This document shows positions 1 through 64,000 of a DNA stretch of 64,000 bases, in pieces. Where the stretch lies: contig JBDTNK010000001.1 in assembly GCA_039933775.1 (NCBI GenBank), positions 5,938 to 69,937 on the forward strand. Reading direction: 5' to 3'. This stretch comes from Chloroflexota bacterium. GTDB taxonomy: Bacteria; Chloroflexota; Limnocylindria; QHBO01. Numbering within the stretch: the stretch's first letter is position 1; every line of letters starts with the position of its first letter. Position numbers and translations under genes: made by a program. Below the pieces are notes generated by a model. The model did not search any database, was not told where the DNA came from, and saw only the letters and a program-made list of their open reading frames with translations.

Positions 1-1
1 G

Positions 2-241
2 GTGAACACCATGCCGATCGACACGATCAACGCCTTCCTGGACCACGGACGCGTGGCACGGACGCTCGACAGCGGTGTCGACGAGGCGCGTCGTGCGATT
101 CGCGCCGTCGAGGCGCAGGGCATCCCGCTGAAGACGGTGACCGGTGAGCTGATCGCGGAGGGCGTCGCGTCCTTCGCGAAGTCGTTCGAGGAGCTGCTCA
201 CCGCGATCGAGGAGGAGCGCAAGGCGGTGGCCACCGCATGA
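2..241 (+). CDS. tal: Transaldolase, C-terminal fragment (5' end lies outside the window)
   Basis: The 79-aa C-terminal segment (HGRVARTL...KSFEELL) resembles the C-terminus of long actinobacterial-type transaldolases. It overlaps the downstream pgi start as ATGA, and it lies directly upstream of pgi/zwf/opcA/pgl. Confidence 0.5.
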   Translation: MNTMPIDTINAFLDHGRVARTLDSGVDEARRAIRAVEAQGIPLKTVTGELIAEGVASFAKSFEELLTAIEEERKAVATA

Positions 242-1935
242 CCGCCGCGTCAGGCGGGGACAGGCCGGGCGACGCCGTCAGCGATCGCCTCACGCGCTGG
301 CGCGCGGAACGGGTCGCCGAGCGCCTCTGGGAGCGCGATGCGTCGCTCTGGTCGGACTCCGGGGCGGCCGCCGCGGATCTTCGAGACCGGCTCGGATGGC
401 TGGACCTGCCGCACACGATGCGCGAGCGCGTCGACGAGCTGCTGCGGCTCGCAGACGATGCCTGGGCCGACGGCTACCGCCAGGCGGCGGTGCTGGGCAT
501 GGGCGGCTCGAGCCTGGCGCCCGAGCTGTTCGGTGACCTCGCGCGTGCGGGCCTGGCCGTGCGTCAGACCGATGCGCGCCTGGACCTCCGCGTCCTCGAC
601 TCGACGCACCCCGATGCGGTCCGCGCCTTCGCCGAGTGGTCGCGCCGCGAACGGACGCTCTTCGTCGTCTCCTCCAAGTCGGGCACCACGACCGAGCCGC
701 TCGCCTACCACGCCGCGATGGCCGAGCACGCAGCGGGCAGCGACTTCATCGCGATCACCGATCCGGGCACGCCGCTCGCCGAGCTGGCACGCGAGCAGGG
801 CTTCCGGGCCGTGATCGACGCCCCGGCGGATGTCGGCGGGCGGTACTCGGCCCTCACGGTCTTTGGCCTCGTCCCGGCGGCGTTGGCGGGGATCGATGTC
901 GCCGCGCTGCTCGATCGCGCCGCGGCCATGGCCGAGCAATGCCATAGGGCCGCACCCGAGAACCCCGGACTCATCCTCGGAGCCACGATCGGCGAAGGGG
1001 CGCTCGCCGGCCGAGACAAGCTCACCTTCCTGCTCGACACCCGGCTCGCCGGGTTCGGCGACTGGGTCGAGCAGCTCATCGCCGAGAGCACCGGCAAGCA
1101 GGGCACCGGCATCGTGCCGGTCGTGCGCGAGCCGTTCGGCGAGCCGGCGGCCTACGCCTCGGATCGCTCGTTCGTTGCCATGACCCTGGCAGGCGGCGGC
1201 GGGGCGCAGGTCACGCAGCTCGCCACGGGCCTCGAGGGTCTGGGCCATCCCGTGGGCCACATCGCGCTGGCCGACGCCCTCGATATCGGCGCCGAGTTCA
1301 TGCGCTGGGAGGTCGCGACCGCCGCGGCCGGAATGGTTTTGGGCATCGACCCGTTCGACCAGCCCAACGTCCAGGAGAGCAAGGACGCGACGAAGACACT
1401 GCTGGCCACGTTCGCGCGCGAAGGGTCGCTGCCGCAGCAGATGCCGCTGGTCGCGGACGAGGGAATCGCCGCCTATGGCGACGCGAGCGTCCTCGGCGAC
1501 ACGCCACCCACCGTCGCCGCCGCACTGCGCCGCCTCTTCGAGATCAGCGAGGCCGGCGACTATTTCGCGATTTTGGCCTATGTACCGATGCAGCCGTCGA
1601 GCCTTGAGCGCCTGGAGCGTCTGCGGGCGCGCGTGCGCGACGGCCTGGGCCTGGCCACGACGCTCGGCTTCGGTCCGCGCTTCCTGCATTCGACGGGGCA
1701 GCTGCACAAGGGCGGCCCCGCGACGGGGCTCTACCTGCAGATCACCGCGGACCCGCGCGCCGACCTGCCGATCCCCGGCTGGCAGGAGACCTTCGCGACG
1801 CTCATCGCGGCGCAGGCGCAGGGCGATCTCGCTTCGCTGGCCAAGCGGGAGCGGCGCGCCCTGCGCGTGCACCTGGCCGACGTCGCGGCAGGCCTCGAGA
1901 CGCTCGAGGGGCTCGTGACCGACGCGCTCGGCTGA
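238..1935 (+). CDS. pgi: Glucose-6-phosphate isomerase
   Basis: 565 aa with PGI motifs GMGGSSLAPE and DVGGRYSALTVFGL. Codon bias is strongly GC3. The start overlaps the tal stop. Confidence 0.8.
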   Translation: MTAASGGDRPGDAVSDRLTRWRAERVAERLWERDASLWSDSGAAAADLRDRLGWLDLPHTMRERVDELLRLADDAWADGYRQAAVLGMGGSSLAPELFGDLARAGLAVRQTDARLDLRVLDSTHPDAVRAFAEWSRRERTLFVVSSKSGTTTEPLAYHAAMAEHAAGSDFIAITDPGTPLAELAREQGFRAVIDAPADVGGRYSALTVFGLVPAALAGIDVAALLDRAAAMAEQCHRAAPENPGLILGATIGEGALAGRDKLTFLLDTRLAGFGDWVEQLIAESTGKQGTGIVPVVREPFGEPAAYASDRSFVAMTLAGGGGAQVTQLATGLEGLGHPVGHIALADALDIGAEFMRWEVATAAAGMVLGIDPFDQPNVQESKDATKTLLATFAREGSLPQQMPLVADEGIAAYGDASVLGDTPPTVAAALRRLFEISEAGDYFAILAYVPMQPSSLERLERLRARVRDGLGLATTLGFGPRFLHSTGQLHKGGPATGLYLQITADPRADLPIPGWQETFATLIAAQAQGDLASLAKRERRALRVHLADVAAGLETLEGLVTDALG

Positions 1936-1974
1936 ACGCCGCGCGACCATGACATGAAGGAGTAGCAGCACACG

Positions 1975-2925
1975 ATGCAGATCGCGGTTTGCGGCCTTGG
2001 CCGCATGGGAGCCGGAATGGCGCGCCGCCTGGCGCGGGGCGGCCACGACGTGGTGGCCTGGAACCGGACCGAGCAGGTCGCCATCGATCTCGCCGCCGAG
2101 CCGGAGAACGAGGGCCGCATCTCCGTCGCCGAGCCCATCGAGCAGGTGCTCGAGCGGACGGCGGCGCCGAGGCACGTCATCATCAGCGTCCCCTCTGGGC
2201 AGGCGACCGATGACATGATCGACCTGTTGGCCGGCATGCTCGAGCCGGGCGACGTGATCATCGACGCCGGCAACAGTAACTTCCACGACTCCCAGCGCCG
2301 CGCCGCCAGGCTCGCGGAGAAGGGCCTCGAGTGGCTCGACATGGGCGTCTCGGGTGGCGTCTGGGGCCTGGAGGTCGGCTTCTGCGCCATGCTCGGTGGA
2401 AAGCGCGACGTCTTCGATCGCTTCGAATCAGCGGTCGCGACGCTCGCGCCGACCGATGGCTACCTGTACTGCGGCCCGGCCGGAGCTGGGCACTACGTGA
2501 AGATGGTCCACAACGGCATCGAGTACGGAATGATGCAGGCCTACGGCGAAGGGTTCGACATCCTGCATGCCGGTGATTTCGAGCTCGACCTCGAGGCGGT
2601 GGCCAAGATGTGGAACCACGGCAGCGTGATCCGCTCGTGGCTTCTGGAGCTTGCAGCGGCAGCCTTTGAGCTTGACGGCAACGATCTCGGCGACATCGCC
2701 GGCTACGTGGAGGATTCCGGCGAGGGTCGCTGGACCGTCCAGGAGGCGATCGACCACGACGTGCCGGCGCCGGTCATCACGTTCAGCCTGTTGCAGCGCT
2801 TCCGCAGCCGCCGGTCGCCGGACAGCTACGCGGACCGGGTGATCGCCGCGTTGCGGAAGCAGTTCGGCGGCCACGCTGTTCAGCCGGCGAAGACCGCCAC
2901 CGAGACGAGCCAGGGACCCGGATGA
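1975..2925 (+). CDS. gnd: 6-phosphogluconate dehydrogenase (decarboxylating), short form
   Basis: The N-terminus carries the Rossmann motif MQIAVCGLGRMGAGMARRL. It matches the roughly 300-aa GntZ/YqeC-type 6PGDH, and its stop overlaps the zwf start. Confidence 0.8.
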   Translation: MQIAVCGLGRMGAGMARRLARGGHDVVAWNRTEQVAIDLAAEPENEGRISVAEPIEQVLERTAAPRHVIISVPSGQATDDMIDLLAGMLEPGDVIIDAGNSNFHDSQRRAARLAEKGLEWLDMGVSGGVWGLEVGFCAMLGGKRDVFDRFESAVATLAPTDGYLYCGPAGAGHYVKMVHNGIEYGMMQAYGEGFDILHAGDFELDLEAVAKMWNHGSVIRSWLLELAAAAFELDGNDLGDIAGYVEDSGEGRWTVQEAIDHDVPAPVITFSLLQRFRSRRSPDSYADRVIAALRKQFGGHAVQPAKTATETSQGPG

Positions 2926-4565
2926 GCACGACGGCGGATCCGCCGGTGCCGCTCGATCCGCCGGTGCCAGCTGACCCTGCGGCCTCCCAGCATGCGGCCG
3001 GCGCCACGCCGCGGTCGGGCGACAATCCGCTACGTGAGGGGCTGCGTCTGGCGCGCATGCCGGCGCCGTGCACCATGGTCATCTTCGGCGCGACCGGCGA
3101 TCTCGCCGAGCGCAAGCTGGGGCCGGCGCTCTACAACCTGCTCCTCGGGGGCTTTCTGCCGCCGGAGTTCACCGTCGTCGGCTTCGCGCGGCGCCCGCTC
3201 AGCGACGAGGCGTTCCGCGAGCACCTCCGCAAGGGGGTCGACCAGTACAGTCGCAACCGGCCGGCGCAGGAGTCGATCTGGGACTCGTTTTCACGCAGCA
3301 TTCACTACCACGCCGGGGAGTTTCACGATCCCGCGGCCTATGCCGAGCTCGAGAAGCTGCTCGACCGGATCGATCGCGATCGAGGTACCGAGGGCAACCG
3401 GCTCTTCTACCTCGCGGTCCCGCCGTCGCTGTACCCCGAGATCGTGCGGCACCTTGGCGCGGCGGGGCTGGCAGCCAGCGGCAGCCAGCGGCGCAGCGCC
3501 GGCAAGCGTGGTTGGTCGCGGGTCATCGTGGAGAAGCCGTTCGGTTCCGACCTGGCGAGTGCCCGCAAGCTGAACCGGGAGCTGCGCGAGGAGTTCGACG
3601 AGCCGCAGATCTACCGCATCGACCACTACCTGGGCAAGGAGACGGTCCAGAATCTGGCCGTCTTCCGCTTCGGCAACGGCCTCTTCGAGCCGATCTGGAA
3701 CCGCCGCTACATCGACAGCGTGCAGATCACCGTGGCCGAGACGGTGGGCGTCGAGGGTCGTGGCGAATTCTACGACGCCACCGGCGCGCTGCGCGACATC
3801 GTCCAGAACCACGGTCTGCAGCTCATGGCGACCTTCGCCATGGAGCCACCGGTCGAGTTCAGCGCCGAGGACCTTCGTGACGAGAAGCTCAAGGTGCTGC
3901 GCGGGGTCAAACCGATGCGCCCCGAGGATATTGCCCAGGCATCGGTACGTGGCCAGTACGTCTCCGGCTGGGTCGAGGGCCAGAAGGTGGGCAGCTACCG
4001 CGACGAGCCGGAGGTGGCGCCCGATTCGCAGACCGAGACCTTCGCAGCGGTGAAGCTGGGCATCGACTCGTGGCGCTGGGCCGGCGTGCCGTTCTACATC
4101 CGCACCGGCAAGGCGCTGCCGACGCGCGTGACGGAGATCAGCGTTCAGTTCCGACGCGCGCCGCTGGCACTCTTCGCGCGCGCCGGAGCGCCGCAGATCG
4201 ACGCCAACATCCTCGCCATCCGCGTCCAGCCCGACGAGGGCATCCTGCTGCGCTTCGGCGCCAAGGTGCCTGGCCAGGGGCTGCAGATCCGCAACGTGAA
4301 CATGGATTTCCGCTACGGCTCGAGCTTCGCCGTCGACTCGCCCGATGCGTACGAGACCCTGCTGCTCGACTGCATGATCGGTGACGCCAGCCTCTTCACC
4401 CGTGACGACGAGGTGGAGCGCGCGTGGGCCATCCTGGACCCGGTGCTCGCGGCGTGGGGCAGCGGCCAGGGAGGCGCGCTGCATTTCTACGCGGCGGGGG
4501 AGTGGGGTCCGCCGGCCGCCGACGAGCTGCTCGAGCGTGACGGACGCGCCTGGCGCCATCTCTAG
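2922..4565 (+). CDS. zwf: Glucose-6-phosphate 1-dehydrogenase
   Basis: 547 aa with the conserved G6PD active-site peptide RIDHYLGKE, the NADP-binding motif GATGDLA and the C-terminal motif EAWxI-D. Confidence 0.9.
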   Translation: MSTTADPPVPLDPPVPADPAASQHAAGATPRSGDNPLREGLRLARMPAPCTMVIFGATGDLAERKLGPALYNLLLGGFLPPEFTVVGFARRPLSDEAFREHLRKGVDQYSRNRPAQESIWDSFSRSIHYHAGEFHDPAAYAELEKLLDRIDRDRGTEGNRLFYLAVPPSLYPEIVRHLGAAGLAASGSQRRSAGKRGWSRVIVEKPFGSDLASARKLNRELREEFDEPQIYRIDHYLGKETVQNLAVFRFGNGLFEPIWNRRYIDSVQITVAETVGVEGRGEFYDATGALRDIVQNHGLQLMATFAMEPPVEFSAEDLRDEKLKVLRGVKPMRPEDIAQASVRGQYVSGWVEGQKVGSYRDEPEVAPDSQTETFAAVKLGIDSWRWAGVPFYIRTGKALPTRVTEISVQFRRAPLALFARAGAPQIDANILAIRVQPDEGILLRFGAKVPGQGLQIRNVNMDFRYGSSFAVDSPDAYETLLLDCMIGDASLFTRDDEVERAWAILDPVLAAWGSGQGGALHFYAAGEWGPPAADELLERDGRAWRHL

Positions 4566-4576
4566 ATGAGCGCCCG

Positions 4577-5923
4577 ATGAGCACCCGAACCAGCGGCGTC
4601 CCCGACTCGGCGGACACGGCGAGGGCCGCGCGCGAGATCGCGGTTCACCGGCATCTCATGCGGTTCGGGGAGGCGGAGAGCCTGTCGACGCCGATGTGGG
4701 AGGAGCGAGGCACCTCGGTGCGCGCGATCGCCGACCACCTCGCCGAGATGTGGGAGCCGCTCATCGAGCCGAGCGAGCCCGGCTCGCATGAGCCGAAGAT
4801 CGTCGAGAAGGGCCAGTCGCATGCGCGCGCATCGGTCCTCAATCTGATCGTCACGGTGCCCGACGCCTCGGCCGCCGAGCGGGTCGTGCACGCGATGCTG
4901 GGCCTGGGTGTCCGCCATCCGTCGAGAGCCATCGTGCTCGTGGCGGACCCGCGCGGCGAGGGCAAGCCGATCGATGCTCGCGTCAGCACCCACTGCCACA
5001 CCGGCCCCGGCGCGAATGAGCAGATCTGCTACGAAGAGGTCGTCCTGACCGTTCGCGGCGAGGCCGCAAACCATCTCGCCGGCGTCGTCGCGCCGCTCCT
5101 GATCCACGACCTTCCCACGCATGTATGGTGGCCCGGCGACCCGCCGTTCTCCGACGGCGTCTTCGACCAGCTGGTCGAGATGGGGGACCGGCTGATCGTC
5201 GACTCCGCCGATTTCACCGACCTGCTCGTCGGCATGCGCCGCCTCGCAAGCCTGCGGCGCCAGTCGGGAGTCGCGGACCTCTCCTGGGAGCGCCTGGGCT
5301 GGTGGCAGGAGCTCGTGGCCCAGTTCTTCGATGCGCCGCGCTTCCGGCGCTATCTACCGAACCTGAACGCGCTCTCGATCCGCTATGCGGCCGCGTCCGG
5401 CGCTGCGGCACCTTCCGCCCCTGCGACAGCCTCCGGCGGGGCCGATGCCGATGAGACCGAGGTCATCCCCGGCGCCAGCTCGCCGATGGCCCAGGCGGCG
5501 CTCATGGCGGGCTGGCTCGCATCGCGCCTGGGCTGGAAGCGCTGGAAGACGGCCGAGCCGCTCGTCGACGGGCGCATGCGCCTGCGGCTGGAAGGCAGGT
5601 ACGAGATGATCGACCTGCGCATCGAGCCGGTCGCCACCGACGACGTGCCGCCCGGCGACCTGGTCAGCGTGCATCTGCGCGCACTGGGCGAGGCCGGCGC
5701 GGCGGAATTCATCATCGATCGCAGCGGTCGCGAGGCGACCGTCGCCACCAACGCCGACGGCATGACGGCGCTCCTGCGTCGCGTGACGATGGATCCGGTG
5801 ACCGAGGCGGAGCTGCTCAGCAAGCAGCTCGTACTCGATCGACACGACCCGGTGTACGAGGGCGCGCTGCGTGCGGCCGGCGTCTTCCTGGCCTCTGCGC
5901 GCGAGATCGGAGATCGCCCATGA
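4577..5923 (+). CDS. opcA: G6PD assembly protein OpcA
   Basis: 448-aa protein lying between zwf and pgl, the conserved position of opcA in Actinobacteria and Cyanobacteria. It ends ATGA-coupled to pgl. Confidence 0.65.
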   Translation: MSTRTSGVPDSADTARAAREIAVHRHLMRFGEAESLSTPMWEERGTSVRAIADHLAEMWEPLIEPSEPGSHEPKIVEKGQSHARASVLNLIVTVPDASAAERVVHAMLGLGVRHPSRAIVLVADPRGEGKPIDARVSTHCHTGPGANEQICYEEVVLTVRGEAANHLAGVVAPLLIHDLPTHVWWPGDPPFSDGVFDQLVEMGDRLIVDSADFTDLLVGMRRLASLRRQSGVADLSWERLGWWQELVAQFFDAPRFRRYLPNLNALSIRYAAASGAAAPSAPATASGGADADETEVIPGASSPMAQAALMAGWLASRLGWKRWKTAEPLVDGRMRLRLEGRYEMIDLRIEPVATDDVPPGDLVSVHLRALGEAGAAEFIIDRSGREATVATNADGMTALLRRVTMDPVTEAELLSKQLVLDRHDPVYEGALRAAGVFLASAREIGDRP

Positions 5924-6642
5924 CCTTCACCGTCCTGCCCGATGCCGAAGCGGTGTCCACCGCTGGTGCCGACATCTTCGTTGAGCGTGCCCGCGACGCC
6001 ATCACGCAGCGAGGCATCTTCCGCGTCGCCCTGTCGGGCGGCAGCACCCCGAAGCAGATTTACCCGCTGCTCGCCAGTGAGCCGCGCATCTCGGACGTCG
6101 ACTGGTCGCGCGTGGAATTCTGGTGGGGCGACGAACGTGCGGTGGCGCCCGATCATCCCGATTCGAACTTCGGCGTCGCCAACGACCTGCTCCTGCGCCA
6201 CCTGCCGAAGGTCGACGAGGACGACGTACATCGCATGCCGGCCGATGCCGAAGATCTCGTCGCGGCCGCGGCCGAGCACGAGGCGGACCTGCGTGGCGCG
6301 TTCGACATCGGGCCCGACGACCCGCCGCCGGCGCTCGACCTCATCTGGCTCGGCATGGGCCCCGATGGCCACTGCGCCTCGCTCTTTCCCGGCAGTGACG
6401 CCCTGGCTGAACGCGAGCGCCTCGTCGTGGCCAACTGGGCCCCCGGTCCGAAGGCGTGGCGCATGACCTTCACCTACCCGCTCATCAATGCCGCCCGCGA
6501 GGTCCTCTTCCTGGTGACCGGCGCCGACAAGGCCGACGCGCTCGCCGCCATCCGGCGCGGCGCCGATCTCCCCGCGGCGCAGGTCAAGGCGCCGCAGACG
6601 GACTGGGTGATCGACAGCGCCGCGGCCGGCCACGCTCGATGA
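5920..6642 (+). CDS. pgl: 6-phosphogluconolactonase
   Basis: 240 aa with the GGSTP motif and a glucosamine-6-P isomerase/6PGL fold signature. It is the last gene of the PPP operon. Confidence 0.85.
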   Translation: MTFTVLPDAEAVSTAGADIFVERARDAITQRGIFRVALSGGSTPKQIYPLLASEPRISDVDWSRVEFWWGDERAVAPDHPDSNFGVANDLLLRHLPKVDEDDVHRMPADAEDLVAAAAEHEADLRGAFDIGPDDPPPALDLIWLGMGPDGHCASLFPGSDALAERERLVVANWAPGPKAWRMTFTYPLINAAREVLFLVTGADKADALAAIRRGADLPAAQVKAPQTDWVIDSAAAGHAR

Positions 6643-6905
6643 GCTCGCTGCTGTGGCTCGGCGGGGCGCTCGCCGCCGGCGTCGCGGCCTACGTCATCGG
6701 CAGCCCTGCGCTCACGGCGACGCGCACACGGGGCGCACGCGACCTCAACGAAGAGCGCTACCTCGCATGGCGCGGGCGCGCCACGAAGCCGTCGGCGAAC
6801 GCGCCGCGCGGCATGACCCCGCCGGAGCGTCGTCGCCTGTGGATCGCGACCGGCATGGCCGCGCTCGCGGGCGTGTGCCTCGCCGCCTTCTTCGTCGCCT
6901 CCTGA
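6639..6905 (+). CDS. Small two-TM membrane protein of unknown function
   Basis: The ATGA overlap with the pgl stop gives an 88-aa product with two hydrophobic helices, LLWLGGALAAGVAAYVIG and WIATGMAALAGVCLAAFFVAS. The 6456 start in the ORF track overlaps pgl and is unlikely. Confidence 0.35.
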   Translation: MSSLLWLGGALAAGVAAYVIGSPALTATRTRGARDLNEERYLAWRGRATKPSANAPRGMTPPERRRLWIATGMAALAGVCLAAFFVAS

Positions 6906-6917
6906 GCACGGCGACCG

Positions 6918-7847
6918 ATGATCGCCTCGCTGCTGCGCGCGCTCTTCCTGTGGCTCGGGGAGCGGCGCTGGATGGCCCGCGTGGCGCTGGGCACGCCGCT
7001 CCTGCGGCGCATGCCGCTGCGCTTCGTGGCGGGCACCACGCTCGACGACGCGCTGGCCGCCGTGCGCGTCCTGAATGCGACCGGCATGTCGGCGACGCTC
7101 GATGTCCTCGGTGAGAGCGTCAGTGATCGAGCCGCGGCGGATCGCGCGGCCGGCGGCTACGTGGACACGATCGAGCGGATCGCCGCCGACGGGCTCGACG
7201 CCAACGTCAGCCTGAAGCTGTCCCAGATGGGACTCGGGCTCGGAACCGAGGCGTGCCTCGAGGTGCTGCGCCCGGTGATGGAGGCGGGTGCGCGACACGC
7301 CATCTTCATCCGCATCGACATGGAGGGTTCGGCCACGACCGAGGCGACCCTCGAGGTCGTCGACCGGCTGCGCGCCATCGGTCACGACGTCGGGCCGGTG
7401 ATCCAGGCCTACTTGCATCGATCCGCAGCCGATGCCGCGCGACTGGCCGGCGCGCGCGTGCGCACCAGGATCTGCAAGGGTGCCTACGCGGAGCCGCCGT
7501 CGATCGCGTTCGACGAGCGCGCCGACATCGATCGGTCGTTCGTTGCGCTCTCGACGGCGATGCTCGACGCGGATGCCTATCCGGGGATCGCGACCCACGA
7601 CCAACGGATGATCGGGGCCGTGACCCTGTACGTGGAAGATCACGGCATCGCGCATGATCGGTTCGAGTTCCAGATGCTGTACGGCGTGCGACGCGACCTG
7701 CAGCGGCAGCTGGTGGAGCGCGGCTACCGGATGCGGGTCTATACGCCGTACGGCACCGAGTGGTACCCCTATTTCATGCGCCGCCTGGCGGAGCGACCGG
7801 CGAATGTCCTGTTCGTGCTGCGCAGCCTTTTCGGCGAGCGGCGCTGA
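6918..7847 (+). CDS. Proline dehydrogenase (monofunctional PutA-like)
   Basis: 309 aa. The C-terminal motif FQMLYGVRRDLQRQL...YTPYG...WYPYFMRRLAERPANVL is typical of the proline dehydrogenase TIM barrel. Confidence 0.75.
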   Translation: MIASLLRALFLWLGERRWMARVALGTPLLRRMPLRFVAGTTLDDALAAVRVLNATGMSATLDVLGESVSDRAAADRAAGGYVDTIERIAADGLDANVSLKLSQMGLGLGTEACLEVLRPVMEAGARHAIFIRIDMEGSATTEATLEVVDRLRAIGHDVGPVIQAYLHRSAADAARLAGARVRTRICKGAYAEPPSIAFDERADIDRSFVALSTAMLDADAYPGIATHDQRMIGAVTLYVEDHGIAHDRFEFQMLYGVRRDLQRQLVERGYRMRVYTPYGTEWYPYFMRRLAERPANVLFVLRSLFGERR

Positions 7848-7940
7848 GGGCGGGAAGCGCGCTGATCAGCACGGATCGCCGTCGGCGCGGGCCGGTGGTC
7901 CCGATGCTCCCCGACGGGCGCCTCCCGGCGGCGATGGAAG

Positions 7941-8609
7941 ATGCCGGGTATCCTTGCCGGCGTACCCATGGCAGCCAGCAAACGGCCGAGCACCTCGAGC
8001 CTCCGCCGATTCATCACATCGCGGCCGTACGTCACCGTCGCCGAGCTGAGGCGCCGGTTCGCTCTCGATGATCCCGACGCCATGTCGTGTCTCGCGCACG
8101 AAGGCGGTCGGGTCTACGTCGGTCTGCCGGAGCGTGAGGCGGTGAAGCTCGAGGATCTCTTGAGACGTGGCGATATCGGCGTCCAGCTGAGCGTCGAGGT
8201 CCGCGCACCGGTCGCGGTCGGCGTCTACCCGATGCGCATCGCGCATTATGTCGTCGACGGCGCCGCGAACGGCAACGACGTCCATCCGGTCGAATCCTTT
8301 ATAGAGACCGATCCAGATGTCGACGGCGCGCAACCGCTCGACGCCGAGATCCCCGCCTTCGAGATCACCGGCCTCGCGGCCGATGTGCCCGATGCCCGGA
8401 CGGTTGACCATGGCGCCGAGCCTGACCATCTTCGCCTCAAGGACGCCATCGCGCCGATGAACGGCATCGGCGATCATCCGTTTCTGCCGCGACCGCGCGG
8501 TGCCAGGGCAACGCGCCACAACGGACGCCCCGTGCCGCACCGCCATCGCCGCATCAGGCACGATCGACCGCAGGATGGGCCAGCGCATTCGCCTTCGGGA
8601 CCGCAATGA
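7941..8609 (+). CDS. Hypothetical protein, translationally coupled to the next gene
   Basis: GC3-rich frame throughout. The stop overlaps the downstream start as ATGA at 8606-8609. No recognisable domain. Confidence 0.35.
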   Translation: MPGILAGVPMAASKRPSTSSLRRFITSRPYVTVAELRRRFALDDPDAMSCLAHEGGRVYVGLPEREAVKLEDLLRRGDIGVQLSVEVRAPVAVGVYPMRIAHYVVDGAANGNDVHPVESFIETDPDVDGAQPLDAEIPAFEITGLAADVPDARTVDHGAEPDHLRLKDAIAPMNGIGDHPFLPRPRGARATRHNGRPVPHRHRRIRHDRPQDGPAHSPSGPQ

Positions 8610-8944
8610 GGGTGGTCGCCATCGCGACCGATCTCATGATGGTGAGCCGCATCGCAGCGGCGGCCGATGTCGCTGCGGTTACGCTGACCCGCCTGAGATC
8701 GCCTCGTGAGCTCGGCCCAGTGGCTGACACCGATCTCGTGATCGTTGATTGGGCGGAGCGGGAGCCGTGGTGGGCCGAATCGCTGGTCGCGTGGCGAGCT
8801 GACGCACAGGTGCCGATCGTCCTCTTCGGGCAGCACACCGACCGCGAGGCGCATAGAGCAGCGCGTGAGGCCGGTCTCGGACCGATGTGGGCCCGATCGC
8901 GCCTCATGCGCGAGCTGCCACGCCTCGTCGCTCCCGCCCGATGA
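8606..8944 (+). CDS. Hypothetical small protein, ATGA-coupled on both sides
   Basis: 112 aa. It is coupled to the upstream hypothetical and to the downstream sulfotransferase, whose ATG at 8941 overlaps the TGA at 8942-8944. Confidence 0.4.
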   Translation: MRVVAIATDLMMVSRIAAAADVAAVTLTRLRSPRELGPVADTDLVIVDWAEREPWWAESLVAWRADAQVPIVLFGQHTDREAHRAAREAGLGPMWARSRLMRELPRLVAPAR

Positions 8945-9861
8945 GCGGCGAACGGCGCCGCCCGGATTTCTTCATTGTCGGCGCGCCGAAATCGGGGACG
9001 ACCGCGATGTACGAGTACCTCAGGGCGCATCCACAGCTCTTCCTGCCTGAGCGCAAGGAGCTTCGGTTTTTCGGCTCCGACCTCGAGGTCCGCGACCGCC
9101 CCCAGCCCAGCCTGGACGCATATCTCGCCTTCTTCGCCGATGGCGGCGAGGCACGGCGGATCGGAACCGCATACGTCTGGTACCTGTATTCGCAGCGCGC
9201 GGCGGCGGAGATCCGCGACTTCGCGCCCAACGCGGACATCATCGCGATGCTGCGCAATCCGATCGAGATGGTGTGGTCCCTCCATTCGGAGCACCTGTTC
9301 AACGGCAACGAGGACATCCGCGACTTCACGGCGGCGCTCGATGCCGAGGCTGACCGTCAGAATGGCCTCCGGATTCCCGCACACGCGCATCTGCCGCAGG
9401 GGCTGCACTACTCGCAGGTCCCGCGCTACGCCGAGCAGCTCGAGCGCTACTTCACCACGTTCGGCCGCGACCGCGTCCACGTCATCCTGTACGACGACTT
9501 CGCGGCCGACGTCCGATCGAGCTATCGGGCCGTCCTGTCATTCCTGGGCGTGGAGCCTGGCTCCTCGCCCCCCGCTTTCGAGGTCATCAACGCCAACAAG
9601 CGCACGCGGAGCGAATGGTTCCGTCACTTCCTGGCTCGTCCGCCCGAGCTGCCGCGCCGGATCATCCGAACCGTTGTTCCGGCCTCGCTGCGGCGCGCCG
9701 CCTACGAGCGCGGCAAGCGGATGAACGTCGCAGCGACGCGTCGCGAGCCTATGCCGTCGGCGACCCGGGAACGGCTCCGGCGCGTCTTCCAGCCCGAGGT
9801 CGAGCGCCTCTCGCTGCTCATCGGTCGTGACCTCAGCGACTGGGTACGGCCGCCTCGGTAG
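8941..9861 (+). CDS. PAPS-dependent sulfotransferase
   Basis: The N-terminal 5'-phosphosulfate-binding loop FFIVGAPKSGTTAM is canonical. There is a 3'-PB-like region MLRNPIEMVWS. Length is about 306 aa. Confidence 0.8.
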   Translation: MSGERRRPDFFIVGAPKSGTTAMYEYLRAHPQLFLPERKELRFFGSDLEVRDRPQPSLDAYLAFFADGGEARRIGTAYVWYLYSQRAAAEIRDFAPNADIIAMLRNPIEMVWSLHSEHLFNGNEDIRDFTAALDAEADRQNGLRIPAHAHLPQGLHYSQVPRYAEQLERYFTTFGRDRVHVILYDDFAADVRSSYRAVLSFLGVEPGSSPPAFEVINANKRTRSEWFRHFLARPPELPRRIIRTVVPASLRRAAYERGKRMNVAATRREPMPSATRERLRRVFQPEVERLSLLIGRDLSDWVRPPR

Positions 9862-10855
9862 CGCCGAGCACCGATTCACATACGTCGAGCAACTGCGCAG
9901 CCGCATCGGCGCCACACAGGCGGATCGTGCAGCCAGCACGCTGCCTGTGGCCGCCGCCGCCAAAGGCGCCTGCGATCTGCGTGGCGTCGACTTCGTCGGT
10001 GACGCGCAGGCTCACACGCGTTTCATCGGGCTTCAGCTCTCGGAGCAGGATCGTGATCTGCGCGCCTTGGGTGCCAGCCAGAAACTCGGCGAACCCGTCA
10101 GCATCGTGCTGCTCGGTTCCGGTCTCCGCCAGCATCTCGGGCAGGAGCACCGAGTACACGATTCGACCATCGGCAGACGCCGCCACGGAGTTGAGCAGCC
10201 GGCCCCAGAGTTGCATCGTCCGGTATGGCAGCTCGCCAAGAATGCGGCGGTGAATGAACGGGAGATCTGCCCCGGCGGCCGCCAGGTCGGCGGCAAGACG
10301 CAGGGTACGCGGCGAGGTCGAGCGGTCGCTGAAGCCGTGGCTGTCACGCACTATCCCCGTCATCAGTGCGGTGGCCAATGCGGGATCGAGGGTGACGCCG
10401 AGGTGGGGGACCAGGTCGGCGATCACCTGGCACGTGGCTGCGGCTGTGGGATCGACGACGTTGATCGACCCGAACCTCGTATTCGTCACGTGGTGGTCGA
10501 TATTGACGATGCGCGCGTCCGCGAACCACGCCGCCCGCTCAAGCGCAATGCTGCCGACCCGCTCGAGCGTGGCCGCGTCGCACACCACTGCCAGGTCGGG
10601 CGGGCCGGACGGCGATGCGACGACGGACCGCATCTCGGACATGTAGTCGTACATCGGGCCTGGGGCGTCGGTGCTCACCACCTCCGCCTGCTTACCGAGG
10701 CTTCGCGCGATGAGCGCCATGGCGACCGCTCCCCCGATCGTGTCGGCGTCGGGGTTCTCGTGGCATAGCGCCGTGACATGGGACGATGCATTGATCGCGG
10801 CGCGCAGCTCCGCGCCGGCAGTGATCGGGTCGAATTGGTTCGTGGGCACGGACAT
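9833..10855 (-). CDS. nrnA: DHH/DHHA1 phosphoesterase, NrnA-like (bifunctional oligoribonuclease / pAp phosphatase)
   Basis: Contains the DHH motif IVNIDHHVTN and the DHHA1 motif GGGHRQRAG. The start was chosen at MSVPTNQF; the track start at 10966 would invade the divergent promoter. Confidence 0.7.
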   Translation of the reverse strand: MSVPTNQFDPITAGAELRAAINASSHVTALCHENPDADTIGGAVAMALIARSLGKQAEVVSTDAPGPMYDYMSEMRSVVASPSGPPDLAVVCDAATLERVGSIALERAAWFADARIVNIDHHVTNTRFGSINVVDPTAAATCQVIADLVPHLGVTLDPALATALMTGIVRDSHGFSDRSTSPRTLRLAADLAAAGADLPFIHRRILGELPYRTMQLWGRLLNSVAASADGRIVYSVLLPEMLAETGTEQHDADGFAEFLAGTQGAQITILLRELKPDETRVSLRVTDEVDATQIAGAFGGGGHRQRAGCTIRLCGADAAAQLLDVCESVLGATEAAVPSR

Positions 10856-11067
10856 CAGGACTCCAACGGAGGGCTCCGCGGCCAGACGGGCGCGGGCCGA
10901 GATTGTAAGCAGACCGCACGCGGAGCGCCCGGACTTCGAACCAAACGCGTCGACTGCGCGCACCACCCGCCGAGCGGAGACGGGGTACTATTGCCGCCGC
11001 CCAACCGGTGAGCGTCCCCACATGCGCGGACGTCGCCCGATGCCATCATTCCACTGGAGATCTCTGC

Positions 11068-12249
11068 ATGTCGATCCCTGTGACCACGTCCGTCCCCCAC
11101 GGCGGCACGCTCATCAACCGCACACTCACCGGTGCGGAGCGCGACTCGGCTCTCAAGCGCGCGGCCGGCCTGCCGCGCGTGACCATCGGCAGCGTCGCCC
11201 TCTCCGACCTGGAACTGATCGGGAACGGCGCCTTCAGCCCGCTGACCGGATTCATGGGCGAGGCCGACTATCTCGGCGTGCGCGACGGCATGCGCCTCGT
11301 GACCGGGCTGCCGTGGTCTATCCCCATCACGCTCGCGGTGGACGGTGCGACCGCGGATACCCTCGAGAATGGCGCGGAAGTCGCGCTGGCGGACGGCGAC
11401 GGTCGCATCGTCGGGATCCTGGAGCTGTCGGAGAAGTATCGCTACGACAAGAGTCAAGAAGCAGCGCAGATCTTCCGCACGACGGAGGAGGCGCACCCCG
11501 CCGTCGCGCGCATCATGGCCGCCGGCGACACCTACCTCGGCGGCAATGTCTGGGTGCTGAACGGTCCGCAGGACCCGCCGTTCGCTGAGTTCCGTCGCAC
11601 CCCAGCCGAGACGCGTGCGATCTTCGCTGAGAACGGCTGGCGCCGTGTCGTTGGCTTCCAGACCCGTAACCCGATCCATCGGGCGCACGAATACCTCACC
11701 AAGGTGGCGCTCGAGACCGTTGACGGACTCATGATCCATCCGCTGGTGGGCGACACGAAGAGCGACGATATTCCGGCCGACGTGCGCATGCGCGCCTACC
11801 AGACCCTGCTGGCGGACTACTACCCGCAGGATCGGACGCTTCTCTCCGTCTATCCTGCGGCGATGCGATATGGCGGGCCGCGAGAAGCGATCTTTCATGC
11901 CATCGCGCGCAAGAACTACGGCTGTACGCACTTCATCGTAGGACGCGACCATGCGGGTGTCGGCAGCTACTACGGAACGTACGACGCGCAACAGATCTTC
12001 GATGAGTTCGACCCAGGCGAGCTCGGGATCACGCCGCTCTTCTTCGAACACACCTTCTGGTGCCACGCCTGCGAGGGGATGGCCAGCTACAAGACCTGTC
12101 CGCATGGCGACGACCAGCACTTGATCCTATCGGGCACGAAGGTGCGCGCGATGCTCTCGAACGGCGAGATGCCCCCGCCCGAGTTCAGCCGGCCACCCGT
12201 CGCGCAGATTCTTATCGAGTCCTACCGCGAGTCCGTCGGCGCCCGCTGA
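11068..12249 (+). CDS. sat: Sulfate adenylyltransferase (ATP sulfurylase)
   Basis: Carries the [11 protein letters not shown] motif, a GRDHAGVG loop and a PUA-like N-terminus. The start was chosen at [15 protein letters not shown] (ATG at 11068). Confidence 0.85.
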
Positions 12250-12282
12250 CGATCCACCACCGCACTGGAGCACAATCCTCTG

Positions 12283-12948
12283 ATGACCGACACCGATACC
12301 GCGCCGCGATCCGGTGGTCCCACCGTCTCGACGACGACCGCGACCACCGCATCGGGCGAAACTATTCACCTTGGCGGTGGCGCGGGCACGCGCCACGACC
12401 GCGAGACGACCGGATTCACGGTCTGGTTCACCGGTCTCTCCGGCTCCGGCAAGAGCACGATCACCCACCTCATCGAAGCGGAACTTCGCCGCCGTGGCCA
12501 CAAGGTCGAGGTGCTCGACGGGGACGTCGTGCGCACCCACCTTTCGAAGGGCCTCGGCTTCAGCAAGGAAGATCGCGACACCAACATCCTTCGCATCGGA
12601 TGGGTCTGCGAAGTCCTGAGCCGGAACGACGTCGTCGCGATCGCGGCGGCGATCAGTCCGTACCGCGACATCCGGGACCAGCTCCGTCGCGACATCGGCC
12701 GCTTCGTCGAGGTCTATGTCGAGGCACCACTCGAGGTGCTCGCCGACCGTGACGTGAAGGGCCTGTACCGCAAGGCGATGGCCGGCGAGATCAAGGGCTT
12801 TACCGGCGTGGACGACCCGTACGAGGCGCCACTCAATCCGGAGGTCGTCTGCCACTCGGACGGCCGCGAAACGCCGGAGGAGAGTGCCGCGAAGGTGATT
12901 GCAAAGCTGGAGGAGCTCGGCTACTCGCAGCCGAACGAGACCCGCTGA
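12283..12948 (+). CDS. cysC: Adenylylsulfate (APS) kinase
   Basis: The P-loop is [12 protein letters not shown], and the rest is an APS-kinase-like body. Its stop overlaps the next gene as TGATG. Confidence 0.85.
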
Positions 12949-14270
12949 TGCGTCCGCGGCGGCGCGTCATCGTCGTCGCTCTCGACGGGCTTGGAATCGA
13001 CCTCTTTCGCGGAGCTCTGGCGCGCGGACACATTCCACATCTCGCAGCGCTGGCCGGACCTGGGGGGCCACGGGCGATTGCGACGCGGCCCCCGGCGAGC
13101 CCCCAGGCCGCGTGGACCACGTTCACGACGGCCTCGAATCCGGGGCGACACGGGATCTTCGGTCTCACGCATCCCGGTCGGCAGCTGCGTATTCGCATCG
13201 CCAGCGCCGACCACGTTCGGATGCCGACATTGTGGGACCGAGCAGCGACCGACGGACTCCGGTCGGTCGTCGTTGGCCTTCCCGGCACGTACCCGGCGCG
13301 CCGAATGTCGGGCTCAATGGTCGCCGGTTACGTCGTTCCCAACCCAGAGCGCCTGTGCTACCCGCGTGCGCTGTCCGCACGCGTCGCTGAGGCAGGGTAT
13401 AGGTCCGATATCGATGTGCGTACGGCGGCGAGCGATCCTGAGCGGTTTGCCGCGGAGCTGCTCACATCTGTCGAGCGCCGAATCGAGGTGATGCGACAAC
13501 TGCTGAAGCACGACCGCTGGTCGCTGGCAGTCCTTGCGTTTACCGAGCTTGATCGATGGGGTCACGCCTGGCGGCGGCGTGTCGCCGCCGGTGATCATGA
13601 CGCCCTGGTGGTCGGCGACTCGATCTTGTCATCGATCGATCGCTTCTTCGGCTTCTTGCGCGAGGCGTATGGAGCCGCCAAATTCCAGGTCCTGTCCGCC
13701 AATGGCATTGCCCCCGTGGACCATCTGCTCAACCTTGATGGATGGCTCAGAGATGCCGGCTACCTTCACCGGGAGGACGGCCAGCTCGGCGGCAGGACTG
13801 TTGCGTTCTCGATGGAAGCCGGCCGAATCTACATCCACGCGACGCGCATGTTCGCCGACGGGAGGCTCGGTGGCGGCTCGGTGTTGCCGTTGATGGACGA
13901 GATCGCTGAAGGACTGACGGCGCTGCGCTCGCCCGACGGCGCCCTCCCGTTACAGGCCGTCGTCCGCCGGCGTGATCTATACGACGGACCTCACGCACGC
14001 GTCGGCCCGCATCTCGTGGCCGTGCCTGCACCGGGGTGGGCGGTTGTCAGCTCTCGGAAGCTTCCCCTGGTCAGCAAAGCTGCGGATTTCGAGGGTGGTC
14101 ACCGACATGACCTGGCGTTCGCCGTCGGCGACGCCGCGGACGATGGCTCACCGGTGACCCTGGAAGACCTCGGCGCGACCGTCCTCGCGGATCTGGCGGT
14201 GTATGACGATGACGTGGATGGCACGGCTCTTCGTGCTGGTGGGGCCAAGGCGCAACGCAACTCACGATGA
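12948..14270 (+). CDS. Alkaline-phosphatase-superfamily protein (type I phosphodiesterase / nucleotide pyrophosphatase-like)
   Basis: The N-terminus VIVVALDGLGIDLF is typical of PF01663-like AlkP-core enzymes. The gene is 440 aa and translationally coupled to cysC. Confidence 0.55.
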   Translation: MRPRRRVIVVALDGLGIDLFRGALARGHIPHLAALAGPGGPRAIATRPPASPQAAWTTFTTASNPGRHGIFGLTHPGRQLRIRIASADHVRMPTLWDRAATDGLRSVVVGLPGTYPARRMSGSMVAGYVVPNPERLCYPRALSARVAEAGYRSDIDVRTAASDPERFAAELLTSVERRIEVMRQLLKHDRWSLAVLAFTELDRWGHAWRRRVAAGDHDALVVGDSILSSIDRFFGFLREAYGAAKFQVLSANGIAPVDHLLNLDGWLRDAGYLHREDGQLGGRTVAFSMEAGRIYIHATRMFADGRLGGGSVLPLMDEIAEGLTALRSPDGALPLQAVVRRRDLYDGPHARVGPHLVAVPAPGWAVVSSRKLPLVSKAADFEGGHRHDLAFAVGDAADDGSPVTLEDLGATVLADLAVYDDDVDGTALRAGGAKAQRNSR

Positions 14271-14422
14271 CCTGAGGTCGCTCGGTGCTTGAGCGCACCA
14301 TCGTGCCGCCGCGCGCTATTGCGCTGGCCGTACCCTTGCCTCAGGATCGCGACTAGTACTTATTACTCACTTATCACCCACTTATCGGCTAGATTCAGCC
14401 GGGTGGGGGACGCACGGGGCGA
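14270..14422 (+). promoter_or_regulatory. AT-rich intergenic region upstream of the priming transferase operon (putative promoter)
   Basis: The only markedly AT-rich stretch in the window is gactagtacttattactcacttatcacccacttatcggctag. It contains reiterated TTAT(C/T)AC-like words and precedes a long co-directional gene run. Confidence 0.3.
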
Positions 14423-14455
14423 GTGCCTTCGCCCCGAGGGGAGGCCCAGCGTTAC

Positions 14456-15178
14456 ATGGTCACCATCCGACGGCGTACCGTCGCATCGCTCGAAGTGCCA
14501 CGAGCGGTGCAGCCCCGAGCGCAGGCGCGGCCTCCGGCCGCGTTGACGTCTCGTCGAAAGCGAGCTTTCGATCTGATCGCGAGCGTCGCCATATTCGTCA
14601 TCATCTCGCCACTCTGGTTCTTGATCGCGCTCGCGATCAAGCTGAGCTCGCCTGGCCCTGTGCTGTTCCGCCAGGAGCGGATCGGTGTCGGTGGCCAGCC
14701 GTTTACGCTCTACAAGTTCCGCACGATGCACAACGGGGTCAGCGATGAGGTGCATCGGCGTTTCGTTACCGGGATGATTCTCGGCAGCGTCGAATCGACG
14801 GCAATCTCAGCGTATGACGGAGCCTTCAAGCTCGCCCGTGATGCTCGAGTGACGGTGGTTGGGCGCTGGCTGCGGCGGACCTCGCTCGACGAGCTGCCGC
14901 AGCTCCTCAACGTGATCGCGGGGGACATGTCGCTCGTCGGTCCTCGGCCGCCCCTCGCGTACGAGGTTGATCGGTATGAACCATGGCAGCACGAGCGACT
15001 GAGTGTGCTGCCCGGGATCACCGGGCTGTGGCAGGTCTCGGGACGCAACCGCCTCAGCTATCTGGACATGATCCGGCTGGACATTGCCTACGCGAGAGAC
15101 TGGACGTTCCGCCGCGATCTGCTCATTGCGATCAAGACGCCGTGGACGATGTTCGTCGATCGCGGGGGTGCTGCGTGA
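14456..15178 (+). CDS. Undecaprenyl-phosphate sugar-1-phosphate transferase (bacterial sugar transferase family, priming glycosyltransferase)
   Basis: The single N-terminal TM is AFDLIASVAIFVIISPLWFLIALAI. It also has RIGVGGQPFTLYKFRTM and the catalytic motif LDELPQLLNVIAGDMSLVGPRP, typical of WbaP C-terminal/PssY-type enzymes. Confidence 0.85.
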   Translation: MVTIRRRTVASLEVPRAVQPRAQARPPAALTSRRKRAFDLIASVAIFVIISPLWFLIALAIKLSSPGPVLFRQERIGVGGQPFTLYKFRTMHNGVSDEVHRRFVTGMILGSVESTAISAYDGAFKLARDARVTVVGRWLRRTSLDELPQLLNVIAGDMSLVGPRPPLAYEVDRYEPWQHERLSVLPGITGLWQVSGRNRLSYLDMIRLDIAYARDWTFRRDLLIAIKTPWTMFVDRGGAA

Positions 15179-16293
15179 TGGAGAAGCTTGGAATCGGCGT
15201 CATTGGATGCGGGTACTGGGGGCCAAACCTGATCCGCAACTTCGCCCGTCACGACGACGCGCATGTCGTCGCAATCTGCGACATGCAGATCGATCGGGCA
15301 TCGCGCGTCGCAGGCTGGTACGGCGTCTCGGCGGTAACCGACGATCCCGCGATGCTCATCAACAACCCTGAGGTGTCGCTCGTGGTGGTCGCGACGCCTG
15401 CCGGATCGCATTTCGGCCTTGCCAAGGCCGCCCTTGAGGCTGGCAAGCACGTTCTGATCATGAAGCCGATGACGACGCGCACGGACCATGCCGAGGAGCT
15501 GATCGAGCTCGCTCGAGCCCAGGGCGTGTTGCTCGCCGTCGACCACACCTTCGTCTACACGGCCGCTGTTCGGAAGATGCGAGAAATCGTGGTGGCCGGC
15601 GATCTGGGAGACGTCTTCTATCTTGACAGTGTCCGGATCAATCTCGGCGTCTTCCAGTCGGACGTAAACGTCATCTGGGATCTGGGCCCGCACGACATCA
15701 GCATCATCGACTACGTGCTCGGTGGTCGCCTGCCGAGCGAGGTGTCGGCGGTCACCGCGGCGCACGCGGGGAGCCGTCACGAGAACATCGCCTACCTGAC
15801 GATGCGCTACGGACCGAGCGTCCTGGCACACGTGCACGTGAATTGGCTCGCGCCGGCCAAGATCCGCCGAACGATCGTCGGTGGTTCGAAGCAGATGCTG
15901 GTCTACGACGACATGCAACCTTCAGAGAAGCTGCTCGTGTACGACCGAGGTGTGACGATCTCCCCTTGGGAGGATCCCGAGGAAATCTACAACCAGCTGG
16001 TGTCATATCGAACCGGCGATGTCACGGCTCCGCGCCTCGACGACCGTGAGGCGCTCGCGACCGAAGTCGACGAGGTGGTACGCGCGATCCGCGGAGGGCC
16101 GGCGCCTCTGAGCGACGCGGCGCTCGGGCTGCGGACGGTGCAGATCCTCGAAGCTGCTGAGCGGTCGGCACGCGATGGCTCCCGTCCCGTCACATTCGAC
16201 GGCGGTCGCACCCCACCGCTGGCGGCGACGACCGCGTTCGCTGTCGGAGGCGCACCGGTTCACTCACTGCGCGCCCCAGCGACCGGCGACTAG
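15178..16293 (+). CDS. Gfo/Idh/MocA-family NAD(P)-dependent sugar oxidoreductase
   Basis: The N-terminus has the Rossmann motif KLGIGVIGCGYWGPNLIRNF. The start overlaps the upstream stop as ATGA. The gene sits in a glycan locus, like WbpB/WlbA-type nucleotide-sugar dehydrogenases. Confidence 0.75.
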   Translation: MEKLGIGVIGCGYWGPNLIRNFARHDDAHVVAICDMQIDRASRVAGWYGVSAVTDDPAMLINNPEVSLVVVATPAGSHFGLAKAALEAGKHVLIMKPMTTRTDHAEELIELARAQGVLLAVDHTFVYTAAVRKMREIVVAGDLGDVFYLDSVRINLGVFQSDVNVIWDLGPHDISIIDYVLGGRLPSEVSAVTAAHAGSRHENIAYLTMRYGPSVLAHVHVNWLAPAKIRRTIVGGSKQMLVYDDMQPSEKLLVYDRGVTISPWEDPEEIYNQLVSYRTGDVTAPRLDDREALATEVDEVVRAIRGGPAPLSDAALGLRTVQILEAAERSARDGSRPVTFDGGRTPPLAATTAFAVGGAPVHSLRAPATGD

Positions 16294-16418
16294 CGGCCGT
16301 TGCGCCCGACGGCGCACGATGGGTCGGGCCTGAATGAGCAAGGCTCGGCCGATGGGTGCTGCGCCGGGCGGTTTCGACAGCGGTCGACTAGGATACGCCA
16401 ACAAACCTGAGGTATGCG

Positions 16419-17558
16419 ATGGAGCTGCGGTCTCTGCTGCGCCTGATCCTCCGCCATTGGTGGGTCATCATCCCGATTTTCATCATCACCGTCGGCTCGA
16501 CGGTCGTGCTGACGTTGAGCCAGCGCCCGATCTACCAGAGCACGACAACGCTGCTCGTCACACCGTCAACCGATTTGAGCGCCACGCAGCAGGAGATCAT
16601 CAACTCACTTCAGCTCCTGAGCCGCCAGAGTGAGATCGCAGCCACCTATGCGCTCGTGGCCTCGAGCGCCACTATTCGCCAAGCGGTCACCGACGAGCTC
16701 GGCATCACGCCGATTGACCGCCGCAACCAGCAGCTCGACCTGGACGCGCGGCTCCTTCCCGGGAGCACGGTCATCACGATCGATGTGCGGTCCACCGATG
16801 CGCAGCTCGCGACGGCCTACGCCTCTGCGGTCGGAGACGAGCTCAAAGACTTCGTCAGCAACCTAACCGAGACGTTCGATCTGTTGACCCTCGATCCGGC
16901 GAGTGTTCCCGGCGCTTCGATCGCGCCGAATGTGCCGCTCAATATCGCGCTCGGCGTCGCAGGCGGACTGGCGCTTGCCGTTGGGGCCGCGGTCGTACTA
17001 CACCTGCTCTCGCCCGCCCCGCGGCTTCGCCCTCGAATGGACATCATCGATCCGGAGACCTGGGCGTACAACTTCCCATTCTTTCTGTTCCGCCTTCGTC
17101 AGGAAATGAGCCGGACACGGCGTGTCGGAACGGCGACGTCGCTGGCGATCATCGACGTGAACCACCGGGAGTCGCTCGACTCCGCCTCGCCACATGGCCG
17201 GGCTGATGCCCTCGTGCGGGTCTCCATCCTGTTCGACACCCACCTGCGGCTCGAAGACACTGCAGCACGGCTCGATGACATGACATTCGCGCTGCTCCTG
17301 CCGGACACCACCGAACCAGATGCGGTCCGGATGGTCGAGGCGCTTCGAGCGCGGATCGCGAGCGCGGTGCTCAGCATCAGCGAGCACAAGGAGCCGATGC
17401 GTGCGAATCCTGCGGCGGGGGTTGTCTCGTATGCGGGCGACGCGATGAGCGAGCAGGAGCTGCTCGATCGTGCCCGCAAGGCGCTGCAGCGCGCCGAAAC
17501 GTCTCCCAGCGGCCGAACCGAGACGTTCACCACCGCGAATGCCGGACGCCCGGCCTGA
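16419..17558 (+). CDS. Wzz-like polysaccharide co-polymerase (chain-length determinant) with a C-terminal degenerate GGDEF-like domain
   Basis: The N-terminal TM WWVIIPIFIITVGSTVVLTL is followed by a Wzz-like periplasmic region and a second TM GVAGGLALAVGAAVVLHLL. The cytoplasmic tail carries GGDEF-fold landmarks: DDMTFALLLPDT in place of GGDEFAVLLP, a possible I-site RLED four residues upstream, and a terminal ELLDRARKALQRAE. Confidence 0.6.
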   Translation: MELRSLLRLILRHWWVIIPIFIITVGSTVVLTLSQRPIYQSTTTLLVTPSTDLSATQQEIINSLQLLSRQSEIAATYALVASSATIRQAVTDELGITPIDRRNQQLDLDARLLPGSTVITIDVRSTDAQLATAYASAVGDELKDFVSNLTETFDLLTLDPASVPGASIAPNVPLNIALGVAGGLALAVGAAVVLHLLSPAPRLRPRMDIIDPETWAYNFPFFLFRLRQEMSRTRRVGTATSLAIIDVNHRESLDSASPHGRADALVRVSILFDTHLRLEDTAARLDDMTFALLLPDTTEPDAVRMVEALRARIASAVLSISEHKEPMRANPAAGVVSYAGDAMSEQELLDRARKALQRAETSPSGRTETFTTANAGRPA

Positions 17559-19122
17559 CGCAGGGGCCGACGAGGGGATTCTCGACGCCGCGAAAGGCGG
17601 AGGGATCGCCTTCGCCGGACGCGTCTTCACCTGGACCGCACGGCTCGGCCTCGCCGTGCTGCTCGCCCGGCTGCTTGGAGCGGACGAGTATGGCCTCTAC
17701 AACCTGGCACTGACAGTGGCCACCGTCATGGCGAGCTTCCCGTCGCTCGGGCTCGACTCCGCGCTTGTGCGCTTCATGGCGGTGTACTCCTCTCGAGGGG
17801 ATTTAGGCCGGCTCCGCGGAAGCCTTCAGATCGGCATCGGGATCCCGCTCATACTGAGCGTGCTCGTGGGCATCGTCCTCTTCTTCGCAGCCGAGCTGAT
17901 TGCGACCGGGATCATGCATGACCCGCGGTTGACTCCACTGCTCCAGATCGCCAGCGTCCTGGTACCCGCCACCGTCCTCAACCGGCAGCTCGCGGCCGCA
18001 CTCCAGGGCCTCCGCAGGCTTGGGGACGCGGTGCGTGCCGAGCAGTTCGCCCAGCCGGCCTCGCGAGTGATCATGCTGCTTGCGATCGCGGCATTTGGCC
18101 TCACGGCGGCGTGGGCCGTCGCAGCGTCGGCGCTCGCGGCGCTCGTCGCAACCCTGCTGATGATCCTGTTGCTGAGCCGCGCCGCCGGAGCAATCCGCGG
18201 CGTGCTGGCCAGTAGGGAGACTCGCGCACTGACGAGCCATGCTGTGCCCGTCTTCTTCTCGAATGTCGTGAACACCTTTGGCGGGAACCTCCAGACGTTG
18301 TTCCTCGGCGCGATGAGCAGCGCCGCATCCGTCGGTGTCTTTGCCATCGCCAATCAGATCACGCTCGTCGGCTCGATGTTTCACCAGTCGGTGGCCGCAT
18401 CCTCGATGCCGGTCTTCGCCGAGTACGCCGATCGCGGCGATCGCTCAGGCAGCGAGCGGCTGTATCGGATCACCTCAAAGTGGACCTTCACGCTCAACCT
18501 GCCACTCTTCTGCCTGGTGCTTGTCTTTCCGGATGCGTTCCTCGCACTCTTTGGGCGCGAGTTCGAGGCCGGCTCAACCGCGCTGATCATCCTTGCCTGG
18601 GGCGCGCTCGCGAACGCGGCCACGGGGACGTCGGGCGCGATCCTCGATATGGCCGGTCATACGCGTGTCAAGTTCCTGAACTCCACACTGTCGCTCGGCC
18701 TGGCGATCGGCCTCAGCCTGATGCTCATTCCGCCGCTCGGCATCGTGGGAGCGGCGATCGCGGCGGTGGGCTCGGTGGCCCTGGTGAACCTGCTTCGGGT
18801 GCTCGAGGTCGCTCTACTGGTGCGGATCACGCCGTACGACGTGGGCTGGTTGAAGCCGATCCTGGCCGGCGCACTCGGCCTCGGCGCCGGGCTGCTGGCG
18901 GCGACGCTCGTCGGAGGGAGCGACACGGTTGCCGGCTTCGCCGCCGGCGCAATTGCACTGCTTGCCGTCTATGCCGCAGTGGTGTTCGCTCTCGGCATCA
19001 GCGACGACGACCGGATGGTCCTGGGCCGAGCCGGACGGAAGATCACACGCATCGGGCGCAAGCGCGGACGCCGGACAGGATCGGCCAAGCCGGTGCTCGA
19101 GTCGGACCGGCACGAGCGATGA
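17539..19122 (+). CDS. Polysaccharide flippase (Wzx / MOP-superfamily polysaccharide biosynthesis protein)
   Basis: Roughly 12 predicted TM helices. The N-terminal region has the typical LLGADEYGLYNLALTV motif. Confidence 0.75.
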   Translation: MPDARPDAGADEGILDAAKGGGIAFAGRVFTWTARLGLAVLLARLLGADEYGLYNLALTVATVMASFPSLGLDSALVRFMAVYSSRGDLGRLRGSLQIGIGIPLILSVLVGIVLFFAAELIATGIMHDPRLTPLLQIASVLVPATVLNRQLAAALQGLRRLGDAVRAEQFAQPASRVIMLLAIAAFGLTAAWAVAASALAALVATLLMILLLSRAAGAIRGVLASRETRALTSHAVPVFFSNVVNTFGGNLQTLFLGAMSSAASVGVFAIANQITLVGSMFHQSVAASSMPVFAEYADRGDRSGSERLYRITSKWTFTLNLPLFCLVLVFPDAFLALFGREFEAGSTALIILAWGALANAATGTSGAILDMAGHTRVKFLNSTLSLGLAIGLSLMLIPPLGIVGAAIAAVGSVALVNLLRVLEVALLVRITPYDVGWLKPILAGALGLGAGLLAATLVGGSDTVAGFAAGAIALLAVYAAVVFALGISDDDRMVLGRAGRKITRIGRKRGRRTGSAKPVLESDRHER

Positions 19123-20633
19123 GCTCCACGTCCGTCGGCGCCGAGGCGCCGCTCGCCACGACGCTGGCACTCTTTGCGCGCCTCGAGGAGCTGGGCGTTC
19201 GTTACTGCCATTGGAAGAGCACGCCGTCGCTGGGGACCGCCCTGGCCGGACGGACTGACCTCGACCTGCTCGTCGAGCGGGAAGATGCCGATCGCTTCGC
19301 GGAGGCGGCTCGCGGCCTCGGCTTCAAGCCGTTCATCTCACATGCGAGCCGACGCTTTCCGGCAGTCGAGGACCTTCTCGGCTACGACGAGGAGACCGGG
19401 CGCCTCATCCACCTGCACGTGTATTACCAGCTCATCCTGGGTGAGCACTACATCAAGAACCACCGCCTGCCATTCGAGCGGGCGCTCATCGGAAGCAGTG
19501 TGCTGCGCGATCGCGTTCGGGTGCCGCCACCCGAACTCGAAGTGGCAATCCTGGCGTATCGCACGCTGCTGAAGTATCGGGATACCGATGCACTGAAGGA
19601 TCAGCTGGGCCTCGGGCGCCGTGGCGGGATTCCCCGCGAGGCGCTCGCCGAGCTGCGAGCGCTGATCGCAAGCACCACGCCGGATGCTGTCGGTCGGGCC
19701 ATCGAGGCCGAGCTCCCCGGCCTTGCGCCTGGTCCGGTCGTCGGTCTGATCGAGCTCGTGGGAGACAACGCGCGCGACGCCGTGGCGCTCCTTCACCTGC
19801 GCCGCGAAGCACGCACCGCGCTGCGCGCGTATGAACGAGTGCCGGCAGGTACGGCCTGGTGGCGGTACGTGCGCGCTCGAGCATCGGGCGTGTGGCCCTT
19901 CCGCATCGTCACGCGCAGTGCCGGTCGGCGTGCCGTAAAGCGCAAGTCGCCGCGCGCAGGTGGCCTCGTCGTCGCGGTCATCGGGTCCGATGGGGCCGGT
20001 AAGTCGACCGCGATAGAGCACATCGTCGACTGGCTTGGCTGGCGCCTGAACGTATCGGTGCAGTACCTGGGCTCTTCGCAGCCATCGCGGACGACGGCCA
20101 GCGTGAAGCGGGTCGCCAAGCTCGGCCGCGCGCTTGCCCGGCGCCTCCCAGGCGGTGCCGATGAAGCGCCGTCGGGCGGCGTGGTCGGGGTGCTCCTAGC
20201 GCTGCGGCACCTCGCCGACGCCCGCGACCGAGAGCGCCGCGCCCGGGTTGCCCACAGGCTCGCATCGCAGGGCGTTCTCGTCCTGCTGGATCGGTACCCT
20301 CTGCCGGGCGTGCTCGTTGCTGGTCGGCCGCTGGACGGTCCGCGAATCCGGCTCACGCTCGCTGCCGGCTCCAGACTCCTGCGCATGCTGGCCGAACGGG
20401 AGGAGCGCATCTACCGACGGCTGCCGCGGCCGGATCATCTGCTCGTGCTGCGGGTCTCACCTGAAGTCGCGCGCGTACGACGGCCTGACCATGTGGCCAA
20501 AGACCTCGCGGCACGGACGGCAGCGCTCGATCGCCTCGAGGGAATCACGATCCCGATGACGATGATCGACGCCGATCAGCCGCTGGAGCGGGTCCAGGCC
20601 GACGTGCGGGCGGCGCTCTGGCGCCTCCTGTGA
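19119..20633 (+). CDS. Two-domain protein: N-terminal minimal nucleotidyltransferase-like region plus C-terminal thymidylate-kinase-like P-loop domain
   Basis: The N-terminus has GTALAGRTDLDLLVERED, an hG[GS]...D-h-D-hhV NTase-like motif. The C-terminus has the P-loop VIGSDGAGKST and a downstream LLDRYP (DRY/H) motif, as in dTMP kinases. The start is ATGA-coupled to the flippase. Confidence 0.45.
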   Translation: MSSTSVGAEAPLATTLALFARLEELGVRYCHWKSTPSLGTALAGRTDLDLLVEREDADRFAEAARGLGFKPFISHASRRFPAVEDLLGYDEETGRLIHLHVYYQLILGEHYIKNHRLPFERALIGSSVLRDRVRVPPPELEVAILAYRTLLKYRDTDALKDQLGLGRRGGIPREALAELRALIASTTPDAVGRAIEAELPGLAPGPVVGLIELVGDNARDAVALLHLRREARTALRAYERVPAGTAWWRYVRARASGVWPFRIVTRSAGRRAVKRKSPRAGGLVVAVIGSDGAGKSTAIEHIVDWLGWRLNVSVQYLGSSQPSRTTASVKRVAKLGRALARRLPGGADEAPSGGVVGVLLALRHLADARDRERRARVAHRLASQGVLVLLDRYPLPGVLVAGRPLDGPRIRLTLAAGSRLLRMLAEREERIYRRLPRPDHLLVLRVSPEVARVRRPDHVAKDLAARTAALDRLEGITIPMTMIDADQPLERVQADVRAALWRLL

Positions 20634-22405
20634 GGACGATCGAGTTCGCTGGCGCCGTCGGCAGCGGCAAGAGCACACTTGCGCCGGAGCTTGTCCGGCT
20701 GCTGCGGGAGGCGGGAATTGACGCGGTCGGGCAAACGGACGCGCTCGCCGGACTCGTGAGCCGCCGGGTCGGGCTCGCCGTCGATGCGCCCCACGGTGCT
20801 GCTTTCGCCGCAACCCATCCTCGTCTCATGCTCCTCGTCGCCCGGGTGTTGGCGCGCGCCGCGACCGATCGATCACATCGCCGCCGCATCGCGGGTCTCG
20901 TACTGCGGCTTGGTGCGCGGCGGCAGTTCCTGGAGTCCACGCTCGCGCCCGACAGGACCGTCGTGATCGACGAGGGTTTCGTGCAGCGCGCCGTCAACGT
21001 CTTCGCCTGGGCCCCTGGACCGCTGCCGGTGCGCGACCTAGCGCGCTACTTCAGACTGGCCCCCATCGGGGACGTGGTCGTGATGGTCCAGGTTGATGGC
21101 CGTGTCGCCCGAGGGCGCGCGCGAGCTCGAGGGCTGCCGCAACGGGTCGCAGCGAAGCCAGTTGAAGAGGCCGAGCGATTCTTGGCAAGAGCGGAGCAGG
21201 TGGTTGATGCGGCCGGCCGAGTGCTCCAGTCGCTCGGCGTGCCGACGATCGTGGTGAACAATGACGGTACGCGCGAGGGGGCGGTCGACGCGCTGCGCGG
21301 ACACCTGCCGCAGCTGGCGGGCGCAGCGCAGCCGCCGCGCATGAAGTTTGGCCCGCTCGCATTGTCCCGCCCGCGCCGGCGGGGCCGGGCGGCCGTCACT
21401 CCAACGGGACTCGAGGCCGCGATGGACGCGCTCGGGATTGGTACCTGGCGGCTGCTGCGTCCGCTTGGCCGGGCCACCGGCCGCAGCGGGTCTGCGCTCG
21501 TCGAGACGCCCGCCGGGCCGCTCGTGCTCAAGCGCTATAAGGCCAGCGTGCCGATCGATCAGGTACGCGTCGAGCACGAGATTCTCCGCGAGCTCGAGGC
21601 GCTTCAGTTTCCGGCACCCCGGCTCCGAGCGAGCTCGGACGGCACAACGATCATCGATGCCAGCGGGGCGATGTTCGCCGCGTTCGGCTACCTCGACGGC
21701 TATCGACGCTCAGACGACGTGCTCCGGCCGGGGTGGTTGCAGCCGGCCACGGCGCGACTCCACGGTTCGGCGCTTGGCGCGCTGCACGCTGCGCTCGCGG
21801 GCTTCGTCCCCGAAACAACGAGCCCGCACGGCTTGGACCGCAACGCGCCGGGCCGCCGAGCTCGCGATCTGCAGTGGCACGAGGACCTCCTCGATGAGGT
21901 CGAGCGCAGTCCACGCGCACCTCGCCTTCGGGAGGAGCTCGCCGAGCTGCGCCACGTCCTCCCCGAGAGCGACGCGCGGGTGTCGGCCGCGGAGCTGTCG
22001 GCAGGAGTGGTGCATGGCGACTTCGGGCCATACAACGTTCTTATCCGGGATGGCGCGCCGCTCTTCATCGTCGACTACGAGCTTGCGCGACTGGACTGGC
22101 GCGTCGTGGATCTGGCAGCGGCACTCCCGCGATACCTCGGACGCCGGCGCGGCCGCGACGCGGAGCGACGCCTGAGTCGATTCCTGGATGGGTATCGGTC
22201 CAAGGTGGGCCTTTTGCCGCAGGAGCTGCGAGCGCTGCCGGCGGTGTTGGCCTTCCTTAGCCTGCGCCGGGCTGCGGTTCTGCTGGGCCGCTGGATCGAT
22301 CAGCCTGGAGACGCAGCGCCCTGGGAGGTCATCGAAAAACTGATGCTCGCGCGCACCATCGCTGCAGGTGATCACGTAATCGCACGCGTGGCGCGCACAT
22401 TCTGA
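20630..22405 (+). CDS. Two-domain protein: N-terminal P-loop NTPase plus C-terminal aminoglycoside/choline-kinase-like (APH) phosphotransferase
   Basis: The N-terminus has the P-loop FAGAVGSGKSTLA. The C-terminus has the Brenner/APH catalytic motif VVHGDFGPYNVLI followed by FIVDYE. A GTG start at 20630 overlaps the upstream stop as GTGA. Confidence 0.5.
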   Translation: MRTIEFAGAVGSGKSTLAPELVRLLREAGIDAVGQTDALAGLVSRRVGLAVDAPHGAAFAATHPRLMLLVARVLARAATDRSHRRRIAGLVLRLGARRQFLESTLAPDRTVVIDEGFVQRAVNVFAWAPGPLPVRDLARYFRLAPIGDVVVMVQVDGRVARGRARARGLPQRVAAKPVEEAERFLARAEQVVDAAGRVLQSLGVPTIVVNNDGTREGAVDALRGHLPQLAGAAQPPRMKFGPLALSRPRRRGRAAVTPTGLEAAMDALGIGTWRLLRPLGRATGRSGSALVETPAGPLVLKRYKASVPIDQVRVEHEILRELEALQFPAPRLRASSDGTTIIDASGAMFAAFGYLDGYRRSDDVLRPGWLQPATARLHGSALGALHAALAGFVPETTSPHGLDRNAPGRRARDLQWHEDLLDEVERSPRAPRLREELAELRHVLPESDARVSAAELSAGVVHGDFGPYNVLIRDGAPLFIVDYELARLDWRVVDLAAALPRYLGRRRGRDAERRLSRFLDGYRSKVGLLPQELRALPAVLAFLSLRRAAVLLGRWIDQPGDAAPWEVIEKLMLARTIAAGDHVIARVARTF

Positions 22406-22483
22406 GGAATCCGACTCTGGACGGGTCACACAGGAGGGGGCACAATGGGCCATCCGCAATCATCCAACAGTACTTGAGGGGGC

Positions 22484-24739
22484 GTGCCCGCCGTGCCGAA
22501 AATCTTGAAGGTCGTCGCTGTTCTGGCGGTGACGTTCGCGCTCATTGCCCCGGGCCTCGTGGTGGCCAAGAACGACAAGGCGACCGCGCCGCAGCAGGCG
22601 TTTGTCCGATTGTTGCGTCACATCGAGGTGGCTGAGTTCGGGATCGCGCATCCTGCCGGGCTGGCGTATGTCCCGGCCACGCGCGCGCTGCTCGTCATCG
22701 ACGCGTCCGGCGCGGCGAGCCATCTGGTTGGCGTCAGCGAGGACGACCTTGGGCCCGTTGCGCTGCCTGCCGTGCCAGATTCGGCCGCGGCGGTGACGTT
22801 CGACGCGGCCACGAGCGCCCTCGTCGTCATCGACGGCAGCGCCGTCGTGAACGAGGTCGCGGCACCAAACGGCCGCCCATCTGGTCCTCCGACGCAGGGC
22901 CGCGCCGTCGCTCCCCAGACCGTGACCGGCACGGCAATAAGTGGAGGTGAGCTGCTCGTGGGCGACGGCAGCGGCTTCGTCGCGCTTGCGCCGGACGCTT
23001 CGCGCGGGTCGAGGCGTGTCGACATGAGCCGCCTGGGAGAGCCGCTTGTTGGCATCGCCGTCGATCCGGAGAGCGGACATCTCTACACCTTGGGCAGCAG
23101 GTCGCGGACGCTCTTCGAGCTCGACACGACCGGAACCGTGCTGTCCACGCGCGATCTCTCGACGCTCGGGCTGAGCGAGCCCCAGGCCATTGTGGCCGCG
23201 CCCAGCGCCGACACGACGGACGATGCGACGGCGATCAGCCTATTCGTCGCCGATGCCGGCCCAAGCGGCGGCACGGGGACGGTTGTCGAGCTGGGTCTAC
23301 AGGCACCGCAGATTTCCCCACAGCTGGCCCTCGCGGCGGCGAGCAACGCGACCCTCGTCCGCACGATCGACACATCCGGATGGCCAAGCCCGGATCCTTC
23401 GGGCATCGCCTACAACACGGCGAGTAATCGGCTCATGGTCGTCGACGGTGAGATCGACGAGATGCAGATCTATTCCGGGTTCAATGGCTACGAGTCGACG
23501 CTCACCGGTACGCTCCTGCGGACGTTCGACACGCTCGGCTGGCGGTCCACCGGACCGTGTGGTGGCCAATCAGGTCTCCAGACCTGCCTGAACAAGGAAC
23601 CGGTCGGCGTCGCGATCAACCCGACGAATGGCCACGTCTTCGTTTCGAACGACTCGAAGAAGACGGTCTGGGAGGTCACTCCCGGTGGTGACGGCGTCGT
23701 AGGCGGCAGCGATGACGTGCTGCGCTCGTTCCGGCTCGATACTCTCGGCGTCGGCGATCCCGAAGGCCTCGGGATCGGCGGCGGACGGCTCTGGGTCGCC
23801 GACGGCACGAACCGCGAGATCTGGTCGCTCGCCCCGGGTAACGACGGGCTCTTCGGGACGCCCGACGACCCCATCGCCCACTTCGACACTGATTCGCTCG
23901 GTGAGCCGGATCCGGAGGGCGTCGACTACGATTCCGCGACCGGACACCTGTGGGTCGTGAGTAACGACACCCAGCAGACACTGCTCGAGGTCACGACTTC
24001 GGGTTCGCCGGTGCAGGTCGTGGACATCTCGGCGTCTCAGGCACGCTCGCCAGGCGGCGTGGCGGTTGGACCAGCGAGCGGCGGTTCGGGTCGCAGCGTC
24101 TACGTCGCGGATCGCGGTGTCGACAACAATGACAATCCGAACGAAAATGACGGACGCATCTACGAGCTGGCGATCGGCTCCGCGCCAGATCCTACGCCGA
24201 CACCGGTGCCCACCCCAACGCCCGTCCCCACCGCCACGCCGATTCCGACGGCGACGCCGAGCGCGACACCATCGGCGACACCGGTTCCGCCGGGCACCAA
24301 CCTGGTGGTCAACGGCGACTTCGAGGCCGACGTCAATGGGGACGGCCCGGACAACTGGTCGACGCACGAGCATTTCACTCGGTCGACCACGGCCGCTCAC
24401 GCAGGGACGTACGGTGGCTTGCACAGCGCGACAGATGGGAGCCGATACAACATCCAGCAGGATGTGCCGGTCGTGGGTGGCAACGCATACGACTTCAGCG
24501 GCTGGGTCAACATCCCGAACGCCAATGGCACGACGCGGTTTATCCTGAAGGTCCAATGGCGTAGCAATCGGAATCTTGGCGTGACTGAGATCGCGAAGTT
24601 CACGACCGCGACCAGCGGGTGGGTCCAGGTCAATGATTCGGTAACGGCGCCTGCGGGTGCCACGGCAGCTCGACTGATCATGACGCTGCGGAACTTCAAC
24701 GGGACCGTCTGGGTCGACGATTTTCGCCTGCAGCGCTGA
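22484..24739 (+). CDS. Secreted protein with a beta-propeller-like repeat region, a Pro/Thr linker and a C-terminal CBM4/9-like carbohydrate-binding module
   Basis: A signal-peptide-like N-terminus (KILKVVAVLAVTFALIAPGLVVA) leads into repeated DPSG/DPEG...Y/W blades. A PT-rich linker PDPTPTPVPTPTPVPTATPIPTATPSATP follows. The C-terminal domain begins NGDFEADVNG...W, as in CBM_4_9 modules. Confidence 0.55.
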   Translation: MPAVPKILKVVAVLAVTFALIAPGLVVAKNDKATAPQQAFVRLLRHIEVAEFGIAHPAGLAYVPATRALLVIDASGAASHLVGVSEDDLGPVALPAVPDSAAAVTFDAATSALVVIDGSAVVNEVAAPNGRPSGPPTQGRAVAPQTVTGTAISGGELLVGDGSGFVALAPDASRGSRRVDMSRLGEPLVGIAVDPESGHLYTLGSRSRTLFELDTTGTVLSTRDLSTLGLSEPQAIVAAPSADTTDDATAISLFVADAGPSGGTGTVVELGLQAPQISPQLALAAASNATLVRTIDTSGWPSPDPSGIAYNTASNRLMVVDGEIDEMQIYSGFNGYESTLTGTLLRTFDTLGWRSTGPCGGQSGLQTCLNKEPVGVAINPTNGHVFVSNDSKKTVWEVTPGGDGVVGGSDDVLRSFRLDTLGVGDPEGLGIGGGRLWVADGTNREIWSLAPGNDGLFGTPDDPIAHFDTDSLGEPDPEGVDYDSATGHLWVVSNDTQQTLLEVTTSGSPVQVVDISASQARSPGGVAVGPASGGSGRSVYVADRGVDNNDNPNENDGRIYELAIGSAPDPTPTPVPTPTPVPTATPIPTATPSATPSATPVPPGTNLVVNGDFEADVNGDGPDNWSTHEHFTRSTTAAHAGTYGGLHSATDGSRYNIQQDVPVVGGNAYDFSGWVNIPNANGTTRFILKVQWRSNRNLGVTEIAKFTTATSGWVQVNDSVTAPAGATAARLIMTLRNFNGTVWVDDFRLQR

Positions 24740-24760
24740 ACCCGGAAATCGCACCCGTCC

Positions 24761-26221
24761 ATGACCTCGCGGGCTGAACCGGTCAACCGGCCGCCGATCG
24801 CTGCCCTTGCACTGGGCCGGCCGTTCGACGCGCGCTGGAGCGGTGTCGCGACCGTGGTCGTTGGCATCCTGGCTGGACTGGCGATCGCCTATTTGATCGC
24901 AACCGGCAATGGCCAGATGGCCATCGGAGCCGCCCTCGCGGTGCCCATCGCCGCGCTGGTGGTCGGCGATCCATTCATCGGGGTGATCCTCTGGGTCCTC
25001 ACCGTCCCGTATTTCAGCGGCCTTTCCGCCGAGACCGGGCCGGTGATCTGGGCCGTCCATCGGTTCGGCATCCCTGCGGTGATCGTGCTGACCGCGGTTC
25101 ACAGCCGCCTGGGATGGCGTCGCTGGGGCCTCCGCGTCGGGTGGGTCGATCTGTTTCTTGCGGCATTCATCGCGATCGGGCTAGTGAACATCGTGTTCCT
25201 GGCACCAAACACACAGCGCATGATCGCGTCGTTCTACGACAAGATGATTGTCCCGATCGCGCTCTTCTGGCTGATCCGAGCGATGGCACCTCGCCGCCGG
25301 GAGCTGCGCATGCTGGTCGGGGCGGGGCTGATTACGCTGGTGACCCAGTCGACCATCGGCTTGCTGTCCTGGGTGGCCCCGAGCGTGCTTCCCTCAGCTT
25401 GGCTCGGGCGCGCCGGAGAGCGCACGACCGGCACGCTCGGCGGCCCTGCTCCGTTCACGATCACGCTCGTCCTTTTCGGGATCATCGCGGTCCACGCAGC
25501 GGCCCAGTCGCCCTCGGTGCGGCATCGGGCGGTCATGATCGGTGCCACCCTGCTCGCGGCGGTTGCGATCTTCCTGTCGCTCTCTCGTGGGAGCTGGTTA
25601 GGCGCGGGCATCGCCTTCACCGGGGTCGCATTGATCCACCGCCGTCTCGTGGGGCTCATGGCAGTCATCGCAGTCTTGACGATCGTAGCGCTGAGCGCCG
25701 GACCGCTCGCCGAGCAGGTGGCCTTCGCCCAGGAGCGGATAGGTGACGACGACACGGTGGAGTCGCGAATTGTCACGAACGATGCATCGCTGCGCATGAT
25801 CGAGGCACAGCCGATCATCGGGTTTGGCTTCGGAAACTTCGAGCGATACGACGAGTCGTTCAAACGGCGCGTGGGCGACATCCCGCTGAAGTTGGGTGGG
25901 AGTTCCCACAATACCTACCTGGCAATGCTCGCGGAGCAGGGCATTCCCGCCACCACGCTCTACCTCGCCGTGCCGGTCGTCCTCCTCGCGACGACGTTCC
26001 TTCGCTGGCGGGACCTGCCGCCTTCTGGCCTGGGCAGCCGCGTGTTCGTGGCAGCCCTGTGGCTCGCGATCATCGACATGTTCGTGGTCCAGAATTTCCT
26101 CGAGATGATCCACTCATCGTACTGGGCGACTTCCCTCTGGTGGCTGACGCTCGGCCTCATCGCATCGGTTCTCGACCGCGCCGACGAGCGACGGCGGTTC
26201 GATACCGCGGTGGACCGATGA
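24761..26221 (+). CDS. O-antigen ligase/polymerase-family membrane protein (Wzy-like)
   Basis: About 10-12 TM helices. It carries the Wzy_C signature region FLSLSRGSWLGAGIAFTGV with a large loop. The stop overlaps the next gene as ATGA. Confidence 0.7.
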   Translation: MTSRAEPVNRPPIAALALGRPFDARWSGVATVVVGILAGLAIAYLIATGNGQMAIGAALAVPIAALVVGDPFIGVILWVLTVPYFSGLSAETGPVIWAVHRFGIPAVIVLTAVHSRLGWRRWGLRVGWVDLFLAAFIAIGLVNIVFLAPNTQRMIASFYDKMIVPIALFWLIRAMAPRRRELRMLVGAGLITLVTQSTIGLLSWVAPSVLPSAWLGRAGERTTGTLGGPAPFTITLVLFGIIAVHAAAQSPSVRHRAVMIGATLLAAVAIFLSLSRGSWLGAGIAFTGVALIHRRLVGLMAVIAVLTIVALSAGPLAEQVAFAQERIGDDDTVESRIVTNDASLRMIEAQPIIGFGFGNFERYDESFKRRVGDIPLKLGGSSHNTYLAMLAEQGIPATTLYLAVPVVLLATTFLRWRDLPPSGLGSRVFVAALWLAIIDMFVVQNFLEMIHSSYWATSLWWLTLGLIASVLDRADERRRFDTAVDR

Positions 26222-27183
26222 TCACCCCCACCGCTGAACCGCTGCCGGTGCCGCCACCAGAGCGGATCGACTCGATCTTCGTCGTCGGTCTCAGCCGGAG
26301 CGGCACGACGCTGCTGCGCAACATCCTGAACCGCCACGACGCCATCGCCATCGCGCCCGAGAACCACTTTCTTGGGCATCTCATCGCCAGTGAGGGCGTG
26401 CGGCACAAGCTCCGCCGCTTCGGCGACTTATCCGACGACGCACGGCTTCGCAGCATGGTCGACTTTTTTTACGACGGCGGTCTGAGCCGCGCCAGCCGGC
26501 TGCGTGACCCGAGCCGCTTCTGGGCGTGGCTCGCCAAGCGCGTCCCTCGCGAAGAGCTCTTCGCGCGGCTGGTAGCGACAGATCGCAGCGAGCGAGCGAT
26601 CTTCGGGGCCGTGCTGGATGCCTATGCGGTGCGGAAGGGTAAGCGGATTCGCGGCGAGAAGACGCCGGCCCATCTGCGCTACGTGCCGACGCTGCTTGAC
26701 TGGTATCCCGGAGCCCGCGTGATTCACATGATGCGCGACCCCCGTGCGATCTTCGTGTCGGAGCTGCGGCGGCGACGAGCGACCGGCGGCGGCAAACCCT
26801 ATCGGTTCCTGGCGGCTGTACCGCCGCTGCTTGCCGCCTTCGTGCTGATCGAGACGACCGTCATCTGGGTCGAGGGGGCGTGGCGCGCGGGGCGCTACGG
26901 GCGCACGTTCCGTGGTCGGTATCGGATGCTTCGGTTCGAGGATCTCGTCCGCCGTCCCGAGGTCGAGCTGCGCCAAGTCTGCGCATGGCTCGGCCTCGAC
27001 TTCCAGGAAGAGATGCTCGAACAGCACGTGGTCAGCGTCGGTGCGCGGCTTGGCGAGCAGGGCATCGACAGCGAGGCGGCGACGCGCTGGCAGAGCAACA
27101 TCCCCGCGTGGGCCGATTGGTGGTTCCGCACCGCCCTCCGTGGCCGCCTGCGAACTTTCGGATACGAGACGGCAGACCGATGA
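26218..27183 (+). CDS. Sulfotransferase (paralog 1 of tandem array)
   Basis: The 5'-PSB loop is IFVVGLSRSGTTLL and the 3'-PB region is IHMMRDPRAIFVS. ATGA-coupled on both sides. Confidence 0.75.
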   Translation: MITPTAEPLPVPPPERIDSIFVVGLSRSGTTLLRNILNRHDAIAIAPENHFLGHLIASEGVRHKLRRFGDLSDDARLRSMVDFFYDGGLSRASRLRDPSRFWAWLAKRVPREELFARLVATDRSERAIFGAVLDAYAVRKGKRIRGEKTPAHLRYVPTLLDWYPGARVIHMMRDPRAIFVSELRRRRATGGGKPYRFLAAVPPLLAAFVLIETTVIWVEGAWRAGRYGRTFRGRYRMLRFEDLVRRPEVELRQVCAWLGLDFQEEMLEQHVVSVGARLGEQGIDSEAATRWQSNIPAWADWWFRTALRGRLRTFGYETADR

Positions 27184-28169
27184 CGGCTGAGCCGGCCGGT
27201 CCCATCTTCATTGGCGGACCTGATCGCTGCGGCAAGACGCTCGTCGCGGCGCTGCTCGGCTCGCACTCGCGGATCGCGATCCCGGTGGTGGGCTCCAACG
27301 TATGGACGCTCTTCTACGGCCGCTTCGGCGATCTCGAGGTTGACGCCAACTTCGACCGTTGTCTCGCGGCGCTGATGGCATACAAACACATCCGGTTTCT
27401 GGATCCGGACGAGGCGCGGCTGCGTCAGGCCCTGCGCCGTGGGGGACGGACCTACGCCAGGCTCTTTGCTGCCATCCAGGCGCAGCACGCCGAGCGACTC
27501 GCCAAGCCGCGATGGGGGGACCAGACTGGCCTCGTGGAGGCCTACGCCGACGAGATCTTCGCCGCGTACCGGGGTGTGAGGATGATCCACATGGTTCGAG
27601 ACCCGCGCGACCGCTACGACGCATCACTCAGTCTCTGGCCCGAGGGGAAGCTCCGAGCCGGCGGTGCAACCGCGCGCTGGCTCTACTCCGTGCGTCTGGC
27701 CGAGCAGAACGCCGCGCGCTACGGTGACTCCTACCGGATTCAGCACTATGAAGCGCTCGTCCACGATCCCGAGGCGACGATTCGGGAGCTATGTGCCTTC
27801 GTGGGCGAGGCGTTTGAGCCCGCCATGATGGAAATGGGTGACATGCCGACCTACCGGGCGAAGCTGGAGGCAGGCAGATCCCGGTCGAGCGCCGGGCCGC
27901 TGATCAGCGACGCGTTCGTCGGAATCTTCCGCGGCCGTCTGGCCCCGGCTGAGCTCGCCTTCATGCAGTCGCGAGCCGGCTCGACGATGAGACGTCACGG
28001 ATACGCCCTCGAGCAGGTGCAGATGGGAAACGTTGCGCGGCTCCGCTACCTGGCGCTCGACTGGCCGCTCGACGCATTGCGTCTCGCTGCATGGCGAGCA
28101 CGGACCATCGTTTCGCGGATCGCCCCGCGGTTCGCCGGCCGGCAGCCGCCGCGACGTCATCTGGCATGA
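27180..28169 (+). CDS. Sulfotransferase (paralog 2 of tandem array)
   Basis: The N-terminus is MTAEPAGPIFIGGPDRCGKT. The shared block WTLFYGRFGDL and the 3'-PB region IHMVRDPRDRY are present. ATGA-coupled. Confidence 0.75.
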   Translation: MTAEPAGPIFIGGPDRCGKTLVAALLGSHSRIAIPVVGSNVWTLFYGRFGDLEVDANFDRCLAALMAYKHIRFLDPDEARLRQALRRGGRTYARLFAAIQAQHAERLAKPRWGDQTGLVEAYADEIFAAYRGVRMIHMVRDPRDRYDASLSLWPEGKLRAGGATARWLYSVRLAEQNAARYGDSYRIQHYEALVHDPEATIRELCAFVGEAFEPAMMEMGDMPTYRAKLEAGRSRSSAGPLISDAFVGIFRGRLAPAELAFMQSRAGSTMRRHGYALEQVQMGNVARLRYLALDWPLDALRLAAWRARTIVSRIAPRFAGRQPPRRHLA

Positions 28170-29092
28170 CCGTGCCGACCGCTGGGCCGGTTTTCATCAC
28201 CGGACTCGATCACGGTGGCAAGACGCCGCTGAGGGTCGTGCTCGACAGGATTCCCACCCTGGCGCTCTTGCGGCGAGCGTATCTGTGGACCTGGTTCGAC
28301 GGCCGCTTTGGGCCACTCGCCGAACCAGCGAATTTGCGGCGCTGTGTCGCGGCGCTGAAGGCTCACCGCGCGCTTGCGAGCCTGGACCTCGACGTGGGCA
28401 AGATCAGCCGTCAATTCGCGGAGGGACCTGCGAGCTACGATCATCTCTTTATGCTCATCGGCCAGGCTTACGCCGAGTCCCGCGGCGCCTCGCGCTGGGG
28501 CATGCAGGAGTCGAACCTCGAGCGTCATGCCGCGCGATTGCTGTCGAGCGATCCGTCGACGCGCATCGTCCATCTCGTGCGGGACCCCCGGTCGTGGTAC
28601 GCGGCGGTTTCCGCGGATGCGGCGCGCCGAGGTGGCATCGGGGTCGCCGCCGCAGTCTGGGGCCGTTCGAGCCGGCTCGCGCTGCGGCTCGCCGCCCACC
28701 ACCCCGGACGCTATGGGCTCGTGCGTTACGAGGACTTCGCCGCTGACCCGGCTGCAACCGTTGAAGGCGTGTGCCGGTTCATCGGCGAGCCAGCGGAACC
28801 GGCGGTGCTGGCCGCCGCGGCCGGACTACGGTTGTCCACCAGTGGCCACGAGCTGCCGGCCAGATGCAGCGTCTATTTCGAGACGGAGCTCGCCGACGTC
28901 ATGACCCGGCTCGGCTACCATGGCGCGTCCGAGCTGCGATGGAGAGACGCAGCGCGATTTCGGCTCCTGACCCGACCCGTGGCGCGCCTTATGGCGACGG
29001 GGTGGTCGGCGACCGAGCGCTGGCCGACCGCCGGAGAGTTGATTCGCGGTCGAGCAACAGCTCGCAAAGTGAGACTGGATGATGCACGCTGA
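28166..29092 (+). CDS. Sulfotransferase (paralog 3 of tandem array)
   Basis: The N-terminus is MTVPTAGPVFITGLDHGGKT. WTWFDGRFGPL and VHLVRDPRSWY are present. ATGA-coupled. Confidence 0.75.
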   Translation: MTVPTAGPVFITGLDHGGKTPLRVVLDRIPTLALLRRAYLWTWFDGRFGPLAEPANLRRCVAALKAHRALASLDLDVGKISRQFAEGPASYDHLFMLIGQAYAESRGASRWGMQESNLERHAARLLSSDPSTRIVHLVRDPRSWYAAVSADAARRGGIGVAAAVWGRSSRLALRLAAHHPGRYGLVRYEDFAADPAATVEGVCRFIGEPAEPAVLAAAAGLRLSTSGHELPARCSVYFETELADVMTRLGYHGASELRWRDAARFRLLTRPVARLMATGWSATERWPTAGELIRGRATARKVRLDDAR

Positions 29093-29096
29093 ACCG

Positions 29097-30113
29097 ATGA
29101 CCGATGCACCGGCGGGGCCTGTCTTCGTCGGCGGCCTGGACCGAACGGGCACGAGCCTCATCTACGCGCTGCTCGCTTCTCATCCGAGCCTGGCAATGTC
29201 GCGCCGCACGAACTGGTGGACATATTTCTACGGGCGCTTCGGCGACCTCGGTGACGATCGCAATGTGGATCGATGCCTCTCGGTCATGCAGCGGTATCGG
29301 CGGCACCGAAAGCTCGATCCAGACTGGGACCGCCTGCGGGCGGACTTCGTCGCTGGGGAGAGGTCGTACGGCCGGCTGTTCGCGCTGCTGGAGGCGCAGC
29401 ATGCTGCTCGCCTCCATCGTCCGCGCTGGGGCGACAAGTCACTTCACACCGAGCGCTACGCGTCGCTCGTTTTCGAGCATTTTCCGGACGCCCGCATCAT
29501 CCACATGATCCGCGACCCCCGCGACCGCTATGCATCGGTGCTCAAGCGGTGGAAGCGGGTTCGTGGCGGCGCCGGTGCGTCGACCGCCGCCTGGATCGCT
29601 TCGATTCGACTGGGCGAGCGGAATCGGGAGCACTATCCGGATCGCTACCGGCTGCTGCGCTACGAGGACCTGGCGGCGGAGCCCGAAGCGACGATGCGCT
29701 CCATCTGCAACTTCATTGGTGAGCCGTTCGAACCGCGCATGATGGGGATGGAGGGAGCTGCCGACTTCCGCGACGCTGGCGGCAACAGCTCGTACGAGCG
29801 ATTTGCGGAGGGAACGATCTCCACCGCCTCCATCGGTCGTTATCGGTCGGTCCTGGATCCAGCCGACCTGGGGTTCATCACGAGCAGCGCCGCAGCCGAG
29901 ATGCGACGGCACGGCTATGAGGTGGGGAGCGAGAAGGCGCCCGCCAGTGGTCGGCTCCGGTATCGGCTCGTCGCCTGGCCGATGAACGCGGTTCGGATGG
30001 CGGGATGGCGAGCACGCGAGTGGCTCTACGACCGGCTGGGACGCGCGCCGGGCTCGGAGACGATGAGCGAGCTCAGCCCGGCGTCGAATACCGCGGGCGA
30101 TCAGGGCACGTAG
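29097..30113 (+). CDS. Sulfotransferase (paralog 4 of tandem array)
   Basis: The N-terminus is MTDAPAGPVFVGGLDRTGTS. WTYFYGRFGDL and IHMIRDPRDRY are present. An alternative upstream ATG lies at 29079. Confidence 0.75.
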   Translation: MTDAPAGPVFVGGLDRTGTSLIYALLASHPSLAMSRRTNWWTYFYGRFGDLGDDRNVDRCLSVMQRYRRHRKLDPDWDRLRADFVAGERSYGRLFALLEAQHAARLHRPRWGDKSLHTERYASLVFEHFPDARIIHMIRDPRDRYASVLKRWKRVRGGAGASTAAWIASIRLGERNREHYPDRYRLLRYEDLAAEPEATMRSICNFIGEPFEPRMMGMEGAADFRDAGGNSSYERFAEGTISTASIGRYRSVLDPADLGFITSSAAAEMRRHGYEVGSEKAPASGRLRYRLVAWPMNAVRMAGWRAREWLYDRLGRAPGSETMSELSPASNTAGDQGT

Positions 30114-31057
30114 CCGTGACGCTCCATGTCAGCGCCGAGGGCCCCTGAGAGGAATCGTGACGCTAGCGGGTGGATGTGGTCGCGCCATCGCTCCGCCGCC
30201 TTCGAGTCGAACCCGTCGCCGGCGTGGCGGCCCGCCGTGTAGCTCGACCCCGTTCGGCGCGCCTCCAGCAGCGATGTCGAGAACGCGATCCCGAGGAATT
30301 CGCATACCCGGCGCAGGGATGCTTCCGGATCCCCAATAAGGTCTTCGAACCGGACGAGGAGATAGCGATCGCCAAGCTCCCGTCGATAGCGACTGTCGAG
30401 CCGCGCGGCTGCACGCCAGGTGATCGCGGTGTGGCCGAGCTCGATCGGCATGAGCGCCGGGTCGCCCACCGCATCCGGCAGCCATGGTAGCCGCCGCTTC
30501 AGCCCCCAACGCCCGTCCTGGCGGCGTCGCAGCTCCGATGTGAAGATCGCCCGCGGATCCCGAAAGGTGTGGATGAACCGTGCGTCCGGGAACCAAGCGT
30601 GCAGCTGCGGGACATCGGCCAGGTGCTCGGGTGTCTTCTCACCGAGCACGAGGGGAGCCTGCTCGCTGCAACGATCCTCGGCGTACAGGGTCATCCCGAG
30701 CACGAAGAGGCTCCGGAGCGTGCGATCGGTCGCTGCCAGTCGCTCGGTGAAGGCCTCGACCGGCACGTTCTTGCGGAGCCAGTTCCAGAGCCCCTTGCCA
30801 CTGAACGAGTCAGGCGTGTACATCTCCACGGCGAGCGCTCTCAATGCCGTGGGATCGCCCGTTCCCTTGAGGCGCTCGGCCAGGCGAAGATGCTTCGCTC
30901 GTCGGAAGAAATGCGTCTCGGGTGCCAGACACACCTGCGACGAACGATTCAAAACGTGCTGGAGCAGGGTCGAGCCGGTGCGGGGGCGGCCCACGATGAA
31001 CAGGTGCGTCGCCTGATGCACCTCAGGCGTCAAAGCTGTACCCGGCGAGCCCCGCAT
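30101..31057 (-). CDS. Sulfotransferase (minus-strand paralog)
   Basis: Contains LFIVGRPRTGSTLL and IHTFRDPRAIFTS. It is convergent with the plus-strand array, overlapping it by 13 nt. The start was chosen at MRGSPG; the track start at 31219 is unlikely. Confidence 0.65.
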   Translation of the reverse strand: MRGSPGTALTPEVHQATHLFIVGRPRTGSTLLQHVLNRSSQVCLAPETHFFRRAKHLRLAERLKGTGDPTALRALAVEMYTPDSFSGKGLWNWLRKNVPVEAFTERLAATDRTLRSLFVLGMTLYAEDRCSEQAPLVLGEKTPEHLADVPQLHAWFPDARFIHTFRDPRAIFTSELRRRQDGRWGLKRRLPWLPDAVGDPALMPIELGHTAITWRAAARLDSRYRRELGDRYLLVRFEDLIGDPEASLRRVCEFLGIAFSTSLLEARRTGSSYTAGRHAGDGFDSKAAERWRDHIHPLASRFLSGALGADMERHGYVP

Positions 31058-31916
31058 GCCTGGCGATACCCGCCTCGATCGCCGTCCGCTGCTCAGCGCT
31101 CCAGTCGACCTGATCACGGGTCCGGGAGGGGCCGCGGAAGAGGATGCCGGCGGCCGCTTGGAGGTAGTCCTCGGGTGCCGGCAGGCCAAGGAGCGTGCAT
31201 AGCACCGCGAGCTCCTCACGCGGGCGCGTCACCAGATCCTCGTGCCGGAGTGTGTGAATCGCATCGGGCTCCAGGCGCTCCCGAAGCCGCTCAATCTTCT
31301 CCCAGTTTCCGAAGTAGCGTTCCAGCCCGCTCTCGAACGTCCGGCCGCTGCGCAGCATCATCGTGCCGATGTTGTCGTACGGATTGCGCACGACGTGGAT
31401 GAAGCGCAGGTCGAGCCCAGCCATCGTTCGCCGCAGTCGATCGAGGAACGCTGGATCGGCGTCGAGGCGCTGCACCGACCGTCCGGCGTCACTGTCGCCC
31501 ACGACGCGCAGCTCCCGATGCCGGCCCTGCCACTGCCCGGGGACCGCATAGCTGTAGACGCTCCCGCCGCGGCCGCGCTTGCGGCGCTCACGCCGATGCT
31601 GGTCACGTGCCACCTTCAGGCAGAGCGCCAGGACCCGGTCGCGGTCGAAGCCGGCAGCGACGTACTTCAGGGCGTCGAGCTCGTCGGAGAGCACGATCTG
31701 CGGATGTGCGTCGAGGAGCGCTCCCACGATGCTGTGCCCCGAGCGCGCATGACCCAGGAACGTGACGAAGGTGCCAACACTGCGAAGCTCGTCGCGATGG
31801 CGGCGTGCGTCACGTGTCGAGATGGCATAGCGCCAGCCCGTGTGCAGCGGCGTGCCCCGGACGAGGTGACGGACGCGCCCGGCGAATGACTCCTCGCCGA
31901 GAGGCAGCTCACTCAT
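31023..31916 (-). CDS. Sulfotransferase-like protein
   Basis: Has the P-loop-like motif FLGHARSGHSIV and the 3'-PB-like motif RFIHVVRNPYDNIG. It overlaps the downstream paralog and the upstream family-2 sulfotransferase. Confidence 0.55.
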   Translation of the reverse strand: MSELPLGEESFAGRVRHLVRGTPLHTGWRYAISTRDARRHRDELRSVGTFVTFLGHARSGHSIVGALLDAHPQIVLSDELDALKYVAAGFDRDRVLALCLKVARDQHRRERRKRGRGGSVYSYAVPGQWQGRHRELRVVGDSDAGRSVQRLDADPAFLDRLRRTMAGLDLRFIHVVRNPYDNIGTMMLRSGRTFESGLERYFGNWEKIERLRERLEPDAIHTLRHEDLVTRPREELAVLCTLLGLPAPEDYLQAAAGILFRGPSRTRDQVDWSAEQRTAIEAGIARHAGLAGYSFDA

Positions 31917-32712
31917 CGTCGCTCGTCACGGCCGGCTCGGCGCTGCGGTGCCGAGCGCGATTCCTGCCGACGATACGAGGCCGCAGGTGGCGCCAGTAGA
32001 GCCCGCCGACGGCGCTCACTGTCGCGTACTGGGCCTCGTGCCAGCGGCTCGGTGGGGCCAGCTCCCAGGACGGCGGCAACTCGTATCCCCAGCGGCGCAT
32101 GTAAGGCCCGAACACGCGGCGAGCGTGGCGCTGCGCCCCCTCGTCGTAATACGTGCTGAAGTCCCGATCGCGCTGTCCGGTCTGGTTGGCGACCGGGAGC
32201 GGTCGGACCGGCTCGACCCCGATCAGGCGCAGCGCCTCAGCGAAGTCATCGGTCAATCGTTCGAAGCGCATCACAAGGTCGAAGCGATCGTGAGAGAGGC
32301 TGGCCCAGGTGTCGAAGGGGAGGGGATAGAAGCGACGGAGGAAGCCGCCGAAATCGCTGCGCCCACGGCGCACGAAGCGGAACGCACTCTCGTCGAGCAC
32401 ACGGTTCACGAAGGGCTTGTGCTTGGGCTGCCGGGCTGGGTCAGTGTACCGGCCCTTGTGATCAGTGCGGAACTTGAAGTAGCGGCTGACCGCGTCATCG
32501 AGCGGGTTGCGGATCGAGGAGAAAACGAAGTAGCGCCGCTCGTCCTCCGTCGCGATTGCGGCGAACTCCTCGTAGGTCGCGTGCTTGTGGAGGATGGGCT
32601 CGCCGTCGTACAGCTCGCGCAGCTCGCGTCGAACGGCGGTCGAGCCGGTACGGGGAAGCTCCACGAAGAGATATCGGTGTTTATGACTGATGATCATTGA
32701 CGCTCGTGGCAC
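31909..32712 (-). CDS. Sulfotransferase family-2-like protein
   Basis: Has the 5'-PSB motif FVELPRTGSTAV and the 3'-PB motif SSIRNPLDDAVSRY. It resembles carbohydrate and Nod-factor type sulfotransferases. Confidence 0.6.
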   Translation of the reverse strand: MPRASMIISHKHRYLFVELPRTGSTAVRRELRELYDGEPILHKHATYEEFAAIATEDERRYFVFSSIRNPLDDAVSRYFKFRTDHKGRYTDPARQPKHKPFVNRVLDESAFRFVRRGRSDFGGFLRRFYPLPFDTWASLSHDRFDLVMRFERLTDDFAEALRLIGVEPVRPLPVANQTGQRDRDFSTYYDEGAQRHARRVFGPYMRRWGYELPPSWELAPPSRWHEAQYATVSAVGGLYWRHLRPRIVGRNRARHRSAEPAVTSDDE

Positions 32713-32832
32713 AGCGAGTCGAAGGGGAAGCGGAAGATAGCACGCTCACCGCGGTCTCACCCGGGATGGTATCGTCCGGCTCCGCGCCCGGCCAGGGCGC
32801 GCTCGGCATGTTCAACGAGACGCGAGGGAGGG
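32713..32832. promoter_or_regulatory. Divergent intergenic region between the minus-strand sulfotransferase operon and the plus-strand glycosyltransferase operon
   Basis: A 120-bp gap lies between divergently oriented operon starts. No motif was identified. Confidence 0.25.
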
Positions 32833-34047
32833 ATGGGGACTGATCCGGAGACCACGGTGCTGCAGGTCGTGGCGAACCTCGACATCGGTGGTGCCCAAGA
32901 GGTGGTCCGCACGTTGTCGCGCTTTCTGCCCGAGTTCGGATGCCGCCCGGTCGTGGTGACGCTGCGCGATGGGCCCCTGCGCGGCGAGATCGAGCGTACG
33001 GGTGTCGCGGTCGAGGTTCTGCCCGGGCGCCGTCACTCGCTCGTTCGCTCCGTCTGCGCGATTCCGGAGCTCGTCCGCCTCAATGCTGATCTCGGCCGCC
33101 TGGCGCGTCGCTACCGCGCCTCCGTCGTGCAGACGCACCTGCTGCGAACCTTGGATTTCGTGGTCCTGCCGCTTCGCGCGCGCGGCGGCGTCCGCGATGT
33201 GTTCTGGACCGTCCACAACGCCCGGCTTGATCTCCGATCCGATCAGCTTCCCGGCGGCGGCCGCCTCTTGGCACCCAAGGTCCGAGCGCACCGCATCCTG
33301 TATCGGGTCGGCATCCGTGGGGCCAGCGGATTCATCGCCGTGTCAGAGGACGCTGCGCGCGCCGTCCGCGACCAGCTCCATCCACCGCCGGAGAAGCTCT
33401 TCACGATTCCGAACGGGATCGACACGGACCGATACGGGGCATCGGTTGACGTCACGGACGTGCGACGCCGAATCGGCGTGCCCGTCGAAGGACCGATGCT
33501 CACGGTGGTCGCCAAGCTGATGGAGCAGAAGGGCCACCGCATCCTGCTCGAGGCGCTGCCGAGTGTGCTGGAGCGCCACCCCGACCTGCAGATCGTCTTC
33601 GCCGGCGAGGGACCGCTCCGCGACGAGATCCTGGCGCTGGTCGAGGCCATCGGGATCGCGAGCCACGTGCATCTCGTCGGCAACCGGCCCGACGTCGCGG
33701 ACCTCCTCGCGGCGAGCGACCTGTTCGTCCTGCCGTCGCTGTGGGAGGGCCTGCCGATGGCGTTGCTGGAGGCCATGGCTGCGCGGCTTCCGGTCGTCGC
33801 CACGTCGGTGTCGGGCAGCCGCGACGTCATCGTCGACGGGGAGAGCGGCCGGCTGGTGCCACCAGGCGACCCCGCTCGGCTGGTGGCCGCGATCATCGAG
33901 ATCCTCGGGGATCCCGCCCGCGCTCAGCGGCTGGGAACGGCGGCCCGGAAGCGGGTCGAGGCCGAGTTCAGCGGCCGGACCCAGGCGCGCCGCCATGCGG
34001 CGCTCTTCCGACGCGACGCACGCGAACCGGTCGGGGAGGTCGCATGA
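32833..34047 (+). CDS. Glycosyltransferase family 4
   Basis: The C-terminus has the Glycos_transf_1 signature LFVLPSLWEGLPMALLEAMAARLPVVAT...GRLVPPGDP (EX7E). Confidence 0.8.
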   Translation: MGTDPETTVLQVVANLDIGGAQEVVRTLSRFLPEFGCRPVVVTLRDGPLRGEIERTGVAVEVLPGRRHSLVRSVCAIPELVRLNADLGRLARRYRASVVQTHLLRTLDFVVLPLRARGGVRDVFWTVHNARLDLRSDQLPGGGRLLAPKVRAHRILYRVGIRGASGFIAVSEDAARAVRDQLHPPPEKLFTIPNGIDTDRYGASVDVTDVRRRIGVPVEGPMLTVVAKLMEQKGHRILLEALPSVLERHPDLQIVFAGEGPLRDEILALVEAIGIASHVHLVGNRPDVADLLAASDLFVLPSLWEGLPMALLEAMAARLPVVATSVSGSRDVIVDGESGRLVPPGDPARLVAAIIEILGDPARAQRLGTAARKRVEAEFSGRTQARRHAALFRRDAREPVGEVA

Positions 34048-35330
34048 ACAGCGATGGAAGTGGCTCGAGCGACGCGGACCGGAGTACGCTGACGGACGGG
34101 CCGTTGCGGCTGACGTACCTGATGGGCCGCTACCCCGTCCTCACCGAGACCTTCATTGACCGCGAGATCCTGCGGCTCATCGATCGAGGCGTGGATCTTC
34201 GGATCATCTCGATCCGGCAGCCTGACCACAATCTCTCGCCGCGCCAGCATGACCTCCGCAAGCGTGTTTCGTACCTCCTCCCCGTGTCTTTCGGGTCGCT
34301 GGTGGCGGCGCATGCCACGGCGATGGTCACGCGGCCACGGACCTACTTCGGGACGCTCGGCTGGCTGCTGACACGGCGTCATCCGCGCCGCACGCGGCTT
34401 CGGACGTTGCTGCATTTCGGGACCGGCGTCTATGCCGCGTGGAAGCTGCGCGATCGCAAGGGCGTCCACGTTCATGCCCATTTCGCTGACCGTGCGGCGA
34501 CCGTGGCACTCGTGGCGAGCCGGCTCATCGACGCCCGCTACAGCGTCACGGCCCACGCGCGCGAGATTTACGTCGCTCCGGTGCTGCTTCCCGAGCGGAT
34601 TAGCCAGGCGGCCTTCACCGCGACCTGCACCGAGTACAACCGGCGGCACCTCGCGACGCTCGTCGACGCCAGCACTGCGCAGCGCATCCTGCGCCTCTAC
34701 CACGGCCTCGACCTGAGTACGTTCGATGGGGCGCCGGGTCGCTCCGAGGATCGAGAGCGCCCGCTGCTGCTCTCGGTCGCGCAGCTCTGGGAACGCAAGG
34801 GCCTCGAGGACCTCGTGCGCGCCTGCGGCCTGCTGCGTGATCGCGGAGCCATCTTCGCGTGCGACATCGTCGGCGAGGGTCCGCTCCATGGGCGGCTCGA
34901 GGGGCTCATCCGGCAGCTTCAGCTCGACGGGATCGTCACGCTCACCGGTCCGCTGCGCCATCCCGCAGTGATTTCGCGGCTCGCCGCGGCTCGCGCCTTC
35001 GTGCTGCCCTGCGTCGTGGCGCCCGATGGTGACCGCGACGGCATCCCGAACGTGATCCTGGAGGCGATGGCATCGGGCCTGCCGGTCGTCTCGACCCCAG
35101 TCTCCGGTATCCCTGAGGTCGTTCGGGATGGCGAGACCGGCTTCCTCGTTCCCGAGCACGATCCGCCCGCGGTGGCCGATGCCTTGGAGCGCCTGCTGGC
35201 CGATCCGGAGCTCGCTGGCCAGCTCGGCGAGGCAGGCCGCGCCTTCGTCCGTCGGGAGTTCGATCTCCATCGCAACGTCGATCGTCTGATCGACCAGTTC
35301 GTCGCGTCGAGCATGTCGGCAGCACCTTGA
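34044..35330 (+). CDS. Glycosyltransferase family 4
   Basis: Has the signature FVLPCVVAPDGDRDGIPNVILEAMASGLPVVSTPVSG...GFLVPEHDP. The start is ATGA-coupled. Confidence 0.8.
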   Translation: MNSDGSGSSDADRSTLTDGPLRLTYLMGRYPVLTETFIDREILRLIDRGVDLRIISIRQPDHNLSPRQHDLRKRVSYLLPVSFGSLVAAHATAMVTRPRTYFGTLGWLLTRRHPRRTRLRTLLHFGTGVYAAWKLRDRKGVHVHAHFADRAATVALVASRLIDARYSVTAHAREIYVAPVLLPERISQAAFTATCTEYNRRHLATLVDASTAQRILRLYHGLDLSTFDGAPGRSEDRERPLLLSVAQLWERKGLEDLVRACGLLRDRGAIFACDIVGEGPLHGRLEGLIRQLQLDGIVTLTGPLRHPAVISRLAAARAFVLPCVVAPDGDRDGIPNVILEAMASGLPVVSTPVSGIPEVVRDGETGFLVPEHDPPAVADALERLLADPELAGQLGEAGRAFVRREFDLHRNVDRLIDQFVASSMSAAP

Positions 35331-36376
35331 CCGACACCACGAAGCTGCCGCGCGATACGACGTTCGTCGTATGGGCGGCTCGTCATCGCGGCACCCGGAG
35401 CGCGTGGCTCGCCGCCGAGCTCGGCATCGAGGACCTGCACTACCTCGCGCCGAGCTCCGGGCGTGGGCTTCGGGCGGCGCCGATGAAGTATCCGAGCCAG
35501 CTCGTTCGGACGCTGCGCCTGCTCACGGCGCGCCGTCCGCGCGCCGTCTTCGTCCAGAGCCCGCCGAGCTTCGCGGGCTGGACGGCAGCCGCGTACGCGG
35601 CTGCCTCGGGCGCTGCGGTGGTGGTCGACGCGCACAGCGACGCCTTCGAGCGGGCAATCTGGACGCGCCCCGCGTGGGTCAACCGCCAGATGGCGCAGCG
35701 GATCGCTGCCGTCCTCGTGACTGACGAGCACTGGGCCAGGATCGTTCGTTCGTGGGGTGGGACGCCGATCCTGGTCCCGAACGTTCCGGCACCGCTCGTC
35801 CCCGGCTCCGCTCCGCCACTCGATCCAGAACGCCCCAACGTCGCCGTGGTCAACACCTGGGCGCCTGACGAGCCGCTCGACGCGGTGCTGGCCGCGGCCG
35901 AGCTCATGCCCGGTGTCGCCTTCCACGTCACTGGCCGCAGCGATCGGGTCGGCACGCTCGGTCGACCCATTCCAGCTCACGTCACCTTCACCGGATTCCT
36001 GGACGAAGCGACGTACCTCGGCCTCTTGGCCACCGCCGACGCGGTGGTGTGTCTCACCTCTCGCGACCACACGATGCAGAACGGTGCCGCCGAGGCGCTC
36101 ACCCTCGGCACGCCGGTGGTGACGTCGGACTGGGCCATCCTGCGCAGCTATTTTTCGCGCGGCACCGTCCACACCGACAACAGCGCATCGTCGATCGAAG
36201 CCGGACTGCGGCGGCTCCTTGCGGAGCGCGACGCCTACCGGGCCGAGATCGTTGCGCTGCGCGACGAGCGCCGTCGCAGCTGGGAGGAGACGCGCGCAGA
36301 AGTCATCGAGGCGGTCTGGCGCCGGTTGGCGCCCTCGCCCACGAAACACGACACGAAAGGACTCATTCCGCGATGA
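35327..36376 (+). CDS. Glycosyltransferase (GT4-like C-terminal domain)
   Basis: The C-terminal block is MQNGAAEALTLGTPVVTSD. Coupled on both sides. Confidence 0.5.
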   Translation: MTDTTKLPRDTTFVVWAARHRGTRSAWLAAELGIEDLHYLAPSSGRGLRAAPMKYPSQLVRTLRLLTARRPRAVFVQSPPSFAGWTAAAYAAASGAAVVVDAHSDAFERAIWTRPAWVNRQMAQRIAAVLVTDEHWARIVRSWGGTPILVPNVPAPLVPGSAPPLDPERPNVAVVNTWAPDEPLDAVLAAAELMPGVAFHVTGRSDRVGTLGRPIPAHVTFTGFLDEATYLGLLATADAVVCLTSRDHTMQNGAAEALTLGTPVVTSDWAILRSYFSRGTVHTDNSASSIEAGLRRLLAERDAYRAEIVALRDERRRSWEETRAEVIEAVWRRLAPSPTKHDTKGLIPR

Positions 36377-37689
36377 CGCGAATCAGCATCTTCGGCCTCG
36401 GCTACGTGGGCGCCGTCTCGGCAGCCTGCCTGGCGGATCGCGGCGTCACCGTGGTTGGCGTTGACGTCAGCGGCCTAAAGGTCGAGATGATCAATGAAGG
36501 ACGCAGCCCGATCGTGGAGGAGGGATTGCCGGAGCTGATCGCGGAAGCGGTCACGGCTGGACGGCTGAGCGCCACCTCCGATGTCGCTGCGGCGATCGAG
36601 GCAACCGACCTGTCGCTCATCTGTGTCGGCACGCCGAGCCGCGGCAACGGCGGGCTCGACCTGACTGCCGTCCAGCGCGTGGCCGAGAGCATCGGTCTTG
36701 CGCTTCGCGACAAGACCGCGCCTTACGTCGTGATTGTGCGCAGCACCATGCTGCCCGGGAGCACCGAGACGGTCGTCATCGAGGCGTTGGAGCGCACGTC
36801 GGGCCGATCCATCGGTCCAGACCTCGCTGTCTGCTACCACCCCGAGTTCCTGCGCGAGGGGAGCTCGATCCGCGACTTCCAACATCCGCCCTTCACGATC
36901 ATCGGCGGCGACGACGAGGCGGCCATGGCGAAGGTGGCACAGCTGTACGACGGGATCGAGGCTCCCGTGATCACAACAGGCTACCGAGTCGCCGAGATGT
37001 TGAAGTACGCCTGCAACGGCTTCCACGCCCTGAAGATCACCTTCGCGAACGAGATCGGCCGGGTCTGCAAGGAGCAGGGGATCGACAGCCACGAGGTGAT
37101 GGAGATCTTCAGCCGCGACACGAAGCTCAACATCTCCACGGCCTACCTGCGCCCCGGCTACGCCTTCGGAGGGTCGTGCCTGCCGAAGGATCTGCGCGCA
37201 CTCCTGCAGCACGCCCGTCGCAGCGATGTGGAGGTACCGCTCCTGGCATCGCTGCTGGTGAGCAACGATCGACAGGTCGAGGCGGCGTACGACCTCGTGA
37301 CGTCGGGCGGGGAGCGTCGGGTCGGCGTCGTCGGACTCAGCTTCAAGCCGGGAACCGATGACCTACGCGAGAGCCCGCTGGTGACGCTTGTCGAGCGACT
37401 CATCGGGCGCGGGCGGCAGGTGAAGGTGCACGATCCGAACGTGGCCATGGGACAGGTGCATGGAGCGAACCGCGCCTACATCGCCCAAGAGCTGCCGCAC
37501 GTGGTCTCGATCCTCACCGATTCGCTGGACGAGCTCCTCGACACGAGCGAGGTGATCGTCCTCGGCAACGCGTCGCCAGAGGCGGTCGAAGCCGCGCGGC
37601 GTGCCCGCCCCGAGCAACGAATCGTCGATCTGGCGCGCGCCGTCGAAGCGGTACCCGACGGCGTGGCGTACGAGGGCATTGCCTGGTAG
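36373..37689 (+). CDS. Nucleotide-sugar 6-dehydrogenase (UDP-glucose/GDP-mannose dehydrogenase family)
   Basis: The N-terminus is MTRISIFGLGYVGAVSAACL, the catalytic region is GGSCLPKD, and the C-terminal domain has VGLSFKPGTDDLRESP. Confidence 0.8.
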   Translation: MTRISIFGLGYVGAVSAACLADRGVTVVGVDVSGLKVEMINEGRSPIVEEGLPELIAEAVTAGRLSATSDVAAAIEATDLSLICVGTPSRGNGGLDLTAVQRVAESIGLALRDKTAPYVVIVRSTMLPGSTETVVIEALERTSGRSIGPDLAVCYHPEFLREGSSIRDFQHPPFTIIGGDDEAAMAKVAQLYDGIEAPVITTGYRVAEMLKYACNGFHALKITFANEIGRVCKEQGIDSHEVMEIFSRDTKLNISTAYLRPGYAFGGSCLPKDLRALLQHARRSDVEVPLLASLLVSNDRQVEAAYDLVTSGGERRVGVVGLSFKPGTDDLRESPLVTLVERLIGRGRQVKVHDPNVAMGQVHGANRAYIAQELPHVVSILTDSLDELLDTSEVIVLGNASPEAVEAARRARPEQRIVDLARAVEAVPDGVAYEGIAW

Positions 37690-37818
37690 GGATTACCCGC
37701 GTGGTACTAGCGGCGCGCCGAGACCATTGCTCGGCGCCGGTAGCCCCATTGACCGATACCCGTCGCGCTGGCGCGGACGTAGGCTCCCTGGAGTACCTCA
37801 CCGAGCGGGGAGTCCCTA

Positions 37819-40074
37819 TTGCTGCACGATCGCCGACGTTCGGCTCGCCTCACATCACTGGTCGCCGCCCTGGCGATTGTCATCGTCGTTGGCAGCCTGC
37901 CGTGGGGCAGCGGCCACGTCTCGGGTGTCGAGCCTGACATCCATCGGCTCGGTGGCGCCGATCGATACGCGACCGCGGCCTCGATCTCGAACTACCTCTT
38001 CCCATCCGGCGCTCGCGTCGCCTACGTTGCATCGGGCGAGGCCTTCCCCGATGCGCTCTCGGCCGCCTCAGCCGCCGGCCGCACGGCCCCGGTGCTCCTG
38101 ACCCGCAGTGGTGGGCTGCCCGCGCCGACTGTCACCGAGCTCCAGCGACTCCAGCCGCAGCTGATCGTGGTCGTCGGCGGTGGGGACGCCATCAGCGACG
38201 GGGTCGCGAAACAGCTGCGCACCCTGGCTCCGACAGGACGTGTCCTGCGGTACGCCGGCAAGGATCGGTTCGCGACCGCGGCTGCGGTCAGTGCGATTCT
38301 CTTTCCGGACGGCGCTCGGACCGTTTTCCTGGCGAATGGCAGTGCGTACCCGGATGCCGTCTCTGGCGCACCTGCCGCCGCGACGGACGCCGGAGCGCTC
38401 CTGCTCGTCACGCGTGACGGCATCCCGAGCGTGACGGCGACCGAGCTCGCCCGTCTGCATCCCAGCCGAATCGTGCTGCTCGGGGGTACCGGCGTCATCG
38501 GCGAAGGCGTGGCGAGGGCAGCCTCGGAGTACGCCGAGACCGTCCGCCAGTGGGGCGGGGCCGACCGCTTCGGAACCTCTGCCCTCATCGCCGCGCGGAG
38601 TGCGGAACGGGGGGGCATCGCGGTTGTCGCCAACGGCAGAAGCTTTTCCGACGGCGTGACAGGTGCCGCCGCCGCGGCTTACCTCGAGGCGCCGCTCCTC
38701 CTCACCGACTCGTTCGCTCTGCCCGCCGCGGTGGGAGACGAGCTCGAGCGCCTGCGCCCGGACCGCGTGATCATTATTGGCGGGACGGGGAGCGTCTCAG
38801 ACCAGGTACGCGACCAGATCGCCCAGAAGCTGCGTGATGCGGCGGCGAGCGCGCCGGCAAGCCCGAGCGAGGCGGCGTCGAGCGCGCCACCGACGGCGAT
38901 CGAGAGCCCGACTCCGACTTCCACGCCGGGCACGACATCAACGCCCGCGGCGACGGCAGTGGCCACCCCGGCACCGACCAAGCCTGCTACCCCGGCGCCG
39001 ACCGTCGCGCCGACGCCGCCACTGGCGCCCCCGCCACCGGCAGGCCCGATCCTGGGCTACGGCGCCGGCACGGTGGGCGGGGCCGGTGGGCGCGTGATCG
39101 AGGTTCGCTCGATCGGCGAGCTCCAGAATGCCCTTGCCGCCGACGGGCCGCGCCAGGTGCGCCTCGTGGGCTCGGGCACCTGGGACGCGAACGGCGCGGA
39201 GCTTTCCGTGACAAGGCCCTATGTCACCGTCGATGGGGCGGGCTCGAGCGTGGTGATCGTCGACGGCTGGATCGCGGTGCGCAGCAGCGAGGTGATCCTG
39301 CGGAACCTTCGTGTGCGCACCGGAGATGACAGCGTCAATGCATCGGACGCCGATGCGATCAGCATCAACGGCGGGACCGGAGGCATCTCGAACATCGTCG
39401 TCGACCACGTCGAGGCCATCCAGGCGCCCGATGTCGGGGGGATCACGATCCTCAACAGCGTAAGCAACGTGACCGTCCAGAACTCGATCGTAGGCGAGGG
39501 GCTCTACCGCAGCGCCCACCCGGAGTCCGGCGACGAGGACGGCCACAGCTACGCGATGAATATCTCCGGGCAGCTCGGTGGCGCCTGGCCACGCGCGGTC
39601 ACCATCGTGAACAACCTCATCACGACATCGGAATCTCGCAACCCCCGCGTGTGCGGCGCCGAGCAGGTCGACGTCGTCAACAACGTCATCTACAACTACC
39701 GAATCGGGCCCGCCTGCAATCCGCGGAGCCTGAACCTCGTCAACAACCTGCTCCGTAGCGGACCCGCCGCCGGTGCCGCAGGCCTGACGCCGAAGACCGA
39801 TATCTTCACGCCGCAGACCAGCAGTGACTATCCGACCCTCTTCTCAGGGACGGTCTACGTGTCGGGCAACGTCACCGACGGCCTGGTCGGGACCCTCTCG
39901 TCTTCGCCGCTCTTCGCCGGCTCGCTGCGCGGCGCGTTGTCGGTTGGGCCCGCGCCCGCGAGCACCCTGCTCGACGCCGTGCTGGCGAACGTCGGACCAC
40001 GCCCGATTGATGCGACGACACAACGAATCCTCGATAACGTCCGTAATCGGACCGGCACCTACGTCAACGGGTGA
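37819..40074 (+). CDS. Cell-wall-anchored polysaccharide lyase-fold protein (3x CWB2 repeats + PT linker + pectate-lyase-like right-handed beta-helix)
   Basis: The N-terminal signal/TM is followed by three GxDRYxTAAxxS...LxxGxxFPDALS repeats, which fit putative cell wall binding repeat 2. A P/T/A-rich linker follows. The C-terminal domain has VDHVE (WIDH-like) and NLITTSESRNPRV...VVNNV (RxPxxR + NN), as in PL1 pectate lyases. Confidence 0.6.
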   Translation: MLHDRRRSARLTSLVAALAIVIVVGSLPWGSGHVSGVEPDIHRLGGADRYATAASISNYLFPSGARVAYVASGEAFPDALSAASAAGRTAPVLLTRSGGLPAPTVTELQRLQPQLIVVVGGGDAISDGVAKQLRTLAPTGRVLRYAGKDRFATAAAVSAILFPDGARTVFLANGSAYPDAVSGAPAAATDAGALLLVTRDGIPSVTATELARLHPSRIVLLGGTGVIGEGVARAASEYAETVRQWGGADRFGTSALIAARSAERGGIAVVANGRSFSDGVTGAAAAAYLEAPLLLTDSFALPAAVGDELERLRPDRVIIIGGTGSVSDQVRDQIAQKLRDAAASAPASPSEAASSAPPTAIESPTPTSTPGTTSTPAATAVATPAPTKPATPAPTVAPTPPLAPPPPAGPILGYGAGTVGGAGGRVIEVRSIGELQNALAADGPRQVRLVGSGTWDANGAELSVTRPYVTVDGAGSSVVIVDGWIAVRSSEVILRNLRVRTGDDSVNASDADAISINGGTGGISNIVVDHVEAIQAPDVGGITILNSVSNVTVQNSIVGEGLYRSAHPESGDEDGHSYAMNISGQLGGAWPRAVTIVNNLITTSESRNPRVCGAEQVDVVNNVIYNYRIGPACNPRSLNLVNNLLRSGPAAGAAGLTPKTDIFTPQTSSDYPTLFSGTVYVSGNVTDGLVGTLSSSPLFAGSLRGALSVGPAPASTLLDAVLANVGPRPIDATTQRILDNVRNRTGTYVNG

Positions 40075-41005
40075 GCGCGCGCTCCTGCGGATATAGCTCC
40101 CGCTGGACCGATGAGCCAAGGCCGAGGATCCGTGCCTGCTGCCCGGGTGACAGCTCGGATCGCCAGCGCTCGTCGAGAGTGATCTCACTCCATGCACTCA
40201 GGCGACGCCTGTTGCCGATGAGGTGCTGCTCCGCGTCTGCCAAGAGCGGATCGGCGGCACGCGATCGATCGACGCCACAGAACGCGTACAGGTTGGACAT
40301 CGTGGCCTCGGTCTCGCTGCATAGCTGCTCGTACCACACCGTCATGTGATCCTCGGGCGGCAGGTCGTCTAGGTGACGCAGGATCGTGCGATTCGTCGCG
40401 GCCCAGTTCCTGGCGGCCGCGTCCGCGCCGCCCGCAGCCGAGCTGCCGTGGTGGAGCGCCGACGTCGCCACGCCGCGCACGTCGCGGACGAGATGAATGA
40501 CCTTCAGTGGCATCGGCAGAAAGCGGCGCAGGTGCCTGATGCGCATCCGCTCTTTCGACGCGTCCACGTACACCGATCCGCCGCTGACCGCCATCACCAC
40601 CGCGGCAAAGTCGGCGTTGCGGCGGCCCACCGCAGCCATCGTCGCACCGCGCTCGGTAAGCCGGTCGAGAATCAGGTCCCGCGCCGTCTCGAGCCGGTTC
40701 CAGCGCAGCGAGCCGGTGCGCATTCGCTCCCGGCGAGAGCCGGGCGCTTGGTCGAATCCAAGGCGGAAATGACCGAGCTCAAAGTCGGCGTGGCCACGTG
40801 CGACCATGCGCTCCCGCACCTCCATCCAGAACGGGCACTCGTTCAGGAGGCGGCCGCAGGAGCATCTGTACTCGTCGATCCGCGACTGGCGCCGCCCGCC
40901 AGACGCGGCGCTCACCGTCGCGATGTCGGGATGCGCGCCGAGCAGGTAGGAGAGGAGTGTCGAGCCGGAATAGGCGCTCGAGGCGAGGAAGATGTATGTC
41001 GACAT
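40064..41005 (-). CDS. Sulfotransferase-like protein
   Basis: Has the 5'-PSB-like motif IFLASSAYSGSTLLSYLLGAHP and the 3'-PB-like motif VIHLVRDVRGVATS. It lies between the two lyase-fold paralogs. Confidence 0.55.
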   Translation of the reverse strand: MSTYIFLASSAYSGSTLLSYLLGAHPDIATVSAASGGRRQSRIDEYRCSCGRLLNECPFWMEVRERMVARGHADFELGHFRLGFDQAPGSRRERMRTGSLRWNRLETARDLILDRLTERGATMAAVGRRNADFAAVVMAVSGGSVYVDASKERMRIRHLRRFLPMPLKVIHLVRDVRGVATSALHHGSSAAGGADAAARNWAATNRTILRHLDDLPPEDHMTVWYEQLCSETEATMSNLYAFCGVDRSRAADPLLADAEQHLIGNRRRLSAWSEITLDERWRSELSPGQQARILGLGSSVQRELYPQERALTR

Positions 41006-41142
41006 GGGATGGTGCATTCGGGGCCGCGACTATACCCGACCCCCGATTGGCGCTTCCCGCCGCCCGGGGTATCATGCGCCGGTGGCCCAGCCCGAGCGGG
41101 CAACTGAGGCCGCCGGAGTGTGTCCCCTCCAAAGCAAGGTCC

Positions 41143-42588
41143 TCGATCTCAATGCGTCTTCGCCCCGTCTCCAGCCCCCGTCGTTTCTCGCGCGTTACCT
41201 CGAGCCTCGCCGGGCCCCCACGCCTCGTCGTGCTCTCCGTCGCGCTGCTTGTCATCATCGGGGCAGTCGCTATCGGCTGGCCCAGGACGCCCGAGCCTCC
41301 CCGGCTTGCCGGTGCCGCAGCGGCGTCGCTCACATCGAGTCCGACGCCCCGGCCCTCGATACCTGGGACGCCCAGCCCGTCGGAGCGCGTCGTCGCACTG
41401 GCATCCAAGGATGTCGACCAGATCGAGCCCGGCATCGATGCCACGCAGACGCCAGCTCCGACCGCGGTGCCAGTGGCTCGCGCGACCGTGCCGTCGACTG
41501 CGGCACCCGCGGCCGTCGCGGTCCTCGGCTCAGGAGCGATCGTCGGGTACGGCGGAGCAACCGTCGGCGGCGATGGGGGTCGAGTCGTTGACGTCGGCTC
41601 CATCGACGAGCTCCGCGCGGCGATGTCGGACTCCGGACCGCGCATCGTCCGACTCGTGGGCTCCGGGGTCTGGGATGCAGGCGGCGCCGAACTCACCATT
41701 TCGAAGCCGAATATCACGATCGACGGAGCGGCCTGCTCCTGCCAGATCCGCAACGGCTGGATCAAGGTGGCGGCATCCCAGGTGATCCTCCGCAACCTTC
41801 GCGTCCGTACCGGCGATGAATCCGTTCAGGCGGCGGATGCCGATGCCATCAGCATCAACGGCGGAACCGAAGGCATTTCAAACATCGTGCTCGACCACGT
41901 CGAGGCAATCTGGGCACCGGACATCGGTGGGGTGGCGATTCTGAACCGGGTGACCGACGTCACGGTCCAGAACTCGATCATTGGCGAGGGCCTGTATCTG
42001 TCGCGCCACCCGGAGGGAATCGCCGCCGAGGATGGGCATTCCTACGGCTTCAACATCACGACGCTCGACGGCCGCAGCTTTGCCGAGCGGTTGACAGTTC
42101 ACCACAACCTGATCACGACCTCGAGTCAGCGCAATCCACAGATCATCGCGGCCGCGGCAGTCGACTTCGTGAACAACGTCATCTACGACGCAGGGCTCGA
42201 CTGGGCCTATGGAAATCCGCGCTCTGCGAACATCGTGAACAACATTTATCGCGCCGGGCCGCAGACGCAGACCAGCGACGAATGGCGCAGTCGCACGAAC
42301 GGGGACGTGACTGGCTTCTTCGCAGGCTCCGTGTACCTCTCCGGGAATGTCGCGGACGGCTTCACATTCACGCGCGACGTTGCGGATGGTGTGCTCACCG
42401 ACAGTGCGCCGGTGCCGCTCAGCATCGGACCGGAGTCCACGAAGGGGCTCCTCGAGCGTGTCCTCTCCGGAGTCGGGCCACGTCCCGCAGATGCGACCAC
42501 GCAACGCATCCTGAGCGACGTCTGGAACCTCGCGGGCGCGTTCAGGAACGGCGTTGGACAGCCCGGCCCGAATCCTGTGTGGCCGTGA
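41143..42588 (+). CDS. Membrane-anchored pectate-lyase-fold protein (paralog of 37819-40074 C-terminal domain)
   Basis: The N-terminal TM is LVVLSVALLVIIGAVAIGW, followed by a P/S/T-rich linker. The catalytic region is co-linear with the upstream paralog: ISINGGTEGISNIVLDHVEA, LITTSSQRNPQ and FVNNVIYD. Confidence 0.55.
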   Translation, partial: SISMRLRPVSSPRRFSRVTSSLAGPPRLVVLSVALLVIIGAVAIGWPRTPEPPRLAGAAAASLTSSPTPRPSIPGTPSPSERVVALASKDVDQIEPGIDATQTPAPTAVPVARATVPSTAAPAAVAVLGSGAIVGYGGATVGGDGGRVVDVGSIDELRAAMSDSGPRIVRLVGSGVWDAGGAELTISKPNITIDGAACSCQIRNGWIKVAASQVILRNLRVRTGDESVQAADADAISINGGTEGISNIVLDHVEAIWAPDIGGVAILNRVTDVTVQNSIIGEGLYLSRHPEGIAAEDGHSYGFNITTLDGRSFAERLTVHHNLITTSSQRNPQIIAAAAVDFVNNVIYDAGLDWAYGNPRSANIVNNIYRAGPQTQTSDEWRSRTNGDVTGFFAGSVYLSGNVADGFTFTRDVADGVLTDSAPVPLSIGPESTKGLLERVLSGVGPRPADATTQRILSDVWNLAGAFRNGVGQPGPNPVWP

Positions 42589-43582
42589 CGGCCATCCGGT
42601 GACATCCCAAGCCAGGCGCGCGCTCGTCACGGGTGGCGCGGGGTTCATCGGCAGCACACTCGTTGACCGGCTTCTCACAGACGCGTGGCAGGTCACCGCG
42701 GTCGACTCGTTCGACCCGTATTACGAACGCAGGCGCAAAGAGCTGAATCTCGGCGACGCCGTCACTTCGCCACGGTTTCGGCTCATCGAGGCAGATACCC
42801 GCGACGCCGACGCGTTGGCCGCCGCCTTCGACGAGGCGCGTCCCGAGGTCGTCTTCGACCTCGCGGCCAGAGCCGGCGTTCGCCCCTCGATCGCGGACCC
42901 GGGTGCGTACGTGGCGACGAACGTCGTTGGGCTGCAGCGCACCCTCGACAACGTCGCTCGCCATGCGGCGCGGCTCGTCTTCGCGTCGTCGAGCTCGATC
43001 TACGGCGTGGACGAGCGACGGCCGTTCCGCGAGGACCAGGCACGTGGACGGCCGATCTCGCCGTACGGCGCGACGAAGGTGGCAGGGGAGGCGCTATGCC
43101 ATGCCCACCACGCCATCACCGGGCTTCCCGTCGGTGTTGCCCGCCTCTTCACCGTCTACGGGCCCAGGCAGCGGCCCGATCTTGCCATTCACTCCTTCGC
43201 TTGGCGAATGCTGAAGGGAGAGCCGATCGAGCTCTTCGACGAGGGGCGTCCGTTGCGCGACTACACCTACGTCGACGACCTCGTGGACGCGCTCGTGCGA
43301 CTCGCTGGGATCGACGACCCCTGGCTCGTCGTGAACCTCGGCAGCGACCGTCCCATCGCCGTGACGGAGATGGTCGGCGAAATCGAGCGCGCGCTCGGCG
43401 CGATCGCCGAACGGCGCCTGGTGCCACCCCAACCCGGCGATGTGCCGGGGACGCACGCCGACATCACACGCGCAGCGGAGCGCCTCGGCTGGCGGCCCAC
43501 GACGCCGTTTCCGGTTGGGATCGACCGATTCTGTGCCTGGTTGCGGCTCGAGATGGACGAGCTCGCCCTCAGTCGGACCTGA
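42554..43582 (+). CDS. NAD-dependent epimerase/dehydratase (extended SDR; UDP-glucuronate 4-epimerase/decarboxylase-like)
   Basis: The Rossmann motif is ALVTGGAGFIGSTLV and the catalytic motif is YGATK. A GTG at 42599 is a likely alternative start, just after the upstream stop. Confidence 0.75.
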   Translation: MDSPARILCGRDGHPVTSQARRALVTGGAGFIGSTLVDRLLTDAWQVTAVDSFDPYYERRRKELNLGDAVTSPRFRLIEADTRDADALAAAFDEARPEVVFDLAARAGVRPSIADPGAYVATNVVGLQRTLDNVARHAARLVFASSSSIYGVDERRPFREDQARGRPISPYGATKVAGEALCHAHHAITGLPVGVARLFTVYGPRQRPDLAIHSFAWRMLKGEPIELFDEGRPLRDYTYVDDLVDALVRLAGIDDPWLVVNLGSDRPIAVTEMVGEIERALGAIAERRLVPPQPGDVPGTHADITRAAERLGWRPTTPFPVGIDRFCAWLRLEMDELALSRT

Positions 43583-44918
43583 TCGCCTCCACGCGTCGCT
43601 GCCCATCGCGGCGCCCGATCGACAGCATCGTCAGCCCAGCCGCCTCCACGCGATCCGCGTCGAGCGCATCCCGCGCATCCAGCAGAACGCGGCCGCGCAT
43701 CACGTCCGCGATCGGTCCCAGGTCCGCGGTGACATACTCGGCCCAGTCGGTGGCCAATACCACGGCATCCGCGCCGGTCGCGGTGCGGATCGGGTTGTCC
43801 GCGATTTCGATCCAGGGCTCGCGGCTCGCGACGATCGATGCCGCCTGCGGATCGCACGCCACGACCGTCGCCCCGCGCTCGCGCAACACCTCGGCCAGGA
43901 GCAGCGCGGGAGAATCACGGATATCGTCGGTTCCCGCCTTGAACGCCAGGCCAAGCAGCCCGACCCGCGCGCCCTGGAGGCCGTCGGGGATGGCTCGATC
44001 GAGGCGGTGCGCGACGCGGATCGGCTGCGTCGCGTTCACTGCGTCAACCGCGCGCGCGAGCGTCATCTCGACGCCGCGTGCTTTACCCATCGCGATCATC
44101 GAACGAACGTCCTTGGGCAGGCAGGATCCGCCGTAGCCGATCCCGGGCTTGAAGTAGTCCGAACCGATGCGAGGATCGGCGGCGACCGCATCGAGGACCG
44201 AGTCGATCGCCGCACCGGTCGCTTCGCAGAGCGCGGCGAGCTCGTTGACGAAGCTGATCCGCGCCGCGAGGTAGGTGTTCGAGGCGTTCTTGACCAGCTC
44301 GGCACTCTCGGCGTCGAGCACGAAGATGGGTGCGCCGAGGGGCCGATACAGCGTCTCCAGCGTATCGACGTCGGCATCGGTGGCCGTCTCCGTGCGCCCG
44401 AGCACCACGCGGCTCGGGTGCAGGAAGTCGTCGAGCGCGCGACCGGTGCGCAGGAACTCGGGGTTGGCAACGACCGCGACACCCTGGGGACCGCCGCGCT
44501 CACGAAGGAGGCCGTTCAGCATGGCCTCCACGCGCCGCGTCGTGCCCACCGGCACCGTGCTGCGCAGCGCGACCACTGTCCGCGAGCCGAGATGGCGAGC
44601 GAGCGACTCGATGACGCTCTCGACCGCGGTCAGGTCAGCCTCGCCGGTGGCGCTCGATGGCGTCCCCACGCAGACGAGCACGACGTCGGGCTCGCGCAGC
44701 GCGTCCGCCGGATCCGACGTGAAGCGCAGCCCGCCGTTGCCCTGCAGCGCGGTGAGCTCCCCCTGGAGATGGGGTTCGTAGTACGGCGCCTCCCCGCGTT
44801 CGAGCGAGGCGACCTTGTCCACGTCGGACTCGAGGCCGGAGACGCGCTGCCCAAGCCGGGCCAGGCAAGTGGCGGTTACGAGCCCGACGTAGCCCAGGCC
44901 GACCACGGTGATGTGCAC
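43569..44918 (-). CDS. ugd: UDP-glucose 6-dehydrogenase
   Basis: The N-terminus is (V)HITVVGLGYVGLVTATCL, the catalytic region is GYGGSCLPKD, and the C-terminal region has GLAFKAGTDDIRDSP. The start is a GTG. Confidence 0.85.
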   Translation of the reverse strand: MHITVVGLGYVGLVTATCLARLGQRVSGLESDVDKVASLERGEAPYYEPHLQGELTALQGNGGLRFTSDPADALREPDVVLVCVGTPSSATGEADLTAVESVIESLARHLGSRTVVALRSTVPVGTTRRVEAMLNGLLRERGGPQGVAVVANPEFLRTGRALDDFLHPSRVVLGRTETATDADVDTLETLYRPLGAPIFVLDAESAELVKNASNTYLAARISFVNELAALCEATGAAIDSVLDAVAADPRIGSDYFKPGIGYGGSCLPKDVRSMIAMGKARGVEMTLARAVDAVNATQPIRVAHRLDRAIPDGLQGARVGLLGLAFKAGTDDIRDSPALLLAEVLRERGATVVACDPQAASIVASREPWIEIADNPIRTATGADAVVLATDWAEYVTADLGPIADVMRGRVLLDARDALDADRVEAAGLTMLSIGRRDGQRRVEAIRSD

Positions 44919-44923
44919 GAAAA

Positions 44924-46300
44924 TTGATCCTCTCTGAGGCGGCCGATGTTCTCTCTACCCCCGGGAGCGACGGGCACCCGCTTCGGCCGGCAATCTGGCT
45001 TGGGATCATAACCGGCGGAGTATCATCACCGCTCGCGACTGGCCGATCCGCGTCGCACGATTGGCTCGCATCTGCCACGAGGTCCGAGATCAGCCGCCTC
45101 CCCGAACCCGACGACCTTCGAACCAGCGACGCCGACGACCTTGAAGAGATCGGGATCCGTGGAGATCTCGATCCTGAGCCGTTCGCGCGGATTGCCGCGC
45201 GCCGCCGCCAGGCGGTTGCCGGTGCGGAGCCACGCGGCACGACGCGGTGGCAGATCGTCCGACGCGTCGTCATCGGCCTGCTGGCCCTCTGGGTCTTCCT
45301 GGTGGCGCTCGCGCTCATGCGTGACGGCGCTCGTGGATTGGCGCCGGCGCTCGGCGCGGCCGTGTCGTCGATCCCCAACGCCGTTGGCTTCGGCTGGCTC
45401 GGCGCCCTCCTCGTCCTCTCTGGGTCACCAGTCGCGGCGACCTCGCTCGCGCTGCTTGACGCGGGGGCGGTGTCCGTCGACGAGAGCTACGGGATGATCG
45501 TGGGCTCGCGGCTTGGCGCGGCGTTCGTCGTGCTCGTCATCGGCGCCCTCTACGCACTTCGGGGTCGGTCCGTCGGGCGCCGCGCGCCTATCTCCATAGG
45601 CGTCCTCGCATTGACGATGACCGCGGTGGTCTACATCCCGGGCGGGTTCATCGGGCTTGCCCTGCTGCGATCGGGGTGGCTCTCAGGGCTGACGCTGACG
45701 CCACCCCCGATCTTCTACGACGGCACGCGCGCCCTCACCGAGCCGCCCGTCGCCCTACTCGAGCGGGTGCTCGATCCAACGCAGATGCTCCCCGCCGCGT
45801 TCCTCTTCGTCATCGGCGTCGGACTCCTGCTGCTCGCCTTCCGCCTCGTCGACGAGCTCCTCCCGTCGCTCGAGCGGGCCGGGGTGAGCGAACGAGCGCG
45901 CTGGTACGTCGGGCCGTGGACGATGTTCGCCATCGGGCTGGTGGCGGCGTTGGCGACGCTATCGGTGGCCGTCGCCCTGAGCATTCTTGTGCCGGCGGTG
46001 GCGAAAGGCTACCTGCGCCGCGAGCAGACGCTGCCGTACATCATCGGCGCGAACATCACGACATTGGTGGACACGCTCCTCGTCGGCGTGCTGACTGGGA
46101 ACGACGATGCGCCGCGCGTGGTGCTTGCGGTCGGCATCGGAGTGACGCTGGTGAGCGTGGTGCTGCTGGCGGTGGCGTATCGCCCGCTGCGTCGCGCGAC
46201 GTTCGCCCTCCAATCGGCGGTGCTCACGAGCCCGGCACGCCTGGGGGCCTTCGTCGCGTTGCTCTTCCTGTTGCCGATCGCGCTGCTCGTTGTCCGCTGA
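44924..46300 (+). CDS. Polytopic membrane protein, Na+/phosphate-cotransporter-family-like (start uncertain)
   Basis: There are multiple TM helices and a IIGANITTLVDTLLVG motif like the GANIGTT motif of Na/Pi cotransporter-family proteins. The first 60 or so codons of the track ORF have poor GC3 and abut the ugd start, so the true start is probably near 45150-45310. Confidence 0.4.
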   Translation: MILSEAADVLSTPGSDGHPLRPAIWLGIITGGVSSPLATGRSASHDWLASATRSEISRLPEPDDLRTSDADDLEEIGIRGDLDPEPFARIAARRRQAVAGAEPRGTTRWQIVRRVVIGLLALWVFLVALALMRDGARGLAPALGAAVSSIPNAVGFGWLGALLVLSGSPVAATSLALLDAGAVSVDESYGMIVGSRLGAAFVVLVIGALYALRGRSVGRRAPISIGVLALTMTAVVYIPGGFIGLALLRSGWLSGLTLTPPPIFYDGTRALTEPPVALLERVLDPTQMLPAAFLFVIGVGLLLLAFRLVDELLPSLERAGVSERARWYVGPWTMFAIGLVAALATLSVAVALSILVPAVAKGYLRREQTLPYIIGANITTLVDTLLVGVLTGNDDAPRVVLAVGIGVTLVSVVLLAVAYRPLRRATFALQSAVLTSPARLGAFVALLFLLPIALLVVR

Positions 46301-46322
46301 GCCGGTGCTGGCGGCCGGCCCT

Positions 46323-47246
46323 CTAGCTCAGTCGGGCGCCGGGCTGCAGCCTCGGGTCATCGGTCAGCGGACTCCCTGCCAATCGCAGCTCGCGCAGCAC
46401 GATCCGGCCGCCGGGTGCGGCGACAACCGGGCTGCCGGCCTCGATCCCGATGATCTCGCCGGGCCGGCCACGGTGCGGGAGTCGGTCCCAGGCCACGGCG
46501 GCCACCTCGATGCGACGGCCCTCGGACGCGATCTCAGGGTACTGGAAGGGCGGGAAGATGAAGGCGCGCATGCGATCCGCGATGCGCCTGCAATCGTCGT
46601 CCCAGCGGACGAGACGCTCTGAGAAGTCCAGCGCCCAGCGGTTGTAGTACAGCGCCGCCGTGTCGTCCTGGGGCGTTCCCGGCACGGTCTCCAGGAGCCG
46701 AATCTCGGGCCAGGCGGCAGCAAAGAGCGTGATCCCGGTTTCAACGCAGCGGTCGTAGACGACCCGTCCGGTGTCGTCCGGGCCGATCGTCACCGACGAG
46801 GAACGCACCAGCGGTCCGCTGTCGACTCCCGGATCGATATGGTGGAGTGTGACGCCGGTTGCCGTCTCGCCGTTCATGATCGCCCAGGCGATGGGCGCCA
46901 CGCCACGGTAGCGGGGCAGCGGTCCGTAGTGCAGGTTGAGGGCTGCGACGCTCGCCGTGGCAATGAGCGGTGCACGAAGAATTGGACCCGCCTGGAAGGA
47001 AAGCAGGAATTCGGGCCGCAGCGCCGCGACGTCGGCCACGGCGGACGGATCATTGACATTCACCGGATCGAGCACCCGGTGCCCGCCGCGCCGGGCTGCG
47101 GCGCGAAGCGACGGCTGCCAACCATCTGCTCCGTCGTCGTGCGCGTCGACGATGACGCCGACGATCTCATCGCCGGCCTTCATCACGATCTCGAGTGCGG
47201 CGACGGCGAGGCCGGTGCGTCCGATGATCACGACCCGGCGCTTCAT
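46323..47246 (-). CDS. N10-formyl-THF-dependent formyltransferase (Fmt/ArnA-N/sugar N-formyltransferase family)
   Basis: The catalytic-core motif is ALNLHYGPLPRYRGVAPIAWAIMNGETATGVTLHHID (HxSLLPxxRG...G.T.H). The N-terminus has a Rossmann-like motif RVVIIGRTG. Confidence 0.75.
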   Translation of the reverse strand: MKRRVVIIGRTGLAVAALEIVMKAGDEIVGVIVDAHDDGADGWQPSLRAAARRGGHRVLDPVNVNDPSAVADVAALRPEFLLSFQAGPILRAPLIATASVAALNLHYGPLPRYRGVAPIAWAIMNGETATGVTLHHIDPGVDSGPLVRSSSVTIGPDDTGRVVYDRCVETGITLFAAAWPEIRLLETVPGTPQDDTAALYYNRWALDFSERLVRWDDDCRRIADRMRAFIFPPFQYPEIASEGRRIEVAAVAWDRLPHRGRPGEIIGIEAGSPVVAAPGGRIVLRELRLAGSPLTDDPRLQPGARLS

Positions 47247-47803
47247 CGCCGCACCTCGTCGGGCAGGCGTCGATCGGTCCCCTCCGCGCGCCGCCGCCGC
47301 GGCGGCACGAACCCCTCGCTGAGGATCACTTCACCGGCTTCCGGGCGCTGATCACCGAGCGTGTGGCTCGCTGCCAGCTTCATTCGTTCGAGTCGGACGT
47401 TGCGGATCCGCCGCGCGAACCACGACCGCCCGAGCCGCGACCACGCGATCGCGCCCGCCAGACCGCTCACCGAATCGATGACGACGTCCATCAGCATCGG
47501 AGTCCTCCCTGGAACGAATGACTGGTGCAGCTCGTCGACGATCGCATAGAGCGCGACGAAGACGACCGCCCACCAGGTCCGCCGACTCAGCCGGGAGCGG
47601 TCCATGGCGTGCGCCGTGAGCACGCCCAGGATCGAGAACACGACGACGTGTCCCACCTTCGCCAACCCGAAGCGCCAGCGTCCCAGGCCCTCACCAAGGT
47701 CCGGCTGGCTCGACAGGATGAAGATGACGGTCATCCAGGCAACGACCGCCGTCCACGCAACGATGGGAGAGACGCCGGGGCGACGGCGTGCAAGCTGGGG
47801 CAT
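47243..47803 (-). CDS. VanZ-like family membrane protein
   Basis: TM helices plus the VanZ motif IVDELHQSFVPGRTP. It overlaps the formyltransferase start by 4 nt. The start was chosen at MPQLARR. Confidence 0.5.
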   Translation of the reverse strand: MPQLARRRPGVSPIVAWTAVVAWMTVIFILSSQPDLGEGLGRWRFGLAKVGHVVVFSILGVLTAHAMDRSRLSRRTWWAVVFVALYAIVDELHQSFVPGRTPMLMDVVIDSVSGLAGAIAWSRLGRSWFARRIRNVRLERMKLAASHTLGDQRPEAGEVILSEGFVPPRRRRAEGTDRRLPDEVRR

Positions 47804-47894
47804 CTGCGAAGAGAATAGCGGTACGACGCGCGCTCGGCCGAAGGCAGCCGAGCGTAGCGACTGTCGCAAGCAGCGTCGCCGCTCGGGAGGAACG

Positions 47895-49088
47895 ATGAAT
47901 CGGACGACGCCACCCCGTCACTGCATGGTGGTCGACAATTACTACCCGGACATCCGGGTCGAGCGGGAGGCACGCGCGCTCGCGCACCGAGGTCACGAGG
48001 TCGACATCATCTGCCTTCGAAACGAGGGCGAGCCGGCGCTCGAGCGGGCGGACGGCATCACCGTGCATCGGCTACCCGTTCGGCGCAAGCGAGGCGAGAG
48101 CCTTGGAGTGCAGCTCCTCGAATACGTGTCGTTCTGCGTCCGCGCCGGCGTTCTCCTGACCCGCCGCCACCTCCAGCGGCGCTATGACGTGGTCCAGGTC
48201 CACAACGTCCCGAACTTCCTCGTCTTCAGTGCGATCGCGGCGAAGCTTTCCGGGACGCCAATCATCCTCGACATGCACGACCTGATGCCCGAGTTCTTTG
48301 CCAGCCGTTTCGGTGGGCGCCCAGACTCGCTGCGCATGCGCCTGGTGCGCCTCGAGGAGCGGTTGAGCGCGGCATTTGCCGACCAGCTCCTGACGGTGAC
48401 CGATCTCTGGGCCGGGGCGCTCATCGAGCGAGGGCAACGTCCCGAGCGAGTGGGCGTGGTGATGAACCTGCCGGACGAGGAACTGTTCGCGCCGGTCCCT
48501 CCTCAGATCCGTGAGGCGCCCGACCCGCTCACCCTCGTCTACCACGGGACCATCACGTTCCGATATGGGATCGATATCCTGCTGCGCGCCCTGGCCACTG
48601 TCCGCGCCCGTCGCTCGGTGAAGCTCGTCCTCCACGGCCGCGGCGAGTACCTGCCCGAGGTCGAGCGCCTGATCGACGAGCTCGGCCTGCACGACGCAGT
48701 CGAGGTCAGTACCGCGCTCCTGCCGACCGGCGAGCTGCAAGCCATCATCGGCAAGGCGGACATCGGCATCGTGCCGAACCGGCGCGACGTGTTCACCGAC
48801 GGAATTCTTCCGACCAAGCTCATGGAATACGCGGCGCTTGGGATCCCGGCCATCGTCTCTCGGACAAGCGCCACCGAGGCCTATTTCAGCGACGAGATGG
48901 TTCGCTTTGTCCCGGCTGGCGATCCGGTGGCGCTAGCCGACGCGATCCTGGAGCTTGGCGCCGAACCGCGGACACGCGAGGCGCTCGCGCGCCAGGCGCA
49001 GACGTTCACCGAGCAGCACCGGTGGTCCGATGAGGCTTGGCGCTATGTCGAGCTCGTCGAGCGCCTCGGCGGCCACGGGCTGGGGTGA
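47895..49088 (+). CDS. Glycosyltransferase family 4
   Basis: The start was chosen at MNRTTPPRHCMVVDNYYP. The C-terminal motif is GIVPNRRDVFTDGILPTKLMEYAALGIPAIVSRTS. Confidence 0.8.
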   Translation: MNRTTPPRHCMVVDNYYPDIRVEREARALAHRGHEVDIICLRNEGEPALERADGITVHRLPVRRKRGESLGVQLLEYVSFCVRAGVLLTRRHLQRRYDVVQVHNVPNFLVFSAIAAKLSGTPIILDMHDLMPEFFASRFGGRPDSLRMRLVRLEERLSAAFADQLLTVTDLWAGALIERGQRPERVGVVMNLPDEELFAPVPPQIREAPDPLTLVYHGTITFRYGIDILLRALATVRARRSVKLVLHGRGEYLPEVERLIDELGLHDAVEVSTALLPTGELQAIIGKADIGIVPNRRDVFTDGILPTKLMEYAALGIPAIVSRTSATEAYFSDEMVRFVPAGDPVALADAILELGAEPRTREALARQAQTFTEQHRWSDEAWRYVELVERLGGHGLG

Positions 49089-49230
49089 GGCCCGTTGCGT
49101 TCACGCCACGCTGTCTGCTGCCAGCACCTCCCCCGCAGGTGACCTGCTTCAGCGGAGTCGCTACCCTGTGGCGCGCGACGTCGTCAAGCGCGCTGCCCTA
49201 TTCGAACGACGAAGTGGAGACAGACCAAGG

Positions 49231-50328
49231 ATGATCCCGATTGCCCGCCCGCAGATGGGCACCGAAGAACGTGACTCGGTCTGGAGCGCCCTCAGCTCCG
49301 GCCAGCTGGCCCAGGGAGCGAAGGTCAAGGAATTCGAGGAGCGCTTTGCGACGTTCGTCGGCGCGCCGTATGCGGTGGCTACCAGCTCGGGCACCACGGC
49401 GCTGCATCTCGCACTGCTCGGCCTGGGCGTCGGTCCCGGTGACGAGGTGATCACCGTATCGTTCACGTTCACCGCCACCGTCAGTCCGATCCTGCACGTC
49501 GGGGCGCGACCAGTCTTCGTGGACGTCGACGCCGCGACATTTACCATGGATCCGGCTGGAGTTGAAGCCGCGATCACGCCGAGGACCCGGGCCATCATTC
49601 CGGTCAGCCTGTATGGGCACCCCGCGCCGATGCCGGAAATCACCGCGATCGCCGAGAGGCACGGGATCCCGGTCATCGAAGACGCCTGCCAGGCCCACGG
49701 CGCAACGCTGGACGGTCGGTCCAGCGGCGGATGGGGGATCGGCGTCTTCAGCTTCTACCCCACCAAGAACATGACCACCGGCGAGGGTGGAATCATCACG
49801 ACCAACGACGAGGGCTTAGCCGAGCGAACGCGGCTGCTTCGCGAGCACGGCATGCGGGAGCGCTACCGACCGGACATCCTCGGCTACAACTTTCGGATGA
49901 CCGATGTCCACGCCAGCATCGGGCTGCCGCAGCTTGACAAGCTGCCGGCCGCCAACGCGCGGCGCCAGGCGATCGCGCAGCGGTACACGAGCGAGCTGCA
50001 CGGTGTCATCACGCCGACCGTCCGTCGTGGCGCGACGCACGTGTATCACCAGTACACGCTGCGCGTCGGTCAGCGTGATGCGTTCGCCGAGTCTCTCGCG
50101 GGACAGGGCGTCGGCTCGAACGTCTATTACCCTGTTCCTGTCGATCGTCAGCGGCCACTCATCGAGCTTGGGTTCAGCGGCGGTGTGCTGCCCGTGACCG
50201 AGCGACTCACCGACGAGATCCTCTCGATTCCGGTGCACCCCGCCCTGAGCGACGAGGAGGTCGCGACCGTCGTCCGCGCCGTGAACGCCACCGCCGCGGA
50301 GCTCGGGCCGCCGTCGACGGGGGACTGA
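49231..50328 (+). CDS. DegT/DnrJ/EryC1/StrS-family PLP-dependent nucleotide-sugar aminotransferase
   Basis: The start was chosen at MIPIARPQMGTEE. It has a PLP-lysine region FSFYPTKNMTTGEGG. Length is about 365 aa. Confidence 0.85.
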   Translation: MIPIARPQMGTEERDSVWSALSSGQLAQGAKVKEFEERFATFVGAPYAVATSSGTTALHLALLGLGVGPGDEVITVSFTFTATVSPILHVGARPVFVDVDAATFTMDPAGVEAAITPRTRAIIPVSLYGHPAPMPEITAIAERHGIPVIEDACQAHGATLDGRSSGGWGIGVFSFYPTKNMTTGEGGIITTNDEGLAERTRLLREHGMRERYRPDILGYNFRMTDVHASIGLPQLDKLPAANARRQAIAQRYTSELHGVITPTVRRGATHVYHQYTLRVGQRDAFAESLAGQGVGSNVYYPVPVDRQRPLIELGFSGGVLPVTERLTDEILSIPVHPALSDEEVATVVRAVNATAAELGPPSTGD

Positions 50329-50426
50329 CGGCAGCGTCGCTTCCCCGTGCTCGGGGGGATGTGGTGCGTACTGGCGACAGTGACCGCAGCACGGCGGGCG
50401 GATCGCTTGTGACGGCAGTACGCTAG

Positions 50427-51134
50427 GTGGAGATCAGCGAGGTGTGGCTGCCGGCCTCTCGAGGTTGGCGCGCAGGGATCGGGACCTCCGCTGACCTGCG
50501 AGTGAAGCTCGGTCATGAGGAGCGCATCGTGGGCCGGAGAGCTGTCGTCCTTTGCGAGGGCTGTTGGCGTGAGACGGATCGCGTCAGTTATTGCGTGGGC
50601 TGCAAGCTGACACTGTGTACCGCGTGCCGCGGCGACCACATCATCACGTGTGAAGGCTGCACCGGGTCGATGCTTCGGGGCGGTCGTCACGTTGTTGCCC
50701 TGGCGCGATGTGCAACGGAGGTCCTGGCCGACGCTGGCCGAGAGGCCGAGACGCTGGCACAGCGCGCGAACGAGCAGGCGCAATGGTCGCGGCCGGCGTC
50801 GTCGCAGGAGTACGCTGCCGTGCTGATCGAGACCTTGCAACGCGACCTCGTGATCGTGCTCGCGAAAGGTGAGGCAGCAGAGGTCGCCGGTGCCTTCGCC
50901 GCCTCGTCGTTGCCGTCACGCAGCCGTCGCCGCGCCGATGAGCTTCGTGACGCGGAGGTCCGGTATCGGGATGCGTCTGCCGCGGCTCGGCGGGCCATCG
51001 ATTCGGTCGCAGCTGCGACCGCACAAACGACCGCCGCGGCACGACGACGAGTCGTATGGCGCCGCGCGATGGCGCTCGCCGTCCTGGTCATCGCCGCAAT
51101 CGGGGCGGTGCCGGTTCTCGAGCGGCTCTTCTAG
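50427..51134 (+). CDS. Hypothetical Cys-rich protein with a C-terminal TM anchor
   Basis: Four CxxC pairs (CEGC, CVGC, CTAC, CEGC) suggest zinc ribbons. A coiled-coil-like Ala/Arg-rich middle is followed by a C-terminal hydrophobic tail AMALAVLVIAAIGAVPVL. Confidence 0.35.
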   Translation: MEISEVWLPASRGWRAGIGTSADLRVKLGHEERIVGRRAVVLCEGCWRETDRVSYCVGCKLTLCTACRGDHIITCEGCTGSMLRGGRHVVALARCATEVLADAGREAETLAQRANEQAQWSRPASSQEYAAVLIETLQRDLVIVLAKGEAAEVAGAFAASSLPSRSRRRADELRDAEVRYRDASAAARRAIDSVAAATAQTTAAARRRVVWRRAMALAVLVIAAIGAVPVLERLF

Positions 51135-51150
51135 CGCGTGGCTGAACGGG

Positions 51151-52563
51151 TCAGCCGCGATGCGTCGCAGTCTGGCCGTCGGGCGTGTCGCGGACCTCGA
51201 CACCGAGCGCTGCGAGCTCCTCGCGCAGCGAGTCCGAGGCCTCGTAGTCACGAGCGGCGCGCGCGGCTGCTCGACGCTCGAGCAGCTCAGCGGCGCCGGC
51301 CGGCAACTCGCCATCCTCATCGGGCGCGCGCGCGATGTCGACGCCGAGGATGCGGTCGAAGTCCACCAGCAGCGCGCGCTTCTGCGCGGGATCGAGTTCC
51401 GCGGAAGACGCCACCTCGTGCGCGACTGCCACCGCGCGCGGTGTCGACAGGTCGTCGGAGATGGCATCGGTGAAGCGTGTGCGGTAGATGGCGGCGGGAG
51501 CCGCCAAGAGGTCCACCGCGGCGGCATCGGTCTGTGAGGCAGCCGTGGCGGCGCGACGCAGGCGAGCCAGTCCGGTAGCGGCGGCCTGCATGGCGGCCTC
51601 GGTGAAATCGAGCTTGGACCGATAGTGCGCCTGGAGGGCGAGGTAGCGGAAGACGAGCGGATCGAAGCCCTTCGACGGCAGGTCGGTGGTACGGATGATG
51701 TTGCCGGCCGACTTCGCCATCTTTGCGTCGTTGAGCGTCAGGAATTCGCCATGCATCCAGGTTCGCACCACCTCGTGACCCAGCGCGCCCTCGCTCTGGG
51801 CGATCTCGTCCTCGTGATGTGGGAACTTGTTGTCGATTCCGCCGGTGTGGATGTCGACGTGCTCGCCGAGATGAGCGAGGCTCATGGCCGAGCACTCGAT
51901 GTGCCATCCCGGAAAGCCTTCGCCCCACGGTGACGGCCAGCGCATGAGGCGGTTGCGCCCGGCCGCCTTCCAGAGCGCAAAGTCCTCCTGGGCGTGCTTG
52001 TCGGCCTCGATCTCGACTCGGTGGCCGGCCTGCATGGCATCGATCCGCTGGCCCGAGAGCTTGCCGTAGCCGGGAAACGCGCTGACATCGAAGTAGACGT
52101 TGCCATTCGTCTCGTAGGCGAGCCCACGATCGAGCAGCGTCTGCGTCATCTCGATCATCTGGCCGATGTGCTCGGTCGCGCGCGGGTAGACGTGCACCGG
52201 CAGGATGTTGATGGCGGCCTCGTCCGCCAGCCACGCTTCGGTGTAGTACGCGGCGATCTCGAATGGCGACTTGCCCTCGGTCTCGGCGGCGAGCTCCATG
52301 CGGTCCTCGTCGGTGTCGTCGCGCATGTGACCGACATCGGTGACGTTCTTGACGTGGCGCACCTCGTAGCCCAGGTATTCGAGCGAGCGACGCAGGATGT
52401 CCGCGAAGAGGAAGCTGCGCAGGTTGCCGATGTGCGCGTAGTGGTACACCGTCGGGCCGCAGGTGTAGATCCGGACCCTGCCCGGTTCGATGGGCTCGAG
52501 CGGCTCGACCCTGCGGGTCAGCGAGTTGTACAGCTGAACGGGATGTGGCGTGTCGTGGGGCAT
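51151..52563 (-). CDS. cysS: Cysteinyl-tRNA synthetase
   Basis: Class I aaRS motifs CGPTVYHYAHIGN (HIGH) and KMAKSAGN (KMSKS). Length is 470 aa. Confidence 0.9.
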   Translation of the reverse strand: MPHDTPHPVQLYNSLTRRVEPLEPIEPGRVRIYTCGPTVYHYAHIGNLRSFLFADILRRSLEYLGYEVRHVKNVTDVGHMRDDTDEDRMELAAETEGKSPFEIAAYYTEAWLADEAAINILPVHVYPRATEHIGQMIEMTQTLLDRGLAYETNGNVYFDVSAFPGYGKLSGQRIDAMQAGHRVEIEADKHAQEDFALWKAAGRNRLMRWPSPWGEGFPGWHIECSAMSLAHLGEHVDIHTGGIDNKFPHHEDEIAQSEGALGHEVVRTWMHGEFLTLNDAKMAKSAGNIIRTTDLPSKGFDPLVFRYLALQAHYRSKLDFTEAAMQAAATGLARLRRAATAASQTDAAAVDLLAAPAAIYRTRFTDAISDDLSTPRAVAVAHEVASSAELDPAQKRALLVDFDRILGVDIARAPDEDGELPAGAAELLERRAAARAARDYEASDSLREELAALGVEVRDTPDGQTATHRG

Positions 52564-52606
52564 CGCGCAAGATTGTACCGACGTGCCGCGCCTATGCTTG
52601 GCCTCG

Positions 52607-53197
52607 ATGCCCCGCCCCGATGCGTCTCACCAGCTGCCGATGACCCTTGGCGAGGAGCCCGCCTTCTGCCCCGCATGCGGCAAGCCGCTGACCGAACGCG
52701 TACTCGGGGCCGATCATCGAGCGCGTCTCGTGTGTCCCGAAGGACATGTCACGTGGCAGAACCCGCGCGTGGTCGTCGGCACGCTGCCCACTGCCGGCGG
52801 CAGGGTGCACCTCGCGCGGCGCACGATCGAACCGGGCGCCGGCCGCTGGACGTATCCGGGCGGCTTCCTGGAGCTTGGCGAGTCGGCCGCGGAGGGTGCG
52901 CGTCGCGAGACCGAAGAGGAGACGCAGCTGCTGGTCGAGATCGGGCGCCTCGTGGGCGTCTACTCGCGCCCGCAGGTCGGGATCGTGACGATCGTGTATG
53001 AGGCCACGGTGATCGGTGGTGAGGCGCTCGCGGGCGACGAGACGAGCGAGGTGCGCGCCTTCGATCCCGACCACCTCCCGTGGGAGGAGCTGGCATTCAC
53101 GACGGTCGAATCCGCCTTGCGTGACTGGATCGCCTCGCTGCCCGGCCGCGGCCAACGGCGCGAGCCGGAGCTCTACGTGACCGGCGATCCGCCGTGA
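52607..53197 (+). CDS. NUDIX hydrolase with N-terminal zinc ribbon (NudC-like)
   Basis: The zinc ribbon is CPACGKPL...CPEGH and the Nudix box is GGFLELGESAAEGARRETEEETQL. An alternative start lies at 52640. Confidence 0.6.
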   Translation: MPRPDASHQLPMTLGEEPAFCPACGKPLTERVLGADHRARLVCPEGHVTWQNPRVVVGTLPTAGGRVHLARRTIEPGAGRWTYPGGFLELGESAAEGARRETEEETQLLVEIGRLVGVYSRPQVGIVTIVYEATVIGGEALAGDETSEVRAFDPDHLPWEELAFTTVESALRDWIASLPGRGQRREPELYVTGDPP

Positions 53198-53661
53198 GTC
53201 GCGCCCTCGGCACGCAGGACGTCACCGCGCAAAGGTAGCCCGATCCCGAGTACCAGTCCGTAGAAGATCGTCGCGACGAGCGGTGCCATCTCGAGCCCGG
53301 CGTCGGTGCGGGTCAGCGTCGCGAGGCCCGTGGCGAGGAGCGCCCATGCCAGGAGCGCAAACAGGGGCGCGGCCGCGGCGAGCGTCATGCGCACCGTGAA
53401 GAAGCGTCCGAAGAAGTACGCGAAGCACATGCCCACCAGCGCGCCACCGAGCTGGACGAGCGCGAAGCCAATCACGAAGGCCAGCTCGGGGATCGTTCCC
53501 GCGCCATCCACCAGCGCGGTGGCCAGCGGCCGCAGCGGGCCCAGCGCGTCGCCGGCCACCAACGCGGCGACGATCATCGCCAACGCCAGCCACACGTATG
53601 CCGCCGCGAGCCCGGTCACGAAGCCGCGGTACGCGAGTCGAAGCCCAAGCACCTCGGTCAT
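53173..53661 (-). CDS. Small membrane protein, unknown function
   Basis: Four hydrophobic helices follow the MTEVLGL start. The upstream 70 codons of the track ORF are Arg/Ser-rich and non-protein-like. Confidence 0.3.
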   Translation of the reverse strand: MTEVLGLRLAYRGFVTGLAAAYVWLALAMIVAALVAGDALGPLRPLATALVDGAGTIPELAFVIGFALVQLGGALVGMCFAYFFGRFFTVRMTLAAAAPLFALLAWALLATGLATLTRTDAGLEMAPLVATIFYGLVLGIGLPLRGDVLRAEGATHGGSPVT

Positions 53662-53758
53662 TGCAGCTGAGTGTGGCCCGATGCGCGGCCCGAGGACACC
53701 GGACCGAAGGTCCCGTGCCTGCCCGTACCCACGATAGGGTTTGGCTGGGGATCGACGC

Positions 53759-55024
53759 TCAGGAGAGGCGGCGGAAGACCGCGACGGCGTTCTGGCCGCC
53801 GAACCCGAAGCCATTGATGATCGCCGTCTCCACGGCGAGCGCGCGCGCCACGTTGGGCGTGTAGTCGAGGTCACATGCGGGGTCTGGCGTCTCGTAATTG
53901 ATCGTGGGGCTCACCACACCGTCGCGGATGGCCAGGATCGCGTTCAGCGCGCTCATGACCCCCGCTGCGCCCAGGGTGTGGCCGAGCATGCTCTTGTTGC
54001 TCGTGACTGCCAGGCGTGCCGCATGCTCCCCGAACGCGGATTTGATCGCCTTCGTCTCCGTCGCGTCGTTGAGCGACGTGCTCGTGCCGTGGGCCACGAT
54101 CAGGTCGACCTCGTCCGGCGCCACCCCAGCGTCGCGGAGCGCGCGCACCATGGCCCGCGCAGCTCCATCGCCGGACGGGTCGGGGGCCGAGATGTGGAAC
54201 GCGTCGCCGGTGAGGGCGCCGCCTGCAAGCTCGGCGATCGGCGTCGCCCCACGTGCCTCGGCGTGCGCGGCCGATTCGACGACCGCGATGCCGGCAGCTT
54301 CGCCGAAGACGAACCCGTCGCGATCCGCGTCGAACGGTCGAGACGCGCCCCGTGGATCGTCGTTGCGGCGCGAGAGGGCACCCATGTTGTTGAGCGCGGC
54401 GAAGGCGACCGGGAGCACGGCACTCTCGGTGCCGCCGGTGATGACGACCTCCGCGTCTCCATGCTCGATCAGGCGCTGTGCCTCCACGAAGGCCTGCACC
54501 GATGAGGCGCACGCGGCGACGCTCGTGATGATCGGGCCGCGGATGCCGTTCTGGATGCTGATCTGGCATGCCGCCATGGAGGGCGAGAGCATCGGCACCA
54601 TGAAGGGGCTGACGCGCTTCGGCCCGCTCTCGTGGTAGGTCATCTGGCCGGCCGCGACGTCGCCCACGCCGCCGGCGCCGGTGTTGACGGCAACCGCCAC
54701 CTCGTCACGGTTGGCATCGTCGATCGTGAGGCCCGCGGCCTCGATGGCCTGCGCGGCGGCAGCGACTGCCAGCTGCGCGAAGCGGCTCATGCGTCGCGCG
54801 GCCTTGAATTCGATCCAGGTCCGCGGGTCAAAATCCTTGACCTCCGCCGCGATCTGGACTTCCTCGTTGGCGGGATCGTAGGCGGTGATCCGCGCGGCGC
54901 CGCTCACCCCGTCGCGCAGGTTGCGCCAGAAGGTCTCGACGTCGTTGCCGAGCGGGGTGATGGCGCCGAGCCCGGTGACGACGGCGCGACGCGATGGATC
55001 CCTGCTCGGCGGTGCCTGCCTCAT
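53759..55024 (-). CDS. fabF: 3-oxoacyl-ACP synthase II (KAS II)
   Basis: The N-terminus is RRAVVTGLGAITPLGN. It has a thiolase-fold Cys region and a C-terminal NGFGFGGQNAVAVF. Confidence 0.8.
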   Translation of the reverse strand: MRQAPPSRDPSRRAVVTGLGAITPLGNDVETFWRNLRDGVSGAARITAYDPANEEVQIAAEVKDFDPRTWIEFKAARRMSRFAQLAVAAAAQAIEAAGLTIDDANRDEVAVAVNTGAGGVGDVAAGQMTYHESGPKRVSPFMVPMLSPSMAACQISIQNGIRGPIITSVAACASSVQAFVEAQRLIEHGDAEVVITGGTESAVLPVAFAALNNMGALSRRNDDPRGASRPFDADRDGFVFGEAAGIAVVESAAHAEARGATPIAELAGGALTGDAFHISAPDPSGDGAARAMVRALRDAGVAPDEVDLIVAHGTSTSLNDATETKAIKSAFGEHAARLAVTSNKSMLGHTLGAAGVMSALNAILAIRDGVVSPTINYETPDPACDLDYTPNVARALAVETAIINGFGFGGQNAVAVFRRLS

Positions 55025-56295
55025 TCGCCCTCCCAACGGCGGAGGATGATCGTGCTGTTGTGCCCGCCGAGGCCCATCGAGTTGCTCAGCGCAACGCGGA
55101 CATCGGCCTGTCGAGCCTCGTTCGGGACGTAGTCGAGCGTCAGCTCGGGGTCCGGCTCGCGGTAGTTGATCGTGGGCGGGATGCAGCCGGTCTCCAGCAC
55201 GCGGGCGCAGACCCAGCCCTCGAAGGCGCCCGCCGCGCCCATCATGTGTCCGGTCATCGACTTCGTCGAGCTGATCGCGACGCGCCTCGCATGCTCTCCG
55301 AAGACCGATTCAATCGCGGCTGACTCGTATCGGTCGTTGAGCGGCGTGCTGGTGCCGTGCGCGTTGATGTAGTCGACCTGTTCAGGACCGATGCGGGCGC
55401 GCGCCAGGGCGGCGCGCATGGAGCGCTGGCTGCCCTCGCCTTGCTCGGCCGGCGCCGCCATGTGGAAGGCGTCGGCCGACGAGCCGTAGCCGATCACCTC
55501 GGCGCGGATGTGCGCGCCTCGCTTGCGGGCGTGCTCGAGCTCCTCGAGGACCAGCACCGCCGATCCCTCCGCGATCACGAAGCCGTTGCGCGTCGCGTCG
55601 AAGGGCCGGCTGGCCGTGGTCGGATCGTCGTCGATGGGCGTGCCGAGCGCGCGCATCTGGCTGAACCCGGCGTAGGCGAGGGGGACGAGCGGCGCCTCGG
55701 TCCCGGCGCCAAGCATGACATCGGCCTGGCCGCGCACGATCGCCTCCATCGCCTCGCCGATGGCGTGGCCGCCGGTGGCGCACGCGCTCACGATCGCCAT
55801 GTTCGGTCCGCGGATGCCGAACTGGATCGCGACCATGCCAGATGCGGCGTCGGGGATCATGTGCTGGATCATGAACGGCGAGACGCGCGCCGGGCCGCGC
55901 TCGAGGAGGGTCTGCACGCCCTCCGAGATCATCCCGATGCCGCCGATGGCGGTGCCGAAGACGATCCCGAAGCGGTCGCGATCGGCGCGCGCCGGATCGA
56001 CCTTGCGATCCTCGCCCAGCAGCCCGGCGTCGATCAGCGCCTCGCCCGTCGCGCCGACCGCGAAGTGCGTGTTGCGGTCGTGGCGCCGTACTTCGCGCGC
56101 GTCCATGAACCGCGAAGGGTCGAAGTCGGTCACCTCGCCGCCGATCCCCGCCTTGCCGTAGCCCGATGCGTCGAAGCGCGTGACCGGCTTGATGCCGGAC
56201 CGCCCCGAGGTGAGCGCCTGCCACGCGACATCGTTGCCGGTCCCGACCGGCGCGACGACGCCCAGGCCGGTGACGACGGCCCGGCGCTGGGTCAC
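55021..56295 (-). CDS. 3-oxoacyl-ACP synthase (second FabF/KasA-like paralog)
   Basis: A GTG start gives (V)TQRRAVVTGLGVVAPVG. The C-terminus is SNSMGLGGHNSTIIL. The start overlaps the fabD stop as GTGA. Confidence 0.8.
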   Translation of the reverse strand: MTQRRAVVTGLGVVAPVGTGNDVAWQALTSGRSGIKPVTRFDASGYGKAGIGGEVTDFDPSRFMDAREVRRHDRNTHFAVGATGEALIDAGLLGEDRKVDPARADRDRFGIVFGTAIGGIGMISEGVQTLLERGPARVSPFMIQHMIPDAASGMVAIQFGIRGPNMAIVSACATGGHAIGEAMEAIVRGQADVMLGAGTEAPLVPLAYAGFSQMRALGTPIDDDPTTASRPFDATRNGFVIAEGSAVLVLEELEHARKRGAHIRAEVIGYGSSADAFHMAAPAEQGEGSQRSMRAALARARIGPEQVDYINAHGTSTPLNDRYESAAIESVFGEHARRVAISSTKSMTGHMMGAAGAFEGWVCARVLETGCIPPTINYREPDPELTLDYVPNEARQADVRVALSNSMGLGGHNSTIILRRWEGE

Positions 56296-57299
56296 GCGTC
56301 CGGGCTGGCGTCCGGCGTCGAGCCGGGAAGCCAGATGCCGCCTGAGCCCGGCACGTCGACCGCGAAGGCCTCCGCCTGCGGGTTGATGCGACGGATGAGC
56401 CCGGTCAGCACGCGACCCGGCCCGATCTCCACGAACTCGGTCACGCCCTCGGCGGCCATGCGGCGGATCGTTCCGGTCCACTGCACGCCATGCACGAGAT
56501 GCTCGGTGAGCTCGTCGCGCAGGCCATCCGCGGTCCGAATGACCGAGGCGTGCACGTTGCCCAACATCGGAATGTTCGGCTCGCGGAACGGCACGCGGGA
56601 GAGAACGCTGCGGAACTCGTCGCGTGCACGACGCATGAGCGGCGAGTGCGACGCAACGCTCACGGTGAGCCGCACCGCCTTGCGCGCGCCGACGGTCTTG
56701 CTCATCTCGAGCGCGAAGACAAGCGCCGGGATGACGCCCGAAAGCACGACCTGTCCGGGAGCATTCTGGTTCGCGACGGAGATCTCGCCGTGCTCGCGCG
56801 CCTCTTCGATGATGTCGTGGACCTGCTCGTCGGAGAGGCCGACGACCGCTCCCATGCCACCGGCGATGCCGCTCTCCTGCATGATCCGGCCGCGCTCGCG
56901 CACGAGGCGCAGGGCATCACCGAAGTCGATCGCGTCCGCCGCGACCGCCGCCGCGTACTGCCCGGCGGAGTGGCCGGCGACGAGACGCGGGCGAATCGTG
57001 ATGCCAGCCGCGGCGGCGTCGGCGCGCAGCGCTTCGAGATAGGCGACGCTCGTGGCAAGAATGGCCGGCTGTGCGTTCACCGTCTCATTGAGTTCCGCGG
57101 CAGGTCCATCGGCGATGAGGCGCGAGATGGGGAAGCCGAGCGCCTCGTCGGCGCGATCCATCACCGCGCGCGCCGCATCGGAGCGCGCGAGCACCTCGGC
57201 GCCCATGCCGACGTACTGGGATCCCTGGCCAGGGAAGACGAACGCGTGCGTTGCGATCGGACCATCCGACAACGCGATTGGGGTGCTGTGCTTGCTCAT
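56292..57299 (-). CDS. fabD: Malonyl-CoA:ACP transacylase
   Basis: The motif is HAFVFPGQGSQYVGMG and the active-site serine context is GHSAGQYAA. Confidence 0.85.
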   Translation of the reverse strand: MSKHSTPIALSDGPIATHAFVFPGQGSQYVGMGAEVLARSDAARAVMDRADEALGFPISRLIADGPAAELNETVNAQPAILATSVAYLEALRADAAAAGITIRPRLVAGHSAGQYAAAVAADAIDFGDALRLVRERGRIMQESGIAGGMGAVVGLSDEQVHDIIEEAREHGEISVANQNAPGQVVLSGVIPALVFALEMSKTVGARKAVRLTVSVASHSPLMRRARDEFRSVLSRVPFREPNIPMLGNVHASVIRTADGLRDELTEHLVHGVQWTGTIRRMAAEGVTEFVEIGPGRVLTGLIRRINPQAEAFAVDVPGSGGIWLPGSTPDASPDA

Positions 57300-57362
57300 G
57301 GGCTGCCCGCGAGTATAGCCGAGCGCATGCCCCGCACCCAACGGCACAATCGTGTTCGCGCC

Positions 57363-58751
57363 TCAGTCGCGCAGCACGAAGCGAGTCACGACCTCGTGCA
57401 GCACCGGCAGCCCGAAGCGCAGCGCGCTCACCGCGACGCGCTCGTCGTGGCCGTGGAAGAGCGACAGGAAGGGTACGTCGGCCTCGAGGCGCAGCGGAGC
57501 GAAGCCATACGTCGGGATGCCGAGCTCGGCGAGCGCCTTCGCGTCGGTGCCCGGTGTGATCATCATCGGCAACGGCGTTGCCTCGGGATCGGCGCGCCGC
57601 AGCGCGTCGCCCATGAGCACGAGCAGCTCGTGCTCGGCGGGGGAGACAACCGGCGGCAGCGCGGCCAGCGTTTCGACCTCGACATGCGAGCCGGCGATGG
57701 CGCGCAGGTGCTCGAGCAATGCGTCCTGGTCCGTGCCGGGGAGGGTGCGGACATCGACCTCGGCCGTGGCGCGACCCGGGATGACGTTCACCTTGTTCCC
57801 GGCGCGCAGGATGGTGGGCGTGACCGTGTCGCGCAGCATCGCGTCGAACGAACGCCGCAGCACCGGGTCGTCGACAGCGTCCATGAGTGCCGCATGTGCA
57901 CCCGACGGATCCACCTCCGCCAGTCGGGCCACCTCGCCCAGGCCAAGTGCGCCGAAGAAAGCCGCCACGACCGGATGCACACGTGCCGGGCGAGGGTCGG
58001 CGGCGAGGCGGGCTACCGCTTCGGCCAGGTGGACCGCGGCGTTGTCGTCGTGCGGCATGGAGCCGTGGCCCGGCGTGCCGGTGGCGCGCAGGCGGGACCA
58101 CATGATCCCCTTCTCGGCGACCTGGATGGTGTAATAGCGCCGGCCGCGGAGCGTCATCGAGTAGCCTCCGACCTCGTTGATCGCGGCCGCAGCAACCCCG
58201 GCATCAGACCCGAAGAGCCGGGGATGCGTTCGAACCAGCGCCTGCGCTCCCGCGGCGCCGCCCGCCTCTTCGTCAGCGACCGCCGCGAAGATGACATCGC
58301 GTCGCAGCGGCGCAGCGGACCGATGCAGCGCCAGCATCACGCCGAGCTCCATCGCCACCATGTCCTTCATGTCGACCGCGCCACGCCCCCAGACGACGCC
58401 GTCGACCAGCTCGCCGCCGAATGGGTCGCGGCTCCAGGCGTCCTCCTGCACCGGCACGACGTCGATGTGGCTGAGCAGCACGAGCGGGGGCTCGGGATTC
58501 GGCCCGCTGGCGCGGAGGCGGGCGACGCATGAGCCGCGTCCAGGCTCGACCTCCACGATCTCGGCGGGGATCCCGGCGCCCTCGAGCACCTCGGCGCAGT
58601 AGCGCGCCGCAGCCGTCTCGGCACCGAGCGTGTCGCGCCCTGCCGAGCCGTCCTCGACCCCCGGTGGGTTGACGCTCGGGATGCGGATCAGCGCCTGGAG
58701 GTGCTCGACCACCTCGTCGGTGGCGGCCTCCCAGTCGATCGACGTGCTCAC
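57363..58751 (-). CDS. M20-family metallopeptidase / deacylase
   Basis: Metal-binding motifs are LLSHIDVV, ...GAVDMKD and ...AVADEEAGG. The start was chosen at a GTG (VSTSIDWE) that overlaps the stop of the upstream membrane-protein gene. Confidence 0.65.
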   Translation of the reverse strand: MSTSIDWEAATDEVVEHLQALIRIPSVNPPGVEDGSAGRDTLGAETAAARYCAEVLEGAGIPAEIVEVEPGRGSCVARLRASGPNPEPPLVLLSHIDVVPVQEDAWSRDPFGGELVDGVVWGRGAVDMKDMVAMELGVMLALHRSAAPLRRDVIFAAVADEEAGGAAGAQALVRTHPRLFGSDAGVAAAAINEVGGYSMTLRGRRYYTIQVAEKGIMWSRLRATGTPGHGSMPHDDNAAVHLAEAVARLAADPRPARVHPVVAAFFGALGLGEVARLAEVDPSGAHAALMDAVDDPVLRRSFDAMLRDTVTPTILRAGNKVNVIPGRATAEVDVRTLPGTDQDALLEHLRAIAGSHVEVETLAALPPVVSPAEHELLVLMGDALRRADPEATPLPMMITPGTDAKALAELGIPTYGFAPLRLEADVPFLSLFHGHDERVAVSALRFGLPVLHEVVTRFVLRD

Positions 58752-59670
58752 GCGCCCACGGTAGCGGCAGCCGCCTGCCGGTGCGCGCGCGCGCGACGAG
58801 CGTTCACCAGCCAGCCGAGCGGGAGCTCGAGCGCGAGCATGGCGAGCGCGACGACGAGGAGCATCGGTGCCGTGGTCGCCAGGCCCAGCCAGAGGAGGGC
58901 GACCAGAAAGACGAGGTGGATCGTGATCCTCGTGGCGAAGGCGAGCCGCAGGTCGAGCATGCCGGTGCGCTGTCCATCGGGCTCGATGCGGTCGGGGCCG
59001 ACGACCGCATAGCCGGCGACGCCCACGAAGATCGCCAGCGTGATCCCGAAGAGCCACAGGCCGCCGCCCGGCGAGCTGTCGACGAGCGGCTTGAGCACGC
59101 TGAAGGGCACGAGCCCGGCGAGCAAGATCGCGAAGGCGGGGATCGGGACGAGGAGCTGCAGCCATTCGAGGCGTGGGGAGCTCCGCGACGCGTCGCGGAG
59201 CCATCGGGCCAGAAAGCTGAAGGCAAGCGTCACGAAGAGCCAGGCATAGAAGTTGCCGGCCGGCACCCCGAACCAGCCGTCGGTCGGCGAGATGTCGCGC
59301 CAGGTCCAGAGGCCCAGCCGGATCGCGACCGCGTCGAAGGCCAGGTCGAGGCTGATGGCCAGCACGCTGTCGACGACCGGCGCGTAGCGACGTCGGACTC
59401 CCAGCGCGTCGGTGATGCGCATCGCGCCGGCGATGATGAGCGCCCAGGTCAGGCCGATGAGCAGCGGAGCGCGGTCGATGGCCAGCACGAAGTCGGGCGA
59501 GTACTGGTAGGTCTCGAAGATGAGCTGGTCGCCCTCCTCGAGCAGGAGCCCGAATGACGCGGCGCTGATGAGCTCCAGGAACGGCAGGCGCCCCCGACGC
59601 AGCGCGGACCAGGCTGCGGCGACGAAGAAGGCGGCCACGCCGAGTTCGAGGGCGAGGTAGAGCGGATTCA
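58748..59670 (-). CDS. Polytopic integral membrane protein, unknown function
   Basis: About eight hydrophobic helices in a frame distinct from the 796-aa track ORF. The start was chosen at a GTG (VNPLYLALELGVAAFF). Confidence 0.4.
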
Positions 59671-59706
59671 CGCGGCAATGGTACGGAAGATCGAACGGAT
59701 CGAGGC

Positions 59707-60978
59707 TCAGGCAGCTTCTCGCCGCCACCGCAACACCAGCAACCGACCGACAAGGCCGACCGCGAAGACCGCCACGCCGGCGAGGATCGAGCCCAGGGGC
59801 AGGGTCACGACCAGGATCGCGCATCCGACCAGACCGATGACGTTGAAGATCCTCGGCCAGCGGCGCTCCTCACCGGTCTGCGTGAAGGCCGATGCGTTCG
59901 CGATCGCGTAGTAGGTCAGCACCCCGAACGAGCTGAAGCCGATGGCGCCGCGCAGGTCGGTCGTGAGCACGAGCAGCGCGACCACGCCCGCGACCGCGAT
60001 CTCGGCGTGATGCGGAACGAGGTGGCGCGGATCGACGGCCGCCAGCCAGCGCGGCAGGTCACCGTTGCGCGCCATGGCGAGCGCGGTGCGACCGATGCCG
60101 GCGATGAGCGCCAACAGGGATCCGAGGCTGGCGACCGCGGCACCGATGCGCACGATCGGCGACGCCCAAGCCGCGCCCACCGCCTCGACCGCCGTGGCGA
60201 GCGGCGTCGCGCTGGCCGCGAGCCCCTCCGCGCCTGCCGCAAGCAGGGTCGCGACGCCGACGACGAGGTAGATGGCCACGGTGATCGCCAGCGCGAGCGG
60301 GATCGCCCGGGGGATGGTGCGCGCCGGGTCGCGCACCTCTTCGCCCAGCGTTGCGATGCGCGCGTAGCCCGCGAAGGCGAAGAAGAGCAGCCCCGCGGCC
60401 TGCAGCACGCCGTACGCGCCGGCCGGCCAGTTCCCGCCGGCCAGGTGCATCGGGTCGGCGTTGCCGCTCGCGAGGATGGCGACCACCACGCTCGCGAGCG
60501 CCGCGATCGAGCCGGCAACGAGCAGCCGCGCCAGCCCCACGGTCTTAGTGATGCCGCGCAGGTTGACCGTGGTGAGGACGAGCAGCGCCAACAGGGCGAC
60601 GGCGCGCTGCGCCCAGGCTGGCTCCGGGATGGCGTACGCGGCAAACGTCAGCGCCATCGCGGCGCAGGAGGCGGTCTTGCCGATGACGAAGCCCCAGCCG
60701 GCGACGAAGCCCCACCACGCGCCGAGCCGCTCGCGGCCGTAGACGTAGGTGCCGCCGGAGGTCGGGTACTGTGCCGCGAGCTGCGCCGAGGCCACCGCGT
60801 TGCAGTACGCGACCGCGGCCGCGATGAGCAGGCCGACGAGCAGGCCGCTGCCGGCTGCCGCGGCCGCCGGCGCGAAGGCCGCGAAGATGCCGGCGCCGAT
60901 CATCGAGCCGAGCCCGATGATCACCGCGTCGCCGGTCCCGAGCCGCCGCGCCAGGCGCGGCGCTGATGCCACGCTCAC
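59707..60978 (-). CDS. Amino-acid/polyamine/organocation (APC)-family permease
   Basis: 12-TM architecture. The N-terminal motif is LGTGDAVIIGLGSMIGAGIF. Confidence 0.75.
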   Translation of the reverse strand: MSVASAPRLARRLGTGDAVIIGLGSMIGAGIFAAFAPAAAAAGSGLLVGLLIAAAVAYCNAVASAQLAAQYPTSGGTYVYGRERLGAWWGFVAGWGFVIGKTASCAAMALTFAAYAIPEPAWAQRAVALLALLVLTTVNLRGITKTVGLARLLVAGSIAALASVVVAILASGNADPMHLAGGNWPAGAYGVLQAAGLLFFAFAGYARIATLGEEVRDPARTIPRAIPLALAITVAIYLVVGVATLLAAGAEGLAASATPLATAVEAVGAAWASPIVRIGAAVASLGSLLALIAGIGRTALAMARNGDLPRWLAAVDPRHLVPHHAEIAVAGVVALLVLTTDLRGAIGFSSFGVLTYYAIANASAFTQTGEERRWPRIFNVIGLVGCAILVVTLPLGSILAGVAVFAVGLVGRLLVLRWRREAA

Positions 60979-61466
60979 ATCGCCGCGGCGACGCGCTCGG
61001 CCGCTGCCCGCAGCTCGTCATCGGTCACGTTGGGCAGGACGTCCTCCCAGAGCGGCAGCATGAAGTTCTTTGCCTCGAGCATGCCGAGCGGGCGGGGCAT
61101 GAACCAGACGTGGAAATGCGCGCCGCCGTCGCCCCAGCGATAGACGTGCACGCGTCCGACGTCGCCGAGTGCCAGGATCGCTCGCTCGATCCGGGCCGCG
61201 ACGCGGCCGAAGTCTGCCGCGGCGTCATCGGGCAGATCCGAGAAGGAATCGACGTGCTCGCGGCTGGCGAGCCAGACCGTGCCGGGCAGGCCGCCGCCGA
61301 CCGGCGGATGGAGGCTCCAGGTGTCATCGGACCAGACCGCCTCGGTCGCGCCGCCGGCACAGAGGCCGCACGGCTCGCCGCCGGGCTCGCCGCGACGCGG
61401 CGGCTCGGGGATGACACGCTCGCCAGGCTGGCGAATGGAGAGTGGGTCGGCATAGGGGAGGACCAT
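60975..61466 (-). CDS. HIT-like domain protein
   Basis: The C-terminal motif GAHFHVWFMPRP resembles a histidine-triad H-x-H-x-[HW]. An upstream CGLC pair is present. The stop overlaps the APC permease start. Confidence 0.4.
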   Translation of the reverse strand: MVLPYADPLSIRQPGERVIPEPPRRGEPGGEPCGLCAGGATEAVWSDDTWSLHPPVGGGLPGTVWLASREHVDSFSDLPDDAAADFGRVAARIERAILALGDVGRVHVYRWGDGGAHFHVWFMPRPLGMLEAKNFMLPLWEDVLPNVTDDELRAAAERVAAAM

Positions 61467-61494
61467 GGTTCTAAGCTCCTTGCTTCTTTGCTGG

Positions 61495-62331
61495 TTACAG
61501 CTGCGGGGGTCCCTGGCGAATGCGTTGGAGGAGCGACGCCGGGGTGTTGTCGCTCTCCCAACGGCTCTCGATCCACCAGGTCGCGCCCGCCGCGGCGAGC
61601 GGCTCGAGGCGAACGCGGTCCGCGGCGGGATCGGTCCCCGAGGTCACGCCCTCGACGACGATGTCGAAGGGATCGGACGAGCCGCGGTGGTCGTTCATCC
61701 ACGAGCCGATGCCGGCGACGACCGACGGCGAGATCTCCTCATCAGCGCCCTCGTTCGACGCGTCGGAGGTGATCACGCCGTCCCAGCGCGCGGCACGCCG
61801 CAACGAGCGCGGGTGCGGCCACGCGCCCACTGGCCAGATCGGGATCCGTGGCCGCTGGACCGGACGCGGGTCGAACCGCAGGTCGTGCATCTGGTAGTGC
61901 CTCCCCTCGTAGCTCACCGTCTCGCCGGTCCACGCCAGCTCCAGGATGTCGAGGCACTCGTCGAGCTTTTCCGCTCGTACCCGAATCGCCGGATCCTCGG
62001 TGTTGACGCTCGAATAGCCGCCGTCCCACGTCCCACCCAGCCCCACCGGGAGCACCAGGCGGCCGTTCGACAGGTTGTCGAGGGTGATCGTCTCGCGCGC
62101 CACCTTCCAGGGACGCCGCCGGGCGAGCGAGAAGACCATGGCACCCAGCGTGATGCGCTCGGTGACGGCGGCCATGGCGCCCAGCGCCACCCACGGGTCG
62201 AAGACGTCGCCGCGCTCGACCGAGATGTCGTCCCAGGCAAAGACGCCGTCCCACCCGTGCGACTCGGCCTCGCGGGCCATCTGGACGTAGTCGTGGATCG
62301 TCCCGAAGGACGTGATGAATCCGAATTTCAT
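61495..62331 (-). CDS. Luciferase-like monooxygenase-family (LLM) oxidoreductase, possibly F420-dependent
   Basis: The start was chosen at MKFGFITSFG. The TIM-barrel LLM signature region is GRLVLPVGLGG. ATGA-coupled to the downstream regulator. Confidence 0.55.
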   Translation of the reverse strand: MKFGFITSFGTIHDYVQMAREAESHGWDGVFAWDDISVERGDVFDPWVALGAMAAVTERITLGAMVFSLARRRPWKVARETITLDNLSNGRLVLPVGLGGTWDGGYSSVNTEDPAIRVRAEKLDECLDILELAWTGETVSYEGRHYQMHDLRFDPRPVQRPRIPIWPVGAWPHPRSLRRAARWDGVITSDASNEGADEEISPSVVAGIGSWMNDHRGSSDPFDIVVEGVTSGTDPAADRVRLEPLAAAGATWWIESRWESDNTPASLLQRIRQGPPQL

Positions 62332-63179
62332 GCGGGTCTCCTTTCGATTCTGCGGGGATTCGGCTCGGTCAGTGCAGGCATGCGCCCAGCCGCGCGGCGG
62401 GCGATCTCGATGAAGGGCCGGAGGCGAACCGCCAGCTCGGCGCGGGTGGCGCGGAAGGCGTCGAGCCGTCGCTCCTCGTCGCCCTCCACGGCGGCGGGAT
62501 CGTCGAGGTGCCAGTGCAGCGAACTGTGTGGGCCGGGGAGGCTCGGGCACTCCTCGCGCGCGCTGTCCGAGAGCGTGATGACGTAGTCGAACGGGATGTC
62601 GAGAAGCTCCGACACGGCCTTGGCCTGCGCCGCGCCCCAGTCGATCCCGATCTCGGCGAGGATCCGCACCGTGAGCGGATGGACCGATTTCGGGCGCGTG
62701 CCGCCCGAAATCGCCTCGAAGTCCGCGCCGCCGAAGCGGCCGAGGAGCGCCTCGCCGATCTGGCTGCGCGCCGAGTTGCCATTGCAGACGAAGAGGACGC
62801 GGATCGGGTCCCTGCCCCTCGCGGCGCGGGCAGGGGCAGCGGCGTCGAGCGTCCGTTCGAGGTCGACGAGCTCCAGCTCCAGGCGCTCGAGCTCCTCGCG
62901 CCGCGCGGAGATGCGCTCGCGCTGGCGCTCGAGGGTCGCGAGCAGGGTCGGATCAGCGGCGCCGGCGACGCAGCGCTCGGCCAGCCGTCCGGCGTCGATC
63001 GGTGGCATCCCGAGCCGTCGCAGCGTCAGGATCAGCGTCAGGCGCGCCAGGTCGGCCTCGTCGTATTCGCGGTACCCGTTCCGGCGTCGCGCCGGGGCAG
63101 GGACGATGCCGGCGGCCTCGTACCAGCGCACGCCCGAGGGAGAGAGCCCGGCTCGCCGGGCGAAGGTCGAGATGTTCAC
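62328..63179 (-). CDS. MerR-family HTH regulator fused to an ArsC/LMW-PTP-like (low-molecular-weight phosphatase fold) domain
   Basis: The N-terminus is MNISTFARRAGLSPSGVRWYEAAGIV (MerR HTH) followed by a coiled-coil. The C-terminus has VLFVCNGNSARSQ (CX5R P-loop of LMW-PTP/ArsC) and DYVITLSD. Confidence 0.6.
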   Translation of the reverse strand: MNISTFARRAGLSPSGVRWYEAAGIVPAPARRRNGYREYDEADLARLTLILTLRRLGMPPIDAGRLAERCVAGAADPTLLATLERQRERISARREELERLELELVDLERTLDAAAPARAARGRDPIRVLFVCNGNSARSQIGEALLGRFGGADFEAISGGTRPKSVHPLTVRILAEIGIDWGAAQAKAVSELLDIPFDYVITLSDSAREECPSLPGPHSSLHWHLDDPAAVEGDEERRLDAFRATRAELAVRLRPFIEIARRAAGRMPALTEPNPRRIERRPA

Positions 63180-63237
63180 GCTGGCAGGCTAAACCCTGCA
63201 GTCACTACAAGGTCAAGCCCTTTTCGCGCCGAGCGCG

Positions 63238-64000
63238 TCAGCCGGCGGTTGGCTCCGCCGCCGATTGTCGGCCGATGACGAGCGCGATCGCCGGCAGGAC
63301 CAGACAAGCGGTCGCGATGAAGCCGAGCGTCGAGTAGCCGACGAGCTCGAGGAGCGCACCCGAGCCGATGCTCGCGAGTGCGGCGGAGGTCCAGATGATC
63401 GCGTCGGTCGTCCCCTGCAGCGTCATCCGCTCCGGACCTTCCGCGCCCCGGGCGAGCAGGGAGCTGCCGGCCACGAAGCCAAAACTCCAGCCCAGACCGA
63501 GCAGGAAGAGGCCGAGCGCGAGCACCGGCACCGCGTCGTTCGGGGCGAGGGCAGCCACGATCCCCGCCAGTCCGAGCACCGCGAAGCTCACGAGCATGAC
63601 CCGCAAGGCGCCGAGCCGCGTGACGAGAGCAGCCGAGAGGGGAGAGAGCGCGAACATCCCCAGCGTATGCGCGCTGATGACGATCCCGACCGCGCCGATG
63701 CCGTGGCCCATCTCCTGGACGTGGAGCGGGGTCATGGTCATGACGAGGACCATGACGACCTGGCTCGCCAGCATTCCCACGAGCGCGAGGCGCACGTGCG
63801 GCTGGGCGAGCAGGTCGCGGCGCGACGCCTTCTGAGCTCCCACGGCCTCGGCCGGCGCGTCTCCACGGGGCAGCGTCGAGGCGATGGCGAGCGCAACGAG
63901 CATCCCCGCAACGACGAATGCGAATGCTCCCGTGAGCGGACCGAGGCCGACCGTGGCGCCAAGGCCGGCGGCGGGGGCGAGCAGGTTCGGTCCGAAGACG
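63238..64000 (-). CDS. MFS transporter (C-terminal half; N-terminus beyond window end)
   Basis: Six hydrophobic helices with MFS-like loop motifs. The ORF continues open to the window edge. Confidence 0.5.
   Translation of the reverse strand, partial: VFGPNLLAPAAGLGATVGLGPLTGAFAFVVAGMLVALAIASTLPRGDAPAEAVGAQKASRRDLLAQPHVRLALVGMLASQVVMVLVMTMTPLHVQEMGHGIGAVGIVISAHTLGMFALSPLSAALVTRLGALRVMLVSFAVLGLAGIVAALAPNDAVPVLALGLFLLGLGWSFGFVAGSSLLARGAEGPERMTLQGTTDAIIWTSAALASIGSGALLELVGYSTLGFIATACLVLPAIALVIGRQSAAEPTAG

Follow-up and report, generated by a model that had tools for sequence, protein, structure and literature searches.

Gene content and genomic setting

The interval between a proline dehydrogenase gene (ending at position 7847) and cysS (starting at 52563) is spanned by around 37 genes in the window, i.e., the whole stretch of 64,000 nucleotides analysed, which originates from a Chloroflexota MAG. 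The entire analysis was carried out in silico, with genes called by third-position GC and domains scanned against Pfam and NCBIfam. Synteny sets the natural limits of the locus at around 7941 and 51134 (around 43 kb), such that the region of the original prediction (8606-50328) was recovered, with its boundaries shifted outwards. At both margins, genes without family matches are situated:

7941..8609, + strand: conserved leader gene, 222 aa; proline dehydrogenase directly upstream in most Limnocylindria loci
8606..8944, + strand: conserved 112-aa protein, always accompanying the 222-aa gene and the first sulfotransferase gene (ST1)
50427..51134, + strand: Cys-rich protein with a C-terminal transmembrane helix; locus membership doubtful

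The leader gene has no match in Pfam, NCBIfam or PADLOC. The 112-aa protein matches no family, a search of the PDB with an 11-sequence profile returned nothing, and visual inspection suggests a small, receiver-like alpha/beta protein. The Cys-rich protein also lacks family matches and was not detected in relatives, where cysS directly adjoins the DegT aminotransferase gene.

Originally, the region had been termed an island. The GC content exhibits only a mild dip (0.64-0.70 at the locus versus 0.70-0.72 in the flanks), no tRNA was found at the locus by a tRNA search, and the same flanking genes enclose it in many Limnocylindria genomes; it is therefore not an island of horizontal transfer recently acquired, but part of the ancestral core of Candidatus Limnocylindria. 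Its synteny partners are confined to loci of Limnocylindria and other Chloroflexota, all uncharacterised, and no known non-sulfated O-antigen or EPS cluster is syntenic with it.

Sulfotransferases and the supply of PAPS

The locus contains nine sulfotransferase genes, and the 5'-PSB loop and the 3'-PB motif (R[DN]P/RDV) are found in all nine products:

8941..9861, + strand: ST1, XssA-like (Sulfotransfer_3 59 bits, Sulfotransfer_1 43 bits; motifs PKSGTT, RNP)
26218..27183, + strand: ST2 (Sulfotransfer_3 105 bits; motifs SRSGTT, RDP)
27180..28169, + strand: ST3, XssE-like (Sulfotransfer_3 67 bits)
28166..29092, + strand: ST4 (Sulfotransfer_3 56 bits)
29097..30113, + strand: ST5 (Sulfotransfer_3 108 bits)
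30101..31057, - strand: ST6 (Sulfotransfer_3 111 bits; start at 31057 or 31021)
31023..31916, - strand: ST7 (Sulfotransfer_3 55 bits)
31909..32712, - strand: ST8, Sulfotransfer_2 type (motifs PRTGST, RNP)
40064..41005, - strand: ST9 (Sulfotransfer_3 56 bits, Sulfotransfer_1)

Eight of them exceed the Pfam gathering score for Sulfotransfer_3 and/or Sulfotransfer_1; the match of ST8 to Sulfotransfer_2 is marginal (24.6 bits, cut-off 22), and its orthologue in the related locus L005 is precomputed as PF03567. With HMM matches and both PAPS-binding motifs throughout, the nine PAPS-type paralogues originally proposed are borne out. None possesses a signal peptide or transmembrane helix. The open reading frame of ST1 extends from 8887, the likely ATG at 8941 overlapping the upstream stop codon. 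ST5 has an identical counterpart among the NCBI MAG proteins, annotated as sulfotransferase and derived from 'Chloroflexota bacterium'.

Identity among the paralogues is mostly below 36% (ST6 and ST2: 36%) and reaches its maximum of 47% between ST3 and ST5, whereas each paralogue has orthologues of 45-80% identity in Limnocylindria (ST7: 51-79%, and 37-39% in Anaerolineae-type loci), in genomes in which the identity of the Wzz protein is as low as 40-48%. The paralogues are therefore older than the class and have been kept separately. Overlaps of 4 nt between start and stop codons chain the polymerase gene wzy with ST2, ST3 and ST4, and ST5 follows directly, such that sulfation and polymer assembly are probably co-expressed. 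Nine sulfotransferases within 43 kb, five of them in translational coupling with Wzy, is far beyond chance.

Since the Sulfotransfer_3 family also holds protein-tyrosine and polyketide sulfotransferases, the acceptor specificity is not readable from sequence. Some or all of the enzymes might thus act on a non-glycan acceptor (a lipid, tyrosines of a secreted peptide or protein, or a small molecule) beside an ordinary polysaccharide locus, as would be in line with the nearest PDB matches of ST5 (CurM/OLS sulfotransferase domains and TPST) and with an unexplained kinase/nucleotidyltransferase pair among the sulfotransferases. This explanation is nevertheless very improbable: the sulfotransferase genes are interleaved with wzy and glycosyltransferase genes, with overlapping start and stop codons, this interleaving recurs in loci of Limnocylindria, Anaerolineae and Caldilineae, ST1 and ST3/5 are homologous to the polysaccharide sulfotransferases of synechan (ST1 and XssA: 24% identity, E 4e-21; ST3 and XssE: 25% identity, E 9e-19), and the locus lacks any PKS/NRPS or precursor-peptide gene.

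Concerning the degree of sulfation, the 5'-PSB loops of ST4 (LDHGGKT, with His replacing the usual Arg/Lys) and ST9 (SAYSGST) lack the usual Arg/Lys, for which reason these two enzymes may be weak or inactive. The polymer could accordingly bear only one or few sulfates, with the nine enzymes being alternative or redundant, some of them inactive, and without glycosaminoglycan-like complexity. Relatives differ in how many sulfotransferases they encode (around 4 to 9 per visible locus) and in the order of these genes, and deletion of xssE, one of the two sulfotransferase genes of synechan, had little phenotype (PMC8205485). We consider such sparse sulfation unlikely, however, as every paralogue lineage is kept as a recognisable orthologue over deep divergence, which argues for non-redundant functions, and as wzy and the genes of ST2 to ST5 probably share a transcript, with translational coupling between them.

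Between ST1 and the genes for polymer assembly, the following genes are situated:

9833..10966, - strand: NrnA-like DHH/DHHA1 phosphoesterase, pAp phosphatase/oligoribonuclease (Pfam DHH, DHHA1)
11008..12249, + strand: sat, ATP sulfurylase (ATP-sulfurylase and PUA_2 domains; NF003166 555.9 bits, cut-off 387)
12283..12948, + strand: cysC, APS kinase (APS_kinase 201 bits; NF002059 273 bits, cut-off 244)
12948..14270, + strand: alkaline-phosphatase-superfamily phosphodiesterase/pyrophosphatase, PF01663 (Phosphodiest 91 bits)

Both sat and cysC exceed curated NCBIfam cut-offs, in agreement with the PAPS-generating module predicted. The DHH protein, whose gene adjoins ST1 in relatives, matches M. 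tuberculosis Rv2837c and NrnA structures (E 1e-34), but reaches merely 85 bits against the NCBIfam NrnA equivalog (cut-off 350). The phosphodiesterase has no NCBIfam and no PDB sequence match; in relatives, its gene immediately precedes that of the priming transferase, whether sat-cysC are present or not.

NrnA is normally a housekeeping enzyme, and in several relatives (L009, L010, L014, L022, L036) sat-cysC are not part of the locus; the appearance of a dedicated PAPS module may thus in part be due to coincidence. It is unlikely, however, that sat, cysC and the gene of the DHH phosphatase represent nothing but ordinary assimilatory or housekeeping genes located here by chance. Between the DHH gene and the priming transferase, genomes indeed differ, carrying sat-cysC-phosphodiesterase, the phosphodiesterase alone or an SLC13-type transporter (L005/L022), and the low equivalog score points in the same direction. 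Nonetheless, PAPS requires an APS kinase, which assimilation via APS reductase does not, sat-cysC adjoin the Wzz-GGDEF gene in distant Anaerolineae/Caldilineae loci (L035, L037, L039), and the sulfotransferases need PAPS even if the genes are shared with assimilation. Moreover, the same co-localisation is regarded as a hallmark in Vibrio; in Vibrio sp. KMM 8419, a polysaccharide cluster with PAPS genes and sulfotransferases goes along with a capsule chemically proven to be sulfated (PMC11641403).

Polymer assembly and sugar tailoring

The genes for polymer assembly comprise:

14423..15178, + strand: small priming polyprenyl-phosphate sugar-phosphate transferase (Bac_transf 208 bits; EPS_sugtrans C-terminal domain match; one hydrophobic helix)
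16419..17558, + strand: Wzz-type co-polymerase with fused degenerate GGDEF domain (Wzz, GGDEF)
17539..19122, + strand: Wzx flippase (Polysacc_synt, Polysacc_synt_3, MatE; at least 9 transmembrane segments)
24761..26221, + strand: Wzy polymerase, Wzy_C family (69 bits; 12 hydrophobic segments)
32833..34047, + strand: GT4 glycosyltransferase a (Glycos_transf_1 145 bits, Glyco_transf_4)
34044..35330, + strand: GT4 glycosyltransferase b (Glyco_trans_1_4, Glycos_transf_1)
35327..36376, + strand: GT4-like glycosyltransferase c (weaker Glyco_trans_4_4, Glyco_trans_1_2, Glycos_transf_1; same family matches in orthologues of relatives)
47895..49088, + strand: GT4 glycosyltransferase d (Glyco_trans_4_4, Glycos_transf_1; 397 aa in the L001 gene call)

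The assembly line predicted was thus found, with four GT4 enzymes instead of five. The co-polymerase matches the CpsC-family model TIGR01006 and possesses two transmembrane helices (residues 5-23 and 172-190). It shares the architecture of Gram-positive CpsC-like co-polymerases, whereas its partner is a fused GGDEF domain and not a tyrosine kinase. Across 23 family members and alignments to solved cyclases, DDMTF or other, variable residues take the place of the GG[DE]EF motif, and an RxxD I-site is found at the canonical position, with R277 in at least 90% of the sequences and E279 and D280 invariant. We propose that the domain is catalytically dead with its I-site kept, resembling in this motif the c-di-GMP receptor type of PelD; c-di-GMP binding would be predicted from the motif only.

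The sugar-modifying enzymes and lyases are:

15175..16293, + strand: Gfo/Idh/MocA oxidoreductase, nucleotide-sugar 3-dehydrogenase-like (GFO_IDH_MocA N- and C-terminal domains; start inferred from frame plot and candidate start codons)
36373..37689, + strand: nucleotide-sugar 6-dehydrogenase 1 (UDPG_MGDP_dh N-terminal, central and C-terminal domains; TIGR03026 404 bits, cut-off 190)
37819..40074, + strand: secreted protein with three CWB2 repeats, Pro/Thr linker and pectate-lyase-like beta-helix (CW_binding_2 165 bits)
41152..42588, + strand: pectate-lyase-like beta-helix protein, membrane-anchored or secreted (pectate lyase 9buj, E 1e-11)
42554..43582, + strand: extended SDR, probable UDP-glucuronate 4-epimerase (or decarboxylase) (Epimerase, GDP_Man_Dehyd)
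43569..44918, - strand: nucleotide-sugar 6-dehydrogenase 2 (UDPG_MGDP_dh domains; TIGR03026 398 bits)
46323..47246, - strand: sugar N-formyltransferase-like protein (Formyl_trans_N, Formyl_trans_C)
49231..50328, + strand: DegT/DnrJ/EryC1 sugar aminotransferase (DegT_DnrJ_EryC1 414 bits)

All members of the tailoring set expected were found. Several of the best NCBIfam matches stay under their cut-offs, i.e., UDP-GlcNAc 3-dehydrogenase (143 bits) for the Gfo/Idh/MocA protein, PseC and ArnB for the aminotransferase, and PRK06988 and the ArnA formyltransferase domain for the formyltransferase. A protein identical to 6-dehydrogenase 2 exists on a Logan contig from SRR26386610. The SDR matches 5u4q (9e-62), the B. 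cereus UDP-GlcA 4-epimerase 6zl6 (1e-46), MoeE5 (5e-42) and UXS (around 1e-37) in the PDB. The CWB2 protein, in which anchor and lyase-like domain are united as anticipated, has a catalytic domain paralogous to the protein at 41152-42588; its Pectate_lyase_4 match is under the cut-off, and that of the paralogue amounts to 21 bits (cut-off 24), with NCBIfam PelZ (61 bits) far under cut-off. The SDR, closest to UDP-GlcA 4-epimerases, and the two pectate-lyase-like proteins strengthen the uronic-acid polymer initially suggested and jointly point to galacturonate as a possible constituent.

Further genes are interspersed:

19119..20633, + strand: two-domain protein, Pol-beta-type nucleotidyltransferase fold and thymidylate-kinase-like P-loop
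20630..22405, + strand: thymidylate-kinase-like P-loop domain with fused APH-family kinase (APH 77 bits)
22484..24739, + strand: secreted NHL-repeat beta-propeller with C-terminal CBM_4_9 (Pfam NHL, CBM_4_9, SdiA-regulated)
44924..46300, + strand: polytopic membrane protein, Na/Pi-cotransporter-like (Na_Pi_cotrans 34.8 bits, cut-off 29.1; nine hydrophobic segments)
47243..47803, - strand: VanZ-like membrane protein (VanZ 55 bits; 186 aa in the L001 gene call)

The first two constitute a conserved, translationally coupled pair (4-nt overlap) with homologous P-loops (hhalign 93.6%), the second protein keeping Walker A, KRYK, HGDxxxxN and D[FY]E and matching homoserine kinase 2ppq (E 2e-9). The NHL protein, which begins with a hydrophobic, signal-like segment, is present in some relatives only. 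This kinase-type pair, the GGDEF fusion of the co-polymerase and the hint of galacturonate from SDR and lyases were no part of the original prediction.

Predicted polymer and relation to known systems

The locus probably directs the Wzx/Wzy-dependent synthesis of a heavily sulfated uronic-acid/amino-sugar heteropolysaccharide in an uncultured, monoderm soil bacterium belonging to the class Candidatus Limnocylindria. The gene content was observed, and the chemistry of the following steps is deduced from it. PAPS would be made by Sat and CysC, GlcA and/or GalA by the two UDP-sugar 6-dehydrogenases and the UDP-GlcA 4-epimerase-like SDR, and an N-formylated amino sugar by the Gfo/Idh/MocA 3-dehydrogenase-like enzyme, the DegT aminotransferase and the formyltransferase. 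On the cytoplasmic side of the membrane, the priming transferase and the four GT4 enzymes would assemble a polyprenyl-phosphate-linked repeat of around five sugars. There, the nine soluble PAPS-dependent sulfotransferases, which stem from at least six ancient, separately conserved lineages, would sulfate the lipid-linked unit at distinct positions, the by-product pAp being cleared by the NrnA-like DHH phosphatase. The polyanionic unit would then be flipped by Wzx and polymerised by Wzy under the governance of the Gram-positive-type co-polymerase, whose fused dead GGDEF domain with intact I-site may make polymerisation responsive to c-di-GMP, as with PelD. Trimming or release of the polymer might fall to the two secreted pectate-lyase-like enzymes, one of which would be bound to the wall through its CWB2 repeats, and the nucleotidyltransferase-TMK-like and TMK-like-APH kinase pair may add a further step.

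In agreement with the original prediction, the scan of the ORFs revealed no OPX/Wza-type protein, and a monoderm producer fits the Chloroflexota source and the CpsC-like architecture of the co-polymerase. Since the locus lacks genes for a ligase, an LCP transferase or an exporter, a released, a wall-linked and a protein-linked polymer are all possible. Instead of a free exopolysaccharide, the product could be an anchored envelope polymer, either a peptidoglycan-bound secondary cell-wall polymer or an S-layer/protein O-glycan, with the Wzy_C protein acting as ligase or O-oligosaccharyltransferase. The Wzy_C family takes in such ligases and O-oligosaccharyltransferases too, and only a single member is encoded here; a CWB2-anchored enzyme is encoded within the locus; and a core locus at a fixed site across the class would be expected of an essential envelope part rather than of an accessory EPS. 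A precedent exists in the S-layer glycans of halobacteria, which are sulfated while lipid-linked. In such an anchored polymer, sulfate would provide the fixed negative charge of the wall, i.e., the role of teichoic/teichuronic acids. We rate an anchored product as possible, although somewhat unlikely, given that no LCP (LytR-CpsA-Psr) transferase, second Wzy_C protein or oligosaccharyltransferase is found in or near the locus, that co-polymerase, Wzx and one Wzy_C protein represent the standard polymerase set, and that lyases typify released uronate polymers.

Synechan (xss), with its two sulfotransferases XssA and XssE, is the only genetically dissected sulfated-EPS cluster, and comparison of gene content revealed detectable homologues: XssA corresponds to ST1, XssE to ST3/ST5 (ST3/4/5 group), XssI to GT4 b (33% identity, E 4e-50) and XssP to the priming transferase (40% identity). 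Cyanobacteria, Vibrio and Cobetia are already known to combine PAPS genes, sulfotransferases and polysaccharide assembly, and the same has been proposed for Actinoplanes and Pontiella. Of the candidate undescribed system originally put forward, lineage and variant are new, whereas the principle is already known. The locus is of relevance as heavily sulfated bacterial glycans are barely documented outside cyanobacteria.

Gene content of the locus

The window has a G+C content of around 69%. Since mechanical ORF lists were full of spurious frames, genes were called from third-position GC and the frame plot, and start codons were refined by means of the candidate start codons and the gene calls on related contigs. 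Approximately 37 genes are situated between about 7941 and 51134, with almost no intergenic space.

Genes of the locus and its flanks (positions in the window)
238-7847: upstream housekeeping flank with a PGI-like gene, 6-phosphogluconate dehydrogenase, zwf, opcA, pgl and proline dehydrogenase
7941-8609 and 8606-8944, plus strand: two small genes (222 and 112 amino acids)
8941-9861: sulfotransferase ST1
11008-12249: sat
12283-12948: cysC
16419-17558, plus strand: Wzz-like co-polymerase fused to a degenerate GGDEF domain (Wzz-GGDEF)
19119-20633 and 20630-22405, plus strand: kinase/nucleotidyltransferase pair
26218-30113: sulfotransferases ST2-ST5, head to tail
30101-32712, minus strand: sulfotransferases ST6-ST8
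32833-34047, 34044-35330 and 35327-36376: GT4 glycosyltransferases GT4a-c
37819-40074: CWB2-anchored lyase-like protein
40064-41005: sulfotransferase ST9
41152-42588: paralogue of the lyase-like protein
47895-49088: GT4 glycosyltransferase GT4d
51151-52563, minus strand: cysS, downstream flank; beyond it a Nudix gene, two ketosynthases and an acyltransferase

The four functional groups of the original prediction, i.e., PAPS supply, sulfotransferases, assembly, and sugar tailoring, are borne out by Pfam and NCBIfam scans, and its interpretation of the locus as a predicted Wzx/Wzy-dependent pathway for a sulfated polysaccharide is supported as far as the sequence goes.

Concerning the assembly machinery, all profiles of the proposed Wzx/Wzy-type line were matched in the window. 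The priming sugar-phosphate transferase matches Bac_transf (208 bits, cut-off 27) and also the EPS_sugtrans C-terminal domain, and the Wzx flippase, with at least nine transmembrane segments, matches Polysacc_synt (108 bits), Polysacc_synt_3, and MatE. The co-polymerase reaches 35 bits with Wzz (cut-off 25.5), matches the CpsC family model TIGR01006, and exhibits a topology with two transmembrane helices. The Wzy protein (12 hydrophobic segments) matches Wzy_C with 69 bits (cut-off 31.7), a family that also holds ligases and O-oligosaccharyltransferases; its putative polymerase activity is suggested by the genomic context. Instead of five GT4 glycosyltransferases, as initially counted, four were found, and a fifth was rejected, the remaining ORFs being without a match to any glycosyltransferase family. 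In agreement with the prediction, none of the scanned ORFs of the window matches an OPX/Wza exporter (Poly_export), a lack which is expected of a monoderm and not disqualifying for a Wzx/Wzy pathway.

Sulfotransferases, PAPS supply and sugar donors

For the nine predicted sulfotransferases, comparison with sulfotransferase HMMs had been proposed as a check, and all nine match such models and carry PAPS-binding motifs. Eight of them lie well above the thresholds of Sulfotransfer_3/1, with 55 to 111 bits for Sulfotransfer_3 (cut-off 27), membership in which does not reveal the acceptor specificity. The ninth, ST8, lies narrowly above the cut-off of 22 for Sulfotransfer_2 (24.6 bits), and its orthologue in one relative was independently labelled PF03567. 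In each protein, the 5'-phosphosulfate-binding loop (xxSG[TS]T-type) is situated near the N-terminus, followed around 100-150 residues later by the 3'-phosphate-binding motif (R[DN]P/RDV); the usual Arg/Lys of the loop is replaced by His in ST4 and by Tyr in ST9. A transmembrane helix or signal peptide was predicted for none of the nine. The transfer of sulfuryl groups from PAPS to carbohydrates is a predicted activity, supported only indirectly, by homology to XssA and XssE of the cyanobacterial synechan (xss) cluster and by the operon context.

Identities among the paralogues within the window are mostly below 36%: ST3, ST4, and ST5 form one group (36-47%) and ST2 and ST6 another (36%), with ST1, ST7, ST8, and ST9 as singletons. 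Each of them possesses orthologues with around 45-80% identity in genomes in which the Wzz-GGDEF protein reaches no more than 40-48%, which argues for duplications older than the radiation of the class Limnocylindria. To judge by these identities, the sulfotransferases are ancient, distinct lineages of which every copy has been kept, and this retention argues for non-redundant roles, the simplest assumption being that they act on different positions or residues within a single repeat unit. Given four GT4 enzymes in addition to one priming transferase, this unit would probably comprise around five sugars, on which nine sulfation steps would place up to around 1.8 sulfates per sugar as an upper bound. 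Wzy, ST2, ST3, and ST4 are joined by 4-nt overlaps, and ST5 follows directly. As the sulfotransferases are predicted to be soluble enzymes of the cytoplasm, where PAPS is also found, and the Wzy and sulfotransferase genes are coupled, the polyprenyl-PP-linked repeat would, in the simplest model, be sulfated before it is flipped by Wzx.

The proposed PAPS-generating module is present, both sat (NCBIfam NF003166, 555.9, cut-off 387) and cysC (NF002059, 273, cut-off 244) exceeding the curated cut-offs, and in relatives the two genes are not always found inside the locus. The by-product pAp inhibits sulfotransferases. Between ST1 and sat, a DHH/DHHA1 protein is encoded whose gene stays beside ST1 in relatives; it matches Rv2837c and NrnA structures with E 1e-34 and scores 85 with the NrnA equivalog model (cut-off 350). 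NrnA and Rv2837c are bifunctional oligoribonuclease/pAp phosphatases, and such enzymes usually serve housekeeping; here, the putative pAp phosphatase would round off a supply-and-recycling module. In one related locus from Limnocylindria (L005, positions 1-1382, on a contig shared with locus L022), an SLC13/CitMHS-type anion transporter with TrkA_C is situated directly upstream of the priming transferase, i.e., in the slot taken in the window by sat, cysC, and a phosphodiesterase gene, and it may be a dedicated sulfate importer.

The sugar-tailoring set of the original prediction, consisting of two nucleotide-sugar 6-dehydrogenases, an SDR, a Gfo/Idh/MocA oxidoreductase, a DegT aminotransferase, and a formyltransferase, was recovered completely by Pfam and NCBIfam. 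The SDR, which adjoins the second dehydrogenase, has its closest matches among UDP-glucuronate 4-epimerases (6zl6 of B. cereus, E 1e-46; MoeE5, E 5e-42), so that UDP-GalA and/or UDP-GlcA is a likely donor; UDP-GlcA decarboxylases come next. A uronate donor would fit the two secreted pectate-lyase-like beta-helix proteins of the locus; pectate-lyase enzymes cleave beside uronic acids by beta-elimination. One of the two, which combines three CWB2 repeats with a pectate-lyase-like domain, corresponds to the CWB2-anchored lyase reported before, while its paralogue had not been singled out. Pectate_lyase_4 is matched with 20-21 bits, below its cut-off of 24, and the NCBIfam model PelZ with 61 (cut-off 840); the pectate lyase 9buj in the PDB is matched with E 1e-11 over around 260 residues, and a fold of the PL1-type pectate-lyase family is likely. 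The best match of the Gfo/Idh/MocA protein is a UDP-GlcNAc 3-dehydrogenase model, below the cut-off of that model. Together with DegT and the ArnA-like formyltransferase, it suggests an N-formylated amino sugar.

The Wzz-GGDEF co-polymerase and accompanying genes

In the Wzz-GGDEF protein, a short external Wzz domain, of the CpsC type known from Gram-positive bacteria, lies between two transmembrane helices (residues 5-23 and 172-190), and the GGDEF domain is situated C-terminally of this part in the cytoplasm. The position of the GG[DE]EF motif reads DDMTF and is, except for the final Phe, unconserved across 23 family members. Five residues upstream of this dead active site lies an RxxD I-site, of which R277 is present in at least 90% of the sequences and E279 and D280 are invariant among the 23 members. 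In a profile alignment to solved cyclases, the I-site faces RKSD and the degenerate motif faces GGEEF. Receptors of c-di-GMP such as PelD are characterised by a degenerate active site combined with an intact I-site, and c-di-GMP binding with activation of polysaccharide production is the predicted role of Wzz-GGDEF.

The domain resembles those of PelD (Pseudomonas), PssE (Listeria), and YdaK (Bacillus) in being membrane-anchored and cytoplasmic, in having lost GG[DE]EF while keeping RxxD, and in being encoded inside a polysaccharide operon. Despite this similarity, there is a difference: The three proteins are parts of synthase-dependent systems and do not act as co-polymerases, whereas the present domain forms a fusion with a Wzz/CpsC-type polysaccharide co-polymerase (PCP) of a Wzy-dependent pathway, at the place where the BY-kinase normally sits. 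The locus contains no gene for a CpsD-type tyrosine kinase. The only contigs that yielded full-length homologues of Wzz-GGDEF are almost entirely assigned to Chloroflexota, and the literature search for a degenerate GGDEF domain combined with a co-polymerase yielded nothing relevant. The family may constitute a new coupling of c-di-GMP to Wzy-dependent polymerisation. Among Chloroflexota, it was observed in Limnocylindria, Anaerolineae, Caldilineaceae, and Promineifilaceae (related loci L006-L039), as a family of its own.

The two overlapping genes of the kinase/nucleotidyltransferase pair keep company with the sulfotransferase array. The first combines a nucleotidyltransferase fold with a thymidylate-kinase-like (TMK-like) domain, the second a TMK-like P-loop domain, homologous to that of the first gene (hhalign 93.6%), with an APH kinase whose catalytic motif set is intact. 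Activation of a phospho-substituent, following a kinase plus nucleotidyltransferase logic, is a possible role, as are sugar phosphorylation and nucleotide recycling. Two other ideas were given up: The pair was rejected as cryptic sulfotransferases, and an embedded toxin or defence module, suggested by a MenT-like fold, was dropped because PADLOC returned no family match for the pair, nor did it for the proteins without a family. In several classes of Chloroflexota, the pair is likewise conserved beside sulfotransferase arrays.

Among the accompanying genes, the phosphodiesterase (PF01663) between cysC and the priming transferase is without a PDB sequence match, and a Na/Pi-cotransporter-like membrane protein, a VanZ protein, and a secreted NHL/CBM protein are found further along the locus. 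The two small genes at its beginning match no family. The 222-aa protein has a low-complexity tail, and the 112-aa protein exhibits an invariant GPHTDL..H...GLGPMWARS motif; a profile of the latter gave nothing significant against PDB sequences. In Limnocylindria, both genes always lie between proline dehydrogenase and ST1, and they may regulate the locus.

Conservation in Chloroflexota and comparison with known clusters

The class Candidatus Limnocylindria comprises abundant, uncultured Chloroflexota that live in soil and freshwater. An NCBI MAG protein labelled 'Chloroflexota bacterium', encoded on a contig of 118 kb, is 100% identical to ST5; the many homologues of ST5 with 57-83% identity are mostly labelled Candidatus Limnocylindria, and an identical stretch of 15.8 kb is present in the Logan assembly of SRR26386610. 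Synteny was established from the contexts of three homologues and a Wzz-GGDEF profile scan of species-representative genomes, all ORFs of the loci found by the profile being compared by BLAST with the proteins of the window. In many Limnocylindria, the locus is bordered by zwf-opcA-pgl-proline dehydrogenase on one side and by cysS on the other. The shared order starts with the two small genes, ST1, the DHH phosphatase, (sat, cysC, phosphodiesterase), the priming transferase, and Gfo/Idh/MocA, passes into Wzz-GGDEF, Wzx, (Wzy), the two kinase-like genes, the sulfotransferase array, GT4 genes, and a dehydrogenase, and ends with the formyltransferase, GT4, and DegT directly before cysS.

Judging from this common order and the common flanks, the locus is ancestral to the class Limnocylindria and occupies a fixed chromosomal site. 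The term 'island' in the original prediction therefore does not hold, also because the GC dip across the locus is only mild, no tRNA gene was found in the window, and no integrase or transposase occurs among its scanned ORFs. Rfam matches were likewise not found in the window. Looser versions exist in MAGs of Anaerolineae, Caldilineaceae, Litorilinea, and Promineifilaceae (loci L029, L033, L035, and L037-L039): Wzz-GGDEF and Wzx are kept, some contain ST3/5/7-type sulfotransferases and the kinase-like genes, and others have sat-cysC nearby. One contig binned as 'Candidatus Zixiibacteriota' (L012, DASRYM010000033.1) carries a full locus of the Limnocylindria type with the same flanks and 42-88% identity, and is probably a mis-binned contig of Chloroflexota.

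The first system for comparison is the xss cluster on plasmid pSYSM of Synechocystis sp. PCC 6803 (Maeda et al. 2021, PMC8205485), which was taken from the RefSeq copy NC_005229.1 and whose proteins were searched by BLAST against those of the window. Both loci are of the Wzx/Wzy type, possess sulfotransferases among glycosyltransferases, and have no OPX gene in the cluster. Homologues detectable by BLAST exist for five of the 14 xss proteins compared, at 22-40% identity: two sulfotransferases (XssA to ST1, 24%, E 4e-21; XssE to ST3/ST5, 22-25%, E around 1e-18), two glycosyltransferases (e.g., XssI to GT4b, 33%), and the priming transferase (XssP, 40%). By these matches, the window contains members of both sulfotransferase subfamilies genetically tied to sulfated EPS and is a locus of the same kind, not an orthologous cluster. 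Wzx, Wzy, and PCP exhibit no BLAST similarity between the two, no gene order is common to them, and the regulators XssQ/R/S are absent from the window. Despite the general similarity, there are further differences: xss has two sulfotransferases and eight glycosyltransferases, whereas the window has nine sulfotransferases, four GT4 enzymes, and the priming transferase; PAPS genes and a pAp phosphatase are missing in xss; and where the window has the Wzz-GGDEF fusion, xss has as co-polymerase a large PCP with a BcsQ/tyrosine-kinase-like ATPase. Moreover, xss is plasmid-borne in a diderm cyanobacterium, whereas the locus of the window is chromosomal and core.

In Vibrio sp. KMM 8419 (PMC11641403), whose product is chemically proven to be sulfated, the authors call the combination of PAPS genes and sulfotransferases in a polysaccharide locus a hallmark of the synthesis of sulfated polysaccharides. 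That cluster of around 80 genes contains three sulfotransferases and a second cysDNC, uses a cysDN-type sulfurylase and not sat, exports through an ABC transporter (Kps) in a diderm, and is strain-specific with mobile elements, whereas the locus studied here is class-wide. A sulfated capsule with genomic analysis is also reported for Cobetia marina KMM 1449 (PMC11766843). The wps-1 cluster of the monoderm Actinoplanes missouriensis (PMC13390465) is of the Wzx/Wzy type; its two sulfotransferases come from different families, and it encodes WpsI, the protein-kinase-like domain of which parallels the APH-type kinase of the window; neither PAPS genes nor a GGDEF fusion are reported for it, and its sulfation is not yet verified. 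Pontiella has one sulfotransferase in its cluster. The nine sulfotransferases of the window, and their ratio of more than one to the glycosyltransferases, exceed any published cluster found. The literature search for sulfotransferases in Limnocylindria or Chloroflexota gave nothing relevant, and sulfation or exopolysaccharide is absent from the main comparative-genomics paper on Limnocylindria.

The kind of pathway and its general principle are thus already known from synechan and from marine capsules, and the predictions made here rest on MAGs. The locus differs from the known systems in the number and diversity of the sulfotransferases, the sat/cysC/NrnA-like module that it includes, the PCP fusion to a degenerate GGDEF domain, the kinase/nucleotidyltransferase pair, its monoderm host from the Chloroflexota, and its conservation as a core locus throughout an entire class. 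Papers from 2021-2026 treat bacterial sulfated polysaccharides as essentially confined to cyanobacteria; in the literature found, chemical proof of such products comes from only a few marine Gammaproteobacteria. The locus predicts a multiply sulfated glycan as a core trait of a whole class of monoderm soil bacteria; the polymer may be released, linked to the wall, or linked to protein. If this is true, there would be a terrestrial, non-phototrophic source of sulfated polymers, with effects on soil cation binding, water retention, and organic sulfur. Around nine diverged bacterial carbohydrate sulfotransferases would also become available for the enzymatic synthesis of glycosaminoglycan-like molecules, and a new link would be revealed between c-di-GMP signalling and Wzy-dependent polymerisation. 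The most far-reaching reading, which we consider rather unlikely, combines three parts: Limnocylindria would make, as a conserved core component of their envelope, a hypersulfated galacturonate/amino-sugar polymer (up to nine sulfation steps on a repeat of around five sugars, with a charge density near that of heparin); c-di-GMP would gate its polymerisation through a new class of co-polymerases, with the place of the tyrosine kinase taken by a dead GGDEF domain whose I-site is live; and the kinase/nucleotidyltransferase pair would add or activate a further anionic substituent by a chemistry undescribed for glycans.

Outside the locus, several further genes were observed. The 565-aa protein at 238-1935 (plus strand), upstream of 6PGD-zwf-opcA-pgl, has a weak partial phosphoglucose-isomerase match (38 bits); within the pentose-phosphate operon, it may represent an enzyme of the PGI type that is divergent or fused. 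Beyond cysS and the Nudix gene, the two adjacent ketosynthase genes and the acyltransferase (53759-57347, minus strand) and, after an M20 peptidase, a membrane protein of the Caroten_synth family (58748-59824, minus strand) may belong to a small lipid or pigment pathway apart from the glycan locus. At 62328-63179 (minus strand), an ORF codes for a MerR-type HTH fused to a low-molecular-weight phosphotyrosine-phosphatase/ArsC-like domain and adjoins a luciferase-like monooxygenase and an MFS transporter.

Follow-up and report, generated by a model that had tools for sequence, protein, structure and literature searches.

Comparison with described systems

DHH-family pAp phosphatases encoded beside sulfate-activation genes have been described in archaea. 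Indeed, MtPAPP of Methanothermococcus thermolithotrophicus is encoded beside the genes of ATP sulfurylase (ATPS) and APS kinase (APSK) (PMC10322725), and PyapApase of Pyrococcus yayanosii belongs, according to the accessible part of its report, to an assimilatory sulfate-reduction cluster (PMC8268124). These are the nearest DHH pAp phosphatases to a protein encoded in the window analysed here (the whole stretch of DNA, 64 kb long), which originates from a Limnocylindria-like Chloroflexota MAG; Bacillus subtilis NrnA, which is bifunctional, and Rv2837c/CnpB of M. tuberculosis are also near. As far as the accessible text of the two reports describes them, MtPAPP and PyapApase share with the window protein (i) DHH and DHHA1 domains with intact metal and GGGH motifs, (ii) a gene position adjoining those of ATP sulfurylase and APS kinase and (iii) an expected role in pAp removal, but their context is archaeal assimilatory reduction whereas that of the window is bacterial polysaccharide sulfation. 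MtPAPP was reported to align with DHH-family homologues at the DHH motif only (PMC10322725). These precedents make the idea of built-in pAp recycling less novel.

In rhizobia, nodPQ provides a dedicated PAPS supply for sulfated products, and the island of the window likewise brings its own sulfate-activation genes. The xss (synechan) cluster of Synechocystis PCC 6803, in the portion of the report available (PMC8205485), also combines Wzx/Wzy-type machinery with PAPS-dependent sulfotransferases; by comparison, the island of the window carries nine sulfotransferases together with sat, cysC and a candidate pAp phosphatase, and belongs to a soil Chloroflexota lineage.

Organization of the locus

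The region from 8.9 to 14.3 kb forms the head of a Wzx/Wzy polysaccharide island of ~41 kb (about 8.9-50.3 kb) and comprises the following features:

8887-9861, + strand: sulfotransferase, first of nine (PF13469, E 1e-15; PF00685, E 5.5e-11)
9833-10855, - strand: NrnA-family DHH/DHHA1 phosphoesterase, 340 aa, proposed pAp phosphatase (PF01368 and PF02272)
10856-11067: divergent intergenic region between the DHH gene and sat, 212 bp, read from the sequence
11068-12249, + strand: ATP sulfurylase (sat), 393 aa (PF14306, PUA_2; PF01747, ATP-sulfurylase)
12283-12948, + strand: APS kinase (cysC), 221 aa (PF01583, E 9e-60)
12946-12950, + strand: TGATG, cysC stop overlapping the AlkP start (translational coupling), read from the sequence
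12948-14270, + strand: AlkP-superfamily (NPP/PhnA-like) protein, 440 aa, cytoplasmic, with a degenerate active site (PF01663, 91 bits)

A sequence-only reading of this region had proposed a self-contained PAPS cycle placed next to its consumers. The coordinates, domains and DHH and GGGH motifs that it gave were all confirmed; so were the divergent spacer (exactly 212 bp, with starts at 10855 and 11068), the convergence of the DHH gene on the sulfotransferase (a 29-bp overlap, 9833-9861) and the TGATG overlap. The ORFs as called are longer for the two divergent genes (9833-10966, - strand; 11008-12249, + strand); since the relatives measure 340 aa (DHH) and 393 aa (sat), the starts were placed at ATG 10855 and ATG 11068, both of which are preceded by GGAG. 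The spacer between them gave no Rfam match and contains a single weak promoter-like site.

The consumers predicted next door are indeed present, as nine sulfotransferases lie in the island, and the PAPS-binding 'PKSGTT' loop is readable in the translation of the first one (8887-9861). The other features of the island are:

14423-15178, + strand: initiating sugar-phosphate transferase (Bac_transf; PF02397, E 9e-62)
15178-16293, + strand: GFO/IDH/MocA sugar oxidoreductase (PF01408 and C-terminal domains; 371 aa in relatives)
16419-17558, + strand: Wzz chain-length-determinant N-terminus fused to a GGDEF domain (PF02706 and PF00990)
17470-19122, + strand: Wzx-type polysaccharide flippase (PF01943/PF13440)
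24761-26221, + strand: Wzy-type polymerase (PF04932)
26059-32712, both strands: block of seven sulfotransferases (PF13469/PF00685/PF03567 matches)
26059-27183, 26880-28169, 28091-29092 and 29079-30113, + strand: sulfotransferases of the block
30101-31219, 31023-31916 and 31909-32712, - strand: sulfotransferases of the block
40064-41017, - strand: ninth sulfotransferase (PF13469, E 8e-15)
44924-46300, + strand: Na_Pi_cotrans-like membrane protein (PF02690)

The best explanation, to which we give a probability of about 0.62, is that the 8.9-14.3 kb region supplies activated sulfate (PAPS) to a sulfated-polysaccharide island and disposes of the by-product at its head. In brief, Sat would produce APS and CysC would convert it into PAPS; the nine PAPS-type sulfotransferases would transfer sulfate to the sugar repeat unit and set pAp free, as is established chemistry for this family; and the NrnA-family DHH/DHHA1 enzyme would hydrolyse pAp to AMP and Pi, relieving product inhibition, the toxic by-product being probably removed in this way by genes of the same region. 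The AlkP protein, coupled to cysC and drawn from a family genomically tied to PAPS-related genes, appears to have lost canonical catalysis in the window lineage, with changes at the Ser/Thr nucleophile position and, in the metal site that activates the nucleophile, at two ligands. We read it as persisting in the role of a ligand-binding partner, altered or non-catalytic, whose synthesis keeps step with that of CysC, and the order AlkP, Bac_transf, GFO may place it at the entry to polysaccharide assembly. The self-contained PAPS cycle is well supported as a reading and is of a kind already known.

The arrangement recurs in the related loci L002, L003, L088 and L091, as well as in L001, whose sequence is the window itself; with the adjacency of cysC and AlkP genes across phyla, this recurrence argues that the arrangement is not due to chance. 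The convergent sulfotransferase/DHH pair is also found in L088, L089 and L090, and the Bac_transf gene always follows the AlkP gene in the window clade. The conserved synteny also takes in unrelated housekeeping genes (PGI, 6PGD, G6PD, OpcA, 6PGL and ProDH), and gene order within the clade is therefore weak evidence by itself.

Sulfate activation genes

The identification of sat and cysC was upheld by NCBIfam models, as both proteins pass the cut-offs (NF003166, 556 bits versus 387; NF002059, 273 bits versus 244). They are bona fide family members, predicted to be active. No PAPS reductase (cysH) or sulfite reductase domain was detected in any of the major ORFs across the 64 kb of the window, in agreement with the earlier statement that cysH and cysI are not nearby. 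Among 80 metagenomic loci containing the closest relatives of sat, the genes next to it code for DHH proteins, transporters, sulfotransferases or AlkP proteins, and a PAPS-reductase-like neighbour occurs in only 2 of the 80, a figure obtained with a weak search query.

Both of these observations speak against a pair that is the only activation pair of the genome and serves general assimilation as well as sulfation, in which case the PAPS pool would not be 'dedicated'. However, sat and cysC are ordinary members of their families, and in L089 and L090 the island is present without sat-cysC at the corresponding site, showing that the pair can reside elsewhere. We consider a shared pair possible but doubtful.

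A DHH/DHHA1 protein as candidate pAp phosphatase

The DHH protein displays a DxD motif (aa 36-38), a DHH motif (aa 120-122; nt 10490-10498) and a GGGH motif (aa 300-303; nt 9947-9958). Its assignment to the NrnA type would have been put in question by a grouping with RecJ-like proteins; the protein groups with NrnA/CnpB/TmPDE-type enzymes and apart from RecJ and family-II pyrophosphatases, the best PDB matches being NrnA, Rv2837c and TmPDE (E ~1e-34). Its score against the NCBIfam NrnA equivalog model (85.7 bits) is far under the cut-off of 350; the protein is NrnA-like by sequence, and its pAp activity is putative. The gene evolves with a dN/dS of 0.20 (versus L088).

In every locus carrying the DHH gene (L002, L003, L088, L089, L090, L092-L094 and L107), it is flanked by a sulfotransferase and by either sat-cysC or a CitMHS/Na_sulph_symp transporter, which is a putative sulfate transporter. 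Its divergent partner varies, namely sat-cysC-AlkP, sat-cysC-transporter or the transporter alone, and is always sulfate-related. In related AlkP/cysC loci without a DHH gene, a PHP gene (Cv1693/TrpH-like; L004/L009, L071, L075, L039 and L067) or a CysQ-like gene (L006) is found. Besides the DHH enzymes, the known families of pAp phosphatases are PHP (Cv1693) and CysQ, according to the accessible part of PMC8268124. The PHP-family 3',5'-bisphosphate nucleotidase Cv1693/TrpH (RNase AM) and CysQ have folds unrelated to that of DHH proteins; they occupy the pAp-phosphatase slot beside cysC and AlkP in L004/L009, L071 and L006, and both are absent from the window, where the DHH gene stands in their place. 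In these DHH-less clusters, the PHP or CysQ-like gene thus appears to fill the role of pAp disposal. The earlier idea of pAp recycling beside sat-cysC gains from this pattern, and the DHH protein is proposed to be a pAp phosphatase on the basis of its family, its intact motifs and this comparative context.

Alternatively, the DHH gene could be the housekeeping nrnA of the lineage (degradation of nanoRNA and dinucleotides), located beside the island by inherited synteny, pAp hydrolysis then being at most a side benefit and not a built-in recycling. Limnocylindria-type metagenomes contain a great many homologues (56-77% identity), which would fit a core gene, and the DHH gene could even be the sole housekeeping nanoRNase of the lineage; the flanking housekeeping synteny is conserved too; no DHH gene was found within 10 kb at ~20 cysC-AlkP loci from other phyla; and bacterial NrnA enzymes are bifunctional, as stated in the accessible part of PMC8268124. 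Yet the DHH gene is embedded among sulfation genes and not placed at the edge of the island, its divergent partner remains sulfate-related even where it changes, PHP or CysQ-type genes occur where it is missing, and in L005 and L008 both the sulfotransferase and the DHH gene, which the window has between ProDH and AlkP, are absent from that interval. A purely housekeeping role therefore seems to us a minority possibility, and a putative pAp phosphatase is the reading retained.

The AlkP-superfamily protein coupled to cysC

Within TGATG, a single base belongs to both the cysC stop and the AlkP start, no GGAG precedes the AlkP ATG, and an overlap of 1-4 nt is kept in the relatives L088, L091 and L003. 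The AF2 model (pLDDT 91.6) matches Xac NPP (PDB 2GSN/7N1S) and PhnA (PDB 3SZY/1EI6) in Foldseek (E ~1e-14, TM 0.56-0.66). The protein thus shares with them the fold, along with the PF01663 match, but only 15-18% sequence identity. Unlike them, its family is cytoplasmic, ~445 aa long and linked in genomes with either cysC or a gene of the PAPS-reductase fold, and the window copy is without the nucleophile residue and without two of the metal ligands. Indeed, the active-site positions read D13, S51-P52, D202, H206, A251-N252 and H385: Pro52 occupies the nucleophile column, which is anchored on PhnA T64 and its T64A mutant, and Ala251/Asn252 stand where Asp-His is expected, so that two of the six metal ligands are missing.

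The suggestion that this protein is a PAPS/APS or pAp hydrolase was not supported by its sequence, since a proline at the nucleophile position and the two missing ligands make a canonical hydrolase of PAPS, APS or pAp unlikely. An active PAPS-cycle enzyme, either a pAp 3'-phosphatase or a PAPS/APS pyrophosphatase trimming the pool, is thus improbable, even though the coupling to cysC is tight and conserved, the fold matches Xac NPP, D13 and the M1 ligands D202, H206 and H385 are kept, and a dN/dS of 0.16-0.18 (~0.17) indicates purifying selection. NPP-type enzymes cleave nucleotide phosphoanhydrides, but hydrolysis of PAPS or APS would be futile beside the genes that make them. Moreover, operons that encode members of the AlkP family also encode pAp phosphatases of the DHH, PHP or CysQ type (the two are even in frame in L071), which would make a pAp-phosphatase role redundant and argues that the family is not one of pAp phosphatases. 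Some activity could nevertheless be left, as a shift by one residue might let Ser51, the neighbour of Pro52, take over as nucleophile, and metal binding by Asn252 is conceivable. We read the window protein as probably no longer a canonical two-metal hydrolase, in line with the altered or non-catalytic partner proposed above.

Distribution of the AlkP family

The window protein is a member of an uncharacterised, cytoplasmic NPP/PhnA-like family of ~445 aa. The claim that this partner of APS kinase was uncharacterised appears right, as we found no curated family for it and no paper on it in a literature search. In the co-occurrence check called for earlier, 19 of the 80 species-level genome loci, from at least nine named lineages, had cysC as the immediate upstream neighbour of a family member, and 12 further loci had a PAPS-reductase-fold (PAPS_reduct) gene there; together they represent 31 of the 67 loci whose upstream sequence was long enough for the test. 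The cysC-AlkP pair is widespread in many bacterial phyla, and the canonical catalytic set (Asp / Ser-or-Thr / Asp..His / Asp-His / His) is kept nearly family-wide except in the window clade.

The short cysC-linked family could consist of PAPS-using transferases, whose Ser/Thr nucleophile would form a covalent intermediate (sulfo- or phospho-enzyme) on the model of phosphoethanolamine transferases; the window copy would then be a relic, superfluous beside nine canonical sulfotransferases. Sulfuryl-transfer reactions are known in the AlkP superfamily, the loci of the family are polysaccharide and not assimilation loci, and the pAp phosphatases that accompany it imply a pAp producer nearby. In addition, Blastocatellia-type operons (cysC-AlkP-AlkP-AlkP-YfhO-Wzx-AlkP) yielded no canonical sulfotransferase by tblastn with the window enzymes, a search that could miss distant ones. 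We nevertheless hold this hypothesis to be unlikely: a PAPS-dependent sulfotransferase of AlkP fold has no known biochemical precedent, some cysC-AlkP loci (e.g. L030 and L055) do carry canonical sulfotransferases, the extra paralogues of the Blastocatellia-type operons fall in other clades of the tree, and the Nitrospirota partner of the family is an adenylyltransferase/PAPS-reductase-fold protein whose role is not assigned.

Finally, homologues of the Na_Pi_cotrans-like protein adjoin AlkP/sat genes in L004, L006 and L009, and this protein possibly transports an anion (sulfate or phosphate) for the island.

Layout of the polysaccharide island

The layout of the window was obtained from Pfam scans of the major ORFs. 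L-numbers in the text denote loci on other genomes or metagenomic contigs that carry relatives of window genes.

Features of the window
1-7.8 kb, housekeeping genes (PGI-like, 6PGD, G6PD, OpcA, 6PGL, proline dehydrogenase)
about 8.9-50.3 kb, polysaccharide island
island assembly genes: initiating transferase (Bac_transf, PF02397), Wzx flippase (PF01943), Wzy polymerase (PF04932), Wzz (PF02706, fused to GGDEF)
island sugar genes: several GT4 glycosyltransferases, two UDP-sugar dehydrogenases, epimerase, DegT aminotransferase, formyltransferase, GFO/IDH/MocA oxidoreductase
nine sulfotransferases (Sulfotransfer_1/2/3), with starts at 8887, 26059, 26880, 28091, 29079, 30101, 31023, 31909 and 40064
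9833-10855 (-), DHH gene, DHH/DHHA1 protein, proposed phosphatase of pAp, the by-product of PAPS-dependent sulfotransferases
11068-12249 (+), sat
12283-12948 (+), cysC
12948-14270 (+), AlkP gene, 440-aa alkaline-phosphatase-superfamily protein (NPP/PhnA-like)
14423-15178, Bac_transf gene
15178-16293, GFO/IDH/MocA gene
beyond 50.3 kb, CysS, fatty-acid synthesis and other housekeeping genes

According to Pfam, the island encodes the set of functions of a Wzx/Wzy-dependent polysaccharide cluster, namely an initiating transferase, a flippase, a polymerase, a chain-length determinant and glycosyltransferases, and Sulfotransfer_1/2/3 domains score above their gathering thresholds in nine of its genes. 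Pfam revealed neither a PAPS/APS reductase nor a sulfite reductase domain in the major ORFs of the 64-kb window, in agreement with the sequence-only reading, which had reported no sulfate-reduction genes nearby. The closest named relatives of the AlkP and DHH proteins belong to Candidatus Limnocylindria and Limnocylindrales.

Sulfate activation genes and their arrangement

All elements of the gene arrangement described from the sequence are present. Sat (PF14306, 184 bits; PF01747, 332 bits; NF003166, 556 bits for a cut-off of 387) and CysC (PF01583, 202 bits; NF002059, 273 bits for a cut-off of 244) both score above the curated NCBIfam cut-offs. The lengths of the relatives (340 aa for the DHH protein, 393 aa for Sat) and a GGAG box upstream of each start place the DHH start at 10855 (-) and the sat start at 11068, and hence give the divergent spacer of 212 bp that had been proposed. 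The DHH gene does converge on a sulfotransferase gene, the first of the nine, with an overlap of 29 bp. The coupling of the AlkP gene to cysC through TGATG was also found, with the stop codon of cysC overlapping the start codon of AlkP at 12946-12950; the AlkP gene lacks a separate ribosome-binding box, and a cysC/AlkP overlap of 1-4 nt is retained in L088, L091 and L003. An Rfam scan of positions 8000-16500 at a permissive threshold returned only sub-threshold noise, so the 212-bp spacer appears to contain no riboswitch, and a scan of positions 9700-14600 for sigma-70 promoters and terminators gave no more sites than shuffled sequence.

The DHH protein and the proposed disposal of pAp

The DHH (PF01368, 54.8 bits) and DHHA1 (PF02272, 39.5 bits) domains both exceed their gathering scores, and the DHH and GGGH motifs noticed earlier are accompanied by a DxD motif, the full set being the catalytic D36-A-D38, D93, D120-H-H122 and D171 together with the substrate motif G300-G-G-H303. 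The best PDB matches (E 1e-33 to 1e-35) are 8ioo from Deinococcus, 5jju (M. tuberculosis Rv2837c), 5cet (NrnA) and TmPDE from Thermotoga; the c-di-AMP phosphodiesterase 9n0l follows at 6e-8 and family-II pyrophosphatases at about 1e-6. In this search the protein therefore sides with the NrnA type and is more distant from RecJ, GdpP and family-II pyrophosphatase, which agrees with the proposed NrnA-type affiliation and not with a RecJ-like or exopolyphosphatase one. Since it reaches only 85.7 bits with the NCBIfam NrnA equivalog NF053633 (cut-off 350), it is designated here as an NrnA-family, or NrnA-like, protein and not as an NrnA orthologue. The gene might double as the sole nanoRNase of the genome, with which the abundance of relatives at ~60% identity in the lineage is compatible.

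Synteny within the clade says little about a tie between the DHH gene and sulfation, since it extends to housekeeping genes with no connection to either. Relatives whose DHH protein shares just 56-62% identity have another divergent partner, which is nevertheless sulfate-related: a 586-aa CitMHS/TrkA_C/Na_sulph_symp transporter replaces sat-cysC-AlkP beside the DHH gene in L089 and L090, and the DHH gene is divergent from sat-cysC-transporter, with no AlkP gene, in L092. Furthermore, where the DHH gene is missing from a related cluster, a gene from a different known family of pAp phosphatases is present, i.e. a Cv1693/TrpH-like PHP gene in the Limnocylindrales clusters L004 and L009, and likewise in L071, L075, L039 and L067, or an Inositol_P (CysQ-like) gene in L006. 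The three pAp-phosphatase families given in PMC8268124 are precisely these: CysQ, DHH/NrnA and the PHP enzyme Cv1693. In L005 and L008, the interval between proline dehydrogenase and AlkP contains neither a sulfotransferase nor a DHH gene, whereas the window interval has both. The gene of MtPAPP, a fast and specific pAp phosphatase of the DHH family in a methanogen, adjoins the ATPS and APSK genes (PMC10322725), so that a DHH-family gene stands beside ATPS/APSK genes there as it does in the window.

With this precedent and the comparative context, inference gives good support to pAp recycling as an integral function of the island, but the design is already known. The self-contained PAPS cycle for sulfation put forward in the sequence-only reading is largely supported by context and comparative genomics; what is new is the variant, not the design. 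The exchange among DHH, PHP and CysQ-type candidate phosphatases amounts to a natural experiment indicating that pAp removal is needed in such clusters. Few bacteria are considered to make sulfated polysaccharides, which are of interest to industry; nine sulfotransferases with their own PAPS supply and their own pAp disposal suggest the production of a heavily sulfated polymer by a Chloroflexota lineage that is abundant in soil.

The AlkP family and its genomic partners

The AlkP protein matches PF01663 with 91.4 bits (cut-off 23), and its AF2 model has a pLDDT of 91.6. The best Foldseek matches are Xac NPP and phosphonoacetate hydrolase (7n1s, 3t02, 2gsn; E ~1e-14, TM 0.56-0.66); a PDB search with the single sequence gave no match, whereas a profile search did find relatives. 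NCBIfam holds no curated model covering the family, and literature searches on the family or its link to sulfation (AlkP superfamily/PAPS, PF01663, COG3379, Limnocylindria sulfotransferases) found no paper, in line with the earlier description of this APS-kinase partner as uncharacterised.

A scan of one genome per species yielded 587 confirmed relatives, of which the best 80 loci were analysed. Among these 80, cysC lies directly upstream of the AlkP gene on the same strand in 19. In 12 others, all of them from Nitrospirota, Thermodesulfobacteriota or close relatives, the gene directly upstream encodes a 274-aa PAPS_reduct-fold protein that most resembles FAD synthase, CysD and PAPS reductase. 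One or the other is thus found in 31 of the 67 loci with testable upstream sequence within the best 80 of 587. The AlkP gene occurs about once per genome, and this adjacency is far above chance, related genomes being allowed for. The cysC-linked members come from Blastocatellia, other Acidobacteriota, a Clostridia-labelled bin, Zixibacteria, Schekmanbacteria, Ktedonobacterales, Chloroflexia, Roseiflexaceae, Ardenticatenaceae and unclassified bins. The sat-cysC-AlkP triad, whose recurrence elsewhere was to be checked, is also present in variable order in L022, L043, L044, L047, L049, L063, L064 and L079, and in the metagenomic loci L102, L104, L105 and L140; in L079 (Aminicenantes) the order is cysC-sat-AlkP, with cysC ~1.4 kb upstream of AlkP.

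In a neighbour-joining tree, the ~445-aa proteins form one large clade that contains the window group together with the cysC-linked and the PAPS_reduct-linked members, and the longer AlkP paralogues (512-800 aa) are on separate branches. Such ~445-aa cytoplasmic AlkP/NPP-like proteins are encoded immediately downstream of cysC or PAPS_reduct genes in Acidobacteriota, Chloroflexota, Nitrospirota, Zixibacteria, Schekmanbacteria, Aminicenantes and others. The surrounding genes are of polysaccharide type (GT2, GT4, flippase, YfhO, APH-like kinase) and not cysH/sir. In Limnocylindria-type islands, the invariant neighbour of AlkP is the downstream Bac_transf-GFO/IDH/MocA pair, not cysC.

Several loci have arrangements of their own. 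Blastocatellia possess an operon cysC-AlkP(448 aa)-AlkP(537)-AlkP(547)-YfhO-like(888)-Wzx flippase-AlkP(601), located at L016:9206-20802 and L017:9253-20469 and also present in L012, L020 and L026. In Nitrospirota and relatives, the PAPS_reduct-fold/AlkP pair is flanked on one side by a 7TM-GAF histidine kinase gene and on the other by the gene of a sigma-54 response regulator (e.g. L011:1229-5700 and L068:9965-12724, among the 12 loci); these two flanking genes may resemble the regulators of PEP-CTERM exopolysaccharide loci. In L071:9023-11419, directly after cysC, the reading frame of a Cv1693-like PHP phosphatase (E 1e-44 to 2yb1) continues into AlkP with no intervening stop. Because GGAGG and an ATG precede the AlkP part, this frame could be two genes whose stop was lost, or an assembly error, as well as a genuine fusion; its use as a Rosetta-stone fusion was set aside, and L071 counts only as evidence of a shared operon.

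Active site and selection of the window AlkP copy

A profile alignment to phosphonoacetate hydrolase equates the conserved Ser/Thr of the family with PhnA Thr64, and the nucleophile column is fixed because the PDB holds PhnA both as wild type and as the T64A mutant. The catalytic set Asp, Ser or Thr, Asp..His, Asp-His and His is near-universal across 117 family members. The corresponding residues of the window protein are D13, S51-P52, D202, H206, A251-N252 and H385. The nucleophile column is thus occupied by Pro52, with Ser51 adjacent, in this protein and in relatives of at least 62% identity, whereas nearly all of the other 117 members have Ser/Thr. D13, D202, H206 and H385 are kept and the Asp-His pair is replaced by Ala251-Asn252, which leaves four of six metal ligands; the nucleophile position is therefore a proline and both ligands of the nucleophile-activating metal are gone. 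Relatives at 62-88% identity have Ser-Pro and Ala/Thr-His as the close-relative pattern. L005, L008 and L010, which are on another branch with the same island type, have degenerated independently (His206 to Arg; Asp-His to Ala-Tyr or Ala-His).

The sequence-only reading had suggested that the coupled enzyme could be a PAPS/APS or pAp hydrolase, and for the window copy these substitutions leave that suggestion unsupported. Decay into a pseudogene was rejected as well: the frame is intact in at least five genomes, and dN/dS is 0.18 against L091 and 0.16 against L088, much like the 0.15-0.17 for Bac_transf and the 0.20 for the DHH gene.

Possible functions of the AlkP family

The reading adopted here is that the family would act on, or sense, a PAPS-pathway nucleotide during polysaccharide biosynthesis, and that the window protein would be a catalytically altered, probably non-hydrolytic derivative made stoichiometrically with CysC. 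An early favourite, in which the family is a non-orthologous replacement of CysQ and redundant here beside the DHH protein, was dropped as the leading idea because (i) canonical AlkP genes share operons with PHP (L071, L075, L039, L004/L009) or CysQ-like (L006) genes, (ii) degenerate AlkP also occurs where DHH is absent (L005/L008/L010), and (iii) L089 and L090 have a DHH gene and no AlkP gene. More generally, the presence of a PHP, CysQ-like or DHH phosphatase gene in the operons of canonical members weakens the case for a pAp-phosphatase role. Hydrolysis of PAPS or APS would be futile beside genes that produce both. Removal of pyrophosphate, pulling the Sat reaction, is conceivable, but AlkP is tightly linked to cysC and not to sat.

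The boldest reading is that the family could consist of PAPS-using transferases. No canonical sulfotransferase was found inside the four-AlkP operon of Blastocatellia, as such a role would predict, but detection of sulfotransferases was non-exhaustive, and a transferase of this kind has no biochemical precedent. In its full form, i.e. that the ~445-aa AlkP/NPP-like proteins are an unrecognised family of PAPS metabolism, which could be sulfuryl or phosphoryl transferases acting on polysaccharide precursors, and that the window copy is a nucleophile-less, non-catalytic partner of CysC under purifying selection, our proposal is tentative and is given a probability of about 0.2. The family is the most useful lead of the analysis: it accompanies APS kinase as a conserved but unannotated partner across many phyla, and its reaction, once known, could fill a gap in bacterial sulfation or reveal a new class of enzyme there.

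Other genes of the island

The G+C content of the window is 64-73%, with a dip to 63.5-66% at 12001-16000, across AlkP, Bac_transf and GFO, between flanks of 68-72%; the AlkP and Bac_transf ORFs fall below the GC3 filter passed by the neighbouring genes. The proline dehydrogenase gene and the first sulfotransferase gene are separated by a pair of small ORFs that overlap each other (222 and 112 aa; 7941-8944); these are without family match and have counterparts of similar size and position in L002, L003 and L088-L090. The fusion of a Wzz chain-length-determinant N-terminus to GGDEF (16419-17558) is kept in all related islands and may point to a link between cyclic-di-GMP and the control of polymer length or export. 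A ~505-aa protein without family match, followed by a 591-aa APH-type kinase-like protein (19113-22405), is conserved as a pair within the island in L002, L003 and L090; in L073, an APH domain-methyltransferase fusion is encoded upstream of cysC-AlkP.

A Na_Pi_cotrans-like membrane protein, which may be the anion importer of the island, is encoded at 44924-46300, and also at L004:797-2008, L006:9272-10474, where two AlkP genes flank it, and L009:2049-3260; a CitMHS/TrkA_C/Na_sulph_symp transporter replaces it in other relatives (L089, L090, L092, L097). Finally, three large and probably surface or secreted proteins, which may anchor or trim the polymer, are encoded at 22484-24739 (NHL repeats and CBM_4_9), 37819-40074 (three CWB2 repeats and a weak pectate-lyase-like region) and 40798-42588 (a second pectate-lyase-like protein).

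Follow-up and report, generated by a model that had tools for sequence, protein, structure and literature searches.

How c-di-GMP controls exopolysaccharide production post-translationally has been worked out well in synthase-dependent systems (BcsA, Alg44, PelD, PgaCD), and Wzx/Wzy-dependent pathways are very widespread. Polysaccharide co-polymerases (PCPs) are membrane proteins which normally take part in setting how long a surface sugar polymer becomes and in exporting it. Among them, the PCP-2b proteins possess a short tail which activates a separately encoded BY-kinase (CpsD/CapB). Active diguanylate cyclases carry an intact GG(D/E)EF motif together with the residues corresponding to PleD D327, N335, D344, K442 and E370, which serve the binding of metal, guanine and phosphate. 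In a 2025 paper, the post-translational regulation of Wzx/Wzy pathways is called "incompletely understood" and the cases cited concern tyrosine phosphorylation (PMC12802240). In Bacillus subtilis, YdaK, which is required for EPS synthesis, combines a degenerate SDERI motif with a primary RxxD and a secondary RxxR I-site and as such provides a precedent for the occurrence of both motifs side by side (PMC5422440). In Pseudomonas aeruginosa, PelD activates polymer production upon binding of c-di-GMP through an RxxD motif and a downstream arginine (PMC12564702; PMC12802240). Sulfated polysaccharides are, among bacteria, presented as characteristic of cyanobacteria in a further paper (PMC8205485).

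Here, we analysed a 64-kb stretch of DNA (the window, by which the whole stretch is meant) and describe one of its genes, encoding a two-TM PCP with a degenerate GGDEF domain as cytoplasmic tail. The intact messenger-binding motif on this dead GGDEF domain suggests that a second messenger directly switches sulfated-polysaccharide assembly in Chloroflexota. The first-pass annotation of this DNA had been aware of no characterised Wzz-GGDEF protein, and in our full-text literature searches, likewise, neither a fusion of Wzz/PCP with GGDEF nor a PCP that binds c-di-GMP had been described; the matches were unrelated or dealt with separate genes (P. stutzeri EPS273-A/EPS273-O, B. cenocepacia Bcam1331, Phormidesmis).

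Results and discussion

The N-terminal module is a two-TM polysaccharide co-polymerase

The gene and the membrane part of the encoded protein comprise the following features:

16409 to 16412, + strand: GAGG, Shine-Dalgarno-like, read from the sequence and placed 7 nt upstream of the start codon ATG
16419 to 17558, + strand: Wzz(PCP)-GGDEF gene, complete, 379 aa plus stop
16458 to 16520, + strand: TM helix 1, residues 14-34, a helix in the AF2 model with the hydrophobic translation WWVIIPIFIITVGSTVVLTLS
16521 to 16931, + strand: extracytoplasmic PCP alpha/beta domain, residues 35-171, short and CpsC/PCP-2b-like
16932 to 17009, + strand: TM helix 2, residues 172-197, a helix in the AF2 model, Gly-rich, GNVR-like and hydrophobic, VPLNIALGVAGGLALAVGAAVVLHLL
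17010 to 17045, + strand: basic juxtamembrane linker, residues 198-209, SPAPRLRPRMDI, with pLDDT below 50 at residues 201-206

The MELRS N-terminus is kept in homologues. The identical protein is deposited at NCBI as MEO8509626.1 under the label 'MAG: diguanylate cyclase [Chloroflexota bacterium]', and NCBI and JGI product names for Wzz-GGDEF proteins are likewise diguanylate cyclase. A survey of homologous fusions in related genomes, as the first-pass annotation had proposed, revealed a conserved family of more than 150 representatives, present in 39 species-level Chloroflexota MAGs; all organisms carrying the gene are uncultured MAGs. Conservation was counted over 154 family members, over a non-redundant subset of 95 sequences (<60% identity) and over 39 species-level loci. 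As the fusion is full-length throughout these representatives and genomes, a gene-fusion or assembly artefact was ruled out.

By profile and by fold, the N-terminal module is a two-TM PCP. Wzz (PF02706) matches residues 2-94 with 35.4 bits (Pfam cutoff 25.5), and TIGR01006 is the best NCBIfam PCP match with 44.7 bits, far below its cutoff of 296. The GNVR profile (PF13807) gives a weak match of 11.6 bits against a cutoff of 27.7 here, and reaches 36 bits in the homologue P0087. Residues 1-204, modelled separately (pLDDT 83.9), found only PCPs among the Foldseek PDB matches, namely KpsE (8tsw, E 8.4e-8) and Wzc (7nhr, query-normalised TM up to 0.69); a PDB sequence search with this module gave no significant match, so that PCPs were recognised there by the fold search only. 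In the family alignment, W14 and W15 in TM helix 1 are invariant, as are P170, N171 and G179, and P167, P173 and G189 are nearly so; the Pro-rich segment P167..P170-N171-x-P173 closes the PCP ectodomain and precedes TM helix 2. An N-in/C-in topology fits, because Arg-rich cytoplasmic segments (MELRSLLRLILRH and SPAPRLRPR) flank both TM helices. The linker that follows TM helix 2 is modelled at low confidence and is probably flexible. The two-TM Wzz topology that had been proposed for this protein thus holds, with the refinement that the ectodomain, at about 135 aa, is a short one and therefore closer to that of the monoderm PCP-2b proteins (CpsC-like) than to Wzz or Wzc.

The cytoplasmic tail is a GGDEF domain with a dead A-site

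Four features of the tail are referred to below, next to the domain itself:

17046 to 17528, + strand: cytoplasmic degenerate GGDEF domain, residues 210-370, by Pfam, TIGR00254, PleD alignment and AF2 model
17091 to 17123, + strand: alpha-1 helix RLRQEMSRTRR, residues 225-235, with the candidate secondary I-site R232-x-x-R235
17247 to 17258, + strand: primary I-site motif R277-L-E-D280 (RxxD), aligned to PleD R359-x-x-D362
17274 to 17288, + strand: D286-D-M-T-F290, the degenerate A-site, where GG(D/E)EF would stand, aligned to PleD G368-G-E-E-F372
17328 to 17357, + strand: alpha-3 helix segment R304-I313 with R310 and R312

The first-pass annotation had put forward a GGDEF fold for this tail, to be checked by profile search and by structure prediction with superposition, and both bear it out. 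GGDEF (PF00990) matches residues 210-362 with 53.8 bits (Pfam cutoff 23.8, E 2.5e-14), TIGR00254 with 53 bits (cutoff 37.4), and PleD (1w25) aligns with E 3.5e-10 (HMMER). With a pLDDT of about 85-93 in the AF2 model the domain is folded and not disordered, and solved GGDEF structures superpose on it closely: 3ign with TM 0.90 (164 columns, rmsd 1.8 A), and the FimX GGDEF domain with TM 0.90.

The motif first read as LDDMTF corresponds to L285 followed by D286-D-M-T-F290. In the HMMER alignment PleD E370 is replaced by M288, N335 by D254 and K442 by E360. The degeneracy extends to the whole family: an intact GG[DE]EF occurs in none of 154 members and in none of 39 genome loci, and the metal-Asp equivalent is an Asp in just 39 of the 154. 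In terms of conservation (95 sequences, <60% identity), the DDMTF columns rank 60-120 of 164 and all A-site columns together 60-148. The residue set of active cyclases is not present, the equivalents that bind metal, guanine and phosphate being unconstrained in the family. Judged by these residues, the GGDEF domain is catalytically dead, as had been supposed. Pfam and NCBIfam GGDEF matches and the public product names would fit an active but unorthodox diguanylate cyclase making c-di-GMP locally at the polysaccharide machine. However, with the hypervariable DDMTF for GGEEF, no intact motif in the family and no conservation of the metal-binding Asp, guanine-binding Asn and phosphate-binding Lys equivalents, such activity is scarcely conceivable; it is effectively refuted by sequence and we ruled it out. 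The "diguanylate cyclase" label is therefore probably wrong, and the family flags a systematic misannotation, since its proteins carry this name.

I-site residues are among the most conserved of the domain

The RLED motif lies exactly at the I-site position of PleD, in agreement with the RxxD-like I-site initially noticed, and the spacer between RLED and DDMTF counts five residues, as in PleD (HMMER alignment). A degenerate A-site with RxxD exactly five residues upstream, the combination expected of the I-site receptor class (PelD, PopA, YdaK, PssE), is found here. Its Arg is kept in 139/154 and its Asp in 144/154 members, and RxED is retained in 37 of the 39 species-level loci, down to 29% overall identity. 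On the alpha-1 helix, 153/154 members retain R232, which aligns with PleD R313, and 131/154 retain R235. R232, E229, R225, D280, R277, E279 and R235 are the top polar columns of the non-redundant set (95 sequences, <60% identity), in which R232 scores 0.99, E229 0.97, R225 0.95 and R235 0.77. The c-di-GMP pocket is completed by R390 in PleD and by R402 in PelD. On the alpha-3 helix the equivalent of PleD R390 is an Ala (A308); the candidate substitutes R310 and R312 are each Arg in 94/154 members (~61%), and position 312 is Arg or Lys in most distant loci. R312 sits 32 residues past D280 and may be comparable to PelD R402, which lies 32 residues after PelD D370.

Two observations were made besides. 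E279 of RxED is nearly invariant and lies outside the canonical RxxD motif. L043, a REC-GGDEF protein of the usual active kind, also has an RLRQEM-type alpha-1 helix, so part of the alpha-1 conservation may be structural.

These patterns bear on what the dead domain does. As a pseudo-enzyme scaffold it would, without nucleotide, offer a surface on which the protein oligomerises or to which the phosphoglycosyl transferase (PGT), Wzx, Wzy or further partners in the cytoplasm dock, much as in Myxococcus the PCP EpsV works together with EcpK, a BY pseudokinase. Such pseudokinase partners of PCPs have been described (PMC12802240), the A-site is fully degenerate, the charged stripe R225/E229/R232 could form a protein-protein interface, and some family members possess extra C-terminal interaction modules of, for example, the E3_binding type. 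Nevertheless, a scaffold leaves unexplained why RxxD at its canonical position and the PleD R313 equivalent stay fixed over deep divergence while the other surface drifts, and we regard it as unlikely.

The domain could also recognise another ligand, be it GTP, (p)ppGpp, cGAMP or some other cyclic dinucleotide, or dock to a specific active cyclase in local signalling instead of sensing global c-di-GMP. The PleD structures 9g85 and 9g86 hold both c-di-GMP and (p)ppGpp, I-site-dependent contacts between cyclases and receptors are cited in PMC5422440, and the nearly invariant E279 is a third residue which does not belong to the canonical motif. Conversely, the A-site has lost the residues that bind GTP (N335 to Asp, K442 to Glu, GG to DD), and RxxD with a secondary Arg is the established c-di-GMP signature, with nothing positive for other ligands; we therefore hold these options to be quite improbable.

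The gene belongs to a conserved operon for a sulfated polysaccharide

The neighbouring genes that matter here are:

14423 to 15178, + strand: initiating phosphoglycosyl transferase (Bac_transf, Pfam E 8.7e-62), syntenic in most related loci
15178 to 16293, + strand: Gfo/Idh/MocA sugar oxidoreductase (Pfam), immediately upstream of Wzz-GGDEF
17539 to 19122, + strand: Wzx-type flippase (Pfam Polysacc_synt E 7.8e-31), directly downstream in nearly all loci
24761 to 26221, + strand: Wzy-type polymerase (Wzy_C, Pfam E 5.5e-19), syntenic

Related loci keep the order PGT-Gfo-[Wzz-GGDEF]-Wzx, accompanied by Wzy and sulfotransferases. The cluster is a conserved operon whose product is a Wzx/Wzy-type polysaccharide with heavy sulfation, a trait of biotechnological interest to which the fusion is thereby tied in Chloroflexota. 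The Gfo/Idh/MocA protein (58-83% identity) adjoins Wzz-GGDEF in most Limnocylindria loci, and the candidate ATG of the flippase at 17539 gives a 20-nt overlap with the 3' end of Wzz-GGDEF. The context encodes a CWB2 protein and looks monoderm; no OPX gene was present among the genes scanned. Pfam gives no match for a conserved P-loop protein encoded at 19128-20633; it was rejected as a BY-kinase, its only match being a non-significant one to thymidylate kinase (E 0.31).

Other GGDEF genes, and with them any diguanylate cyclase, are absent from the 64-kb window. The lineage makes c-di-GMP, as is seen from a related locus (L029) with a canonical GAF-GGEEF cyclase 9 kb upstream.

Sister PCPs (P0224, P0213) have the N-module in common with Wzz-GGDEF (35% identity, E 2e-31), and their C-terminal part is a P-loop domain with Walker A/A'/B and a C-terminal Tyr cluster, a genuine BY-kinase. 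Walker A/A'/B and the Tyr cluster are absent from the Wzz-GGDEF protein, whose C-terminal domain is GGDEF. The GGDEF domain accordingly stands where PCP-2a proteins carry a BY-kinase, as the first reading of the sequence had it. A hidden BY-kinase partner in the cluster was also ruled out: when the kinase domains of P0224 and P0213 served as tblastn queries, neither the window nor any of 43 loci gave a homologue.

A proposed c-di-GMP receptor on the co-polymerase

The agreement of ORF, profiles, I- and A-site alignment and folded GGDEF tail is far beyond chance, and the gene position, PCP module, GGDEF tail, RLED and DDMTF initially reported for this gene are all correct. Taking the dead A-site, the kept I-site residues, the operon context, the BY-kinase swap and the YdaK/PssE/PelD precedent together, we lean towards the view that the GGDEF domain is a c-di-GMP receptor on the PCP which regulates Wzx/Wzy-dependent assembly post-translationally, the binding being inferred. 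Several points count against it: the R390 equivalent is A308 and R310/R312 are of limited conservation, about 10% of the members are without the Arg or the Asp of RxxD, the window holds no diguanylate cyclase, and the RLRQEM helix recurs in the active protein L043.

In the mechanism that we propose, c-di-GMP made by separate cyclases would bind in its intercalated form to R277 and D280 of the primary I-site, with R312 as a possible third contact, and may also touch the secondary Arg stripe R225/E229/R232/R235 of the adjacent protomer in the PCP oligomer. Such bridging could lock or release the cytoplasmic ring, and the state of the ring might be passed on through TM helix 2 to the PCP ectodomain and to the Wzy, Wzx and PGT partners, in such a way that polymerisation or export (on/off, or chain length) would track the c-di-GMP level. 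The c-di-GMP input would then be a functional substitute for the phosphorylation cycle of BY-kinase PCPs. More speculative, and in our estimation rather unlikely, is a clade-wide swap in Chloroflexota of the Tyr-autophosphorylation switch for a c-di-GMP switch, in which intercalated dimers bridging the primary I-site to the neighbour's R232/R235 would assemble or lock a ring, likened to the BY-kinase ring of Wzc or CapAB which assembles and disassembles with phosphorylation. If true, such a switch would give a Wzx/Wzy pathway its first direct c-di-GMP input at the post-translational level, and would place a bacterial sulfated polysaccharide outside the cyanobacteria under this control.

The same PCP module occurs either with a BY-kinase or with a dead GGDEF domain in which both I-site elements are retained, and this constitutes a natural experiment. 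With a PCP module in two forms, direct action of a second messenger on a co-polymerase therefore becomes testable with one domain and two point mutants.

Comparison with known systems

Among the systems closest to Wzz-GGDEF, YdaK (Bacillus subtilis) and PssE (Listeria monocytogenes) combine a membrane anchor with a cytoplasmic degenerate GGDEF domain, RxxD five residues before the dead motif and an RxxR-type Arg pair on the first helix, and their genes lie within an EPS operon of a monoderm-type bacterium (PMC5422440). Orthology of YdaK/PssE and Wzz-GGDEF is undetectable beyond the GGDEF domain. YdaK has four TM helices, is without a PCP module and serves a synthase-type pathway (GT2, YdaM), whereas the anchor of Wzz-GGDEF is itself a core Wzx/Wzy component.

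PelD is likewise an inner-membrane protein of an EPS machine with a degenerate GGDEF domain (PMC12564702). It differs by its four TM helices and GAF domain and by belonging to a synthase-dependent pathway (pelA-G operon). Pfam finds no GAF domain in Wzz-GGDEF, a two-TM PCP in a Wzx/Wzy operon and not a PelD orthologue, and PelD is not among the top 50 structural matches to its GGDEF domain. Of the PelD-type receptor analogy drawn in the first-pass annotation, the mechanism thus remains and family membership does not, because the GAF domain is lacking.

With the PCP-2a proteins (Wzc; P0224, P0213) Wzz-GGDEF shares the two-TM PCP, a regulatory cytoplasmic domain after TM helix 2 and Wzy-type clusters, next to the sequence identity of its N-module with P0224 and the fold match to Wzc 7nhr; it differs in having GGDEF and no P-loop BY-kinase or Tyr cluster, and in missing the long helical ectodomain barrel of Wzc. 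The PCP-2b proteins of Firmicutes (CpsC/CapA/EpsA) resemble it in their short ectodomain, in TIGR01006 as best NCBIfam PCP match and in the monoderm-looking context, but here a full GGDEF domain forms the tail, there is no BY-kinase gene and the TIGR01006 cutoff is missed by far.

Finally, PleD, WspR and DgcR are the best sequence and structure matches of the GGDEF domain, and the positions of their primary (RxxD) and secondary (PleD R313) I-sites align. These are active enzymes in which the I-site serves product inhibition, whereas Wzz-GGDEF has no catalytic site to inhibit, and the I-site would therefore be its sole function.

Architecture and fold of the Wzz-GGDEF protein

The open reading frame spanning exactly 16419-17558 (+) encodes a 379-aa protein, here Wzz-GGDEF, and has the codon-position GC of real genes in this window of ~68% GC (GC3 0.80), with a GAGG ribosome-binding site 7 nt 5' of its ATG (+). 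The identical protein stands in NCBI as MEO8509626.1, "MAG: diguanylate cyclase [Chloroflexota bacterium]", encoded on a 118-kb contig. The first-pass annotation had proposed that a two-TM Wzz-type polysaccharide co-polymerase (PCP) is joined here to a GGDEF-fold domain, and profile searches and structure prediction bore this out. Both Pfam domains exceed their curated cutoffs, the NCBIfam GGDEF model TIGR00254 gives 53 bits vs a cutoff of 37.4, and the top NCBIfam PCP model, TIGR01006 (CpsC-type), scores under its cutoff. The full protein was modelled with AlphaFold2 from 36 homologues (mean pLDDT 84.7).

Features of Wzz-GGDEF (Pfam; AlphaFold2 model)
Residues 2-94: Wzz, PF02706, 35.4 bits vs cutoff 25.5 (Pfam)
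Residues 14-34: TM helix 1 (model)
Between the two TM helices: compact alpha/beta ectodomain (model)
Residues 172-197: TM helix 2 (model)
Residues 198-209: basic linker, low-confidence (model)
Residues 210-362: GGDEF, PF00990, 53.8 bits vs cutoff 23.8, E 2.5e-14 (Pfam)
C-terminal domain: confident fold, pLDDT about 85-93 (model)

Arg-rich segments border both hydrophobic helices, which fits an N-in/C-in protein whose GGDEF domain is cytoplasmic. The PDB neighbours of the full-length model are GGDEF domains, with the lowest E value for PleD (1.7e-12) and a TM score of 0.90 both for the isolated GGDEF domain 3ign (rmsd 1.8 Å, 164 columns) and for the degenerate GGDEF domain of FimX, so the tail is folded rather than disordered. 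Residues 1-204, modelled on their own (pLDDT 83.9), match polysaccharide co-polymerases only, namely KpsE (8tsw, E 8.4e-8) and Wzc (7nhr, TM 0.69, query-normalised). The protein thus passes as a member of both the PCPs and the GGDEF-domain proteins.

A-site and I-site residues

The GGDEF domain was mapped by HMMER alignment to PleD, whose residue roles are established, R313 cross-linking adjacent GGDEF domains.

PleD residues and their Wzz-GGDEF equivalents
G368-G-E-E-F372, A-site (catalytic) motif: D286-D-M-T-F290
E370, metal/catalytic: M288
N335, guanine contact: D254
K442, phosphate contact: E360
R359-A-I-D362, primary I-site (c-di-GMP binding): R277-L-E-D280, 5-residue spacer to the A-site kept
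R313, secondary I-site: R232
R390, I-site pocket completion: A308

The GG(D/E)EF position, previously read as degenerate and likely dead, is DDMTF vs GGEEF in PleD, and RLED, noticed as a possible I-site, does fall on R359-x-x-D362. The single weak point of this I-site is A308; R310 and R312 lie nearby on the same helix, and R312 sits 32 residues past D280, a gap which we take to be the D370-R402 spacing of PelD. The helix RLRQEMSRTRR contains R232-x-x-R235, which is similar to YdaK's secondary RxxR motif (PMC5422440). Judged from sequence, the catalytic site is dead and the I-site elements are conserved.

A survey of homologous fusions found the same architecture in about 69 cluster representatives (42-86% identity) among ~5.8 billion proteins, the named ones being Chloroflexota or Candidatus Limnocylindria, and 401 matches at E <= 1e-30, many end-to-end, came from a profile search against 1.84 billion representatives (50% identity). 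GG[DE]EF occurs in none of the 154 full-length members; a D stands at the metal-Asp equivalent in 39 and an N at the N335 equivalent in 14. The I-site retains its R in 139 members and its D in 144; E279 is conserved in 135, R232 in 153 and R235 in 131. When columns were ranked by conservation in 95 sequences (pairwise <60% identity within the GGDEF domain), the highest polar ones were R232 (0.99), E229 (0.97), R225 (0.95) and D280 (0.89), followed by R277 (0.86), E279 (0.80) and R235 (0.77), where the median was 0.35; the A-site columns all ranked 60th-148th of 164. One genome per species in GTDB yielded 43 loci, in Limnocylindria (41-85% identity), Anaerolineae including Promineifilaceae and Caldilineaceae (29-36%) and a few bins otherwise labelled; RxED is retained in 37 of the 39 full proteins scored and GG[DE]EF in none.

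Since the I-site columns are conserved and the A-site drifts, selection in this family targets I-site elements, not catalysis; a nucleotide-free pseudo-enzyme scaffold is, beside this, an unlikely reading. An active cyclase, as the database name has it, is very improbable: the catalytic residues are degenerate throughout the family, contradicting that name, and the protein falls outside the active-cyclase class. Because the active site is universally degenerate, the names "diguanylate cyclase" and "diguanylate cyclase (GGDEF)-like protein" (NCBI, JGI) probably represent a systematic misannotation of the whole family.

Some members are elaborated: P0099 and P0106 have an additional C-terminal E3_binding (peripheral subunit-binding) domain, P0032 and P0096 an extra 230-380 C-terminal residues without Pfam match, and one locus in a bin labelled Actinomycetota (L040) holds two paralogues ~1.6 kb apart (1370-2758 and 4384-5589).

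Replacement of the BY-kinase

Certain top profile-search matches cover the PCP module only. Two such proteins, P0224 and P0213, continue after it with a MinD/ParA-type P-loop domain (AAA_31, CbiA, MipZ) with Walker A GPGEGKST, Walker A' VDADLRR and Walker B LLDTPA motifs and C-terminal tyrosine clusters (SYYYKYY, HRYHKYY), which marks them by sequence as bona fide PCP-BY-kinases. P0224, whose gene adjoins GT4 and Wzy genes, shares 35% identity with the first 175 residues of Wzz-GGDEF (E 2e-31), and tblastn with both kinase domains found no homologue in the window or the 43 loci. As these sisters share the N-terminal module and their kinase is absent there, the GGDEF domain takes the place of the BY-kinase in both structure and genomic context, in agreement with the first-pass remark that it stands where PCP-2a proteins carry that kinase. 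In two further sisters, P0163 and P0208, a LysM domain lies ~140 residues past TM2 in place of kinase or GGDEF, a puzzling topology because LysM is extracytoplasmic as a rule.

Gene cluster for a predicted sulfated polysaccharide

The gene is a member of an operon within a ~36-kb cluster.

Genes of the cluster
8887-9861 (+): sulfotransferase
9833-10966 (-): DHH/DHHA1 phosphoesterase, candidate PAP phosphatase
11008-12249: ATP sulfurylase
12283-12948: APS kinase
12948-14270: type I phosphodiesterase
14423-15178: Bac_transf phosphoglycosyl transferase (PGT)
about 15178-16293: Gfo/Idh/MocA oxidoreductase
17539 (candidate ATG) to 19122: Wzx flippase, 20-nt overlap with the Wzz-GGDEF gene upstream
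19128-20633 (+): conserved 501-aa P-loop protein, Walker A GSDGAGKST
20630-22405 (+): protein with N-terminal P-loop and APH-family kinase domain
22484-24739 (+): 751-aa protein with NHL repeats and CBM_4_9 (carbohydrate-binding module), between APH kinase gene and Wzy
24761-26221: Wzy polymerase
26059-32712: seven further sulfotransferase-like genes, namely 26059-27183 (+), ~27180-28169 (+), 28091-29092 (+), 29079-30113 (+), 30101-31219 (-), 31023-31916 (-) and 31909-32712 (-)
32833-36376: three GT4 glycosyltransferases
37819-40074 (+): 751-aa protein with three CWB2 cell-wall-binding repeats and a weak pectate-lyase-like region
40064-41017 (-): sulfotransferase-like
also beyond 36 kb: UDP-sugar dehydrogenases and an epimerase

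In most of the 43 loci the core order PGT-Gfo-[Wzz-GGDEF]-Wzx is found again, with Wzy and several sulfotransferases close by. Most loci also keep the 19128-20633/20630-22405 pair in synteny with Wzz-GGDEF; the former product has no Pfam match and only a non-significant thymidylate kinase match (E 0.31), and the pair might phosphorylate a sugar or a polymer. Homologues of the NHL/CBM_4_9 protein occur in many related loci. With its CWB2 repeats and pectate-lyase-like region, the 37819-40074 product points to a wall of the monoderm type and perhaps to a lyase that processes the polymer. Among the cluster genes scanned, neither an OPX (Wza) nor a BY-kinase gene turned up.

Nine sulfotransferase-like genes together with their own PAPS-synthesis genes in a Wzx/Wzy cluster (8887-45000), conserved in Limnocylindria and parts of Anaerolineae, imply that Chloroflexota would make a heavily sulfated EPS; a passage of the synechan paper describes sulfated EPS among bacteria as 'uniquely' cyanobacterial (PMC8205485).

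The window holds no other GGDEF gene. In a Limnocylindrales MAG (L029), a canonical GAF-GGDEF protein (1-1059) is encoded ~9 kb upstream of the Wzz-GGDEF gene, with all catalytic signatures intact (DIDYFKRLND, GHATGD, GGEEF, YAAKRSGR) and RAED as I-site, and is a candidate cognate cyclase. Another ligand, or a role in docking such a cyclase, is more doubtful than the scaffold reading. In an Anaerolineae locus (L025), the gene immediately preceding Wzz-GGDEF (8147-9172) codes for a multi-TM protein that has a degenerate GGDEF domain of its own.

Proposed role and comparison with known systems

We consider it fairly probable that Wzz-GGDEF is a c-di-GMP receptor PCP. The nucleotide would bind at R277/D280, in a pocket probably completed by R312 or R310, and might also reach the R232/R235 stripe of an adjacent protomer, in the way that intercalated c-di-GMP links GGDEF domains in PleD and WspR. 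PCPs function as oligomers, so a bridge of this kind could either lock a cytoplasmic ring or release it. The state of the ring would be relayed via TM2 to the ectodomain and the Wzy/Wzx/PGT partners, so that polymerisation or export would be coupled to the c-di-GMP level. The observations of the first-pass annotation are confirmed, and its interpretation is supported.

Among known classes, Wzz-GGDEF is no PCP-2a, having no kinase, no PCP-2b, as a partner kinase was not found and the score is under the curated cutoff, and no PelD orthologue, as it lacks a GAF domain and the pathway differs. By its degenerate A-site and the RxxD motif five residues before it, the protein is a putative member of the degenerate-GGDEF I-site receptors, and the comparative evidence for a receptor appears strong. 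YdaK, in which I-site mutants abolish EPS production (PMC5422440), is a documented analogue, as are PssE and PelD. Full-text literature searches turned up neither a described PCP-GGDEF fusion nor any case in which c-di-GMP acts on a PCP, in keeping with the first-pass impression; c-di-GMP control of synthase-dependent systems is well characterised and post-translational regulation of Wzx/Wzy systems incompletely understood (2025 mBio, PMC12802240). All hosts are uncultured. The proteins are already in public databases, their combination and role not yet described, and the novelty would lie in a known receptor module newly combined with a known machine component.
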